Positions 1 to 64,000 of a DNA stretch of 64,000 bases are shown one piece after another. Source of the DNA: Oopsacas minuta (Eukaryota; Animalia; Porifera). The first letter of the stretch is position 1. Each line of letters starts with the position of its first letter. The position numbers and the translations under genes were made by a program. Location: the NCBI GenBank assembly GCA_024704765.1, contig JAKMXF010000188.1, positions 124,001 through 188,000 on the forward strand, written 5' to 3'. The notes under the pieces are model-generated. The model was not told the DNA's origin. It did no database searches and saw only the letters and a program-made list of their open reading frames with translations.

Positions 1-967
1 GTTCCAACGTTACGTTACGCTACAAGAGGCGTCCCCTTCTTGGTGGTATGTGAAGTGTGACAGCCCCATTCTTTTTGTATTATGAAACGGTCCAAAGCGG
101 TACACAGGGAGGGGTGTCAATATTTATGGAATTTGAGTTACGTAACGTTTGAACGGCCTCATATATTAATTAGAATACAAGAGTACCCGCAGACACGAAG
201 TGTTCGCGAGCCGCAGAGCGCAAGAAAGTGAAGCTTACTTGTACTAATAATCTGGCGACGAAAATTCCGCAATTCAGAGTTGGCAAGTATGCGTTGCCTA
301 TGATGGTTTATAAATACAACAAACTTGCTTTATAACTAAGAGCTCGGTACCCCGGTTTCATGTCATTTTAAGCGGTACTTCTTTGTGAGCGGAGTAAAAT
401 CAATTACTTTCAAGCTATTGAGGGCAAAGAATTGCTTTGGTGTAACGGGAGTTTCGTTATATCCGGCTTGGTTATAATAAGAGCTTACTGTAGGAACCTT
501 ATAATAATTGATTAGATTACACAGCCCTGCGGATAGATTAATATAAGAGATTGTATATGTTAATCTATGCAGGACTGGGGTTGGTTAACTGAAATAAGGC
601 TGTGGTTAAACCTTTTCGGTTATAGCGGTTAACTGGTTAACCGCTGCAAGTATTCTTTAATATATCTAATGAAGTTTTGTACATAAAATTGAAAATATCA
701 ATACATAACTATTATATATGCAATGGTGATGCGATTGTATAAAAAGATGTTCAGCCGCAGACTGGTAGTAATGCTTAGGCTTATGTATGTTTGTTCTTTT
801 CAGAGAGGTACGCCCCCTGACCCTCCGTGTAGATGCTGCAATGCACCAGACCCCGATTGAGGCTCCTGGATCTGATAAATATTTCAGAATATTCAATATT
901 ATTAGTTCCCTACTGAACTTCTTCATGTTCTATCCTAAAATCCTATCTATAACATTCTAATTAACTA

Positions 968-2183
968 CGAGGGGCACTCGAAAAGTTTTGTCGTTTATAT
1001 ACTTATATAATAGGTACTACATATTATATGGTCACATTTTTTCAAAATACTCGCCCTGCCCTGACACTCTATACACCTTTTGATGCGTTTAAACCAGGTA
1101 TTAAAGCACATTTTCCATTCTTCTTTGGGTATCTCCTCAATTGCTAAGAAAAGTGCCCCGGTCAACTCTTCATTGCTGAAAAATCTCCTCCCACGAAGTT
1201 GATCTTTCAGCTTTGGGAATAACCAAAAATCGCAAGGGGCTAGATCTGGACTGTAGGGTGGGTGGGGTAGCGTTCCGATCCTATAATTCTCTAAAAACTT
1301 ACGAGTTCTTAGTGCTGTATGTGATGAAGCATTATCGTGGTGAAGCAGGATTCCTCGGACACCTGACTTCTCACGTTGTTTTTCTATAGCACTGAATACT
1401 TTCGGAAGACATATTATGGTATACCAATCAGCGGTGACTGTTTTCCTATCCTCAAGTGCAATTCCTTCAACAAATCCATTACGTCTAAAGAAAATCGCCC
1501 ACATCTGCTTTCCGACTGATCTAATTCTCCGGACCTTTGTTGGAGGTAAACCACCTTCTTCGACCCACTCCTTAGATTGTCTCTTCGTTTCTGGATCATG
1601 TGGTATATTCATGTCTCATCGCCTGTGAGTATTTCAGAAACAACTCTAGAAGTTCCATTAACAAATCTTTTAAGCATAATTTTGCAAAAGTCCACTAGGC
1701 ACTTTTTCTGATCGGACGACAAAGAATGCGGGATCCAACGTGCACATAACTGTCTAAGACCAAGCTCTTTATGTAAGATGACGTTTATACTCCCCGATGA
1801 CAATTTGGTTTCATGTTCTAACTGAGCGTAAGTAACATGAGGGTCTTTTGTTACTTCGTCCAACACCAGCTCTACATTTTCGACCGTGTGTGTAATACTG
1901 GGCCTACCAGGACGGGGACCATCTTCAAGAATAAAATTTCCATGAATAAACTCTGAGTACCATCGCTCTACTGTTCTCAAATAAGGAGCTATATTTGGGA
2001 AGTGCTTCTGCAAAGTTTCGCGTATTTCCAAACGGCTCTTCTCAAGTTTGAACAAAATTAAAATCATCGCTCTAAAATCGCGTTTTGTGAGGTCAGATTC
2101 TGGTTGAGAATCATATAAAATAATTTTATTAGAAAATACTTGTGGTTTAATAACAAACGACAAAACTTTTCGAGTGCCCTTCG
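968..2183 (-). mobile_element. Mariner (DD34D) transposon, full length, transposase inactivated
   Basis: 29-bp TIRs (968-996 CGAGGGGCACTCGAAAAGTTTTGTCGTTT and 2155-2183, 1 mismatch) with TA flanks at 966-967 and 2184-2185. Motifs RWIPHSL, TGDET, HDNASSH and YSPDLAPCD give D34D spacing. Lesions: TGA in place of the W after GDET, a nearby frameshift (~1605-1612), and a 5-bp duplication (CAGGG) near the C-terminus. Confidence 0.95.
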
Positions 2184-3161
2184 TATCCTGCAATTACTTC
2201 GTGTCTAACTTTTGAAACAAGATCACTAGCATCAATTTGAAATATGTGCAAGAAGGGTGTGAAAATACGATTAGTCATACGATTAATCACTGAGTGAGAG
2301 ACTTGAAAATGACAAAATTGGTATCTACATACTCGACTACCCCTGATTAGCGGTTAAAAAGAAATCTCTAGCTTCATTTTGAATAAAATGCAGGTGTGAA
2401 AATATGATTAATCATAAGATACATCTGTGAATTAGTTACTTTCGAGCTCTAAAACTCTCAAAATCAGACCCTACATACCCAATTACACCTGCCAACATGT
2501 TGAAGCCTAATTTCTAACATGGATTTTAATTTTACATAGAAAGGTTTGAGAATATGTTTAATCACCAAAAAGGTGTGAAATATTCACTTTAGAAAAATTC
2601 ATACCCGCGGTGCAAATCTCCGAACCAAAATGTATATGTGTACAAATTTTCATGTAAATCTGATTGTTAGATTTCGCACTGCAGAGCAGACGGACGTACG
2701 GACGTCGCACATCGTCCATGCCATTAGGGAATTATCTACTTCTGTTGCTCTACTATAAGTTTGCATGGAGGGCTCGCCGTCCTTAAGCAATTATATATAT
2801 TTGGTTCAAAATAATGGCGCCCCTGGAACACGAAATTATTAAAACAACAGCCCTGAATTAGAAAAAATACAAATTCCAATATACATAAGTCTTAAAGTAA
2901 AGGAGTTTACAGAAAGAGCTGATAAGCTTATGATCCTAGGGGGCGGATCCAGGGGTAGGGTAGAGCCCGCCTATTGTTGTATTATTGTGTGAAAAATATT
3001 TGTACCAATTACCTCGGACAACCCTAAAGTGCTCGCTATGCTCAAGCTCAGCCACTTCCCTCGCTTTGAACAATCAGGGATCCGCCATTGTATTAAACAG
3101 AGTTTCGTAATGACAGAATGCCCAAATTTAATTACTATCCCGTTAGAAAGAAGAGTATTAC

Positions 3162-3485
3162 CTGAGTAGCAGCTGACTGAATAGTAATTCCTCTCTGTCT
3201 CTCTAGCTCCATAGAGTCCATGGTAGCTCCTACATGATCCTTACCCTTAACTTCATGCATCTCGCTTATGCGTCCTGAATAGAACAATATGCGTTCACTG
3301 ACTGTAGTTTTACCGGAGTCAATATGAGCTGATATACCAATATTCCTGGTACGCTCTATCAGGTTACCATTCCCTACAAGCTCTGTCTGTTGCTTAGTAC
3401 TATACAGCTCTACCTGTCTATACAGGTGTACCCACCTGTATCTGACTATATTCACACAGCTAGGAAATGTGTGTAGACACTTCAT
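3162..3485 (-). CDS. GFM1: Mitochondrial elongation factor G1, first coding exon (rest of gene beyond window start)
   Basis: [61 protein letters not shown] matches the EF-G1mt G1/G2 region. Donor CAG|GTAATA at 3162/3161. ATG 3485 gives a presequence-like N-terminus; an alternative in-frame ATG is at 3533. No next exon found in 1-3161. Confidence 0.9.
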
Positions 3486-3684
3486 ATAATAAGCTAAGTA
3501 GGTAACACCTTGGATTAATTGTATTTGTATCATAATATGAACTAGCACACGTGTTTATTAAGCTAAAAATCACTTCAAATCTATTAGAATCTACTATCTA
3601 CATTGAATTTGGAGGTTTCTAGGTAATTAGGTTTGGTGTATTCTAACTCCAGATAGGGTAAAGAGAGAAATTAATTACCAATAA

Positions 3685-4610
3685 CACTGTTCAACAGGGC
3701 TGGCTAGTTTAAACCGGGTTAAATCACATTTAGTGGGTTAAACTGGGTTAATCCCTATTTTATGGTCCAAACTGGTTATTGCACTGTGCTAAACCTCATT
3801 TAATTGGGTAAACTACCTAAACTGTGTTTGAGACTCTAAATTGATTAAATTATAAACACAGTAAATATTCAAAGTCTTCATAAATAAAATTTGTAATCGT
3901 ACAATTGACTTAAAACCGGACGTTATTTAGTAAGAATTTTAGCATTCATTCCAAATAAATATATGTATTAAATAATACTAAAATTGAGTTTCAAAAAGGA
4001 GAAAAATTATGCTATAGTTTGATTAACCCTGGTTAAACTCCGAACCTGCTGTTTAATGCTGATTTTTCTTCTGTGTTGAATAGAGATTTATGTTATGTGT
4101 TATCAACTATGCTGATTCCGAAAATAGAGTCCGTTTTCCACCATCACGTCACAATTTGATGATATGTGACTTGGAATATTACAAAATTACTAAAACATCA
4201 GAAATTTTTTACTGAATATTGAAGTACTCAAGGGCAATCGTTCTAAATTTTCGATAAATTATATGTTCAAATTTAAATTCAAACTGGTAAGAAGTATATA
4301 TTTGGGCGAAGCTGGTCTTTTTTGGTGAGAAAATCTAGAATTTTACGAAATAGTATTAAAGTTTATTTTTGGCCTCCGAAATGATCAGTTAAACTATAAT
4401 GTATTACAAATACTCTATAGTTTGAAAATTCTTCCTTGTTGTTGATAACTCCTTTCGTATCTGGAAAAGAATTATGAAATCTTGCTAATTTCGTTGTTTT
4501 TGATGTTGGAGCAAATTGGATTCATTTTCGGAATCAACATAGAAATATTGCTAGGAAAAGTTCGAATTCAAAGAAGAAGAAATTCTAAGGTTGATTAACG
4601 TTGACCAGTG
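3685..4610. mobile_element. Non-autonomous Chapaev3-like (CMC) element carrying a nested hAT MITE
   Basis: Termini CACTG...CAGTG with TAA on both flanks (3682-3684, 4611-4613). Subterminal inverted repeat TATGCTGATTCCGAAAAT (4108-4125) pairs with 4524-4541. GCTGATTC and ATCACGTCA motifs are shared with the coding remnant at 59.8 kb. Confidence 0.6.
3695..4048. mobile_element. hAT-type MITE nested in the Chapaev3-like element
   Basis: CAGG...CCTG ends, internal GGTTAA/TTAACC repeats, and an 8-bp TSD CTGTTCAA/CTGTTTAA (7/8 match). Confidence 0.7.
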
Positions 4611-5110
4611 TAATTAGTGATAATTAACGATAATTATAAGAATACAGTAGAACTAGATTAGCACGTACTCGGCTTAAGACATACTTTCGGTTAGTAGGTA
4701 CTTTTCTCCAAAACATTCCAGACATGTTGATTCAGGTGAATTTGAGGCATTCCTCTAGTGAGTCTAGTTGTTTGGTTGGGATTTACTTTGGATTAGTGAA
4801 ATGCTATGGAATGAAATGTTGGACTTTCTTCATAATGGACAACAAATTAAAAGCAGACAGACAGATAAGCAAACAACACACACATGCAATTCAAGTTTAG
4901 TATGCAATTTCAAATCAATATTTCAAAATACCTCATTGGGTTCATATGTATTAGCATGACAAATCCTGAATCCAATCCAGACAAATTCTTAGATCATATG
5001 ATATGTAAATTATAAATCAAGCTTAAAGTCACCAGAGATAAAATGTTGATAATTTCAAATACTAATTACAATCAAATCATAAACATTGAATAAGTACAAT
5101 TAAGTTGCTG

Positions 5111-7807
5111 TTATTTATCATTCCATATGCACTGACAAGAACAACATGGAGATGGACAGCAAGTATTTTCTTTAAACCAGTCAGACAAATGTTTACTATG
5201 TCCCCAGTGACCACAGGTCTGACACCATGTGATCCAGTCATCAGTTGGTTTACTGTCCACTCCTGTGCCATTAGGCACATGTTCAGCAGATGATCCCATG
5301 TGTCTATGACATACAACACACCTAGGAAGCGGTTTATAACAAGAGGGACAGCACGATCCACTAGTAGACACGTTCTTCTCTGTAGAGAGATGAATTGAAG
5401 CGAGTTTCCTTCCACGTAACTCCTTCCTGTCATCTCCAGAGATACGCTTCCCACAATAACCACATTGAATATACCATTTAGCATTAGCTATATCATCAGG
5501 AGGACGTTGATTAAGTAGTTTGTTGCGAGCAATTTGCAGACGGCATCTCTCCTTCCATAGACGTGTCCTGTCCATGTAATCACATAGACACCCCCACCAG
5601 CAATCTATCAGTTTTGAGATTTCAGGTGGTACTAAACTACCCATGTCAAGGGAGTATTTTAAGGTCATAGATGAGAGGATACACACAGTGAGTAGATCTC
5701 CACTCTCTAACAAATATTTCCTCATAATAGGAATACCACGGGTACCTAGGCCTGTCAAGAAGAGACCTTCTAACAGAGATTTTGTCTCTATCTCCTTCAA
5801 CAGATCAGTTCTGAATCTGTCTAGATCTTTGTCTGAGAGATAACTACACGCTAGTATGAACTTATCATTAGCAGGTATGTGTTCATTTCTTATAATATTA
5901 TATAGATCTGAGTAGTGCGAGTAGAGAATACGTACACACAGACGTAGATAGGGATCGGTTAGTGTGGTGGCCTGATTGATACAGGTTTCTATCCAATACT
6001 TGTTCTGAAGACAAGATGGATATCCTGCTAATGCCATGGCAGCTATACTAGCATCTCTCTCACTAGACGCAACTTTACGAAGCAGTTGAATAGCTCTACG
6101 TACTCCAGTGTTACTTTCTGATATTACAATTTGTAGTACAGCTTTCCCTAACTTGTTTTCTGATAGCAATCGCTCTGTTAAATCATCTCCTATTCCACTA
6201 GGGAGCCAGCCTAGCAGACGTAGACTCATCTCTCGGTTAGGAGAGTAATGCCAGCATGGTGACACGCCCCTGTCTCCAATGGGATCAGGACTCACATCGC
6301 AATACTCATAATCATGTTTGTTTGTTTGTATCAGACACAGTACGTTGGCTGCTAACCCATTCAGCATAACATCACCCAGTTGCATTCCATGTCCTCTGCC
6401 TTCTAGGCCTGTCTCCATACTACCTAACCACTCCCATAATGCAACCAGCTCCTCCCCCATACTTCCCATATCTGTACACACCCGTAGATTGGTGACAGGA
6501 CTGAAGCAGTAGCCTGCCTGTATACGTCTGTGTATTGTATCAGCTGGTGACAAATGATGTGGGAAATAGCAGAGAGAAAGATTTATGTCAGAAGCACGAG
6601 CAAGAGGACCCTGAGGAGACATAGCTAGCACAGTGTGTGAGTGGAGTATCACTTGTAAGAACTTTGATTTTATAGAAGACTGAGTAGTAGTAGAAGACTG
6701 AGTAGGAGGAGGAGAAGACTGAGTAGAAGGTAGGAGTATTATAATAGCAGATACAATAGTAGGGTGAGGTAGGAATGTGAAGCGAGAGTCGGGATGCATA
6801 ATATGTATGTCATGCAGTTTCTCACTAATCAAATTACGGGCGAAATCGTGTGATTGTTGTCCATTAGGCGTGGGGTAGAAGACACCCTCCTCTGTTGTAG
6901 CAGCATTAATAATTCCAGATTCGTGTCGAGGTAGAGTCAGCTGGTATATTTCAGGATATGACGTCATAACAATTAGAGTACTATGACGTAACAGAGACCA
7001 GCAAATACTGACTACGGGGTGTTGTGTGTGGAATGAGAAGAAGTTTGGATTAAATGCTTCCAGGCTCCAGACTCGCACTCTACAGTCACAGTATCCTGCT
7101 GCGTACAGTTTGGATAGGTTGTCAGTACAAATTCCGTTTATGACTTTACTTTTGTTATGTTTGCCGAGTTGAGCTTGACTAAAGTCGTACAGACCTACAC
7201 CCCCGAGGTTCGAGTATACCAGATGCTGTGCTGAGTCTGCTACCCAGCTGAGAGCATTCAGGTGTCCAGTGGTTATAACAGGGTATAGACTGTTATTCCC
7301 TTCTGTTGTCAGCTTTGTGATATCCCATATACGGAGACTCTGATCAGGTTTGTGTATCTTCGGGTACCCGATAGCCAGGTAGTTCGGTTGTGTTGGATTC
7401 CATGCCATAGAGGTACAAGCCCGTTTGAAGCCTCCTCCCTGGAATATATCATTGATGTAGGTAGGAATATCTAGCTTACGATCCGGGCTTAGATTGAGTA
7501 GAATAACTTTAGCATTACTGAATCCAACAGCGAATATATACTTATAATTCTTATCAGGTTTCCAGGCTACACATACAGCTGTAGCAGTAGGGTCTATAAG
7601 ATAGGAGCGTGTGGGTCTGGTGGATACAAGAGAGAGAGGGAGGTTTGAAACTTTAAGATCAGAAAGTGAAATAGTTTCTAGTCTGAATACAGATATCTCT
7701 ACTGGTGTGAAAGAAGCTATTTCATATTTGTCATTTGGCGAAGAATGTAGTTCTAACTTGCTATGATGGTCTATCTCAACTGGGTAAGAGATCTTAGTGA
7801 AGCTCAT
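5111..7807 (-). CDS. MIOS: GATOR2 complex subunit MIOS (Sea4/Mio), intronless, 898 aa
   Basis: N-terminal WD40 repeats, a helical mid-region (AAMALAGY, DPYLR, ACSYLSD, GLFLTGL) and a C-terminal Cys/His zinc-finger (CGYCGK...CPSCYKPLPRCVVC...WCQTCGHWGH...CPSPCCSCQC). Confidence 0.92.
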   Translation of the reverse strand: MSFTKISYPVEIDHHSKLELHSSPNDKYEIASFTPVEISVFRLETISLSDLKVSNLPLSLVSTRPTRSYLIDPTATAVCVAWKPDKNYKYIFAVGFSNAKVILLNLSPDRKLDIPTYINDIFQGGGFKRACTSMAWNPTQPNYLAIGYPKIHKPDQSLRIWDITKLTTEGNNSLYPVITTGHLNALSWVADSAQHLVYSNLGGVGLYDFSQAQLGKHNKSKVINGICTDNLSKLYAAGYCDCRVRVWSLEAFNPNFFSFHTQHPVVSICWSLLRHSTLIVMTSYPEIYQLTLPRHESGIINAATTEEGVFYPTPNGQQSHDFARNLISEKLHDIHIMHPDSRFTFLPHPTIVSAIIILLPSTQSSPPPTQSSTTTQSSIKSKFLQVILHSHTVLAMSPQGPLARASDINLSLCYFPHHLSPADTIHRRIQAGYCFSPVTNLRVCTDMGSMGEELVALWEWLGSMETGLEGRGHGMQLGDVMLNGLAANVLCLIQTNKHDYEYCDVSPDPIGDRGVSPCWHYSPNREMSLRLLGWLPSGIGDDLTERLLSENKLGKAVLQIVISESNTGVRRAIQLLRKVASSERDASIAAMALAGYPSCLQNKYWIETCINQATTLTDPYLRLCVRILYSHYSDLYNIIRNEHIPANDKFILACSYLSDKDLDRFRTDLLKEIETKSLLEGLFLTGLGTRGIPIMRKYLLESGDLLTVCILSSMTLKYSLDMGSLVPPEISKLIDCWWGCLCDYMDRTRLWKERCRLQIARNKLLNQRPPDDIANAKWYIQCGYCGKRISGDDRKELRGRKLASIHLSTEKNVSTSGSCCPSCYKPLPRCVVCHRHMGSSAEHVPNGTGVDSKPTDDWITWCQTCGHWGHSKHLSDWFKENTCCPSPCCSCQCIWNDK

Positions 7808-8025
7808 TAGATACTAATTAATTAACGAGTCATAATTTAGTATAACAAGAAAACTCTCAAGGAGTATTTTAGGTTTTATCTTTTCAAAATATTCAGGCTG
7901 CAATAACAATACAATCAGAATTTGATCCAGCCTCTGGTTTCAGTGGCTGGGCATGGGGAGTGGGAATATCGGAAAGTTGATTGTGAAGGAAATTTGGTCG
8001 CCGAAACATCCTTGCAGGTAAAAAC

Positions 8026-8438
8026 TAGAGATGCACCGGATATGAAAATTTCCCATCCGACCGGATAAGATATCCGGCTTCTAATTTCCGGTTATCCGGC
8101 CGGATACTTTTGTTAAATATTTGGGTACTCCACCTAGCTCAGTATATAGTGAAAGATTATTTAGTAGTGCTGGAATTGTATTTGAAGAAAGGCGCAACAG
8201 ATTGTTACCTGAAAAAGGAGAGCATCTCCTCTTCATTCAGAAAAATTTAGGATTATTAGATTTCCATTATTAGTGTCTCGATAGGTTTATTATAGCACAG
8301 TATATCTAGGACTAGACATTTGAGTTATTGTACGTAGATTACATCAAATCATGCATTTTGTCTATATATATTATTATCCGGCATATCAATGAAATTGGCC
8401 GGATACCGGATAGAAACCGGATATCCGGTGCATCTCTA
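8026..8438. mobile_element. hAT MITE (413 bp)
   Basis: TIR TAGAGATGCACCGGATAT / ATATCCGGTGCATCTCTA, a perfect 8-bp TSD GTAAAAAC (8018-8025, 8439-8446), and CCGGAT subterminal repeats. Confidence 0.93.
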
Positions 8439-8547
8439 GTAAAAACTAATCCAAGGTAGATCTTTACTCCAACCAACCCAGGAACAATATCCAAGCAGGT
8501 AGGGTCATTTATCCAGGACAAATCTCACTACAACCTAGCCATTAGTG

Positions 8548-8668
8548 TAGCGGTTCCCAACCTTTCTTAGCCGTGGCCCCCCTATACCAATTTTAACATA
8601 TTCTGTGGTCCCCTGCTATCGTCCGTGGATCACCAAGGGGTCCATGGACCCCAGGTTGGGAACCCCTG
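8548..8668. mobile_element. hAT/Charlie-type MITE (121 bp)
   Basis: TIR TAGCGGTTCCCAACCT / AGGTTGGGAACCCCTG and a perfect 8-bp TSD CATTAGTG (8540-8547, 8669-8676). Confidence 0.92.
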
Positions 8669-9156
8669 CATTAGTGTCAAATGACCTGGAAAACGATGAA
8701 TTTTCTTTGAGACCAATTTTCCCATCATAGACCATGTTGTGGTTAGATGAATCCCTGAATTGAATACAAATATACATTCGAAATTTCGAATATTGTTTTA
8801 GTAAGCGTATGACCCAGAGAACCTGTATATAGCGGCCAGTGTTCCCAGATCATGAACAAAGTTCATAGATTTTGCCTTTTTGGCATGAAAGAATAAACAT
8901 AATATGATAGATGATTTTGGCATGACATTGTGGGCAGATCAACACTGGTAAACCCAACAGTAATTGCAATAAAATTAAATAATATTTCTAAATCGACCAA
9001 TTCCCATTCCAGCTATTATTCAACACACTTGCTTGGATAACATAATACTCATATACTGGTTGTATAAAATTTATAACTTTAATAATAATTGCAAATTCTA
9101 TAGATAGCATTTAAAAATATAACAGGAGAAAATAATTAAAAACCGTCACAATTTGA

Positions 9157-10527
9157 TCACACCTTGAATATCAGAGTATAATTCACAAGGAGGAAGGCTA
9201 CCAATCCCCCTATGAACGATCCTAACTGGGTACCCAGAGCAATCAAAAGTAAAAATGTAGGTCCTCCTTCCTTCTTAGCCAGAACTCCTACCCCTACCTT
9301 AAGATATCCAGCTATCAGTCCAGATAACGAGAACAGAACAATTACATGGAGCTCCCCTATCAAACTACCTTCCAACGGTTTGGGCTCAATCAATACAGAT
9401 AAGAATATCAGCCATATACAGATCAGCAGATAAGTAGCCAGCATGCACCATAGAGATAACGTTGCTCTAGGTTTGATTACACCTCCAAGGAATGATCCTA
9501 TAGGAACAGCAATCAGAGTGAGATTGATAGACAATAGAAATGTAGATGAGCCGTAAGGAATAGTAAAGTAAGGTGCAATTGAATACAGAAAGCTATTAGC
9601 AAATGCACACAGAATAACCTGAATACAAATATACTGTACTAGAGCAACATAGTTAGTCTTATACTCTCCGGGTTGTAGAACTCTCTGAGAAGGGACTAAT
9701 GTCTCAGAAGTATTTTCAGTCTCTGGAGAATTCTTAAACACAGTTATTGTTGTCATATGATTCCGCTCTCGTCTCACCAAAGGCAGGAATAGAATTAGCG
9801 TGAAGGCTATAAAACTGATTGTTGTAATGACTGTAATAACAATGAAATAGATAGTAGGGGAAAACCTCAGTCCTTTTATAGGATTCCCTGTCTGGTGACA
9901 CTCTCTAGACGCACTACCCTGTACTAACGCCCAGAGGCTAGGTAACACCCCGCTTAAACCCTCTCCTACGTATAATGCACTAATATAAGGTGTGGGATAG
10001 AGGGCTACAAATGGGAGAAACAGAACTGTACTAGTGCAGTCACACACAGCCAAACAGCCTGTTAGAATGAAGAATGGAATACTCACAGTTACGTCATCAT
10101 AGATCACAACTTCTTGTGACCAAAATATAATTATAAATATACTAGTTATGAAAGCGAAGCAGAGAATACAGTATATGACAGCTATATCTAGATAGTGTGT
10201 CTTCTTCCATATTAGTTTAACCACCGCCCAAACCAACAAGTATGCTAAAGGACCAATGTTAGCACATTGTACTATTATGACAATATAGGATGTTAGTTTG
10301 TAGCATTCTGGTAGTATAGCTGTTAGCACAGGGCTCTCAGACAAAGCTCCATTGGCTGCAGTCCACGAAACTAAGCCGAAAAGTATAAATAGAAGGTAGG
10401 CTATGAAGGATACGCTCTTTATCTGGTTACATTTTTCTTTAAATTCTGTGGATTTCTCATTAACAAAGGCTTTGAAAGAACTTGAGAATTCTTGAACTGA
10501 TGAGAATCTAGATTCTAGCATGATCAT
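9157..10527 (-). CDS. SLC52A3: SLC52-family riboflavin transporter, intronless
   Basis: Multi-TM protein with LFGLVSWTAANG..ESPVL..ILPECYKLTSYIVIIVQCANIGPL, DCTSTVLFLPF, GEGLSGVLPSLWALVQG and TQLGSFIGG, all typical of SLC52. The first ATG is 10527 (the track start is a TTG). The symbol denotes the family, not a specific paralog. Confidence 0.88.
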   Translation of the reverse strand: MIMLESRFSSVQEFSSSFKAFVNEKSTEFKEKCNQIKSVSFIAYLLFILFGLVSWTAANGALSESPVLTAILPECYKLTSYIVIIVQCANIGPLAYLLVWAVVKLIWKKTHYLDIAVIYCILCFAFITSIFIIIFWSQEVVIYDDVTVSIPFFILTGCLAVCDCTSTVLFLPFVALYPTPYISALYVGEGLSGVLPSLWALVQGSASRECHQTGNPIKGLRFSPTIYFIVITVITTISFIAFTLILFLPLVRRERNHMTTITVFKNSPETENTSETLVPSQRVLQPGEYKTNYVALVQYICIQVILCAFANSFLYSIAPYFTIPYGSSTFLLSINLTLIAVPIGSFLGGVIKPRATLSLWCMLATYLLICIWLIFLSVLIEPKPLEGSLIGELHVIVLFSLSGLIAGYLKVGVGVLAKKEGGPTFLLLIALGTQLGSFIGGLVAFLLVNYTLIFKV

Positions 10528-10747
10528 ATCTGAAATCAAATATCAGTATATTAATACAGTCCACATTCGTCATCTCGAACAGATTTCCAAGTTCGAGGTA
10601 TAGGATGTTTACTGTATTATATATTTATTAAATGAAGTGGCTATTGACCAGGGTTCCCGGGTATAATTAATCTGGTGGTTCATTATCATTATCTCATTAT
10701 TTTGTGACGTATCAGCAGGAAAATTGGTCCATTAATAAAAAGTACTA

Positions 10748-11121
10748 CAGGGCTGGGGTTGGTTAACCGAATTAATGGGAAGGTTAAATATGTTTCAATT
10801 AGTGTCGTTAACCGGTTAGAAGTTGCAATTATTAGTATATAAAAGAAATGGTGTTTTCGACAAAATTAGTAAATATCCATTCTAATTATCAATATGCAAT
10901 CGTAGGTATCTTTACAAAATTATTGAAATTTGAGATTATGAAGCAAAAATTTAATAAATGTATGGAAATTTTGTATAAGAATTCGTTTATAAATCATATT
11001 AAACATCTCAAGAACCTAGGAACAATGAATCAATTATCAGAATTCACACACATCGGTTAACCGAGTAAATATTCTCACAGCAGTTAACTGGATATAGTAG
11101 GGTTAACCGAATGCAGCCCTG
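10748..11121. mobile_element. hAT-like MITE; related partial copy at ~570-650
   Basis: Ends CAGGGCTG...CAGCCCTG with GGTTAACCG subterminal motifs. No TSD is recognisable. Confidence 0.55.
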
Positions 11122-11387
11122 AATATTAACATGACTAAAGTCAAATTTGATTTTATAATATGCTGGAAAGAAAAAGTCACCTACATTGAACTACAATAGT
11201 GAGGATATTCGTGTTGTAGCCAAATCAAGTTCGGTCGGTGGAGCTGAAACCTGCTTCCAACTAACACTGGCATAATCTAATTCAAATTAGTATATTCGGC
11301 ACAGTAAAATGATTCAAAGAAGATGATAAAATATGATTTCTCAATTAGATGGTTGCATTTGTGGTATTAAAGAATAATTCTCTACGA

Positions 11388-11903
11388 TTAATCTCGTTTG
11401 CTGATTAGTTCTAGAATAGTCTTCTTCTTCTGGGATCTTACCATTCTTTGTATAGCCCAGACACCACAGAAACACTGTGAAATAAGAAACAGCAACTCGG
11501 GTACTATTACACAAATTTCTATTGGAAGAATGAGCATATCTAGATTGAGGATCAGATATAAACAACAGATAATCTGTAGAGCTGAGAGAATACAACATCC
11601 TGTCAGATGGGGAACCAACTCTCCCAAATTCCCTCTATAGCCCAGATAGAGTCTACTGACCTCTAGCCCAAACACAAGCAGCAGTACAATTATGCTGACA
11701 AATTGATAGTAACCAGGCAATAATGGGAATTTGTTGAGATAAGCAGCAGACAATAAGAGGATGAGGAGGGGGGAGTAGAAAATATTGAAGTAGAGGGATA
11801 TCTGTAGTGGGAGATTGGACAGAGTTTCTGAGCGAGGAGAAGAGAAGTCATAACTGGAACGAATCCAGAATGAACTACTAGAGGTAACGTCTCTCATCTC
11901 CAT
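11388..11903 (-). CDS. TMEM17: Transmembrane protein 17 (ciliary transition zone)
   Basis: LSNLPLQISLYFN...LPGYYQF...EVSRLYLGYRGNLGELVPHL, 4 TM segments. First ATG at 11903. Confidence 0.92.
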   Translation of the reverse strand: MEMRDVTSSSSFWIRSSYDFSSPRSETLSNLPLQISLYFNIFYSPLLILLLSAAYLNKFPLLPGYYQFVSIIVLLLVFGLEVSRLYLGYRGNLGELVPHLTGCCILSALQIICCLYLILNLDMLILPIEICVIVPELLFLISQCFCGVWAIQRMVRSQKKKTILELISKRD

Positions 11904-12467
11904 GTATCTAACTACTAAACAAAATATACAGAATAACAAGGTTCGAGTTAAATGACTGACAATATGACATTAAATAAACTACTCACCCGTTGATCCAGTG
12001 AAAATGAATATAAATATATCTACATTATATTGTCGATGAATAGTCAAGTAATGTAGCACAAGATGTTTTCCAGTATGATTACGCTACACGATGTAAACTA
12101 GTGAATCTATATTATTAAAACGCAACCAATCTATGTGTATATACAGTACACCCTCGCTTTATGAAGAATTCCTCAAGCACTAGAAAATGTGTAAAAATCT
12201 ATCCAACTTCTATGATTCATTTAATTTTAGCGCACTAGCCTAGTTCCGGGGAGGAAACTTCCGCCATTGATATTTGTATCCACCGTTCTACCATGACGGT
12301 CGGACGGTTGTACACAAATCGCGGCCATAACAATTCGGATGACCTACCCACGGAGTACCGCGAGTGGTAATAGGTTGTGGGCCACTGGTCTAAAACACCC
12401 TATTGAACAAACAATCAGGATGTAGCCTAGCAGCCTGGACACTAACCCGAGAACGATCCCTGAGCTA

Positions 12468-13999
12468 CAGGGGCATTCAATATATACTAATCACTATATT
12501 TTTAATGAAATAGCAGTTCTAAGCTAGTATTTCTCAGTGCAATTATATAGAACCATATTTCAACTTTCTAACAAAACTTAGAGTTGATCACTTAATTATT
12601 TCCTAAGTTTCAGTTATTTTTAGAAACCTATATTTTCTCCTTTACATTTTTCATGGCTTCTTGTCCAAAATTTTCGGAACTTGAACAACGAACGTACATC
12701 AAATTTCGCACCATTCTCGAAATCCCTCCAAAGTCTATTCATGACGAGTTGGCAACGATATGTGGAGAAGATACTTTATCGTATTCAACTGTCAGAAGGT
12801 GGGTGAGCCTATTTAGGGAAGGTAGGACCTCTGTCCAAGACGCCCCTCGTCCTGGAGCACCAAAACTGGCGACCAACAATGACAAATTGAGTGAAGTAAA
12901 GGAATATGTCGCGTCTTTTCCGCATTCTTTGGTTGAGGAGGTAGCTAACTATGTTGGCATTTCAACGGGAAGTGCACACACAATTCTGAAGNNNNNNNNN
13001 NNNNNNNNNNNNNNNNNNNNNNNNNNNNNNNNNNNNNNNNNNNNNNNNNNNNNNNNNNNNNNNNNNNNNNNNNNNNNNNNNNNNNNNNNNNNNNNNNNNN
13101 NNNNNNNNNNNNNNNNNNNNNNNNNNNNNNNNNNNNNNNNNNNNNNNNNNNNNNNNNNNNNNNNNNNNNNNNNNNNNNNNNNNNNNNNNNNNNNNNNNNN
13201 NNNNNNNNNNNNNNNNNNNNNNNNNNNNNNNNNNNNNNNNNNNNNNNNNNNNNNNNNNNNNNNNNNNNNNNNNNNNNNNNNNNNNNNNNNNNNNNNNNNN
13301 NNNNNNNNNNNNNNNNNNNNNNNNNNNNNNNNNNNNNNNNNNNNNNNNNNNNNNNNNNNNNNNNNNNNNNNNNNNNNNNNNNNNNNNNNNNNNNNNNNNN
13401 NNNNNNNNNNNNNNNNNNNNNNNNNNNNNNNNNNNNNNNNNNNNNNNNNNNNNNNNNNNNNNNNNNNNNNNNNNNNNNNNNNNNNNNNNNNNNNNNNNNN
13501 NNNNNNNCTGTTCCCAAAGGTCAGACACTCACAGGACAATTTTACGCAGATGTGGTGTTGCCTGAGGTCGAAAAACATTATCTTAAGCGTCGTCCAAAGA
13601 CTGGAACTCGTGGTCTCAAAATTTTGCACGATAATGCTAGACCGCATAAATCTTTGGCTGTAAGGCAAAAAATTAAAGATATGGGTATGCACGAAGTTCC
13701 ACATCCACCTTACTCCCCTGATATAGCCCCATGTGACTTCTGGCTGTTTAGAAAACTCAAAGATAACCTCTCCGGACGCGAATTTGAGGATCGGCTCAGC
13801 CTCGGTCGGGCAATTTACAGATACCTTGAAGTCATTCCCAAGGATGAGTACAGAAAGACATTTGAAAATTGGATTAAAAGGCTAAATTCAGTTGTAGCGT
13901 ATAAAGGAGACTACTTTGATCATTCATAGCAAAATTACCAACTTTACACAAGTATCTATAGTTTTAGATGGTATGATTAGTATTTATTGAATGCCCCTG
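12468..13999 (+). mobile_element. Mariner (DD34D) transposon; transposase 12653-13929 interrupted by an assembly gap
   Basis: 26-bp TIRs CAGGGGCATTCAATA(T/A)ATACTAATCA (1 mismatch) with TA flanks at 12466-7 and 14000-1. N-terminal HTH (EQRTYIKF...VRRWVSLFREGRTSVQDAPRPGAP). C-terminal HDNARPH...YSPDIAPCDFWLF, D34D spacing. Confidence 0.95.
12992..13507. other. Assembly gap (516 N)
   Basis: Run of N. The X-containing ORFs in the track are artefacts of it. Confidence 1.
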
Positions 14000-14298
14000 T
14001 ACAATCCAAATAGTGACCTAAATACACATATTACATCCCAAGTAACAAGCAACGAAAAAATTGTACATACTATGTTCTGCGGATTTAGCTGCTAAGACGT
14101 ATAAAAAGGCGAAATCGGATTCAGATACTGTTTGAGTAAATAGTCCTGTAATGCAGAATTAAAATAAATTTTCATGATATAATCTCAATAATCCGATTAT
14201 AATATTAGGTAAATATTTGTACTCAAACAATAATATAACCGAAATGATAGACAGTAACACTACGAGAATAATAACACACACAGCATTGACCCTGAACA

Positions 14299-14979
14299 TC
14301 AGTGATCGGTTGCCTGTGTTAAAAAGGTGAAACTATCAGACGACTTACAAGAAGCCTGGCTAGAAGGACGGCTAGAACCTTTCCTTCTACGACCTAGTTC
14401 TTTCTGAAGCTGGAGTCTGTCCATGAAGAATACTTTCTGCCACCCGACTTCAGGCTGACTAGCAAATTCCTTCACCTCCAGAGAGGCAGCCCCTAGATGC
14501 TTGAGGTATATCTGCTCCCACATCTCCTCACAGAGACATAACTTCCTAAGAGCACGACAGACCTGAGACAAGTAGAACACTTCTTTCAGACTCAGACAGG
14601 ATATAGTACTGATTAATGCTCGTGTAGGCATCTTCAGTAGCCAAGTATCACCTATAGCACAGGCAATACGACGTGCTGTGAGAGAACCAAACACAGATAA
14701 AACATTAGTCTGTATGTTAGCATTATCTAGATACTCTTCTCTAAAGAGTAGTGTCTCAGAGGGTGCAGCAGCTTGTGGTAGAGTCAGATTACGAGGACTT
14801 ATAGCCCATTTCCTCCATATAACACCCTCTGTGGTAGCCTTCAAGTAGCAAAAGTCTTTCAGAGGCGGTCTCTCCTGTGCACTCATCTCTAGCAGTAGTT
14901 CTCCTGCTTCTATATGTCTCCGTTTCTTAGCATTCTCAGATGCACAACTATTCAGTTTTAAACTATCACATGATGACAT
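14299..14979 (-). CDS. FBXO36: F-box only protein 36
   Basis: LLEMSAQERPPLKDFCYL...VIWRKWAISPR, F-box (LLKMPTRALISTISCLSLKEVFYLSQVC...EEMWEQI) and GWQKVFFMDRLQLQKELGRRR. First ATG at 14979. Confidence 0.88.
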   Translation of the reverse strand: MSSCDSLKLNSCASENAKKRRHIEAGELLLEMSAQERPPLKDFCYLKATTEGVIWRKWAISPRNLTLPQAAAPSETLLFREEYLDNANIQTNVLSVFGSLTARRIACAIGDTWLLKMPTRALISTISCLSLKEVFYLSQVCRALRKLCLCEEMWEQIYLKHLGAASLEVKEFASQPEVGWQKVFFMDRLQLQKELGRRRKGSSRPSSQASCKSSDSFTFLTQATDH

Positions 14980-15359
14980 GTGAGCTAGATAATAATGCAA
15001 ATAAATAATATCAGTACACCTGAAGATTCATATAGTAAATATATGTGGCTATAATTATTAAATGCATAGGCTTGGAATCTCGACCAAGGAATTTCTAGTA
15101 GCGCACATATACAGTAAAACCCCCAATTAGGGAACATTTTGGGACTACTGAATAGTGATCCTAATATGGAGGTGCTCCTTGACAAGAGGTTTGCCTTTTA
15201 GAACTTTATGAGGTGTATGAATATTTGTTTGTAAACATGTGCAAGATGGACTACTGTAAGAACGTCGATCAAATAATCTAATTTAATGTATTTTATTAAC
15301 CAGTTTAGGTATAACACACGTCATTGAGTAGTACGTATGTAGGTACACGTTTAACGAAT

Positions 15360-15566
15360 CTATATTATTAAATGTAATAAGTAGTCCAATTGATTAAACT
15401 TTGAAAAGTCTGTGAGACATTTCTGAGACATGTGGTAACGCTTTTCTATAATATGTCCATAAACAAATCTCTCAGTACTGATAATTGACCCTAGGACGCT
15501 AGGATTGTGAATCGTATATAACTTGAGCACCTCTATAGCACTGTTAACATCCTTGTCAGAAGGCAC
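15360..15566 (-). pseudogene. pogo/Tigger transposase C-terminal remnant
   Basis: VPSDKDVNSAIEVLKLY...LGSIISTERFV...SQKCLTDF resembles the CENP-B/TIGD C-terminal tail. Pogo-like subterminal GGAGGT repeats lie nearby (15.17 and 15.8-15.9 kb). Confidence 0.5.
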
Positions 15567-16502
15567 TGAATTGTGATGATGTGTTTTAGATAGACCAAAG
15601 ATTTGAACAAAAGGTAATCTTCATACAGACAGTGGTATAAGTATGCTTACCAAACAATAGGAAATGGCTTTCTTTTCATAAAAACAATTGTCATTTCAAT
15701 AATCAGTCGTGTAAAGAACAAAACAAATGTCGATCCCACAAACTGTCATGTTGATCCCCACGAATTATGTTCAACACTTATGTTCTTTAATGGGAGGTCC
15801 ATATGAATGGCTAAGTGATGTTGGGGACACAAAAGAGTGTTCCCTGTTCACTATAGGGAGGTGTTCCTTAATGGGAAGTAACCCTAATGGAGGTGTTTTT
15901 TGTATATATCCTAAGTCAACCATTTTAGTACTGACTGATACCTAATAACACTGTAAAAATTGTACAAATTTAATCAAATGATCTAAATTGCTGGAAATTC
16001 AATCTACAACAAGCTCGGATAATCGAAGCTGCACCGTAGACTGTAAAGAAATGGGAATTCAATAATGAGTGGATTCAACTTCTGCAAAATGTTGCACAGA
16101 TGATTAATGGTGGTGTACTCAGCACCATTTAGCAATTTAGAGCCAGCCATTATAGCAAACTCAAAGGCTGCCACTATGGGTGTAGGTAGCGTCGGCGGAG
16201 GGTGGATACCTGACCTCAGTGTTAGGGAGGGCAGGTCCGCAAAAGGCAGCGGGGGTAGGGGTGAAAAGCTGCTGTTTGGGAGGCCCCCAATTCAATATAA
16301 TCAGTATAGTAGAACATTAGGATGATATCCAGTAAGCAGCAACACAGAGGTTAATTAACTATTAATGCTATGGAAATTATAATACATATTATGATGACAG
16401 GATTGAGTTCTTCCCATTCTTAATTAATAATCATCTCCAAAATTCCATCAATAGCACTCCATAATAAATACAGTACAGATACATAAACAATCAATAAACA
16501 CA

Positions 16503-17267
16503 TTATTTGTAATCTATTAAGTACAGTCTACGTGAGAGCAATAGTCCTATGAAGAAAAGTAGAAGATAGATTGTCCATAGATATTGTTTGGATTTCTGTT
16601 GGAAGATTTGTTGTCTCAACTCCTGAGCAGGGTCATTAAGTTCTTCTCCCAGACTGATAGCATCTTGAGGAGGTTCTTGTCTCTGTTTCTTAGCGACAGG
16701 AGCTTCAGGCTTGATGACAAGCCTCTTTACTACATCACTTGCCTCCTCTAACAACTCCTGTATCTCTCCCGGGACTTCTTCCACTTCAGGTAAGAGCTCT
16801 AAGTTAGTTTTCTTACAGTCTCTACATTTGTATGTAGAAGATCTGACGGCTAGCTTAGCTCGCTCTGAGCTAGTACAGTCTAGGGAACCTATTGCCCCCT
16901 CTCCATGCATTGGCATGTACGCAATAATAGCCATTAAGACGGTTCGGATGCTCCAGGAGGGCTCCCAGCTCTCAGGATGAAAGTTCGATATGCTGAGACA
17001 GAGTTTATTGTTTACAGAAAATCTTCCATTCTCCGTTAGCATAATAATACTAGGAGGTTTCATCGGGTATTCTGGTGGGAACACAATCCTACCATGATAC
17101 CTCCCACCTTCAAATGCAGTATCTGAGGGACCTTTCACTGTAAAATGCCACTCGAATAAGTTTTCTTCTAACGGCTGAGTGAAAAAGTGAGCAGTTGGTT
17201 TATTTAATTCTTTTGCTTCTTTCATTAGCCTCTTCACAGCTGGAGAACGTATAGCCATCCGAGACAT
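16503..17267 (-). CDS. UBE2J1: Ubiquitin-conjugating enzyme E2 J1 (Ubc6e), tail-anchored
   Basis: SPAVKRLMKEA...ENLFEWHFT...YHGRIVFPPEYPMKPP...NGRF...LCLSISNFHPESWEPSWSIRT, followed by a C-terminal TM helix. Confidence 0.96.
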   Translation of the reverse strand: MSRMAIRSPAVKRLMKEAKELNKPTAHFFTQPLEENLFEWHFTVKGPSDTAFEGGRYHGRIVFPPEYPMKPPSIIMLTENGRFSVNNKLCLSISNFHPESWEPSWSIRTVLMAIIAYMPMHGEGAIGSLDCTSSERAKLAVRSSTYKCRDCKKTNLELLPEVEEVPGEIQELLEEASDVVKRLVIKPEAPVAKKQRQEPPQDAISLGEELNDPAQELRQQIFQQKSKQYLWTIYLLLFFIGLLLSRRLYLIDYK

Positions 17268-17939
17268 TGCTACTAATAGGAAACAAATCTTTTCAACACA
17301 TTATTATTAAATTATTAAAACTGTATTTACTCGCTCGAATAGCATCAGAGCTGATACTTGTATAATCCGCTACGCTACCCTTCATGAATGTGGTAATGGT
17401 ATTGAATCAACTGTTACTTAGGAGTTATAGCTTAGGATGAATACAGAAATGGATCATAAAAGACATCTGTATAGTCCCCGAACCCCCCTTGAGTCCTCTG
17501 GCTTGGTTACTGCCTCATAGAGCTAATTCAAATATTGTGTGCTCCACTCAAGAATGAATGCCCCCCTCCAATGAATCTTTCAAGTTTCTTGGAGTTGGCG
17601 CCACTGGCAAAGAGGGACACAAAAAATACTATTACGTAGTCTAGTTAGATTTTCCTAATTACAAGAATTCTATACCGTACATGATTTAGAAATAATAATT
17701 CTGTAAGTAAAGAAGTCCTACGAGGAAGCTACTTATAGCGTAAACTAATTTGAGATTTACGAAAGAACAAGCGCGATTGATTTCAATTTCAAGTCATTGA
17801 ATATAGTATACCTTTAGATAAGACGTACATACACGCAGATAGTAAGTAATTAACATAAATAATTAGATTATATCACCAATGTTAGCCAGATAAAGCTAGA
17901 AAGTAACGGGCCAACTGCAATAATTACAGTTACAAGGAC

Positions 17940-18129
17940 CCAGAAGATAGTTTAAATTCCAGAAGATAGTTTAAATCCCAGAAGATAGTTTAAATCCCAG
18001 AAGATAGTTTAAATCCCAGAAGATAGTTTAAATCCCAGAAGATAGTTTAAATCCCAGAAGATAGTTTAAATTCCAGAAGATAGTTTAAATTCCAGAAGAT
18101 AGTTTAAATTCCAGAAGATAGTTTAAATT
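17940..18129. repeat. 19-bp minisatellite, 10 copies of CCAGAAGATAGTTTAAAT(C/T)
   Basis: Counted directly; only the last base varies (T, C x5, T x4). Confidence 0.99.
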
Positions 18130-18334
18130 CCAAAAAATCTATAATCTCGATTCCAAAGAAGAAATAACATATAGAATTTCTTCAAAGTGCTCTCCGCACC
18201 AACCGTATCGGGCATCCGTATTTCTGATTCAAATGTCTAAATTGGATATCACTCGGTTCACTCCATTCCAGTATTGTGGTAAATATTAAATTAGTATTAC
18301 AAGATAGGTATAATCCCACTACTTTGCCGCACGT

Positions 18335-18365
18335 AAGTAGCTCGAGCAAACGAAGCGCACTAGTA
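18335..18365 (+). mobile_element. Helitron-like 3' end motif (GC-rich ...CGAAGC...CTAG/CTTG); similar motifs at ~205-242, ~26276-26316 and ~48368-48401
   Basis: A recurrent GC-rich, hairpin-capable motif ending in CTAG or CTTG in an AT-rich background. The Helitron assignment is inference. Confidence 0.4.
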
Positions 18366-18494
18366 GTCTACTAATTTATTTAGATAAAGTACGACACTGC
18401 AAAGATTTTATTTAATAAGTTGTTAATGTATCTGAACTGTGAAAAATACTAATAATAAGATATAATGCTAGGTTCATGTGATCTAACGAATCAC

Positions 18495-20020
18495 CTAAGA
18501 AGTAACCGAGACTACAGGTTCATAATCATCAAAACGATTCTCGAGATAATTACTGTTCGGGCTTGAAACGTTTGTTCCCCTTTTGGGATTGAATCCCATA
18601 AAAGAAAACTTCTGCCATGTTTGATCTAAAAGGACATAAATATCAACTTCTAACCAGATAGCTGCACAAAATAATTCTACGTCGCTGCCCCATACTCTTA
18701 ACATTGATATTTTCCTCTCAAAATGTATTCGTCTATATCTTGATTATGTTTCATCATTGCATATTTTACATAACGAGGCAGTACTCATAAACGTGATTAA
18801 TTTGCTTCTAATTTGTCCATGCATGTTTTCATCTCCTGTTATCCACCAACTTAGAGCCCTGAGGAGGCAGTTTCCATCAGGAATAATTAAAATCTTTTCA
18901 CTTACTATACAACTTTCTAATCAATGTTTTCCTTTAGTTGAATCTTTGAACGAACTTTTAGGAATTTTTGCTAAGTAATTCAAAATTTTCCCGCATTAAC
19001 CTATTCTCCACTCTTTGTTAACAGCCAAAAAATACAACTTTGATTTCTTTATCCCTCTTTTGGTTTGTATATGAGAATCTTGATCAATTAGTATCGTAAA
19101 ATCTTCATTTACATTTATATTATCATCAGATCTCATTTTATTTTATTTGTTCAATGAGCTATCGCCTTTTCGGTAGTAGATTGATTTTAATGGAATAGAA
19201 ATGAAAATATTATCGGTATGAAACTCTGAAAATAATGGATGTTTATTTGGTTGAGTGTAAGTGATATCGGAATTTGAATCAGATATCTCGTCATATTTGT
19301 CCAATTGATCTTGGATACGCTTGCCTACAAGATTTTCTTTGAACATCACAATTAACACGAATAGCAGAATCAGAAAATTTTCCTATTGACTGATGCTTAT
19401 TAAACTGATATTTCAAATGCTGAAAGCAACAGTCGTGTGTATAGTGCTCTAAAAAAATGCATTTTTGGCATAGATGAATAGTAGATGGAGCCAATGTTTG
19501 TAGGATTTTACAGAAATATTGTCCCAATTCGCCTTGCATTCTCTCATGGACCATATCTGCAATATACCAATATATGCTTTGAATCCTCGTTGAGCCATAT
19601 ACTTAAGTTTATTTTCATACGATTGTGAAGACCTATCTATGTGAATTTGAAATGAGTTTGTACAAAAATCTGGAAACAGCTCATCTAAAGCTTCAAAAAG
19701 TAATTCTTGGTAAAAATTCAATTCGCTACCACCATGATCTCTTCTAAATACTGAAATTACTTTTGTCTTCCATACAAAATTCTTGCGATAATTTTTTGAT
19801 CATTCGTCTAGTATTACACCATTCTTCTGCAGTAAACTGTTCAAATTCGCACATTAGCCTATTATATCCGTTCTATCGAATTGTTGAGAAAAAACTGTTG
19901 AGTTTTTTTCTAAATTTGGGACAAAAATTGATTATTCCAGAATATTTGTTACAGAATTCCCCTCTGATAGAGGTAAATTTCAATGGTGTGAGACATAATT
20001 TCCTCTAAAGCATGCCCCAT
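18495..20020 (-). pseudogene. Decayed ORF with a C-terminal OTU-like cysteine protease domain (probably transposon-derived)
   Basis: In one frame: IIPDGNCLLRALSWWITGDENMHGQIRSKL (Cys motif 18852-18881), a TAA at 18746-18744, then WGSDVELFCAAIWLEVDIYV...YLENRFDDYEPV. Upstream fragments (19143-19721) are protein-like but broken. Confidence 0.75.
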
Positions 20021-20331
20021 TCTCCACTCACCGCTTTTAGAGGTTCGTTTCTATGGAAATGAATGAAAGTCGACCAAAATTACCCTGATTATAGATGTTG
20101 CACTGACTACATGTAAATATAGGCGTGTCCCTACTCTAGGGCCACGAACAAGGTCAACACCCCATTAATTATTCATAAACTTTACTTGGTACTACTAGTA
20201 AGACTATAGTATTTACAGGAATTTAATAAAGGACCCTGAAGTTATTATAACATATATAGCACATTGCCATATTCATGAGAATGATTGAGAAATACTAATA
20301 TATTCAACAATACATGCCACCGAAGTAGGAT

Positions 20332-21624
20332 TTATAACAGACCACATCTAGTATCTTCTATATCATCTTCAATCTGGGTACGTCCCTCCCTTTGATGACG
20401 TATACGAGATTGTTCCTGGTCCTGCTGACGTAATCTCTCATCCCAGGTAGAGTCTCCAGGAGCAGGTATGTTTGAAGGTTCAGCCCCTCTGGGAGGGGTA
20501 ACGACATGAGAAGGAGGAGAAGGAGGAGGAGGAGGAGGAGGAGAGGAGCTTTCTTCTGACATCATCTTCCAAGCAAGAGCCTCATCTTCTTTCAACTGTG
20601 CCTCTCTAACTAGTTTCTCTGCAAGTTCAAAATTATACTTATCACTATCTGCCTGACTAGCTATCTGATGTGATTGGTGTGGAGCTGATGACTCTGCAGT
20701 AGCTTCTTTAGGAGTTTCTGTTTTGGATGTACTATGTGCTCCCTCTAGTACAGATACCTGGTTGTCAGATGTACTAACGAGATTGAAACTCGAATCAAAG
20801 AACTGTGTGTCTCCGTCTACTGTATCCAGAGCTTCCCAAACAAACCTAGACTCATTCAGGAATCCGTAATCCGTCACTAGTAGGTATAGTTTTCCTCCAC
20901 GACGGAGTAATGTATTGAAGTGATTGTTCCTGAAGAATACACAGAATTCTTCCTCCAGCACAACTTTATGTAACTCAATTAGACCGTGGAAAGTCAGCTG
21001 ACTGGCAGACTCAGTCAGAAACTCTTCAGCTGATGTAGCAGTGGTTAATTTATCAGGATCATTACTATTCTTATCAGAGATAACCATTTCTACCAGTTGA
21101 TTATAAGTCTTCTCTCCCACTGCGTGATGATACACTGGATTAGCTGGATCAAATATCCAACCGTGATACAGATTAACATTTAGTAGATCGAACACACCCA
21201 CAGTGTCAGTAAACTCGTATGCATCAACTCTATTGAACTTGACGTTTAGATCTAATCCAGTATGTAGTTTGGGGAGGATAGCGATGGTGTCTTGAATGTT
21301 CTGCTGGTAGTTGAGTGTCTCTCCCTCCGTTTGAGTTTTTGGAGTACCCTCGAGCATTTGATTCAAGAGCAACTGGAGTAACCCTTCAGAGGATATTATC
21401 TCTAAATTAGATTTTATATTTACGGCTCCGCGTAGGAACAGCACATTACACAGGGCTATAAGAGGACAGGGCCCATTCTTATTCTGGACTAGAATGGGGA
21501 GTCGTTTGGAGTTCCAGAGAATCCATTTTATCTCGTACCATGATTCACCCTCAGATATATCTGTTGGACCCTCCCTTGTAGCTTGTTGAGTGGTACTCTG
21601 AGGAAACTGTACATCGCTAGTCAT
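20332..21624 (-). CDS. MINDY1: MINDY1/2-family K48 deubiquitinase (FAM63)
   Basis: LVQNKNGPCPLIALCNVL, GLDLNVKF, LYHGW, FFRNNHFNTL, LLVTDYGFL, VWEAL..VDGD..F; MIU-like helices; C-terminal CaaX (CGLL). MINDY1 and MINDY2 cannot be distinguished. Confidence 0.95.
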   Translation of the reverse strand: MTSDVQFPQSTTQQATREGPTDISEGESWYEIKWILWNSKRLPILVQNKNGPCPLIALCNVLFLRGAVNIKSNLEIISSEGLLQLLLNQMLEGTPKTQTEGETLNYQQNIQDTIAILPKLHTGLDLNVKFNRVDAYEFTDTVGVFDLLNVNLYHGWIFDPANPVYHHAVGEKTYNQLVEMVISDKNSNDPDKLTTATSAEEFLTESASQLTFHGLIELHKVVLEEEFCVFFRNNHFNTLLRRGGKLYLLVTDYGFLNESRFVWEALDTVDGDTQFFDSSFNLVSTSDNQVSVLEGAHSTSKTETPKEATAESSAPHQSHQIASQADSDKYNFELAEKLVREAQLKEDEALAWKMMSEESSSPPPPPPPSPPSHVVTPPRGAEPSNIPAPGDSTWDERLRQQDQEQSRIRHQREGRTQIEDDIEDTRCGLL

Positions 21625-22973
21625 TGTGTAAGGTAGAAGTAGAAGATTAGAAGAACCAATTTATTAGCTGTATTAAGATGAATAATTCTAGCAGGTTAGG
21701 ATTCTGAGAGTTATATAATTATCAAATTGTATTGTAATACTAAATATGAATAGAAAATATTCAATATCACTACAAACACTTCACTACACGGACACTTCAC
21801 TACACGGACATTTCAAAACTTAAACGTAACCGTAGATACCAAATATATTTGAACATTTTTCTGTGCAAATTAATATAACATATTCATATATAAAGTAAAC
21901 TCGGTTACAGCCTTACAGGCACTTGCTTTGGAAACAAAAATATGTAAGTATCGACAGAAGTACATCTTAAGTCAAGTACGTCATTTATACTGTAGAGAAA
22001 GAGGCAATGTACGTACATATTACATAGTCAATCGAAAACTTTCTAAGTCAAATGTGAGGATGCGCAGTTAAGAGAAAATATTTCGAGTTTAGAAGTAATT
22101 TGACAGTAGAAGGGCAACTTAAGTGGTAGTAAATAGGGGCCTGTCGCAAAGGGGCGGATTAACCCGGCGGGACACCGGGAAGTTTCCGGTGGGCCGGTTT
22201 GATTGGGGTCGTAGTGCCTGCAGCAGAACCTAACATGGGATTTTTGTTTTTAAATCTCCGTGTGAGTCCTAGTGTTTGTTTCACCCATACCTGACAAACT
22301 TTGCCAAACATATCCTTGGACAAAGGCTTGTATTCCCTACAAAGTGGATATTTCCCCTGGGCATTTGTAGAGAGGCCAAAAATCATAGATTTCGGATCTA
22401 TCGCTACGCTCGCTCCTTAATACATACAATCTAATAGGAGGTTACTTATCTAAAACAGTTTACCTACAACCGAACTGTAAAACTAAAGCAAAGAAAGACT
22501 CACTGCAACAATACAAATTGTCGAATTACCCCACGACAACATCGTGTATCCAAAAATAGAAAATGTTTGTTTGTATGAAAGCTGTTAGTGATGAAAAGAG
22601 ATTGAATATTTTTTATCAGAAACCTATGACAACAACTCAACAAGTAGGGGCTATTTTCACTTTTCAGCTCATCCATGAAATCTCTGCCCAATTAATTATC
22701 TCCAAAAATGCAATTAGAGACACTTTGGTAACAAGTATATGTAGGATGCAGTATTTGGCAGAAAAGGAAAGTGATGAAAATGTATGTAAATGCCACACCA
22801 TATGAGCAAGAAAATATAGTTAAAAAAGCAGAGTAAGAAAACCAGTTTCGACTGTATGTTGGTTCTTATGACTTAGTAGTAATGATTGAATCCAGCTGTA
22901 CAATACTCTGTACAATAAAAAACAATCAACATTAATCAACAAATAATACTGGAAATAACAAAATTATATTTAA

Positions 22974-23093
22974 CTGATTACGGTCGGAGTTTTACGCTAG
23001 TAATGAAAAGGAACACAAAAATTCCCGCACCAAAAATGACATTTTAGCACCTTTTGAGGTCATAAAATCACACATTTTCCCGGCCGTATTCGG
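22974..23093. mobile_element. TTAA-flanked (piggyBac-type) MITE, copy A
   Basis: TTAA at 22970-3 and 23094-7, TIR ~CCGAATACGGCCGG. Internal sequence is homologous to the reverse complement of 56056-56189. Confidence 0.7.
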
Positions 23094-23154
23094 TTAATCG
23101 AGGAGTCTACGTACTTATATAATGCTTTGAGCTTAGTATTAGATTACAAAATAG

Positions 23155-26049
23155 TCACAGTATCAAAGGTATTTGAGCTCTCTCAAGTGCAATTTTACAA
23201 ACAGCAGTGAGGTCAGAAGGTCGGAAAGTTTCCCGCCCTCCCTCCAAATAGAATAGTCTTTCAATCTGTTTGATTGCTTCTAGTCGATTCTTTGATAATC
23301 GTTCATTTGATAGAGTTATGAATTGAAAGAACTCTTTCTGGAATAATCTATGTACAGGATAAATCTCGAGAATGTCTTTACTTGGATCTGACTCTTTCGT
23401 TTTATTAATATCTTTATTCAACTCCTGCAGCAGGAACAGCTTACACCTGTTAACATCCTGTAGTCCCTTACAGAAGAGATATCTCTCTGAACTCAATGGT
23501 TCGGATAATGCTGGTTTAACAATACAAATATCAGAGAATACAGTATGCAAGAAGTAGATTAGTCCAGCTGTTGCTCTCGTCATTATATCGTATATCCTGC
23601 AGATAAATACGCCTCCTTTCTTCAGACAATGTAATGCGATTATTATCTGTACCAGGAAGTACTGACGTGCTCGCTTCTCCTCGTGACCACGTAGATACAC
23701 CATCAGACTCCCAGGTTCACACGCACAGTCTCCTATCACCAGATCTACCTGGGAATGAGACAAACACTCCTTGTATATCTGTTCTAGATCTTCATCTAAT
23801 AACAGGTCGACTGGCTGCTCAAGCAGGAGGCTCACAGTCCTAGTAGTATCTCTCCCGCTTGACACTGCTCCCGACATCTCTGTACGTCTGATACCGTAGC
23901 CCTGAGCGGAGGGAAGCTTCCAGCAGAGGTAGTCTGAGAATCCGCTAGGGTCATGACTCAAGTCTAGAAAGTGAACAACCTCTTTACTCTCTATTACACT
24001 CTGAGATATCTTAGAAGAAAAGTTGAGTAGAGTATCAATCTCTCCAAGAGCCAGTCCTTCAACAGGGATGGAGTGAGGAGGTGATAAGAGATGGAAAGCA
24101 TAGAACGGATAGTCTCTAGCGCATCTGTGTATCATAGGCTCTCTGTTTGTGAAGAGTAGGACCTTAGCAGAAGATCTAGCCTCAGTCATTTCCTGTAGAG
24201 TGTCACAGTAGCAGAATCTCGAGTTTAGAACGGAGTGGAGTGCGTCTCCAAACAGAGATCGCATTTCTGACTTAGAATCTCCCATTTTCAACCACCGTAT
24301 ATCTTCTTCTGTGTCCTCACTACTAATCGTGCCCTGCTCATAGCCTAGACCCATACCCCACTGCTGTGTCTGTGGGATAACCGGCTCTGATCGTCCCTCT
24401 CCACTGGGACCTAGTCCCTCCCCCTCTTGGTGCCCCATCGATCTTAGTAGACTCTTTGAAACCTCAGAGTAATCTCCGCTCTCTTCCAGCCTAGGCCTCT
24501 TAATGGTATTAGAGATAGACTCATCACTAGTAGTGGGTATTTCATGAAGCTCATGCCAGCTCATTAACTTCTGTTTACGTCTGTCATTGAGACTGTCCTG
24601 GTTCTTCTGTCTAGAGCATTTAGAGTCAGGTCTCAGTAGAGCCATGACACTCAGCTTAATACCATCCAGGAATAAATCAGGGAGAATCCTGAGACTGTCC
24701 TGGATATACTTCATGCTACATCTTTTGTCATATGATTCTACAGCAAACAGCTGGACATCTGAGAGGAACTGCTGCTGAGGCTTAGTGAATACTGTGAAGA
24801 GCCGCAGATTAGACTCTATTTGATCTCTCTGGTATCCGCTGAAGATCTCTGCAGCCTGTTTAGCTGAGGTAATGAAATCAGAGGAGAGAGAAGAGAGAGG
24901 GAAGATGGACTTATCGTGATCTTGTAGAGTGTATGCGGATTCAAGTTTCTGTAGATGCCATTCAGAGAAAGTATCTATGCCATGGAATTTGAGACAGACT
25001 AAGTATACCTCGGAGTTACCTGCCTTAGAGGTAGAAGGTTTGAATAGATGTAGTTGTCCGAAGGAGCAGGCCAGTAGATACAGTAGACATAGTGTCTGAC
25101 TCTCAAATAGTGTGAATAGTTTCAATATGAAGCTCCCTCCAGGTGAGAGCAGTCGCATTGCAGCCATACTCTCACAGTAATGAAGTTGTGATACTCTGAG
25201 CTCCTGCTGGTTAGGATTGTCCTGACAGTCTCTACTACCGTCAGCTGATACCAGATCTACTCGTGTGGTCTCCTCCTTAACTTGTCTCTCTAGACTGAGG
25301 ATATTCTTCCACCGCATAACATTACCTGTGTTGTCTAACCCGAAACTCCACTTCTCAATAGTCTCAAGAATAAATCTGTCATCATCTACCATCTCTCCCA
25401 GGTCGTTAGACTCGTTATACGGATTGAGAGTTAGTCCTCTCCACTTCCACGGTTTAGTTGAGGTACGTGCTCGTATGTAGTGGTTCAGACTTCCAATAAA
25501 CCCGCCAGGAGCTTCACATAGATGTACCGAGTAGAAAGCATCATCAGTATTTGTGTTACATATACTGGGAAACATACATAGAATCTCATGGAACTTAGCC
25601 CAGGCCTGAGTACACATCTCTACGTGATACTGTCTACGGATATTCTTTACAATTAAGCCTGCTTTATTGGTGCGACGCGTATGGTCGTGCCAGAGCTCAG
25701 GATCTTTGTCATTCAGTTTATCCTTGACAATGTTGAGTTCTAGCTTCAGAGATGCTAGCTTCTCTAGAGTGAAGTGTTCCCCTGAGAATAGGAGGTCAGC
25801 TGATGGGAGGAGGTAGCGAGGGTTGTCCTTAGGGTTCGGATCAAATGAAAACTTCTTGTTGAAGAGATTATCTACTTCTTGTTGAACCTCTTCACTAAAC
25901 ACTCTCTTTTCAAACTCCCTCTCCCGTTTGGGGTTCCTGGGAGGTCCGTGTCCTCGGTATCCAGCCCCTATTCCAGGTCTTCGGGGATAGCGACCCCTCC
26001 CTCTCTGGTAGGGACTATCTCCTCTCCCCCGATGAGACATCAGATACAT
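23155..26049 (-). CDS. CMTR2: Cap2 mRNA 2'-O-methyltransferase with an internal G-patch and a second degenerate MTase domain
   Basis: CMTR2 signatures: WHDHTRRTNKAG, CTQAWAKFHEIL, HLCEAPGGFI, ADGSRDCQDNPNQQE, GSFILKLFT, KPSTSKAGNSEVY. G-patch at ~24340-24471. Start is ATG 26049 (alternative ATG 26085). Confidence 0.92.
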   Translation of the reverse strand: MYLMSHRGRGDSPYQRGRGRYPRRPGIGAGYRGHGPPRNPKREREFEKRVFSEEVQQEVDNLFNKKFSFDPNPKDNPRYLLPSADLLFSGEHFTLEKLASLKLELNIVKDKLNDKDPELWHDHTRRTNKAGLIVKNIRRQYHVEMCTQAWAKFHEILCMFPSICNTNTDDAFYSVHLCEAPGGFIGSLNHYIRARTSTKPWKWRGLTLNPYNESNDLGEMVDDDRFILETIEKWSFGLDNTGNVMRWKNILSLERQVKEETTRVDLVSADGSRDCQDNPNQQELRVSQLHYCESMAAMRLLSPGGSFILKLFTLFESQTLCLLYLLACSFGQLHLFKPSTSKAGNSEVYLVCLKFHGIDTFSEWHLQKLESAYTLQDHDKSIFPLSSLSSDFITSAKQAAEIFSGYQRDQIESNLRLFTVFTKPQQQFLSDVQLFAVESYDKRCSMKYIQDSLRILPDLFLDGIKLSVMALLRPDSKCSRQKNQDSLNDRRKQKLMSWHELHEIPTTSDESISNTIKRPRLEESGDYSEVSKSLLRSMGHQEGEGLGPSGEGRSEPVIPQTQQWGMGLGYEQGTISSEDTEEDIRWLKMGDSKSEMRSLFGDALHSVLNSRFCYCDTLQEMTEARSSAKVLLFTNREPMIHRCARDYPFYAFHLLSPPHSIPVEGLALGEIDTLLNFSSKISQSVIESKEVVHFLDLSHDPSGFSDYLCWKLPSAQGYGIRRTEMSGAVSSGRDTTRTVSLLLEQPVDLLLDEDLEQIYKECLSHSQVDLVIGDCACEPGSLMVYLRGHEEKRARQYFLVQIIIALHCLKKGGVFICRIYDIMTRATAGLIYFLHTVFSDICIVKPALSEPLSSERYLFCKGLQDVNRCKLFLLQELNKDINKTKESDPSKDILEIYPVHRLFQKEFFQFITLSNERLSKNRLEAIKQIERLFYLEGGRETFRPSDLTAVCKIALERAQIPLIL

Positions 26050-26344
26050 AACTATTTTAATAGTGGACAGTAACTGTGGTAACATATGGAAATTTATTGA
26101 ACTGAAATAGTTGATGTATATGAAATTATTTGTAATTTTTATCCAGAATTATAATTAAGATACCTTCAATAATATCTATTAAATATATATAACATTTACG
26201 GCCCAAAAGCACTGACAAATGTAACTCATATATACTTATGCTAAAACAAGGGACCAAGCTCAAGGATACTTCCGCCCGTCGCGGAGCGACCTAACAAGCG
26301 AAGCACGCTAGCATAAATATATACATCTATCAAATGAATAATTC

Positions 26345-26923
26345 TTAGCTAAGTTGATAATATTTGTAGTATTCAATAAGAGGTATATCAAGCTTGATTA
26401 TAGGCGTTACAACACTAATCCACATTAGTAAATAAGAACCAGCTGTTTTATCAAGTAGACACTCCATGAATCTACCAGTATTACATGGATGCAAACAGAA
26501 GTAAGGAAGCGATAAAATAGGATGTTCATCTTCTGTCAGGAACGACCATTTGTCTGTATCCCCTATAGTATCGTGAGTTAACTCCCACACTTCATCTAGT
26601 TTGAGTTTAGCTCCGTTTGAGAATGATAAGTTAAAGAATAGCATTGGTACTTTGTAGATATGGCTGTAAATAATATGATAGTCTCCGGTTATGTATTTAG
26701 ATAGAGGTGTGATAATTTCACAAATGTCAGCTGGGATAACTTCTGGTGAAAATTTTTGAGAAGTCTGTTCGATTTGTAATTTAGTGATCACTCTTTTGGA
26801 GAGCCAAGGTGTTTGTGGGTAACTAGATTTATCAGGTTGATGGAGTTGCCATTGATCATTTAGTTTTTGAGAAATAGCGTAGAATATGTTTATTTCTTTG
26901 GTGAAATCATCTTCAGTTATCAT
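26345..26923 (-). CDS. ATG10: Autophagy E2-like enzyme ATG10
   Basis: DYHIIYSHIYKVPMLFFN...LTEDEHPILSLPYFCLHPCNT, including the catalytic HPC. Confidence 0.92.
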   Translation of the reverse strand: MITEDDFTKEINIFYAISQKLNDQWQLHQPDKSSYPQTPWLSKRVITKLQIEQTSQKFSPEVIPADICEIITPLSKYITGDYHIIYSHIYKVPMLFFNLSFSNGAKLKLDEVWELTHDTIGDTDKWSFLTEDEHPILSLPYFCLHPCNTGRFMECLLDKTAGSYLLMWISVVTPIIKLDIPLIEYYKYYQLS

Positions 26924-27051
26924 TTTAAGCAGAATTCGAATCCTAAATATGTATCTAGTAAATATATAAACCTAAAAACTAATACTCAAGGATAAAATGT
27001 TTAGTATGCAAAGTTAAATATAATTATCAAATTAGAGTTGCAGCGATCCGG

Positions 27052-27459
27052 TGTCATAGGTAATCAAGTTCCCCCGAACACTATTCCCTAGTGAGTGATG
27101 TTTAGGGAAACAGGATTACCTACGGAATACTTGTTCCCGTTCCCTTGACCCGCGTACGTGTTGCTAAGTGTATTTCTAACTCACTATTTTGGTGAATGAA
27201 TTGGATTTTGATTGGATTATCTAACTAGATAGCATTTAGCCGAGAATATGAGCATTTCTAACTCACTATTTGTATAGCCTGTGTAGGTTTCCATTGGATC
27301 TTGGCCCTGCGAGGTGGCTGGAAGTTTCCTTGACCCGCGTACGTGTTGCTAACTGTGCAAGGGAAACACTCAGAGAAACAGGATTTGCTAGGGAATGATG
27401 TTTCCCTAAACATCATTCACTAGTGAATAATGTTCGGGGGAACAGGCTTACCTCTGACA
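27052..27459. mobile_element. MITE with ~70-bp TIRs and TGTCA...TGACA termini (Ginger-like)
   Basis: Left TGTCATAGGTAATCAAGTTCCCCCGAACACTATTCCCTAGTGAGTGATGTTTAGGGAAACA matches the reverse complement of the right end. Internal direct repeats CCTTGACCCGCGTACGTGTTGCTAA x2 and ATTTCTAACTCACTATTT x2. Confidence 0.75.
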
Positions 27460-28153
27460 TCAGTCTGGACCGGTGTATCATTAGTAGCGGCATCTAACAT
27501 ATATTAGTATGCTCAGGAGAATATCCAAAACTACTACCGAGTGATTGTTTTGTATATTTATAATATTATATATCACATCTCGTTTTTAACAACACGGGCA
27601 ACAACTTAACATTAACATTAACAATAATACAGAATTAAGAGTACAAACTTGTCTTTGTTATCAGTGTTTTTTCAATTTACATATCTTACTTTGGTTAATT
27701 AAATACTCCAGGAGTCGTTTATTCAATTCCAATATTGCTAAAGCATTTATTCAACCACAAGATGTTAATAATATAATCATCACATCAAATATACTGCGTT
27801 ACTTAACTAAAAGGGTACATTAATTTGCCTTATGTTCACAGCCCAGTGTCTCCACAACTTTCATAATATTAGCCCTCTGTGTGACATTGGGGGAGCTTCA
27901 CGGCTTGCGGGATTATAATCCCTGTACTGACTCAATTAATATGATAAATAAACACTTGGTAAAATTGCTAGTTTTGTAGACAATAATTATGAAGCAGTTG
28001 TTGTGCACATCCCTCACTTCAGGGCGGGACATGATATTATAATAATATTATAGAGAATGAAGTTAGCTAATTAAATGTAGCATATATGAGTAAATTTAAG
28101 AGATAATTATCAGATTAATGTAATATATGTAAATACATACTTAAAAACATATT

Positions 28154-28343
28154 TCAATTTGATTTGCTCTGTTTCTCTAGCTTTCTCTGTCTATACTTTT
28201 TAGTTAACCAGCCTATATAAGCAGATTTTGCAGCTTCTTCTTTATCCTGCTTCTCCTTCTCTATTGCCAGAGTCAGTTTGAATCTCTCTTTGTTCTCATT
28301 CCTCAAGAACTTGAGATTTTCTTTTGCCTGTTTATCCTTAACT
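28154..28343 (-). CDS. Coiled-coil gene (CCDC181/CCDC34-like W-x-x-K repeats), exon 2
   Basis: Acceptor TTATTTCTTTCCTTAG| at 28344 (phase 2). Encodes VKDKQAKE...KEEAAKSAYIGWLTKKYRQRK...stop. Confidence 0.6.
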
Positions 28344-28889
28344 CTAAGGAAAGAAATAATATTGGTATTTCCCAATGTCATTTAGAATCAGTTATAATTG
28401 TTTAGGCTAGTTAGCTGGAAAAATGAATCATCTCCACCACCCGTATCTGATTTGGCAACCCAAGAATATTGTCATTTTTGTACCATTTATTCAATGTAAT
28501 TCCGGAGTGAGACATTTGTGTACAACCTAGTGCACAATTTTGGTGCGACATCTGTGTACATACTTGAGAATTCAATCTAAGGTTCTAAGGCCCCCTCTAA
28601 CTCGGCGAACTGCACACCAGTAGAATCTTTCATTTGCGATAATAAATAGAATTTCTCTTCTTGTACACATATACACTCAACATCCGTTATCTCGAACCCT
28701 CAGAAGAAATCAAATTCTGTTCGAGTTAACAGACATTCGAGATAGCAGATGTTGACTGTTGTACAATTATTTCCTTTGTTTTAGTAAAAAATATGCTTAT
28801 ATTATATTTTTAAGGGACGTCGCACAATTCTATAAAAGCTGAAAATACATATTTGATCCAATTTAGATATTTCAATATTGAATATTATC

Positions 28890-29942
28890 TTATAAAAACG
28901 AAATTTGAAACTTAAAATAAACAGTCTTATCCTTGAGTAGTATTCTATTACACAATTCCTGGTAAGTAGTTAGAGGAGACCATCCGTACGCCTGTTCAGA
29001 ACCTTTCTCTCTACACTCCGGTGGAATCTGGTCACAAGACAGAGTACAAACTACATTAAGACTGTCATTTAAGTAACTGAATATAGTAACTGAATAGTTC
29101 ACAAGCATAGGCCAGGGTAGAACCTCATCAGAGTGTCCGTCTTTGACAGTAACCAGAGCTGAAATGATATTATCGGAGCCTATTATCATAGTTATCTGTA
29201 GGTTATACCCAAATGTAGCTTCGATATTAGGAGGTGTGCGTGTCTGGAATATTGGACTTGAAATAGTATGTCCAATGCATTCATTAAAATCTTGTATTCG
29301 AATAATAATAGTTCCGTCTTGGTAAGTCTGTTTAAGAAATTGATTTTCTAACATTAACATTCTATTTTCCTGTGTCTTCTGATCTACCTCCTTCTTGAGG
29401 GTACTCACCTCATCCAATATTCTCTCTATAGCAGCATGTGCCTTTTTGTGATGTTCTATTAGCTGATGTCTCATCAGTACCTCAGCACGTAGACACAATC
29501 CCATTTCTACATAGCCACACTTCAAATATACAAAATCACAGTTCTTCTCAAGATGCTGGATAACTGAGTTAACGGCTCCACTCCAGCTACATCCACGTTT
29601 GTAGTTAGGACAGTATATATTGAAGCCGAGGATAGAGTTGGTTAGTGTCTGGTCTATTTGAACTCTATAGTTAGTACAGTTCTGACAAGCTTTGGCATTG
29701 TTTGGTAATAAAGTCGGTAGATTGAGTATTCCTTTACAAATAGTACAACTTATCCCAGCTAGAAAATCTCTAGAGAGTTCCCCCTGAATGAGATTGTGCT
29801 TATAACCAGATCGGGGGCCATTTACATACAGCAGTGTATCTATCTTGTCTGGTTCTTTGGGGAGAGATTTCGGTGGGTAGAAGGTGAATCCAGAGATGTG
29901 AGAGAAAGGAAATGGTTGAGTATTATATACTGTACTATTCAT
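28890..29942 (-). CDS. Divergent TRAF-like protein (degenerate RING, TRAF zinc finger, coiled coil, MATH), intronless, nested in an intron
   Basis: CTICKGIL...CQNC; CPNYKRGCSWSG...HLEKNC; coiled coil; MATH-like GTIIIRIQDF...SSPIFQT...GYNLQI...DEVLPWP. Confidence 0.88.
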   Translation of the reverse strand: MNSTVYNTQPFPFSHISGFTFYPPKSLPKEPDKIDTLLYVNGPRSGYKHNLIQGELSRDFLAGISCTICKGILNLPTLLPNNAKACQNCTNYRVQIDQTLTNSILGFNIYCPNYKRGCSWSGAVNSVIQHLEKNCDFVYLKCGYVEMGLCLRAEVLMRHQLIEHHKKAHAAIERILDEVSTLKKEVDQKTQENRMLMLENQFLKQTYQDGTIIIRIQDFNECIGHTISSPIFQTRTPPNIEATFGYNLQITMIIGSDNIISALVTVKDGHSDEVLPWPMLVNYSVTIFSYLNDSLNVVCTLSCDQIPPECREKGSEQAYGWSPLTTYQELCNRILLKDKTVYFKFQISFL

Positions 29943-30781
29943 TGCCAGTGCTAATATACCAATTTGGAAAAAATAATATATATTTGCAAAGGTTATGTGC
30001 TATATTAGAATATAACAAGAATGTAGCTATAATGTTACAGAGGAATGTGGATAACTAACAGTATTGTATAAGAATGGAATACGATACAATCTGAATAAGA
30101 GACATGCAAGAACTATGGACTGAGGAATTCCACAAATGTTACTAAGAAGAACCGTTATCAAAGTATGTATAGAAGGATAGCCTGGGTGGTAGGCACCATG
30201 GATAGCCTGCTAAGTGCTTTACAATATAATGATCTATGAAGAAGAGAAATTTCATCCAGATTGGTTATGAGAATAGGAAACAACAAGTTTACTCAAGTGT
30301 TAAAAGTTTAACTACCCTAATAATAAATTGCTAGGTTTCACATGTTATACTTCGAATTATACGTCAACATCTAATAAATATTTACGTAGGGAAGCGTTTC
30401 TCAAATTTCATCTCTTAACTATACAATATACCCATATAAGGTATGATCAATCTCACAATTTTAATACAGTAGACTCTGCTTAATAAAACCACCGGTTAAT
30501 CGGGTCAAATAGCTTGGTACTGATGTGACCCTATGTAATAAGCCACTGTTTGTTGTAAGTTGTCTTACTACACAGATTATATCAAATATGTGAAATACAA
30601 TGGTATGGTTATTCTCATAGAATACCTGTGGACTTGGGATTTGTAAAACGCATCAATAAACAATTGAAGTATTCTAATATTTCGAATCAACGTCAATCTT
30701 TCAGCTATGATACACTGGGCTGGGTACTTGTGAATACATAACTAACATAATTACAAATATAACAGAATGATGTATATTCAC

Positions 30782-31164
30782 CTGAGCCAATTCTGTATCC
30801 GGGGATTCCTTGTATCTGACATCCAGTGATCAGTTTGCCTTGGAGCTGAGGTAGGTCTAATTCTGCTTATAGCTTTGTTACATTCCAATTCACAGTTAGG
30901 AGAATGATCCAAGGAATTATTAGAGGCCCTAGTATCACCGTATGAATGTCTACGAGGATATAGTATAGGATCTGATGTAGTATATCCCTCTTGTTCTATC
31001 TGACTGATAAGATTATCAAGATAATTTATAGATCTGAGAAGAGGATAGGGATTACTCTCAGCTGTAGAGCTTCCCTGTATAGTCACATGACGCTCTCTCT
31101 TATGGAAGCTAGCACTACCATCTCTCGATATTATTGACTTTAATGGACTTATTTCAGACTGCAT
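30782..31164 (-). CDS. Coiled-coil gene, exon 1
   Basis: Open frame from ATG 31164 with RPTSAP and QNWLR. Ends at donor AG|GTGAAT (30781, phase 2), compatible with the acceptor at 28344; the join gives 190 aa. Confidence 0.6.
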
Positions 31165-31569
31165 TACAAGTCTAACTAGCAATATAAAGTGTAAACTTTG
31201 AGCTCTCTAACACAAACTATAATAGTTAATCAGTGGAGTATATGCTATAGCCTCTACACTGATTAAACTACGTATAAACTACATACAATGCATAAATTAA
31301 GATCTCAGTAATTGTGTGCAGAGGGCTAAAGGATAAATGGTGAATATGAATATTAGAGAACTCTAGAACAATTAGGGATTTTCACGTTTAGAGAATTTGA
31401 CTATAACATACTGTGTGTCAAGGGTATCAATAGGAAGCCCGCCAAACGTTTCAATCTGGCGCCGCGGTTTTCAAATTGGCATTTTGTTAGTTCATTCACG
31501 TGTATTCTTAAGCCTCTGGACCCCACTGTGGGCTTACAGAGCCCCCAGACCCTGTATCTACCACTTGAC

Positions 31570-33618
31570 CAGGGTTGGAAAAATCATGATTTTTTTTATT
31601 TAAATCAGATTTTTAATTTAGACACTTTCAATATTATTTGAATGCTGGATTTAATGAAACATACAAACTGCTAACTACAATACTCTTTAATGTAACAGTA
31701 AAAATATAACTTTTAATTAATTGATAATTATATAATTATCGAAAAATTAACTTGGCAAAATAGATCATTTATGCGTATTAAGGAGTTTGTATAAAAAATA
31801 CAAGCTTCCCAGCTTTAACCGTTCCCAACCTGTTCCTCACTTTGGAGTGAACAAAACCAAAGGTTGAAAAAATTCGCTCTACTCCAGCACTTGATGCTAC
31901 TCCTCCAAGTATCTTGCGACAAAGTACTATAACATCGCTTTCCAGGGCGCTTTTCTGAGACTCCCACCATGTAAGGGGAGAGATAGCTTTTAAAACTTCT
32001 TCTGTAAACATGAATGGCTTGAATGGACCAGCTTCAGCACTGAAGTTGATCACAGTAGGCAAACATGATGTATAATCCAGGCTGCATAATTCTAGTCCAG
32101 CATCAACCTCGTCTTTTGACAAGTTTATACCCCTGTATCTTGGATCCATTAAGTTAGCTAAGTAATGGGCAGCGGTTAGCGCTTGTTTGTAGCGGTCCTG
32201 TACTTTATGAGTGACAATAGAGGGCATTAATGAATCCATATCTCTCTTCAGTGCTTTCCAAACTTCAACAGCATCACTCAGTTTGCAACTGTCACTCTGC
32301 ACTTTATCAAGAGCGACAGCAATTGGCTTCATCCGTTTTAGATAGTCCTCAGCATTTCTCTTGATGTTAATATTTTGCACTTTCATGGCGATCGTACCGT
32401 TAATAGTGTCGCGGTGGTCCTCGCACACTTTGAGGATCATTGTCCAGATTTCCAAATAGCATTGCAGAGAATCCGGGATAGTGTTCCAGCGAACTTCTTG
32501 TGGTAGTACTAGTTTCTTTCCGCCAGTAAATTTATACCATGCAGCTGGGAGATGGGTGTTCCTAAAATATTTCACGATCTGAACAATGTGTTCCTTCACG
32601 CCCGGTATTTCAATATCTTTGGCCAATAGATTAAGATAGTGAGCAGAACAACCATAGGATATGATGTTTGTATCGGTAGTAACACTATCAGATGTCAGTT
32701 GTCGCCGCATTTTGACCATGTTTGATGCGTTGTCCGTGACAAAGGTACCTACTTTACAACTGTATCTCTGTTCAGTCGATATAATAGCAGACGTGGCCAC
32801 TTCTTGTAGATATTCAGCAGTGTGTGCATGGCCTGATGTATCTACCGTTTCGGTAAGATAACTATCCCCATCGGATGTTGTCACTGACACGCAGACAACT
32901 GGCTCGTTATGGATATTACTCCATCCGTCTAACATCATGGGTACATTTTTTCCGTCAAGTTGTTCCTTGCACTGTGATTGCATAGCAACATAAAGCTCGT
33001 CGAGTAGTTCATTGCCAACATTGTGTTAGGAGGATGGTATCCAGGACGAAGCATTGCCATTAACTTTAAAAATTCAGAATGTTCAACAATAGTGAAAGGT
33101 GAGTTAGTTGCACAAACATACCGTGCTATTTGGAGATCAATGGCAGCTTTTTCAGTTGTTGATGTTTGCACAACAAAGTTAGTCATACTTGACATGACGG
33201 ATTTCTGTTTCTTTGCTTGTGATACTAATCTTATATCTGTCACACTACATTTCCTCTGGGAAAGAGCTTGGATTTCCGGATTCAAAATGCACAATTCATC
33301 ATCAGTGGAGTCGATAAATTCAGCACACACATTATAATGTTGCTTTAACCTAACAACTAGTCCTTGCATCTCCTTCCCACACTTCAGGCATGTTGCACGA
33401 CACCCTGCTTTGCTAACTTCTTTTTTCGTATCAAAATACTTCCACACGTAGTTATTGTAGCCGTTACTATGATTTAGTAATGGCTTCAATCTATTGAAAA
33501 CAAAAGCACCATTCTATTGCTCTCTGAAAACATGACACTATTAGCGAAGTGTCAAAATTTAAATAAATAAAAAATCATCATGTTGATTTTTTGAAGTGAT
33601 TTAAATCAAACAACCCTG
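31570..33618 (-). mobile_element. hAT transposon, near full length, transposase frameshifted
   Basis: Ends CAGGGTTG / CAACCCTG with GATTTAAATC subterminal repeats; degenerate TSD CACTTGAC/CACTTCGT. BED finger (VWKYF...CLKC...LKQHYNVC), DGWSN, TDNASN and hAT dimerisation SSAGVERIFS. Frameshifts at ~33025 and in a poly-T at ~31795. Confidence 0.92.
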
Positions 33619-34321
33619 CACTTCGTTGCACAAATCTCAATATAGGATACGAAATATGCATTGGCCCGAAGAACTGAACACAAATAGGGTTTTGCCTTTG
33701 GAGGAAATTAATTGGGTATCCCGCTGTTATCTGGAGGCAAATAAGTTTTAATTCGGGGCCAAATCACTGTCCACAATGTGTAGGCTGACGTGCACTCGTG
33801 CGCAGCAGAGTCCAGAGAAGTCCATTAACTGCAACATAAACAGTCACTCAGATTATATCGACTTTGATATGATATAACGAAATGCCCCGATATAAATAGG
33901 GAACTATCGAAACATAGTGGAACACATTAATACGAACACAAGCAGACGGTCAAAATTTGTTCGCTTTATCAGAAGTAAACCAATTTGTATAACCAATATA
34001 GGGAACTAGTTTTGTGTGAATATTCGTTCCTCTTATCCGGAAATTCGTATTAAGCTTGTTTGTAATAACGAAGTTCCACTGTAGATAAAATGGTCCCTAC
34101 TAGAGCATTATTCAATGGATTGCTCGAAGAATTTAATGTCCCATGTTTCAGCTATTTCCTTATCAAAATGAAGGGAAAAAGAGTAGAGTGAACTAGTCAA
34201 AAGTTGAAATGACATAAACAACTGTCAGAGATTATACAAATGATGTACAAAAATCCATCTATATTATTCAGGAATTCTGCATAATAAGGACAATGTGGTT
34301 GATTAAATTATGTGCGATAAT

Positions 34322-34897
34322 CTACTTAACTTTAATTTTAGAATATTTGTAGATATGTACTTCTTGGGATTTTCTCTTCTTCCCTTTTACAATAGAATAA
34401 TCAGATTTTGATAAATTATACATCTGAAATAAGACCCTGATCTCTTCTATCATATTCTTTCCGATCCCAAATTTCAATTGATTTCTCTTTATTCCAATGC
34501 AACTAAGCCTTTTCACATTGAATAATTCGTTCAATGTATTCAGTGCTTCAAACACAAGAAAGATTGTCTCATTCTTATGGAACAATTGACTCAAATGAAA
34601 TCGCATTACTTCTGGAATGGCATTAGTAACAATTACAAACTCTAATTCGTCTTTTTCTAAGCATCTAATCAGTTCATTGAGCCCGATAATATAAGGTTTA
34701 ACTGGTTTAATAATCTTATCAGATTCAGACATTCCTTTGAGTATACTCTTTATCTCCAGCAAGTAACGAGAGAGTAAATTACCAAATTGAGCGATACTAT
34801 CTCCTGTTACCACCTGCCAATCAGATTCAAAGTTAGTCAGAACTGTAGGATAATATGGATGTTTACTTATATTTACTTTTAGGCTCTTAGATGCCAT
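34322..34897 (-). CDS. RPP38: L7Ae-family RNase P/MRP subunit p38
   Basis: IIGLNELIRCLEKDELEFVIV...MRFHLSQL...LNELFNVKRLSCIGIK (L7Ae fold) and a basic C-terminal tail. Confidence 0.75.
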   Translation of the reverse strand: MASKSLKVNISKHPYYPTVLTNFESDWQVVTGDSIAQFGNLLSRYLLEIKSILKGMSESDKIIKPVKPYIIGLNELIRCLEKDELEFVIVTNAIPEVMRFHLSQLFHKNETIFLVFEALNTLNELFNVKRLSCIGIKRNQLKFGIGKNMIEEIRVLFQMYNLSKSDYSIVKGKKRKSQEVHIYKYSKIKVK

Positions 34898-35306
34898 TAA
34901 CCTGCATATATGTATCTATGAATACAATAAAGATATTGAATAACTGAAGATTAGTATTTACAGTGGAACCTGCATAAACCGACGCTCGCTGGGAAAAACG
35001 TATACGTATCATTACCCTAAATAAATGTATTATGTGCTACACATCTGTATATCTAGATTTCATATCTACAAAGTGTTATTACAGTAGACTCTCGTTAATA
35101 CGTACACCAGGGGACTGCCAAAATACGTACTCCTTATCCGGAGTACGTATTATTGAGACTCTACTCACTAGTCTGCTGTATTTCTAAATATGGAAATCTG
35201 AAGAGGTATAAATTGTCATATATTTATTTAATCAGTAATATCGATATTGTACTCTATCATTTGAAGGTCAGTAATTACAAGCACTCTTACAATAATATAT
35301 TAAAAA

Positions 35307-36479
35307 CTAATCAGTGCTGAATAGACTCTCTCTAGGAGATTCTACTCTCTGACCCCCTCCATATCCAATAGCCTCCAGTACCTGTGTGAAAGTCTCTTCG
35401 TCTCCAATTTCAAGTTGTGGATCTTCCTTTGCTTCTCTAAAGTGACAGGGACTTAGTGGACGTAAGGCGGAGGCGCTGATATCGCCTCTTATCTGAGACA
35501 AACGCTCATAGAGTTGGAAATCTACTCCAGCTGCTGTAGCCTCCACAATTCTATCGCTTTTTACCTCATCCATGGTCTCTCTTATCAGACGCTGCACGTT
35601 AGCGTCGAAATCAGGGTCGCACTGATCTGAGGATGGCTGTAGAGGTGCTGTTCCTACCCTGAATCCAGGTTTAGAACGTACGTCCTCGGAGTCAGCATCA
35701 TCCAGCTGCATCCAGTCCATACTCTCCATCATCTCTAGTTCGTCTAGGAGAGACGGATTTTGAGAGAAGAGAGTCTTTCTCTCGTCAAACTCTGTGTCTC
35801 GTTTAGAGTATGAATGCACTATAGCATTTTCAAATTCTTTCTCAGCCATCACCTGAGCTAACAGGTCGTCTTCAGGAATATCAGTACTAGATTGCACAAT
35901 TAGTTTAAGCGGGAACCCAGGCTTTCCTTCTACATACGAGCTGTCCACTGAAAATCCCCTCAGCTTGTCTAGACGATCCCGCAGCTCAGTTTCAGTAGGC
36001 AGAACTTGTGGTTCTCCAGTAGTCTCCTTCAGAGCATTCAATCTATCCTCTAACTGCTGGTCCCTAGGATCAATACCCAGTGCTCCGTCAAAGCTCAGTC
36101 CGGTGCCTGCCAATTGGAACTGTATTCGCTTCTGACTGACTTCTTGAGGCGGTTCCCCTCCCTCTTGTAGATATTTTGGGAGGATAGCGCTAGGAATGTT
36201 TGAATCAGATTCTGATTGCTTACCATGAGTGAAATAAGAGTTTTCTCTCTCTTTCCCAGGATCTGACTGGAGGTAGGAGGGTAGATTGAAATCAGTTTTC
36301 TTTGTTATTTTATCATTTTGACATTTGTAACAATTGTTACAAACTCTGCGTTTATCGTTGTCCTCTCCGCCGACAGAAGGATAAGTAGGACAGTTTTTAC
36401 AGACAATACCTCCACACTTCATACAAACTAACGGATGTTTCCCACTCAACTTTTTGTAACATGTTGTACAGTGACTCAT
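35307..36479 (-). CDS. ZFYVE19: ZFYVE19/ANCHR-like protein with an N-terminal atypical FYVE finger
   Basis: CTTC...CMKCGGIVCKNC...RVCNNC finger; DQQLEDRLNALK and PTETELRDRLDKLRG repeats as in ZFYVE19. No C-terminal B-box seen. Confidence 0.65.
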   Translation of the reverse strand: MSHCTTCYKKLSGKHPLVCMKCGGIVCKNCPTYPSVGGEDNDKRRVCNNCYKCQNDKITKKTDFNLPSYLQSDPGKERENSYFTHGKQSESDSNIPSAILPKYLQEGGEPPQEVSQKRIQFQLAGTGLSFDGALGIDPRDQQLEDRLNALKETTGEPQVLPTETELRDRLDKLRGFSVDSSYVEGKPGFPLKLIVQSSTDIPEDDLLAQVMAEKEFENAIVHSYSKRDTEFDERKTLFSQNPSLLDELEMMESMDWMQLDDADSEDVRSKPGFRVGTAPLQPSSDQCDPDFDANVQRLIRETMDEVKSDRIVEATAAGVDFQLYERLSQIRGDISASALRPLSPCHFREAKEDPQLEIGDEETFTQVLEAIGYGGGQRVESPRESLFSTD

Positions 36480-37312
36480 TCTAAATAATAAATTACATAA
36501 TTAATATCACAATACACTAGATACTGTCAGGTGTAACGTGTAAGGGATTAGTATTCGTGCGATCATTTTTTACCAAAAGAGTCCCTAAACGTCAATCACG
36601 GGTGAAATAGTATATAGTCCATGTAAACGAGGCATTAAACCACTACTAAGCCAAATTAACAATTCAACGTTCTCCTATTTAGATCATGAACTGATAGTTT
36701 GATACAGATTGGATTTAATACAAATGACATAATAAAAACATTACTGTATAAAATTGATCAATCAAATTAGTAGCTAAGTGTCATGTAACGATATGTCGGT
36801 ATCCCAGAAGAGAGTTTCCAATGTCTAATCAGATATCGATAATCCTCTTACTCAATTTGTTTATTCTCACACGAGAAAGACAACCCAGCCAGCCCCAGTT
36901 ATATCAAAGAGCAAAGGACCCAAATAATTAGTTCTATATAACAGATGTAATTTGTGTTGCTTTTTCGGTTTAGGACCATATTTGTACAATTTTAATCCTT
37001 CAATATAAGAGGGTATATCGATTTATCCGTAATTGATATAACTAAAGTTGACTGTAACTCGAAATTATCAATCTATTAAAGTAGTGCCTGCCTGTAATCT
37101 CATACAACAGTACTATAACTCTATGAGCTATGAATATGAAACTCTCAGCGGATATGCTGTACTTTGAGTTATTTCAAAGAAAATTAATAAGCTCATAGGG
37201 TAGAGTTGTTAGTAAACCAAGAAAATATAGCATTTAATTGAAAGCCCATCATTGAACAATACTCCAGTATCCATGACGTAATCCTAATCTAAATGAGCTC
37301 GGTCTGATTAAT

Positions 37313-37927
37313 CTATCCTAAGATCTTTCCAAGGAAGCTATTCCATTGTTCCATATCGAAGCCACTAGCTTCTGGCACAGCTACATCATTCACGAAGAAA
37401 GTAGGGGTCCCACTGACGTCACGATAGCAGGCATACTTCCAGGCCTGTCTCGCTCGGGTATCAAACTGAATATTCCTATACCCGTTTAATATTACTTGCG
37501 CTTTAATGCCAGTACTCGTTTCTGCAGCAATAGCATACTTCTGCTTGACTTGAGGCTCAGTTAGACCTACTGCTCCAGTGATAAAGTCATCATAATGTTG
37601 GAATATATATGTCATGTAATTAGTATACTTGCTAGTATTAGTATGCATTATGGTCTCTCCAGCCCAGGCAGCAAAGAATGAATTATGATGATATGGCAGT
37701 GGGAATATATGGACAGCAACTCCTAGTCTATTCTTCAGATAATCCTGAGAGATTACCTTAGAGAACATAGGCCAGTCTGCAGCACAATCAGAACAAATAT
37801 TATCAAAGAAGGCATCTATGAATACGTCACTAGTTCTATTTCCCATCAGTAGGTGGCCCAGCTGTCTCTCAGGTGTCTGTAGAGCATAGCTCAGAGATAG
37901 TGCAGTTAATAGCAACAGGATAATCAT
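37313..37927 (-). CDS. Secreted DsbA/thioredoxin-fold protein (CSDC)
   Basis: Signal peptide MIILLLLTALSLSYA; FFDNICSDC, FPLPYHHNSF and cis-Pro loop GTPTFFVN. Alternative ATG at 37978. Confidence 0.8.
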   Translation of the reverse strand: MIILLLLTALSLSYALQTPERQLGHLLMGNRTSDVFIDAFFDNICSDCAADWPMFSKVISQDYLKNRLGVAVHIFPLPYHHNSFFAAWAGETIMHTNTSKYTNYMTYIFQHYDDFITGAVGLTEPQVKQKYAIAAETSTGIKAQVILNGYRNIQFDTRARQAWKYACYRDVSGTPTFFVNDVAVPEASGFDMEQWNSFLGKILG

Positions 37928-39034
37928 TCTGCTTACTAATTGACTACAGTAGAATTGGTAATTAGCTATACTGATCATGTATAGTCTTCTATTTACGAAT
38001 GGTTTTGAGCTTCACAATGTTACTGGTTGCTTATTTCCTAACCATTACAAAATTTCCATTAAACATGCGGTTATTATACATTGTAGAAATATCTGTACCA
38101 TTATCTTGTATAGTTTTCCTTCAGCATATTTTCAGCACAACTTCACTGATAAATAAATCATCAAAAGATTTATAGAGACAGTGACATTCTTTCTATCATA
38201 CCAAAATTAGTTCCAACTTTTGAAAACAAGAAAGCTATGCCAAGAAAATTATGTACAAAATTTCAAAATAATAAGTTATCTATAGCTACAGTCAAGAGAT
38301 GGTTTATAGAATTCAAGTATGAAATTTTGAACCTTGAAGGCCAAGTCGGATCGAGACGCTGTCGCAGAATGAATTTTTTAGTCTGTTGAGGAATGGGAAC
38401 AGCCGACTCTAATGTGGCTTAGGAAATGATTCAACATGAGATTGGAATCTGATAGCTGATCCGGACCAAGCAAAACATTAAATATTACAACAATCTACCC
38501 TTAGATAAGCGATGTGCCCCTTGGATCCCTTTACAGGATATTCCAGTACCATCCTAAGTAGAAAAATTTCCTTAACGAAAACTATTCAATAAAATGATAC
38601 AAAATTTCTCTAAAGTATAATAACCTCATATGTATAACCGAATTATGTAATGGTTTGGTTAAACAACCAGTAACATGGTTAGGATCAAAACTTATTGAGT
38701 GGCCTTCGTATAAGTAAACCTCATAGATATTTGGGAGAATATGCTATGCAGCATAATGGAAGTTGCCCCCATCCCATTAGAAGAGTCATTATGTCAGATT
38801 ACAACTAATTAGCTGTTGCAGGGGAAATTCTAGCAATGTTTTGAAGGATATGCCGAAAGGTGTGAAAATATGATTATCAAATGGTAAATGTGTTTTTGTA
38901 ATTTCAGGCTAAACTGGACAATGGTCACCCAAGTAGACATAGCCATAGGAACTACACTAAAATATAGGAAAATAATTCTCTAAGTATTCGATTGCCCTAG
39001 TACACCATATATCTTCGGGACTCATTTAATGGGC

Positions 39035-39700
39035 CAGAGACGTCGCCACAGGGGGGCGTAGGGGGCAATGCCCCCCCTGGTAAAATATCGTGTCTCGGGA
39101 CTTAACCCCTCTGGTAAACTCGTACCACTGGGCAATCAAAGAAAACTATAAAATTCCGGCTCGCTTCGCTCGCATTTTACCTTCATATATTATGAATACA
39201 CCCAAATATCAGCGGAGATATCATATATTGATCTATGTAACGTACCTAGGTAATATTTACGAATATTACCCCAGCACATGTATCTATCCTATTCATATAC
39301 GCAAAGCACAAAGTGAATCTAAAAATATTCCAAACCAAATGTGTATTACTCAGTTATGAGAAAATGTTTCAAGGTTCAAACCTACGTGCCAGTAGAAAGG
39401 TAATTAATGTGGTAGCAATTAAAGATTGTTGTCCAGGGGCCTCCACTGGAATATTTGCAGCGGCCCAGACCCCCCACTGTAGTGGCGTCGTGGTATATGT
39501 GACTGGGGGAACGGGGACCGCAAATCATTACTCCAAGGATCAGAAAAATCTCAACTTTATGGGCCAACTGAAAACCAAAGTTATTTCTTGCGATGGGGGC
39601 TTTACTGATTGTTTACAGGCTCATAGACCCTCATCCAGAACTTGTTGCCTACCAGATTGAATTTGTGCCCCCCAGATTTCAAAGCCACACGACGCAACTG
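39035..39700. mobile_element. Degenerate hAT-like MITE (source of spurious ORFs at 39090-39660)
   Basis: Ends CAGAGACGTCG / CGACGCAACTG with GGGGGCAATGCCCCCC subterminal motifs. No TSD. Confidence 0.4.
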
Positions 39701-39940
39701 CCCAGCTGGATGGTTATACCTAACTAGAAATTTATAGATCCGCCACTTGTCATGCCAAGTGCAAAACAGGTGAAAACACCTTGCCCCTCGTCCTGCCCTC
39801 TGGTAACTTCCCTGTTAATGGGCCCGACAATAGTCCCTAATTGAAAAAGGAATATACGCAGATACTATACATATATATATACGTGAAAAATTCACAACTT
39901 AACATAATATAAGCTTGTTTCATAAAAATATAAAATAACA

Positions 39941-41956
39941 TTAATGCTCTTTATTTTTAACCAGAGACACACTGTCTTCATTGGCTGAGTAATGAACTAT
40001 ATGATCCATGGTATCATCCACAGCATAGTCCTGAGTCTGAGTAAGGCCGAGTTTATAAGAAATACGCATTATTCTCCTTCTAACCGAGAATAATGAGTTC
40101 TTAATCATATGCCATAACTCCTTGTATTCGTACAGCATACCTAACGGAACAGGAATGATGGTACTCAATATGATAAATACTATTACAGCGAGTGACCAGA
40201 TTGGGTAATGCACTTGTACTTGCGTATAATTCTGGAATGCAGTATACTTAGGTCTTCCAGTCAACTGGTATATTAAACTGCCTGAGAATATGACTATCAT
40301 AACGAGAGGAGCTACTATTATCCAACTGATAGACCAGAAATACAGTGTAAATCCTTTAAACCATTTATTAGACCGTATTCTAGCTAGTCTGCTAGTAGCA
40401 GCCGTCACTATGATCTCACCCGTCTGATACCAGAGTATTTTATTGACTCCGAAGAACCAAGCAACCCCGATAAACTCAAAAAATATAACAACAAACAGAG
40501 AGTAGGAAGCAGCAAATTCATCTATCAACCCGAATATATACTGACCATTACCCAGCACGAAGATGACGCTACACACAGTGAATATACTACAGATAATGAA
40601 TGAGATTATTGTTTCGTGTACTTTTGACATGTAAGGCAAGGAACGAGCTGCTTCCGTCAGAGATTGTATTGACGGGAATTGAGAACTGAGTCCAAGAGAT
40701 AGCATCATCAAGAAGAATAGGACACTCCAAAGAGGAGCAGGAGGAGTATCCAGCAGAGCAGATGCTACAGCTATAAATACAAGTCCAGGACCTGCTACTA
40801 TATCTTGTACGCTCTCCCCTCTGAGGTGTGCGTTATGTCCGAGTATCATAAACACTACTATCCCAGAGAATATGGAAGTACCAGAGTTTACTAATGACAC
40901 GAATATAACGCTAGGAAATACATTAGTTTTCTGATCTAGATGAGAAGCCAGCACAATATTACCACCAGTACCTAAACTGAGACTGAAGAATATTTGAGAA
41001 CCTGCCTGTAGCCACACTTTAAAGTTTAATAGCAGCTTAAGGTTAGGATAGAATAGAGCCTTCAGGCCCTCCCCTGCTCCTTCAAATGTTGCTCCTCTAA
41101 TAAGCAATACAGTTAGCACTATATATGGGAATATAGTTGTGACGTAAGCAATCTTACCAAAGCTCTTTATACCTTTGAAAGTGCATAAGAATATAAGTAA
41201 CCATGCTCCGATGATACATAGCATTAGTTTCCAAGAGAAACCAGTAGTATCCTCTATGGTAGAGGTTACACCAGCAACAGAGCTATAATAGAAGAGAGTA
41301 GGAGCAGACTTATTGCATGCCTGTCTGAGAAGAGAATCATTAATCCTGGATATATTCCCGCAGTAAGCAAGAGATGACCAGGCTGGAGGATTTTGAAAGG
41401 AGCTGAATAGATAAAATAGAACATAAGCTATTAGCAGACTGTAGTTAAATGTTATGTATATCATAGTGACGATAGCCGCGAGTCCTACCCCACAGAATGG
41501 AGGCACGAGACGGTGCATAGCATTAAGAGGTCCTACCTGCGAAATTTTACCAATATGCACCTCTAGATAGAAGGCAGGTACACCCAGTATAAATAGCATC
41601 AAGAAGTAAGGAATGAGAAAAGCACCACCGCCATTCAATTGTACATAGTAAGAAAATCTCCATACATTACCGAACCCTACAGCATAGCCTACAAGAGATA
41701 AGATATACTCTGCTCTGCTACTCCATCTCTCCTTCTTAGGGCGAGCAGTTAGCTGTCCTGATTTAAGATATCTATAAGAATTTTCATACGACTCATCGCT
41801 TACATTACTCTTAATACCTCCCTTGCTGCGCATAGATACACTGAGTGTATTGCTTTTATCGTTATATTGGTGATGTGGTGATAATGATGAGGTTATCAGA
41901 TGGGAACGAATGTCGTCATGGTTAGGGCTGATATTCTCAGGTTTTTCAGGATCCAT
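39941..41956 (-). CDS. SLC6/NSS Na+-dependent transporter, probably nutrient amino-acid type, intronless, 671 aa
   Basis: RWSSRAEYILSLVGYAVGFGNVWRFSY..QLNGGGAFLIPY; QIFFSL; VNSGTSIFSG; GPGLVF; LGLSSQF; 12 TM segments. Confidence 0.95.
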   Translation of the reverse strand: MDPEKPENISPNHDDIRSHLITSSLSPHHQYNDKSNTLSVSMRSKGGIKSNVSDESYENSYRYLKSGQLTARPKKERWSSRAEYILSLVGYAVGFGNVWRFSYYVQLNGGGAFLIPYFLMLFILGVPAFYLEVHIGKISQVGPLNAMHRLVPPFCGVGLAAIVTMIYITFNYSLLIAYVLFYLFSSFQNPPAWSSLAYCGNISRINDSLLRQACNKSAPTLFYYSSVAGVTSTIEDTTGFSWKLMLCIIGAWLLIFLCTFKGIKSFGKIAYVTTIFPYIVLTVLLIRGATFEGAGEGLKALFYPNLKLLLNFKVWLQAGSQIFFSLSLGTGGNIVLASHLDQKTNVFPSVIFVSLVNSGTSIFSGIVVFMILGHNAHLRGESVQDIVAGPGLVFIAVASALLDTPPAPLWSVLFFLMMLSLGLSSQFPSIQSLTEAARSLPYMSKVHETIISFIICSIFTVCSVIFVLGNGQYIFGLIDEFAASYSLFVVIFFEFIGVAWFFGVNKILWYQTGEIIVTAATSRLARIRSNKWFKGFTLYFWSISWIIVAPLVMIVIFSGSLIYQLTGRPKYTAFQNYTQVQVHYPIWSLAVIVFIILSTIIPVPLGMLYEYKELWHMIKNSLFSVRRRIMRISYKLGLTQTQDYAVDDTMDHIVHYSANEDSVSLVKNKEH

Positions 41957-43083
41957 TGTTATTAAACTTTTGGGTTATTTGTATGTGTGTTGTGTCGGTT
42001 AGTAGGGATGGTAGTAGAGCATTATAATGCGTTAAAATCAGTCAAATTAGCTAAAACTGATATAAAAGAAATAATTATTGTTAAAAATATACTAAAGCAT
42101 AGATCAAACCAGTGGCTTAGCAAGGGGTGTTGCTCCCTGGATTCTGCCGCCCTACAAACTATAGTTAATATCAACCATTACTAATAGATATATGTTCTGG
42201 TAAACTCTCATTATAAGTGCTCGGGACCTCGGTTGCATTTGGTTATAAGCGGAGTTTGTTGAACTAATATATCCATTTGAGCGGAATTAGATCAACTGGG
42301 GTTGTAATGAGCTGACTTCGTTATAACGGGCTGAAATTCAATAGCTTTTGGCTTAAAGGGGGTAATAAATAACTTCGTTATAAGCGTAATTTCGTTGTAT
42401 CCATCCATCCACAGTAGAAACTAGTCAATACGTAACCGAACGGAAAATTTGTTCTCTAGAGTATGTATTAATCGGAACAATATCTATTGAAAACCGTTGT
42501 AGGAACCTGATTTTGTGTAAATATTTGTTCGTACTAACGAGGTTCCACTGTATTTTGTTATAAACGAAGTTTTTAGAATGTAATTAGATGGAAGGAATCG
42601 GAATAAACGGGGGGGTAGAATATATGGAGGATTTGTAACCTCCAAAGTACAAAATAAATTAGAATACGTACATCACCGAGCTAAGTACTTAGTCGTCATT
42701 TCCCCTATATTATGATTTATTTACTGTTGTTAGTTGTTACAAAAATCGCAACTTCCCTCTCTCGGGGGCTTGAAATTAATAATCGACCCTGCGATTATTC
42801 GAGGTAATACGATATTTCAAATTTTAGTAGAATAAGTAAGGAAAACTACACATATACTTTACAGATTACAATTAGGATAGAATAATGCATATTGGATGGG
42901 GTTTTAATCGTTATCCTCAAAGTTTACTACATACAAACTATCAAGTTATAAATCTTAATAATAGTGTTGAAAATGAGCAGATAAATAAAAGAATTAGCTA
43001 TTTACCTCTTGGATTGGGCGTAACCATAACCATGGTACTTTAGTTAAGTGATAACGTGCTGATGTAGAGCTAAGCCCCTCTGA

Positions 43084-43408
43084 TTACTTCTGAATTTGAT
43101 CTAATGATTTGACAATATCTGCAGCAGTTGGTCTCAAATTTGGGTCATCAAAAATACAGCTAACATATATAGACTTTATATTCTCAGGACACCAATACGG
43201 CATAGAGAGGTATCCTGTCTTTGGGATTTTCCCAGTTAGTATTTCCCATAAAATTATGCCAAACGACCAAATATCAATTTTTTCAGTCGCTCTGTGTCTG
43301 TACACAACTTCAGGAGCTGCCCATGCTAGAGTGTAAGAGCTCTGAGCAGTCATATTGTCTTGTGTCATCAAACGAGCTATACCTACATCTCCGATCTTAG
43401 CGATGTAC
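43084..43408 (-). CDS. TKL-group protein kinase, last exon (subdomains VII-XI)
   Basis: Acceptor CAG| at 43409 (phase 2). YIAKIGDVGIARL...TLAWAAPEV...DIWSFGIILWEI...RPTA. Confidence 0.9.
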
Positions 43409-44031
43409 CTGTGTGTATATATTGTAAATAATCAGATATGCTAGAAGAGAGGGTGGATAATAAGAATTGATTACAATCATTTACTTAAACGATCTGAAAT
43501 ACATATAATTACGACTATGCATGAATCCACTCATATGAATATGTCCCATTAATGAAATATTAAGATAGCTGTGTTTGTAATTAGGAGATAATTGAAAGAA
43601 GACATTGAATTGTGTATAACTCAATCCACGTACCTTAGCTCAGTACTAAATTGGAACTAGATCTCTAGAAGCATATGGAGGCTGTTACGATTGACAATCA
43701 ACTCGTGCCTATTCTAACTCATACGATACATCAACTAGCCCCTAGTTAACTCAACTTTGAGGTGGCGTAAAATCTTCTGATCAACAGCTGGAGGCGTGTG
43801 CATAACTAGTACAAAAATCTGATCCACAAAGCAATAAGAAACACTCTAAGACAGCATCGAAGGGGCGTAAAAATAGGTACGAGTTGACAAGAACTGAAGA
43901 CGACTTGTGCCAAAATATGGACGAGTTGTCTGGCCTCTGTAAACAATGTAATCATGTAAGACTCCTAGTGCTTCGGGGGTATTTCAATGTATAATAATGC
44001 TATTAGACCTTATAACTTGCTCCATTAACTA

Positions 44032-44202
44032 CAGTAGAACTCGGCTAAGTTAGTAAGTACTCAGCTTAAGAAGTACTTTTCTGTAATACGGATATCTATT
44101 TTGTACTAATTGTATACGAATTAAGAATATTCAGATATTACGTAATTGGATTAGTACATTGTACTAGCTTTTGTTCCAGTGCGTTTTATCCGAGTTCTAC
44201 TG
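44032..44202. mobile_element. Tigger/pogo-type MITE in a kinase intron
   Basis: TIR CAGTAGAACTCGG(C/A)TAA with TA flanks. Confidence 0.8.
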
Positions 44203-44496
44203 TAATAAGCTTCATTGTGTACCAGTAGACTATGGCGAGAGAACAGATAATTCTACTACTAGACTACAACAACCGGCAATCATCCAACTAATGCAATACT
44301 ATATAAGTATTAAAGCTCAATAATATTGCAGTAAAGACAAATAAAACGATTGATCTTAATCTCTCCCATCGCGTACCATGAACAATTTGTAATAAGACTA
44401 TACACGACCATTGATTATATTCAAATTCCGAGAACCCACTCGTAATACTAATCAAGTAATAGGACATAATACAATATACGTAGCACCTGATCTAAC

Positions 44497-44852
44497 CTGT
44501 GAAGCATTACATTTGAACTCTTCAGGTCTCGATGCACTACAGTAGGATCTCTCTTATGAAGATAATTCATACCTAACGCTATGTCTCTAGCAATAGACAA
44601 GCCGTACTCCCCGCTCCACTGCATCTTAGGGTCATTCTTAAGTCCAGTGAATAAGTCTACGTCCATTAACTCAGTCACCATGTATATATTATTAGGAAGT
44701 AAACAAGCACCGTAGAACTGTAGTATGTTACGGTGATGTAGTTTGCTAATTAGCTCTATCTCCTGAGCAAAAGGTTTCAGTGACTCTTTGCTTGATATCT
44801 TGCATATCTTAACAGCAACATCATCTACTTCATACATAAGTCCCCTGTATAC
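44497..44852 (-). CDS. TKL-group protein kinase, middle exon (subdomains I-VIb)
   Basis: Acceptor CTAG| at 44853 (phase 0). VYRG..VAVK..FAQEIELISKLHHRNILQFYGAC..MVTELM..HRDLKSSNV. Donor AG|GTTAGA at 44496 (phase 2) matches the next exon. Confidence 0.9.
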
Positions 44853-44929
44853 CTAGCAAGAGAGTAAGGTAGACATGAGTCCTTAACTTCGAAAACGTAG
44901 ATATATATCTATATCGAGTAGTTATTCTC

Positions 44930-45280
44930 AGGATCCTAGGGTCTTGATAGAAAATGCCAAAACCCTAGGGTCCAAGCTCAGAATTTTATCCTAGGACCCT
45001 AAGGTCCTAGTCCAAATATTCGCTCTAGGACCTATATTTGCTAATGCAAATTTAACTTTATATCTCAACTATTAAACACGCAATTTGTTTTTTCTCTATA
45101 ATCCAATCAAACACCACACCAGTTATCCAATAGTGTACTGAAATGCTCATATCCTGTGCTAATGTAAAGAAAGAAACTAATCAAAATACAAATTCACTAA
45201 ACTGATATAATAAGTTTTAAAAATACACTAAATATAGGGTCCTAGAGCGAAATTATACTCTAGGGCCCTAGGGTCTTAGA
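44930..45280. mobile_element. MITE rich in CTAGGAC/GTCCTAG motifs in a kinase intron
   Basis: Inverted repeat TTCGCTCTAGGACCTATATTT (45019-45039) / AAATATAGGGTCCTAGAGCGAA (45230-45251). Boundaries approximate. Confidence 0.5.
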
Positions 45281-45603
45281 TATATTTTCCTATATATACC
45301 TACTACGTATATGCTAATAATATATGATATTACTGCAAGGTTTGATACGGTCTATCTAAGTGAATAGACGCCAGAGAGTTTATACAATGTCTACAATTAG
45401 AAAAGTACTCAATACAACAAAAAAAGCACAGTAATTGTGTTGATGGCAAAGATAATAACCAAAAAGAGTTTATACAGGTATATACCTAGCGAGCTAACTT
45501 AGTAGAATGTTAAATAAACAAACATATTAAATAGAGATGATGTATGATGTAACATTATTTATCTGTCAATGAATATTATTATTATTACAGTCTCAAGTCT
45601 TAC

Positions 45604-46113
45604 CTCACAATATCCACCCATCCCTAGTCTCCATTGTTTACCATCTTGAGTCTTACAAATGGCCAGACAGTCTGGATTAATCTCCCAGTCATTTTTCCTC
45701 TCGCCGTTCATTTTACTGCTGTTAGTTGGGACTGCGAAATTGTTCGAGAGGGAGGAAGAAGGTGTGGGGGAGGGAGAGGGGTATGATTGGCCGTTAAAAA
45801 CTTTGTGTTTAAGAGGTTTGGAGACGGAACGAACAGCTGGAGTATTATGTGCTCCGTTCATACGTGGAATTGCAAATAAAGGAGCCGGGGGTACTCTAAA
45901 AGGTCCATCATTTACTTCTATTCCAAACTTTGGCAGATTTATATTATTGCCTATATCTGTCTCCTCCGGAATAGAGGGCAGTAGTATCGGGTTCTTAGGA
46001 GCTAGAGGCGCTACATCAATATCTATAGGCTGAGATCCATTTGAGCCAATAGTAGAGCTGGTACTAATATCACTGTCCTGACTCTCTAGAGATGATCTCG
46101 CTCTATAATTCAT
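45604..46113 (-). CDS. TKL-group protein kinase, 5' exon (Ser/Pro-rich region plus Gly loop)
   Basis: ...NDWEINPDCLAICKTQDGKQWRLGMGGYCE| with donor GTAAGA at 45603 (phase 0). The three exons total 396 aa from ATG 46113. The 5' end is uncertain because of a possible acceptor at 46103. Confidence 0.85.
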
Positions 46114-49100
46114 ATAAACATTGTGAAATGTATATTAAGTGAGTGTTAATAATATTCATTAGAATTGAGGGATGGAAACAGCTAGGCTTTAACAGTTAAG
46201 CTATCGCTAAATTATATTTCCATATACATATCTTTTTCATGGCCATAGGAGACGATCCGGTTGTTAAGGTTCATAGACCAACTTTTGTGGCTCCAATATT
46301 TTATAGGTCAACTTGACCAATTGAAAACTGGCTCTATGGCATGATCCATGATCTGTAAATATGGCTTACATCAATAATTTGGTTTAAAAGCTTAAATAAC
46401 TGCAAAATTAATTTGTCAATTGCTTGAACTATCGTAGCTGTTAACAGTTTTTTCACCATCCCTGGTTAGAAGCCTTGTTCAGATGGCTTATATGTGTCAC
46501 ACTCGTAACAAAGCTAATCCACGAACTGAAGGTGCTGGAGCTGTAACGCTAAGTACAAGTATTTTTACCACCACTACACATAATTACCCCATTACATAAA
46601 CCCCAACCCATTAAACCTCAAGTTTTGGTCATCAGACAGTTTTTACGGTTTATTGTAAAAATATAGAAACAAGTACTGATAATGATCTATAATGATAATA
46701 GTTATTGTGCCTTAATTATTATCCAAATTGACGGCCCCTTTGAGTATTATAATATAGATATATTTAGAACAATGTAATTCACAAATATACGTATATGGCA
46801 TACATGTTATTGAATTATGTTGTAAGATCAACCCCCTTTGTAGCCGTTGAGAGCAAGTATCTACGTAAATTTTAGCTAATTTGGTTACTTTATATTCATA
46901 AAAACAACAATAATTTACATATGATTAATCCAAAATTGTGAAAATCGGATTCAGCATGTTCGATATATTTAGTGAAGTTATATGAATTCTATTTACTTCC
47001 TTGATAAACACGATAAATACATAGTTATACGACAATTTCCAAAATTGCATACCGCAAATCCTTTCCTTGACAACGGACAAACAAATAGACAAACAGATTA
47101 TGTAAGTGCTGAGGATTCTGTCTAGTTTAATATTACCCCTTGCTTGGAATATTTTCTTGAATTATACTAATTATAATTACAATGTAGTGATATCTCAATA
47201 AGTATAATGATGTTTTGGGATATTAAGGAATGATTGCATTGCAATATAAGACTAATATATGTATGTAATTCAGTGTATTTTTACACTGAATTACATACAT
47301 TATATTAATGTCATACAAAACAAAATAAGCAAGAATTTGTAATGTCTATATATTTGTCCCTATTATAAATCACCAAATGTTATATCCATCAGTGTATTAA
47401 TCATATTAACGATTATTGTAAAGCAGATTAGAGGTTATTAAAATATACGCAAGTGTAACTAAGAAGGTAGCAGAGAGGAAAAACAAAACAAAATTCTTGT
47501 AAGAACCTGCTTATTAATATTATACAGTGACATCTCACTAGAATATTAGCATAATTATTGAAAGGTGAATTCTGCCTTTTGTATTATCATAGACTGTAAA
47601 CTAATTAACATTTAATGATATCATTCATACGTATTTACATAAATGAATCACACTGTTACAGTTTATTTATTAATAAACTGCTAACCTTATTCTCATGAGC
47701 AATATGTCTCATTAGCAACTTTTTTAGTAGACACAGAATGTATTTTTGTATTGTAAGAGTCGCATTAATTAACAAATGCGATTTTCTACAGGGAACTACT
47801 TTATATAATTATACATACCAAATATTTTCTGAAGAAGCGCCCAGGGCATATTCCTATCTCCCCAATATCAGTCACACAATTATTTGGAAATATAACCCGA
47901 GGTCCTTCACTTATTATATTCGATATTTATCCGTTTTAATCTATATTATTAAATTGCAAGTGTGTCTGTCTGTTAGTTAAGGTAAGGATTTATGGAATGT
48001 TGTATCGAATTCGAATTTCTCAATTCTGAGGTGTCGCAAAACTATGTATTTATCATGTATAGAAAGTAAACAGAATTCAATAAAACTTAACTAAACGTAT
48101 CGAATAAGCTGGAATCGATATTCACACTTTTGATTATTCTATTTAAATATATACTTTTGTTTTTATGAATATAAAGTAAACAAAATAATTGAAATATTGA
48201 AATAATAGTATAGACTTGCTCTTAACGGCTATGATGGGGTAATTAAGTAAGCTGATTCCGAATTTCGCTTTCAAGTTTCAATGTTCATATGTGTAAATAT
48301 TAGTTGCTGTTATTAATAATTCGAGGCACGAAGAGTCGACTTACATCCGAAAACTGGGTGTTTGCAAGCCGCGCAGCGCGAGCAAGCGAAGCGGCTTGTA
48401 TTTAGTAATACTGAATTACTGATATCTAAAAATAGATAAAATATTGTAAATGTGTTCACTACGAAGATAATACTATGAAAAAGTCCGAAAAACAGGTGTT
48501 TATTGTAAGTACTAGACTCAAAGGAATGTGAATTAGGAGTAAATTGCATAACTATTGGGTTTGATTAGCATTTGTGTGTAAGTAATTAACTACAATTTGT
48601 GTAGAATACAATAAATCTTGTTAAAATAAAATACCTGCATATTTGGACGTATAATAATATAATAATATAATAGTCTCGAACCTTCGATCCCATTATAATA
48701 TACACACAATCTGTTTTATCAAATAAATTTCATAGTCACGTGATCATCAATTTGTAGTCACAGCCTCAACGCGTAGATTTCTTGTATACAACTCAGCTTA
48801 CAATTAAAATATTATACACATGGTGGTAATTGTAGATTTGTGTCTACTAATATTTATATTGATCATATCATAAATACAAAGTATTCTATTGTATTTCCCA
48901 GCATACCAGTTGATCAGAGGATAAATAGGCATTACATTCTAGCTACCAATTGTACATATGGTATTATGGGAATAATTATGAGCTACAAAAATTATTAGAC
49001 TTAGAACAAACGAGATATAATTTCACAGAAATACAATGGAAACATGTTGGAGATTAAAGGTTAGGAGCTCAAGAATTTGTGGCATAGAAACACATCGTTA

Positions 49101-49303
49101 AATATACGTATCACGGTACAGCATATTCTAAAGATAACTTTACAGTGAAATTTGCCTAATTATGCTAGTTCATTTTCTTTTATATTAAGATAGAAATCTA
49201 AATTTGTACCACAAAGGATGTGATTATATCCCAGGTATTGACATCAAAACCATAACAAAAGGAATAATATTGAATTTGTCAATTGGTTAAAACAAGTTAG
49301 GTA

Positions 49304-49448
49304 CAGTGGCATACCAGGGCCAACATGAGGGTGCGGAATTACTGGATACCCATATTACAATTCTATTGGAAATATCATCTGGGACCAAATTAGGTCTGGT
49401 ATGGGCCGCATGCGTATGGGCATGTGCTACACCCTAGGTATGCCTCTG
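49304..49448. mobile_element. hAT-type MITE
   Basis: TIR CAGTGGCATACC / GGTATGCCTCTG; degenerate TSD GTTAGGTA/ATTAGGGA (6/8). Confidence 0.6.
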
Positions 49449-50890
49449 ATTAGGGAGTAAGACATTAGTTCATAGGGTACATGCTATACGTATCATATTT
49501 GAATCCTCTGATAAGGATCAACCACAATCCCACTTAATATAGATACACGATCGGTGATAGTAAGCTTATTTCCTTAGAAATACATATAATTCCAGATTAA
49601 GTAGTATACAGAATAAAATACTATATTTGATGGAATAATAGCTCGTAGAACTATTCAGTATATTAGGCTTCTATTACATCTTATGGGATATTGACCTTAT
49701 CTTGATCACATAAATTGACGGATTAGGTACAAACTTTCCTAGGAATCCTGACAGATAGATTGCCATACTATACTATGCTATGTGATCATATATCAATACA
49801 AGTTAGATTAGTACAGGTAAGTACAGTATGATCCGCTTCTTTATAGGGACATCGGGCAATCGGGTCAGTTGAGCAGAACAAACTATGCAAGTAGATAGGA
49901 CCAACACCTATATTCAAGTTAATCGGGAAAATGGTATGATTCTGAAGTAACCTAGCGCTGACGGAAACTATGTGTATTCAGAGGATACCATGATCAATGT
50001 GTGGTAACCTTTGGTGGAATTTTTAAAAGGGATAGAGTCACACTAGAATTGTCACCTATATATATAGCCTGATAAAATTATCAGATATATCAACCTGGAC
50101 ATCTTACGAGACAAGACTGTAAAGTGCTTCGTTGGGTAGCCTGATTGACAGGTGTAACTGTAGCTACAAGTATGAGATATTGGTATGACAGGATAGTGTA
50201 GAACTGAAGAGATAATAATTCGAGAATAATATAGTTATGAATTATATGTATCCATTACCTTGCAAAGTAATTCTTTAATGATTAGCGTGAAAAACTTGAT
50301 TAGTAAGAATATAACAAATAAACTATTTATTCACATTATTATATATAATCAAGAGAACATGGACATGACGTCATATGAACAGCCTATTAGCATAATAGCA
50401 TAACAACATAATGTAACATAGTTATGTCCTATCGAGTGACGATATGGCTCGAGTATATAACTAATATTAAGATTGATACGATACGTAGTAGTATAAGATC
50501 TGGACAGTAAACAACATTATTATCTTACTGAACTTTAGACTAGGCAGGGTAACTGAGAATGTAGGATATGAATATTATGTCCAACTAATTCATACCTTCA
50601 GTCCTGCTTTGTTCTTCACTCAGGTTGGTAAGTATGGAATAAATGCGTCTGAACACAAGTTTCAAAGGCAGTTAAATATCTCATAGATAGGTACCTATGC
50701 GGCATCATTGGACCATGGGAGCCGGATTAGTACCGCTTCAGATGGTTTAACTTTATTATAATATATTTACTATTTATGAGCATTAATTTTGCTAATATAG
50801 ATGCAGATGGAGGTAGGAGAGTGTTCCTGCTAATCAATATAATTAATACACGTGCATAATGATATTTAAGGTAATGTATAATGAAATCAC

Positions 50891-51327
50891 CTCTTAGAAC
50901 GTTCAGAGTTTCGTCTGAGAGAAGTAGTAGGCTCTTGAACTGTTCCGTTTGAAGTAGTGATGACGCCAAGAGAAGACAAGCCACCACTAGCATGTCTCTT
51001 CAGTTTCTTAGAGTATGAGTGAGAGGTTTTGGTAGGAGAATCATTGCGTATAATGTCAGAGGATGACCGCTTCAGATTCGGTCTCTTACCCGATATAATA
51101 GGAGGAGATTTGGGAGGTGATTGTCTGTGATTGTCTGTACGTGGGTTATGCGGAGAAGGAGATTTCTTCAGTGGGTACTGCTTGGTTGGTTTGGTTGCCC
51201 CCCTCTTATTACACAGGTTTATGTATAAATGGCGTGTAGAGTCATTAATCGGGCCGTGATCAATCCCGGCCTCTTTGAGGCGAGATTTCAACTCATCATC
51301 ACTAACTTTACTATCAATCATGGACAT
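50891..51327 (-). CDS. LEM-domain protein, first exon (downstream exons unresolved)
   Basis: VSDDELKSRLKEAGIDHGPINDSTRHLY is a LEM motif, followed by Ser/Pro/Lys-rich low complexity. Probable donor AG|GTGATT at 50890; otherwise the stop is at 50887. Confidence 0.75.
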
Positions 51328-52320
51328 TACGAGCTAGAGGGATACACTGTAAATCTCATTGGAATACATTTCTGCGAGGATAAGCATAAGCCTACACAAG
51401 TAATTGAATCAATGGCAGAATTAGAAATAGTTCAGTCTAGTAGTATACAAAAGCCATATTTGAATTTATAAGTAAATGTGAGTGGTTTATAACCAGTAAT
51501 ACCTGACTATCTACTTACTACAGTGAATTTCGTACCTAATGGCAGGTAAGATCCAGTAAGCCAGTTAGACAAGACTCACAGTTGTAAAAGTTGAAATAAG
51601 GAACAAGTCTTAACTCTCTTGTGTTGTATAACTGATTGAGTTTGTGGGAAACTGGGAATATATTATCAGGAACATAAGGTTCGAAGAAATTTGACTTACA
51701 AAAGATATTATTACATCACAATGAGCAAACCACATGACTGAATCATGAGAATCATGAAAACTTCCAGAATTCTATCGCAGATGTACGATTTAGTGTAAGT
51801 GCAGACAAGAAATCGTGAGACTCAAGACTGGTTTGACCTGAATTTTATGTAAACCTTACAAGTCATTTGGCCTATCAAAGAGTCAACTATGTTGCGTATA
51901 TAATATATTTCAAATATATTAACACCATAATCATTAGTTTGCTTTCGCAAGAATATACGATATCTAAATGCTACAATAACAGTAATAATATACTGTAATT
52001 CTTTCTACAGTAACCTAAAATGACCTGGTCTGACACTATCTATTGTGTAAAGACCTGCTGGCTTTGATCTGACTATGTGGGATCTTTTGGTAACACTCTA
52101 ATAGTACAATTAGCTAATACGAAATAATGCTCTGCATACAATATTGTAATTTATCCAATTGTATATTTCCCGATAAATTCCATAAGTATAAATTATTATA
52201 ATCCATAGTAAAGTATTACAATATTATTGACTAGTATTACGATTGTTCAATATAATGCTGTGTAAAGCTAAAAACAAAACCCACTATTCAGCAGTGAATA
52301 TCCGTAGCTATGCTACATAA

Positions 52321-53611
52321 CTATAGCACACGTCTGTTCCCAGTCTGGAATGCAGCCTTTCCCCCTTTCCTAGGATCACTAGCCCCCCACACTTCACCCC
52401 TGTTAGTCAGGATAGAATCCACTGTACTCTCAGCATCTCCAAAAATAATATTATCCATACGAGAGTATATGCTACGTAGTATATCGACAGCTAGTTCAGG
52501 GAAACCTGTCTCAAAGTTGAGTATCTGTGGGATTAGCTGATTATGTAGACGCTTAGCTTTGACAGCTTCATCAGGATACATACCAAACGATAGAGTATTG
52601 AGTAGAGCCTGTACTACAGCAGTAATAATATGAGACCCTCCGGATCCGCCTGACACAGCGTGTACGACATACTCCCTCCCCGTTGTACCCTTGTCTAGTA
52701 CAATGACTGGAGACATCGAGGACTGAGCTTGTTTAGTTGGAGCAATGAAGTTATGTGGACTAGGGGGCAGATTGAAGAAGTTATTAGTGTTTGGAGTAGA
52801 GAAGTCATCCATATCGTCATTAAGTATTATCCCGTATGTAGGCGTTATGAGAGCAGAACCGAAGTACAGATTAACACTAGTAGTGATAGACACAGCCATA
52901 CCATTAGAATCTAATACTGAAATGTGTGTAGTACCGTGATTGCTAGGTGATTGCTTAACATCTCCATAATGACTAACATTATACGTACTGTCTGTTATCT
53001 TAGCTAGTATTGCTCTACCTGTGTCCTCTTCCATTAGGTCGGCTACTAACTTAGTTAGATTCACATCGTGTACAAATAGAGGGTCACCGAATTGCATTCT
53101 CTCTGCATATGTGTACTTGAATGCTTCTATTATTCTGTGATAATCCCATCCTGTGGGGGTGGAGTTGAACAGCTGGTTGTTGAGTATGTTGAAACAGTAG
53201 AGAACTGCAGGACCTCCGGATGGTAGAGGGTGAGAAATCACCTTGTAACCCTTGTAATGAGTACTGATAACTGAACTAACAGATGTAGAATAACCTCCTA
53301 AGTCCTGCTTACTGATATTACCATTGTGTGCATTAACATAGCTAATTATCTCTTCAGCTATTGGTCCTGTATAAAATCCAGCAGATCCTTCTGTCTGTAT
53401 TATCCTGAGAGCTTTGGCAAGAGAGGGACGCTTCAGGATATCTCCTGCCTGTAACGGAGTGCCATCATCAGAACAGAATTCCTTTAGAAACACTGAATTA
53501 AATTCTAGTTCAGATTTACGATCCTTCAGGGCAGCTGCTAGATACGGTGATACTATTGTACCGTTCTCAGCTGCTGTGATTACTGGTTGGAATAGTTCAC
53601 TCCATGATAAT
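52321..53611 (-). CDS. GGT1: Gamma-glutamyltranspeptidase, exon 2
   Basis: Acceptor CAG| at 53612 (phase 2). LSWSELFQP, HRIIEAFKY, catalytic Thr in NHGTTHISVLD, ILNDDMDDFS, QSSMSP, GGSGGSHI, ASDPRKGG. The symbol denotes the family. Confidence 0.95.
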
Positions 53612-55243
53612 CTGTAGAGTAGATGCAAGCAGGATTGTATGGAAATAAATATTGGTTCAAAGGAAAATTTTAGTGTTCGTTTTCATTACGACAGGAAAAC
53701 TCCAACCGTAATCAGTTAATGGAGAAATGATGAATGGAAAAAATTATGGAAAAAATTATGGAATCTCATTCACTGACAAGTAACAAAACTTAATATTTGC
53801 TTAACTTTGTATGTCAGTGAATTTCAATGAACTTAGATCCTCTAATGAATTCAATTACATCAAATTGTATCCATGAGAAGTTTAGACTTCTTTGATAAAA
53901 GTTCCTTAAGGATATCGTCAAGGTTGCAACAGGAGAGTTCAATAGGGCTCAACCGAAGTATATTAGGCGAATAGTTCACCAATCAAATATCAGTATTCGG
54001 TATTCGGTTGTCTAATACCGAATATTATCAGTATTTAAGGTTAGGTTGCCATTCATGATACGATAGGTACGTTACTGTATTCAGTTCCAGCGGTTTCAAC
54101 CTTGGTTATGGTGTAATATAACTGAACCATGACGTCATCACACTTAACCTGTTCGTTCAATATTTCTGGAGTTAAATATATTACGTGATTTATCATAAAT
54201 TCCCTCCATTTAACTACCCAGCCTGGAATCATAGATAGTCTTTAGTAAAATCGCTAAGTATTATGCAAAATAAAGTTAATTAAGTACATTTTAACTTTTG
54301 TTAGTGAATAAGCCCGATAATCCACCCCCCTATGTCACGGTGTAGAATCTATAAATTTGGGTGACGCAAGGTAAATCCGCTCATATGTCGTCAGACTGAC
54401 TTCCCTAATTCACGGAACGGAACGAACAAGTTTTCTTGAAGAAATTTCAAATTTGTTTAGTGGTTGCACATTTGGCCTTGTAATCACATAATGTAATATT
54501 GTATCATGACGGTTGTCAAGCATTTGTTATAACTTTCACGTTGGTGATAATCAATTTTCTAAAATGTGTAACGAAATCTATAATATCTATTAATACCTCA
54601 TGATAGAGGCGGCTGGGTCTTCAAAATGGACAACGAACATCCAAAGTTTGAAGGGTCCCAGGGCCAGGAACGGATGCAAGGAGTGCACAGGGGTAGAGTT
54701 ATAAAAAAATACAATCTAAAATTCGTCCCGCTTTTTCCATAGTCCAGTCTAATGTAAATATGCTACGTCCCGCGATGTTCCGCTAAATTTGTACCCTCTG
54801 TCTCGCCATTTCTTTACTCAGTTGGCAAGTATGTAAATTGTAGATACGTGTCGTACTTCCGAAATACTCTATATGCAAATAATACTCAATGAAATTAAAG
54901 TGAATTGAAGCAATTCGCGTAAATTCCTATAATATGGAAGTGTGATTTGACAAATTTGGCGTGTCGAAATTTAGAGTAAATATATTTATGAGAATGGTGG
55001 AAATATTATCGATAACCATCGACGTGAAATGTCATAACAAATGCTTGACAAGTGTTATTCTATACTATTCTGTGATTTTCAAGGTTAATTATGTGTCAAG
55101 TGACAAATTTGAAATTTCTTCAGGTAATTGTCAGGTCTGTTCAGTGAATCAGGGAAGCCCTATATTTCACTCTCCTCTGCTTCATAACAATTACCTGCCT
55201 ACTGAGAATTCTTAAGAGAAATTGAAATTTGTTACAAACTCAC

Positions 55244-55776
55244 TTGCCATATTTGTTGTGTGCTGCTTCCATTCCGCTAATCTCTCCAGGTATAGCTACA
55301 GAGAGTCCTCCCTTCTGAGAGGCATCTGGCTTCCCAACAAACATGTTCTCACTGGCAGTGAGCGGTGCTTTCTCCCTGAAATTAAATGACGTCATATCAT
55401 CTGCATTCTTGAATACAACCATAAACCCTCCTCCTCCTATACCACTGTACATAGGACTATACAACCCCATACATAGCATTGTAACTATAGCAGCATCCAC
55501 TCCAGACCCTCCCTTCTTCAGGATAGAAACTCCCATCTCAGAACAGTCATATACATCACTCACAACTGTTCCTGTGTGTATCAGCTGAAAGTTGAGAACT
55601 ATTATGTTTACGATCATACTGATTGTCAGGGCAACAGAAAACACTACGAATGCGAGTGTTATAAAGAACAGACCATCGATATGTTTTCGCAGAGATTTTG
55701 GGAGGAAATTAGTGTAGTGACGAAACAACTTAGTGCCTTGCTGTCCACCTTCAAGCTTATAATACTTGTCACTCAT
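55244..55776 (-). CDS. GGT1: Gamma-glutamyltranspeptidase, exon 1 (type II signal anchor)
   Basis: TM helix, then CSEMGVSILKKGGSGVDAAI..SGIGGGGF..FREKAP..GGLSVAIPGE..AHNKYG. Donor AA|GTGAGT at 55243 (phase 2); spliced total 607 aa. Confidence 0.95.
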
Positions 55777-56055
55777 TATATCTAGAAATGATATGAGTAA
55801 AATAGTCTGCACAGTAAGAATGACATCCTGTATTAAAGAAAAAATACGTCAGTGAAATTATCACAGACAATAGCTAAATTAATCAGGTTCACAATGTCAA
55901 AAAGATATGGTTCGTTGGGAATTTGTGGAGATGTATTACCCTATATATTTTTGGATAGCTTATGACCTAATTACTTCGAAACCAATGTTGCCATTTTCGT
56001 AATCCAAAATTGTGACCACAAATGTTGCATAGCATTTTCGTATTACACCACTTAA

Positions 56056-56189
56056 CCGAATACTTCCGGGAAAATGTGTCGTTTTGTGAGGTCAAAAAGG
56101 CGTTGAAATCTCGATTTGGGTGCGGGAATTAGTTAAAACGCAGTGGGTGTTTCTTTTCGTTACTAACGTGACACTGCGGCCCTAATCGG
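56056..56189. mobile_element. TTAA-flanked (piggyBac-type) MITE, copy B
   Basis: TTAA at 56052-5 and 56190-3, CCGA termini. Inverted homolog of 22974-23093. Confidence 0.7.
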
Positions 56190-56679
56190 TTAAACTGCAC
56201 CCAGCGTGCACATATTTTGTCAATCCAATTAACCTGTCGATGTTCTTAATTAGCGTATATTTTCCCGTCGTGAAGTGGTTTGATAATAATTTCCCTAGCA
56301 ACGCAAGAATGCCACAGGCATGTGACTACATTTCATTCTAAAAATCTGTCCTAACCCTATCGAATGACCTCTCGTTCGATGCCGCTAGGCGAGCTGAGCT
56401 TAGTTATACACGTATCAACGCTCTATATTGTCATTTGCCTCGAGTGTGGAGATTTGACTAGGTCATACCTCATTTTATTGCTATCTCGATCTATCTTGAG
56501 TGGAGTCGCTTATGAAAAGAATTGTGCATTTTTAGGTTATGGGTAAATATTGGCAAAAAAATATGCCATCTATGATCACTACTATAACTCTCGATCAAAC
56601 GCGCAAACTTTATCATGAAAAATTTTGGACATTTATTGGCAACACGACTACAATTAACTACTTCCAATGTATTATCATA

Positions 56680-56926
56680 CCGTGAACTGGGGCTACTTTG
56701 GCCCACTGGGTTTGCTTTAGCCCAAATATCAAAGTTTCAAAGAAACTAGTTTAGATTCAGTATTATACTTGAAAATGACTTGCCAAATTTTTAAAGAATT
56801 TTCAAATATCTTTCAAATATCGGGAGACAATTTCGAATACAAATACAATATCTATTCGATACGTAAGCAAATTTCAATATTCGGGCTAAAGCAAACTCAG
56901 TGGGCCAAAGTAGCCCCAGTTTACGG
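56680..56926. mobile_element. Tc1/pogo-type MITE with 44-bp TIRs
   Basis: CCGT(G/A)AACTGGGGCTACTTTGGCCCACTG(G/A)GTTTGCTTTAGCCC at both ends (2 mismatches), TA flanks. Confidence 0.9.
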
Positions 56927-57285
56927 TATATAAAAGTCACTTGTCTTAAGAAATTATCAAGTTAACACACTCAAAATAGTAAATGGAATCCACACAATAC
57001 AACGAACGTCTGAACCTTTCCAAAGCTGAAATACCAAATCAAATTAAAGCCCGGAAAAGGTACAGAGCTAAAATGTATCAGCGTCAGAATAGGCGAAAAT
57101 ATTTTCGGAACTAATACTCTAGAGGAGGAGCGTGACCAGTTAACATTAGAACTGAGCATGCTGAGAGCTGAAGTAGAGGAGCTTTGGCAAAAAGAAATAG
57201 AACTATTACTAAATTTGTGATATATAATAATAAAAATCTCAAATCACCGTCTGTGCCGACTTAAATTCTGAGGTATGAAAACGTA

Positions 57286-57651
57286 CAGTGGACGTGTCCA
57301 TTAGGTGAACTGGATGTACATGTTCAAGACTACTGTCATTGGACATAGGAGATTCCCTCCATCCCGAGGTATTAAACAGTCGAGCGTGCATGCTCACAGA
57401 GTCACGTCATGATCGTAACGAATCCAAGAAATGGCAATTTCTCTTCAATTGTAGTGAGTATAAATTCACTGACAATATTGTCTCTATTTTAAGAAATTTC
57501 AAATTCAACTTCATGTAAAACTCCTTCTATCGCTACTCTAGATACTAAGCCTGCACACTCGACTTTTAATAACTCGGGCGGGGATCTTCTATGTCCAATG
57601 ACACTAGTCTTGAACACCTACAAGCAGTTGAGCTAATGGACATGTCTACTG
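57286..57651. mobile_element. pogo-type MITE with ~100-bp imperfect TIRs
   Basis: CAGT(G/A)GAC(G/A)TGTCCATTAG...GTTCAAGACTA.TGTCATTGGACATAG...GTCGAG mirrored at both ends, TA flanks. Confidence 0.85.
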
Positions 57652-57939
57652 TACTTTTTAATATATGTAAATTTTACCAATTGAATTTTAGAGGATTATT
57701 CAAACTAAATTATTCTACTAAATAGCTATTTTAGTAAAGAAAGATAAAATTGAATTTTAATAATCTTATTAGACATTTTTGAAATGTTAAAATCGTATTC
57801 TACATCCCTGTTTACTCCTATTTAAGAAACCAACATTTATATATACCCAATTTTATAGGTTTTGAACTGTCAACATATTTATCATAAATTTACTGCTCTT
57901 AATAGTGCACTTATAAACTTATAATATATTGGATATTTG

Positions 57940-59271
57940 ATGTCTACTCCAACTTCTCTGGCAATTCTAACCTCCTCCACACCAACTATGTGTCGTGCAG
58001 CTCGATCACGCCCTCCTGGCGGCATTATCCGATTCAAATGCTCCCAGAACAGTAGTACTATAATGGATGTACTACGAGCACAGAACTGGCAAGAAATCAA
58101 GGAGGAGGGGGAATGGGATTTCTACTGGGCTGATGTTCTGTGGGTGAGAGAACAGATGGATTATATTTATCTTGAAGAGCACGTGAAAATATGTCATTTT
58201 AGAAACCACTACGAGTTAACAAGAAAGAATCTAATGGCTCGTAATCTGAAGAGGCTTAGGAAGACTGTTGAGAAGAATTCAAAGGAGGAATCTAACAAGA
58301 TAGATTTCATACCGACAACCTTTGAGCTGCCGTCTGAGTATCATATATTTGTTGAGGAGTTCAAGAAGAACCCAGGATCAACTTGGATCATGAAACCTAT
58401 TGGTAAGTCTCAAGGCAAAGGTATATTTCTATTTAGAAAGCTGAAAGATATCACAGATTGGAAGAAGAGTAGTGTGTATGTAGCTTATAACCGAGATACA
58501 GAGGAGAAGGAACAGCCTGAGACTTATATTGTACAAAAGTATATTAATAATCCATTTCTTATTAATGGTAAGAAGTTTGACATCAGAATATACGTGCTGG
58601 TCATGTCATACAATCCACTCAAGGTTTGGATTTATCGGAGCGGGTTTGCTCGCTTTTCAAATTCTCGTTTCAGTCTGGATTCAATTCAAGATGCATTTGT
58701 ACATCTTACTAACGTAGCTATACAGAAAACTGCACCTGACTATGACCCGGAGAAAGGCTGTAAGTGGTCTCTCCAGGAGCTGAGGCGCTATCTCACAGCT
58801 AGGTACGGACAAGCACTGGTAGACTCTACCATGAGAGAGATAGATTTCGTTATTCTTAAGTCTCTTGAGAGTGTACAGAAGGTTATGATCAATGATAAGC
58901 ACTGCTTTGAAGTGTACGGATTTGATATTCTCTTTGATGACAAGTTTAAGCCTTGGCTCCTTGAGGTGAACGCTAGCCCCTCTCTATCAGCTAGCAGCCC
59001 TACAGACTACGAGCTGAAGTTTACGATGCTAGAAGATATGTTGTCTGTTATTGATATGAATAATAAACTGACTGGTAGAGAGATACGTGTAGGAGGGTTT
59101 GACTTGTTATGGAATGACGGACCTGTACATCGACCTGATATAAAACAATACATGCATACTCTACCTGCTTATCCTACCAATAGCTTCCTAGGGTGTCAGC
59201 ACAATGTGAGGTCTATAAAAATGGAGCAGACACTAGGTTGTTATACTGTGCTAGGAGAGGGTAGTAAGTAA
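57940..59271 (+). CDS. TTLL9: Tubulin polyglutamylase TTLL9
   Basis: IRFK...MDVLR...EEGEWDFYW...[12 protein letters not shown]...[16 protein letters not shown]...KFDIRIY...HLTNVAIQK...[11 protein letters not shown]...[14 protein letters not shown]. First ATG at 57940. Confidence 0.95.
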
Positions 59272-59742
59272 CGCTATCACTTATTATGTTCTTCTGATGT
59301 AAATCCAGTATTTAAGCATTTCTATGTTACTTGATGATTATAAATCTTAGAAACGTAACGTCCTAAAGATAGGCACAGCGAGGGGCTTGCCACGTAAAGA
59401 TAATACAAAATATGAATATGTGTGAATCCCCCCTTGGTTGGATCGTTCTAGCTAGAGAGTTCTCCATCCCCTTGCCAAATAATAGAATGTTATCATTCAT
59501 AGCATTTTGTAAAATAGAAATTTAAAAAACGGACACGTTGGTTGCAGATCTGTACGTGTTTGTATGTCCCATTGTGTATATACCGTAAACTTAGCTGATT
59601 TTTACTGCTTTCGTTTCAAACGGCGTTGTCAAGGAACGTAGATACTACTTAAAACGAGGATTCATGTATTATATTTCATATCAATCAATTTTGTGAGAAG
59701 TATCAGTAATGTTACATACACTGATGCTGAAAGATATATTAC

Positions 59743-61930
59743 ACAGGCCTACAAAAAATGTTATATTACAGTTGTTTATATTTTGATCACTGATTTAGAC
59801 TAATTTAGGTGCGCTGATTCTGAATATCTCCTCAGTTTTTTCTTATCACGTCAGGTTTTTGCACAAGCATATAGCTACATTTTCAGAAAAATTTCTATTT
59901 TTGCCAAAAATTCATCATGATTACATATTACAACAATAACATTATGTACATAGTATTTATATTCAAATAGTCTTATTTGCTTATTGGTTTTTAGCTAGTC
60001 TGTTATTCTTTTTTGTTGATATGTCGAAGAGAAAGTGTTTCAATTCTCCAGACATTTTTTTTGTTATATTTGTGGTTTCTATACTCCGAAACCTCAGATG
60101 CAGAATATCACTAAATTTGTGAATAGAGCTTACCATGCGTATTTCAAAGTTAAGCTGGGCGACCAGGACAAAAGTTGGGCACCTCATAAGGTCTGTAAAT
60201 CTTGTGTAGAATTATTGAGGTCTTGGAGTAAGGGTAAAGAGAAACACCTTCCTTTCGGAATTCCTATGATTTGGAGAGAATCAAAAAATCATTTCGATGA
60301 TTGTTATTTCTGCATGGTAAATGTTATGGCCTGCAAAAAAAGTGATAGACACCTGCTGAATTAGCCAAATTTAGAATCTGTTATTCGACCAGTCCCTCAT
60401 TGTAGTGATCTACCTGTACCAATATTCACAGAGTTTCTCGGACTCTATGATGATGAAGATGGTGCCAATTTGGAAGAAGTCAATGATCATGACTATGAAT
60501 ATGATGTTGATTTTCAAGGTCCTTCCTCGGAGCCTTCTCTCTTTAACCAAGCGGAATTGAATGATTTAATTCGTGACCTTGACCTCTCGAAAGAATCTTC
60601 TGAGTTGCTTGCATCTAGATTGAAAGAAAAGAATCTACTCCATCAAGGAACAAAGGTAACATTATATCGTTACAGGGAGCAAGAGTTTCAACAGTATTTC
60701 TGCGAAAAGAATGGTTTGGTGTTTTATCCCTAATGTTGAGGGTCTTCTACTGGCAATGGGAGTTCCGAACTACAATCCAAGTGACTGGAGGCTGTTTATT
60801 GACAGCTCCAAAAGGAGTCTGAAATGTGTACTACTCCATAAATGGAAATATATTCGGTTCAATTCCTATAGGATATTCAGTTAAACTCAAAGAGTACAAT
60901 AATGTGAAAGAGATATTAGAGATTATTAACTACTCTGTACATGATTGGGTCATCTGTGTTGATCTCAAAATGGTCAACTTTCTATTAGGACAACAATCTG
61001 GGTTCACTAAGTACCCCTGTTTTCTTTGTTATTGGGACAGTAGAGATAGGAACCAGCATTGGATAAGGGAAAAGTGGCCTCCGAGAGAATGTTTGAAGGT
61101 TGGGGATAAAAATGTAATTAATAACCCTCTGGTACATACAAATAAAATAATTCTACCTCCTCTCCACATTAAGCTTAGTTTAATGAAGCAATTCATCAAA
61201 GCACTGGATAAAGACAGATATTGTTTCAAGTATATCCGAAATTATTTTCCAGAAATCAGTGAAGTGAAGAGAAGAAAAAGGCAGGGATATTTGAAGGTCC
61301 ACAGATTCGCAAGTTACTTAGGGACAACAGCTTCAAAGATTCAATGAACGAGGAAGAGAAGAGAGCGTGGCAGGCTTTCTCTAATGTCGTTTCTAATTTC
61401 CTTGGTAATAAAAAGGCATCCAACTACAAAGAACTAGTCACAGAGTTAGTCGACAGCTGTCATGCTCTTGGCTGTAATATGAGTATTAAAATTCATTATT
61501 TGAGAGACCATCTTGATAGATTTCCGGATAATCTAGGTGATATGAGTGAAGAACAAGGTGAATGATTCCATCAAGACACATAAAAGTGATGGAACAGCGA
61601 TATCAAGGAAGATGAGGCACACATATGATAGCAGATTACTGTTGGTGTCTAAAAAGGGATTGTCCTAACGAACAACAATCAAGAATGTCAAACAAGAGAA
61701 AATCTTTAGATTGAATAGTGCTCATATTACATGTCTATAGTATCACTTTCTTCCATTCATATTAGTAACAATTATATCATTATTCTTAGTGAATGAAATA
61801 TTGATAATTTTAGAAATTTAATTGATCCAATCTAACATATAAGGGTTGAAACCAATTTCGTTCTATAAATGTAGTAATAGGATTGTGAGATAACTTGACG
61901 TATTAGGGATATGTGTATTCTCTAATACTA
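59743..61930 (+). mobile_element. Chapaev3-like (CMC) transposon remnant with a fragmented transposase
   Basis: FCYICG...AYHAYF.VKLGDQDKSWAPHKVCKSC...WRE.KNHFDDCYFC; in-frame TAG then PNLESVIRPVPH; FNQAELNDLIRDL.LSKESSELLASRLKE; VDLKMVNFLLGQQSGFTKYPCFLC.WDSR; PPLHIKL; LG.MSEEQGE. Several stops and frameshifts. Boundaries and superfamily call are from memory of the family. Confidence 0.75.
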
Positions 61931-61962
61931 TTCATATATTGTGTAATCTCTTGTTTACTGTC

Positions 61963-62062
61963 TAGTTTGTTTAACGAATGCCTACATATATACGTAGTTT
62001 GTTTAACGAATGCCTACATATATACGTAGTTTGTTTAACGAATGCCTATATATACGTAGTTT
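61963..62062. repeat. 32-bp tandem repeat, ~3 copies of TAGTTTGTTTAACGAATGCCTACATATATACG
   Basis: Two exact units, a third lacking 2 nt, and a partial fourth. Confidence 0.98.
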
Positions 62063-62114
62063 CTCATTAACATGTTAGTAAATTGTAGTATTATTTCAAT
62101 TTTAGTTGTTATTC

Positions 62115-63851
62115 ATGGATTACAAACGTGTTTTCTTTGCTATAATGAGATATCTCCTGCTACTTTTAACATTCAACCTATTACTCAGGACATATAGTCT
62201 GTCTGATGAGCAGATACACAGACTTGAGGCAGGTAACCATACTATGCAACAAGTCAACAGGACTATACTTATTGCAGTGTTAGCCAGGAATGTAGAACAC
62301 TTGTTACCGACATTTTTCGGGTATCTAGAGAGACAGGATTACGCTAAAGATCGTATATCCTTCTGGATATACTCAGACCACAACATAGACGCTACTGGGG
62401 AAGTACTGAAGGAATGGGCCCTGGGAGCCAGTAGGGAGTATCACAGTATTCAGTTGACTGTATCAGATGAATGGAACATTACTGATCAAACTAATCCCTG
62501 GGAATGGACCGAGCAGAGGATGATACATGTCTCCACTCTCCGTCAATCTGCTCTAGACTATGCCCTGTCCTCTTGGGCAGATTATATCTTATTTCTAGAC
62601 ACAGACGTGTTCTTATGCAATCCACACACCATCTCCGATCTGGTAGAGGCTAGGGTTAGAGGAATAGCTCCCTTCATGACTGTAGGCTTTGAGAAACTAT
62701 TCAGTAACTTCTGGGGTTCTCTCTCTGATAAAGGCTACTACAAACGAAGTGAAAACTATGTAGATATTCTAATGCGGGACAATATCGGTAGGTTTCGTGT
62801 TCCTATCATCCATTCATCAGTGCTCCTGGACCTCAGAGACACGCGTACAAGGAAGCTACGCTACTGGCCTCCTCCTCCCCATTTCCATGAGTTCTATTCA
62901 CGAATAGAGGATACACTGATTATGCTGGTGTGTGCAGCTCAGCAGGGTGTAGACTTATACGTCACTAATAATAGGATATATGGTCATATGATAATCCCTA
63001 TAGAATACTACACTCTCAAACATGCCAGAGATTACTTCCTAGACTTTAGTATTGAGAATCTAGTAGATTATCCTCCTATCCCATACAGTACTCATATCAA
63101 ATCTGCTCCTGCTACCTCTCCAGACACTCTTGGTGTAGATAAGATATTCGTGATTAATCTGGAGAGACGGCCGGAGAGGAGAGAGAGAATGAAAGCTGCT
63201 CTGAAGTTGTTGAATATAGATTACGAGTTGTTCTCAGCTTTAGACGGGAGGCAGTTAAATGAGAGCTATTTGGAGGAACTTCAAGTCAATATGTTACCTG
63301 GCTGGAGAGACCCCTGGGGATCTCGACCCATCACCTACGGAGAGATAGGCTGCTTCCTGAGTCACTACTTCATCTGGGAAAGAGTAGTGAAAGAAGAGAT
63401 AAGTACTGTAATCGTGCTAGAAGATGACATCCGATTCAGTAGCGGATTCAGGAATAGGTTCTCTGAACTGATGAGTGAGGTTAAGAGTTTGTCTCTGGAC
63501 TGGGACCTCATTTATTTAGGCCGCAAACGGTTAGTCAAGGGTGAGCCCTTTGTGACAGGTAGCCGTCATCTGGTTCACCCTGACTACACCTATTGGACGG
63601 TGGGATACATGATATCAATTAGAGGAGCTAAGAAACTATTAGCTCAGGAACCATTGAGAAATATAATGGCTGTTGATGAGTATCTACCCATTATGTTTGA
63701 TAAACATCCACGAAAAGATTGGTCCCAGAAGTTCCATCCTCGTGATTTGAAGGTGTACTCTGTTGAGCCTCTAGTATTGGAGCCTACACACTTCGTAGGA
63801 GATAAGTATTACTTTACTGATACTGAACCCTACCAAACTCCAGAATCATAA
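62115..63851 (+). CDS. COLGALT1: Procollagen galactosyltransferase (GT25), intronless
   Basis: ILIAVLARN...DRISFWIYSDHNID...LRQSAL...DYILFLDTD...FSNFWG...IFVINLERRPERRERM...GEIGCFLSHY..W...LEDDIRF...DLIYLGRKRL...VDEYLP. First ATG at 62115. Confidence 0.96.
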   Translation: MDYKRVFFAIMRYLLLLLTFNLLLRTYSLSDEQIHRLEAGNHTMQQVNRTILIAVLARNVEHLLPTFFGYLERQDYAKDRISFWIYSDHNIDATGEVLKEWALGASREYHSIQLTVSDEWNITDQTNPWEWTEQRMIHVSTLRQSALDYALSSWADYILFLDTDVFLCNPHTISDLVEARVRGIAPFMTVGFEKLFSNFWGSLSDKGYYKRSENYVDILMRDNIGRFRVPIIHSSVLLDLRDTRTRKLRYWPPPPHFHEFYSRIEDTLIMLVCAAQQGVDLYVTNNRIYGHMIIPIEYYTLKHARDYFLDFSIENLVDYPPIPYSTHIKSAPATSPDTLGVDKIFVINLERRPERRERMKAALKLLNIDYELFSALDGRQLNESYLEELQVNMLPGWRDPWGSRPITYGEIGCFLSHYFIWERVVKEEISTVIVLEDDIRFSSGFRNRFSELMSEVKSLSLDWDLIYLGRKRLVKGEPFVTGSRHLVHPDYTYWTVGYMISIRGAKKLLAQEPLRNIMAVDEYLPIMFDKHPRKDWSQKFHPRDLKVYSVEPLVLEPTHFVGDKYYFTDTEPYQTPES

Positions 63852-64000
63852 AGCCCGAAATAATTTGTGTTAATCGTGTATATTATAACTGGATTGTTTA
63901 ATTTGTTATATGTGAGTAATTTTGTTGAGCGATTTAATATTTTTGAATTTCATCAGTGATGAGCATAGGATATGTTGTATTTTACTTTTCTTCAAATATT

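Follow-up and report, generated by a model that had tools for sequence, protein, structure and literature searches.

In kinetoplastids, tens of unrelated genes share a strand block and almost no adjacency switches strand, with spacers of 0.5-1.5 kb within the polycistrons. The operons of nematodes and tunicates are smaller: they comprise 2-8 genes, and the spacers between these measure about 100 nt or less. In glass sponges, spliced-leader trans-splicing has been published (PMC10282587, PMC7986045); a predicted leader was borne by about 4% of the long cDNA reads of Aphrocallistes vastus, a species in which 12.4% of the genes are reported to be nested (PMC10282587). No operons have been reported for sponges (PMC7986045), and we found no published description of same-strand gene orientation in these animals.

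Extent and borders of the gene run

An initial annotation of 64,000 nt from contig JAKMXF010000188.1 (C188) of the glass sponge Oopsacas minuta, in the following termed the window, had pointed out 18 consecutive, functionally unrelated host genes on the minus strand over 53 kb, from GFM1 to GGT. As evidenced by Pfam scans both statements hold, as all 18 genes lie on this strand and their families differ (Table 1). The run does not start at position 3162, however, which lies inside GFM1, a gene that runs from 3548 leftward past the window start. The left border is formed by His_Phos_1 on the plus strand, at about 200 bp from the GFM1 end, and the right one by TTLL9 on the plus strand, beyond a divergent gap in which neither an Rfam family nor a tRNA was found. 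The neighbourhood of TTLL9 and GT25 is also present in a related locus (L029). Eight of ten single-ORF proteins were letter-for-letter identical to NCBI-annotated proteins, on a contig of 733,714 bp; matches of the window proteins in the protein collection came from the genome contig only, with no RNA contigs among them, and the Logan contigs matching TTLL9 come from a relative and represent genomic DNA.

The gaps within the run were checked for plus-strand host genes by codon scoring and Pfam, with a repeat search of 46-51 kb, and none turned up; the only plus-strand coding sequence found is that of mariner, in one gapped copy and one decayed helix-turn-helix remnant. Note that the ORF at 45559-46113 may be either the 5' part of the kinase gene or a separate gene. 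The ~385-bp interspersed repeat of the gene-poor gap was found at least 40 times in a DNA search of the own genome, with 86-91% identity. Left and right of the run of N at 12992-13507 stand the two halves of a single young mariner family, which is present in the genome in at least 40 copies that are 94-100% identical. At least seven copies elsewhere are complete, and in these the two flanking sequences follow each other collinearly on one strand at a distance of about 313 bp, so that the assembly gap is placed inside a transposon and hides no host gene. Two different mariner copies may have been falsely joined here, in which case the run would split into 4 and 14 genes.

Table 1. Annotated features of the window and its left flank (window positions, or contig positions where prefixed C188)
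Feature	Position	Strand	Evidence
GFM1 (mitochondrial EF-G), first coding exon 3135-3548	1..3548	-	Pfam GTP_EFTU
GFM1 later exons, left of window	C188:119808-122786	-	Pfam EFG_III/IV/C, GTP_EFTU_D2
Mariner copy in GFM1 intron	995-2193	-	Pfam DDE_3, HTH_48
MIOS, single ORF, 898 aa	5111..7807	-	Pfam MIOS_a-sol, MIOS_WD40, zinc_ribbon_16; exact NCBI protein
SLC52 riboflavin transporter	9157..10539	-	Pfam SLC52_ribofla_tr, E 1e-82
TMEM17	11388..11939	-	Pfam Transmemb_17
Young mariner-family transposon with assembly gap 12992-13507	12596..13929	+	Pfam HTH_32/HTH_48 left, DDE_3 right
F-box gene (FBXO36-like)	14299..15000	-	Pfam F-box-like; tblastn 74-77% identity to L026, L035
UBE2J-like ubiquitin-conjugating enzyme	16503..17267	-	Pfam UQ_con; exact NCBI protein
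Decayed ORFs, probably dead mobile element	18498..19799	-	Translations; weak Pfam OTU, zinc-knuckle matches
MINDY deubiquitinase	20332..21624	-	Pfam MINDY_DUB, E 3e-88
CMTR-like cap methyltransferase (FtsJ + G-patch + FtsJ)	23155..26085	-	Pfam
ATG10>CMTR spacer, 259 nt, tightest of run	26086..26344	-	
ATG10	26345..26923	-	Pfam Autophagy_act_C; exact NCBI protein
Coiled-coil gene, exon 1 30778-31164, exon 2 ~28354 down to 28157	28157..31164	-	
TRAF-like gene, nested in coiled-coil gene intron	28890-29942	-	Pfam MATH_2, TRAF-mep_MATH
hAT-family transposase ORFs	31778..33489	-	Pfam DUF659, Dimer_Tnp_hAT
RPP38-like (L7Ae fold)	34322..34897	-	Weak Pfam L7Ae; 58% identity to L026, L035; exact NCBI protein
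ZFYVE19-like	35307..36479	-	Weak Pfam FYVE; 72% identity to L026, L035
DsbA-like thioredoxin-fold gene	37313..37978	-	Pfam Thioredoxin_4, DSBA
Decayed mariner helix-turn-helix remnant	near 38.2 kb	+	
SLC6 sodium:neurotransmitter symporter	39941..41956	-	Pfam SNF, E 3e-126
Protein kinase, domain exons 44448-44837 + 43087-43431	43087..46113	-	Pfam Pkinase halves; codon score
~385-bp interspersed repeat, two inverted copies in 4.6-kb gene-poor gap	46715..48240	.	
LEM-domain gene, first exon	50887..51327	-	Pfam LEM
Gamma-glutamyltranspeptidase (GGT), two coding ORFs, first gene of minus block	52321..55812	-	Pfam G_glu_transpept on both
Divergent strand-switch region, 2.1 kb	55813..57936	.	ORF map
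Next plus block start: TTLL9, zinc-finger-like ORFs, GT25 glycosyltransferase	57937..63851	+	Pfam

Gene orientation along the contig and in related sponges

The strand map of C188:1-258000 resolves 94 coding ORFs into 15 runs, with seven large blocks. In the 194 kb of the same contig that lie outside the window, only 11 switches were counted over 66 ORF adjacencies, or over 40-50 if genes are counted, where half of all adjacencies would be expected to switch (P 2e-8 to 3e-3). Random orientation is thus rejected in the flanks, and the figure of 2^-17, or about 1 in 131,000, that had been attached to the run was calculated against the wrong null, since independent orientation is violated everywhere on the contig that we sampled. 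With the switch rate of 0.15-0.24 per adjacency observed in 258 kb of this one contig, a Markov estimate predicts 39-154 runs of at least 18 genes in the whole genome, whereas random orientation would give 0.06. Such a run greatly exceeds what independent orientation would produce, yet it is not special to this locus. Judged from 258 kb of a single contig, and jointly with the explanation that we prefer below, such runs are somewhat more probably typical of the O. minuta genome than peculiar within it. Single opposite-strand host genes do occur inside blocks; the divergent regions between alternating blocks measure 2-10 kb, and switch regions are mostly larger than in-block spacers. At the loci read in related species 13 of 37 adjacencies switch strand (tandem caspase arrays left out), and as these loci are less uniformly oriented, the habit may be stronger in O. 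minuta than across the class.

Comparison with these relatives also bears on the history of the block. A core consisting of ZFYVE19, RPP38, the coiled-coil gene with the nested TRAF-like gene and ATG10 is common to them with its order kept, and a 7-gene core is co-oriented in their independent assemblies. The ATG10>CMTR junction, on the other hand, is specific to O. minuta and absent from L026, L035, L036 and L034. In L034 a CMTR orthologue with the same domains is found 10 kb away from ATG10, and the interval between the two genes in relatives holds opposite-strand IBR, PTP and Ig genes; the PTP orthologue of O. minuta is located on another contig. FBXO36 stands between ZFYVE19 and RPP38 in L026 and L035 and breaks this pair, and MINDY has different neighbours in three relatives. 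A hAT transposon with five poly(A)-like hexamers splits the run in O. minuta, while the orthologous spacer in L026 measures 1.1 kb and has no hAT; the genes downstream are conserved and without visible damage. Sequence comparison thus shows that the hAT insertion is recent and that the block is not ancient, the core having been joined to CMTR, MINDY, FBXO36 and the DsbA-like gene, which are located elsewhere in relatives. Every newcomer took on the local orientation of the block.

Spacers, acceptor-like sites and the nested gene

Spacers within the run range from 259 to 3,064 nt with a median of about 1.06 kb, and only two of 18 are shorter than 500 nt, namely ATG10>CMTR and ZFYVE19>RPP38 (409 nt). 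The ATG10>CMTR spacer carries a copy (26295-26311) of a repeat word found 129 times; its sole AATAAA stands after the acceptor-like TTTCAG of CMTR, and neither AATAAA nor ATTAAA occurs between the ATG10 stop and this acceptor. Upstream of gene starts we observed no GC or CpG peak and no common k-mer, and as no promoter signal was found, individual promoters are argued here only from spacer size and rearrangement history. The non-coding DNA of the blocks shows a weak excess of T on the sense strand (2.8%, z = -8.3) and no GC skew (z = -0.6).

Of 58 gene starts, 72% had a YAG within 12 nt before the first ATG; the corresponding shares were 41% for YAA and 24% for YGA. YAG is about twofold enriched in the 20 nt next to the ATG, with 62 occurrences compared with about 30 per bin farther upstream, and the excess is also seen out of frame. 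No such enrichment near starts was observed for the controls, namely YAA, YGA, RAG and the reverse complement. Under a stricter definition, a pyrimidine tract followed by YAG, 20 of 72 starts were positive, as opposed to about seven per equal window farther upstream. In the run itself 13 of 17 host-gene starts have a YAG within 12 nt, MINDY and SLC6 being without one nearby. Acceptor-like sites are present at the orthologous starts in L026, and L026 and L035 have few non-coding blocks in common, among them the 18-28 nt directly preceding the ATG. The motif would fit the spliced-leader trans-splicing known from glass sponges.

The coiled-coil gene consists of two exons on either side of a complete TRAF-like gene on the same strand. 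Its donor overlaps the exon-1 stop codon and its acceptor is in frame, both in O. minuta and in L026, and the nesting order is kept in L026 and L035 and thus in three glass-sponge assemblies in all. With a YAG 8 nt upstream of the nested ATG, this arrangement raises the possibility that the TRAF-like mRNA is excised from the pre-mRNA of the host gene. The features that fit linkage at the RNA level are the YAG before starts and this one conserved, same-strand nested gene.

Competing explanations and known systems

On balance we favour the view that the run is a local case of a genome-wide habit of co-orientation, mosaic in origin, with individual promoters and splicing at YAG. Neighbours in O. 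minuta would be co-oriented about four times in five, so that the contig is made up of alternating blocks with 5 to 25 genes each. Most genes would be expressed from their own promoters in spacers of about 1 kb, and their 5' ends would be made by splicing at a YAG few bases before the ATG, most likely by trans-splicing of the leader. Selection may keep the co-orientation because same-strand read-through would be harmless in a compact genome, the upstream part being spliced off; head-on or antisense transcription would be harmful. True co-transcription would probably be confined to single places in the run, namely the nested TRAF-like gene and perhaps ATG10>CMTR. The window does not show that the run is one or a few polycistronic units, as had been proposed earlier, nor does it speak in favour of this, in view of its spacer lengths, the derived ATG10>CMTR junction, the location of MINDY and FBXO36 elsewhere in relatives and the hAT in mid-run. 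In its kinetoplastid-like form, Pol II would start at the switch at 56-58 kb and read all 18 genes, with mRNAs cut by spliced-leader trans-splicing that is coupled to polyadenylation. Long blocks alternating at wide switch regions, acceptor-like YAG ahead of most start codons, the lack of a promoter motif or CpG peak, the T excess and the lack of a poly(A) hexamer ahead of the CMTR acceptor are all consistent with this, and since kinetoplastid spacers are of similar length, spacer length alone does not decide against it. We nevertheless consider it decidedly unlikely, because opposite-strand host genes such as His_Phos_1 stand among the minus-strand ones, the genes beyond the hAT with its five hexamers are intact and conserved, junctions change freely from species to species, the T excess is explicable by introns and UTRs, and only the small fraction of A. 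vastus long cDNA reads mentioned above bore a leader (PMC10282587). More doubtful again is the generalization that glass-sponge nuclear genomes consist of such directional clusters, with transcription starting mainly at divergent switches and resolved by the leader; if it holds, it would have no precedent among animals.

Small operons of the nematode or tunicate type, in which one or both of the tight pairs ATG10>CMTR and ZFYVE19>RPP38, together with the nested TRAF-like gene, would be co-transcribed and resolved by the leader while the rest are separate genes, are in our judgement unlikely. The spacer sizes, the missing hexamer between ATG10 and CMTR and the nested gene in its conserved same-strand intron with a YAG close to its ATG argue for them; ATG10>CMTR is derived, however, relatives carrying opposite-strand genes there and FBXO36 within the other pair, 259 and 409 nt exceed typical operon spacers, and in other systems a nested gene mostly retains a promoter of its own. 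If the blocks were instead replicons, with origins at divergent switches and genes co-directional with the forks to avoid head-on collisions, their alternation around 2-10 kb divergent regions would be accounted for, but the non-coding DNA has no GC skew, single genes of the opposite strand break up the blocks, which measure 8-85 kb, and origin evidence of any kind is absent, and we take this to be very improbable. A chance fluke or a false join at the N gap is the most improbable of all: although scaffolders err at repeats such as the one around the gap, which is present in at least 40 copies, the two sides of the gap fit one element in correct order and orientation, a split would still leave a same-strand series of 14 genes, the DNA outside the window also switches far less often than one half, and relatives, assembled independently, have the 7-gene core co-oriented as well.

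With the clusters of Trypanosoma and Leishmania the run shares unrelated genes on one strand, blocks alternating at divergent and convergent switches, kilobase-order spacers and a lineage with spliced-leader trans-splicing. The O. minuta blocks are shorter, at 5-25 genes, and broken by single opposite-strand host genes, about one fifth of adjacencies switch, and leader use looks partial in a related sponge (PMC10282587). Like the operons of C. elegans, Oikopleura and Ciona, it belongs to an animal, with co-oriented unrelated neighbours and an acceptor just before the downstream ATG. These operons have spacers of about 100 nt or less; in the run, by contrast, 500 nt is exceeded by 16 of 18, and the tightest pair, ATG10>CMTR, is not conserved in related sponges. 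For the hexactinellid spliced leader (about 37 nt in A. vastus), a YAG within about 12 nt is the footprint expected of its addition; this leader is known from cDNA reads only, in work that is silent on gene orientation or operons. The TRAF-like gene inside the intron of the coiled-coil gene resembles the nested genes of A. vastus (PMC10282587); it would differ if, as its same-strand position and the acceptor directly before its ATG suggest as a possibility, its mRNA came out of the host transcript.

The gene run and its limits

Pfam scans bore out the initial annotation in its placement of 18 host genes on the minus strand. As evidenced by the Pfam scans, the order in the sense of transcription is GGT, LEM, kinase, SLC6, DsbA-like, ZFYVE19-like, RPP38-like, a coiled-coil gene with a nested TRAF-like gene, ATG10, CMTR-like, MINDY, UBE2J-like, F-box, TMEM17, SLC52, MIOS and GFM1, all on the minus strand; for GFM1, GGT, the kinase gene and the coiled-coil gene, the searches used single exons. 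The O. minuta assembly comprises 61.46 Mb in 365 contigs, and for eight out of ten proteins encoded by single ORFs in the window (C188:124001-188000, where C188 denotes contig JAKMXF010000188.1) NCBI has an identical annotated protein (733,714-bp contig). At its left end GFM1 extends beyond the window edge to C188:119808, and the run is limited by a plus-strand histidine-phosphatase gene (His_Phos_1) about 200 bp from the GFM1 end, while the limit on the right is a 2.1-kb divergent gap between GGT and the plus-strand gene TTLL9. The histidine-phosphatase gene is solitary, flanked by two minus-strand blocks and convergent with GFM1, the two stop codons being only about 200 bp apart. Note that the gene named CMTR2 in the initial annotation is treated here as a CMTR1/CMTR2-type gene; its domains stand in an unusual order (FtsJ, G-patch, second FtsJ stretch) that recurs in its orthologue on L034, one of the contigs from relatives' assemblies (L024 to L035).

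No plus-strand host gene was found inside the run by codon scoring of all ORFs, gap translations and Pfam. This includes the gap at 46-51 kb, which had been singled out as a place where such genes might turn up and which holds two inverted copies of an interspersed repeat of about 385 bp, the remainder being non-coding. Of 1,656 first-look candidates for this repeat in the same genome, at least 40 were scored as copies, with 86-91% identity.

The mobile elements of the run region occupy both strands, and the plus-strand mariner contains a run of N. For each of the two gap flanks (432 bases on the left, 433 bases on the right) the genome has at least 40 further copies with 94-100% identity, and in at least seven complete mariner copies both flank pieces recur collinearly on a single strand, separated by 311-313 bp. 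From this spacing the gap is best read as a collapsed repeat that hides no host gene, with a probable true length of about 313 bp instead of 516. From the sequence alone, a false join of two different mariner copies is conceivable, though improbable; it would split the run into 4 + 14 genes.

Features of the run region, its surroundings and related contigs (window coordinates unless a contig is named)
Feature	Position	Strand	Remark
Mariner	995-2193	minus	in GFM1 intron
Mariner	12596-13929	plus	very young family, at least 40 copies at 94-100% identity
Run of N	12992-13507		inside plus-strand mariner
Decayed ORFs	18498-19799	minus	MINDY-UBE2J interval; OTU-protease-like motif and zinc knuckle; probably mobile-element remains
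CMTR-like gene	23155-26085	minus	
Coiled-coil exon 2 ORF	28157-28381	minus	
Nested TRAF-like gene	28890-29942	minus	
Coiled-coil exon 1 ORF	30778-31164	minus	
hAT	31.8-33.5 kb	minus	in run
Mariner remnant	near 38.2 kb	plus	in run
Repeat of about 385 bp, inverted pair	46715-47097 and 47938-48240		gene-poor gap, LEM gene to kinase gene
Word CTAGCGYGCTTCGCTTG	26295-26311	minus	
Word CTAGCGYGCTTCGCTTG	18347-18363	minus	
Word CTAGCGYGCTTCGCTTG	C188:19885-19901	plus	
Word CTAGCGYGCTTCGCTTG	L034:18842-18858		relative
Histidine-phosphatase gene	C188:118567-119604	plus	
ATG10 in caspase-like array	L027:1122-18693		relative
ATG10 in caspase-like array	L028:634-12037		relative

Strand bias along the contig

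Strand statistics were compiled for C188:1-258000, a single contig segment that includes the window and adds 194 kb outside it. Length and codon score served to map 94 coding ORFs, which fall into seven large blocks of alternating strand and four singletons. Of the 66 ORF adjacencies that lie outside the window, 11 are strand switches; the 66 are equivalent to roughly 40-50 gene adjacencies (P 3e-3 to 2e-8 against 0.5). Independent orientation is the wrong null for the O. minuta genome, and the chance of 2^-17 originally attached to the run falls with it, as switches are far below half outside the window too. The published genome has 16,413 genes with 1.59 introns per gene, spaced on average 2 kb apart (PMC10280926). 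Among 16,413 genes, 0.06 runs of at least 18 genes are expected under random orientation, and 39-154 under a first-order model with a switch rate of 0.15-0.24. The run is thus confirmed as going beyond independent orientation and is not a product of chance, but the switch counts outside the window do not support its being special to this locus: as sampled on 258 kb of one contig, co-orientation is a property of the genome and not peculiar to the run.

Replication-type skew was absent, and the non-coding DNA inside the blocks had no GC skew. In the same non-coding DNA T exceeds A by 2.8% on the sense strand, which is weak evidence, as introns and UTRs could explain it. Neither non-coding RNA nor tRNA genes were found at the switch regions.

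Gene order in relatives and the nested gene

ENA assemblies of sponge holobionts carry close homologues of MINDY, ATG10 and TTLL9 (55-92% identity) on large contigs. On L026 and L035 the order Aldolase_II > ZFYVE19 > FBXO36 > RPP38 lies on one strand and continues on it as RPP38 > coiled-coil exon 1 > TRAF > coiled-coil exon 2 > ATG10; beyond ATG10 follow IBR genes on the opposite strand, and the L035 core is also broken by an opposite-strand HlyIII gene. On L034 a 10-kb interval separates ATG10 from the CMTR-like gene and contains IBR, phosphatase and Ig genes of the opposite strand; the O. minuta orthologue of this phosphatase (72% identity) lies on another contig. In three relatives MINDY has an NHL gene, among others, as its neighbour, and the O. 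minuta orthologues of the genes that flank it on L024 belong to two separate plus-strand blocks, at distances of 70 and 55 kb. The pair TTLL9>GT25 is retained in one relative (L029), the divergent GGT/TTLL9 boundary is not retained in another, and the hAT element is missing from the orthologous spacer on L026. These differing gene neighbours mark the 18-gene run as a mosaic, in which a conserved core of about seven genes has become linked with relocated genes. Its new junctions in O. minuta are all co-oriented, corresponding to about four independent orientation choices; that relocated genes match the strand of their new neighbours is suggestive, and only suggestive, of selection on orientation itself and not on particular gene pairs. 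The relatives' loci are less uniform, with 13 switches over 54 ORF adjacencies; leaving out the tandem caspase arrays, the count is 13 over 37. Such arrays, of 7-10 caspase-like (Peptidase_C14) genes, enclose ATG10 on L027 and L028, whose assemblies are more distant and glass-sponge-like; ATG10 of O. minuta has no adjacent caspase array.

Within the core, the ORF of coiled-coil exon 1 ends in a donor that overlaps the stop codon (CTCAG|GTGAAT; CTCAA|GTGAGT in two relatives), and that of exon 2 has a strong acceptor, after which the frame enters conserved coiled-coil sequence. In O. minuta and L026, where the two exons were examined separately, the junction is in frame. Given the conserved donor and acceptor and this in-frame junction, the TRAF-like gene sits in a conserved intron on the same strand, and by such nesting it must, on the evidence of the predicted splice sites, be transcribed with its coiled-coil host at least part of the time.

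Spacers, acceptor-like sites and the polycistron reading

Spacers between consecutive coding regions of the run range from 259 to 3064 nt (median about 1.06 kb), and only ATG10>CMTR (259 nt) and ZFYVE19>RPP38 (409 nt) are shorter than 500 nt. A splice-acceptor-like YAG trinucleotide is present at most 12 nt 5' of the first ATG in 72% of 58 gene starts on C188, compared with 41% for YAA and 24% for YGA as control trinucleotides in the same 12 nt. The final 20 nt before the ATG contain 62 YAG, compared with some 30 in each 20-nt bin farther upstream, and the excess remains after in-frame positions, possible ORF-bounding stop codons, are dropped. In the run, such a site precedes 13 of 17 host-gene starts (those of MINDY and SLC6 are among the ones without), and orthologous starts on L026 carry acceptor-like sites too. 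The stretches 18-28 nt before the ATGs of TRAF and ATG10 are among the few non-coding blocks common to L026 and L035; between O. minuta and the relatives, no conserved non-coding blocks were found upstream of five orthologous genes. The YAG enrichment fits spliced-leader trans-splicing, which has been published for glass sponges (PMC10282587, PMC7986045), although ordinary introns in 5'-UTRs would look the same.

Upstream of the 58 starts the GC and CpG profile is flat, with no promoter-like peak, and no shared 6-8-mer survives multiple testing. The branch-point-like TACTAA seemed enriched and was discarded for its lack of positional preference. A GC-box/ETS promoter was likewise considered for GC-rich sequence in the ATG10>CMTR spacer and rejected, the conserved core of this sequence being a 17-nt repeat word, CTAGCGYGCTTCGCTTG, with 129 genome occurrences at no more than one mismatch and none read backwards. 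A TATA-like stretch lies before the word and variable GC-rich, hairpin-like sequence after it, and all three copies on C188 are oriented like the local gene block. Its distance upstream of the CMTR-like gene is 210 nt in O. minuta and 1.8 kb on L034. Possible identities of the word are a small repeat, a small RNA gene and a regulatory word.

The initial annotation had further read the run as one or a few polycistronic units. For the run as a whole this is unsupported, because of the long spacers, the derived junctions, a tolerated transposon insertion and embedded opposite-strand genes. Polycistronic co-transcription is possible for the nested TRAF-like gene with its host, and weakly possible for ATG10>CMTR. 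In the search for RNA sequences of the window genes, neither the exact look-up for ATG10 nor the cluster look-ups with ten window proteins returned anything beyond the genome contig, and the Logan contigs for TTLL9 of a relative are genomic DNA, without poly(A) and without a leader.

Gene orientation is mentioned in neither of the two glass-sponge genome papers (PMC10280926 on O. minuta, PMC10282587 on A. vastus), and according to a 2021 survey no operons have been reported from hexactinellids (PMC7986045). Our literature search found no paper on gene co-orientation or operons in sponges, and a same-strand bias of neighbouring genes is undescribed for these animals. If genome-wide, the bias would tell how a compact, early-branching animal genome handles transcriptional read-through, and would tie this handling to spliced-leader trans-splicing. 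A strong same-strand bias of neighbouring genes is a textbook trait of kinetoplastids; operons, to our knowledge, are confined to few animal groups.
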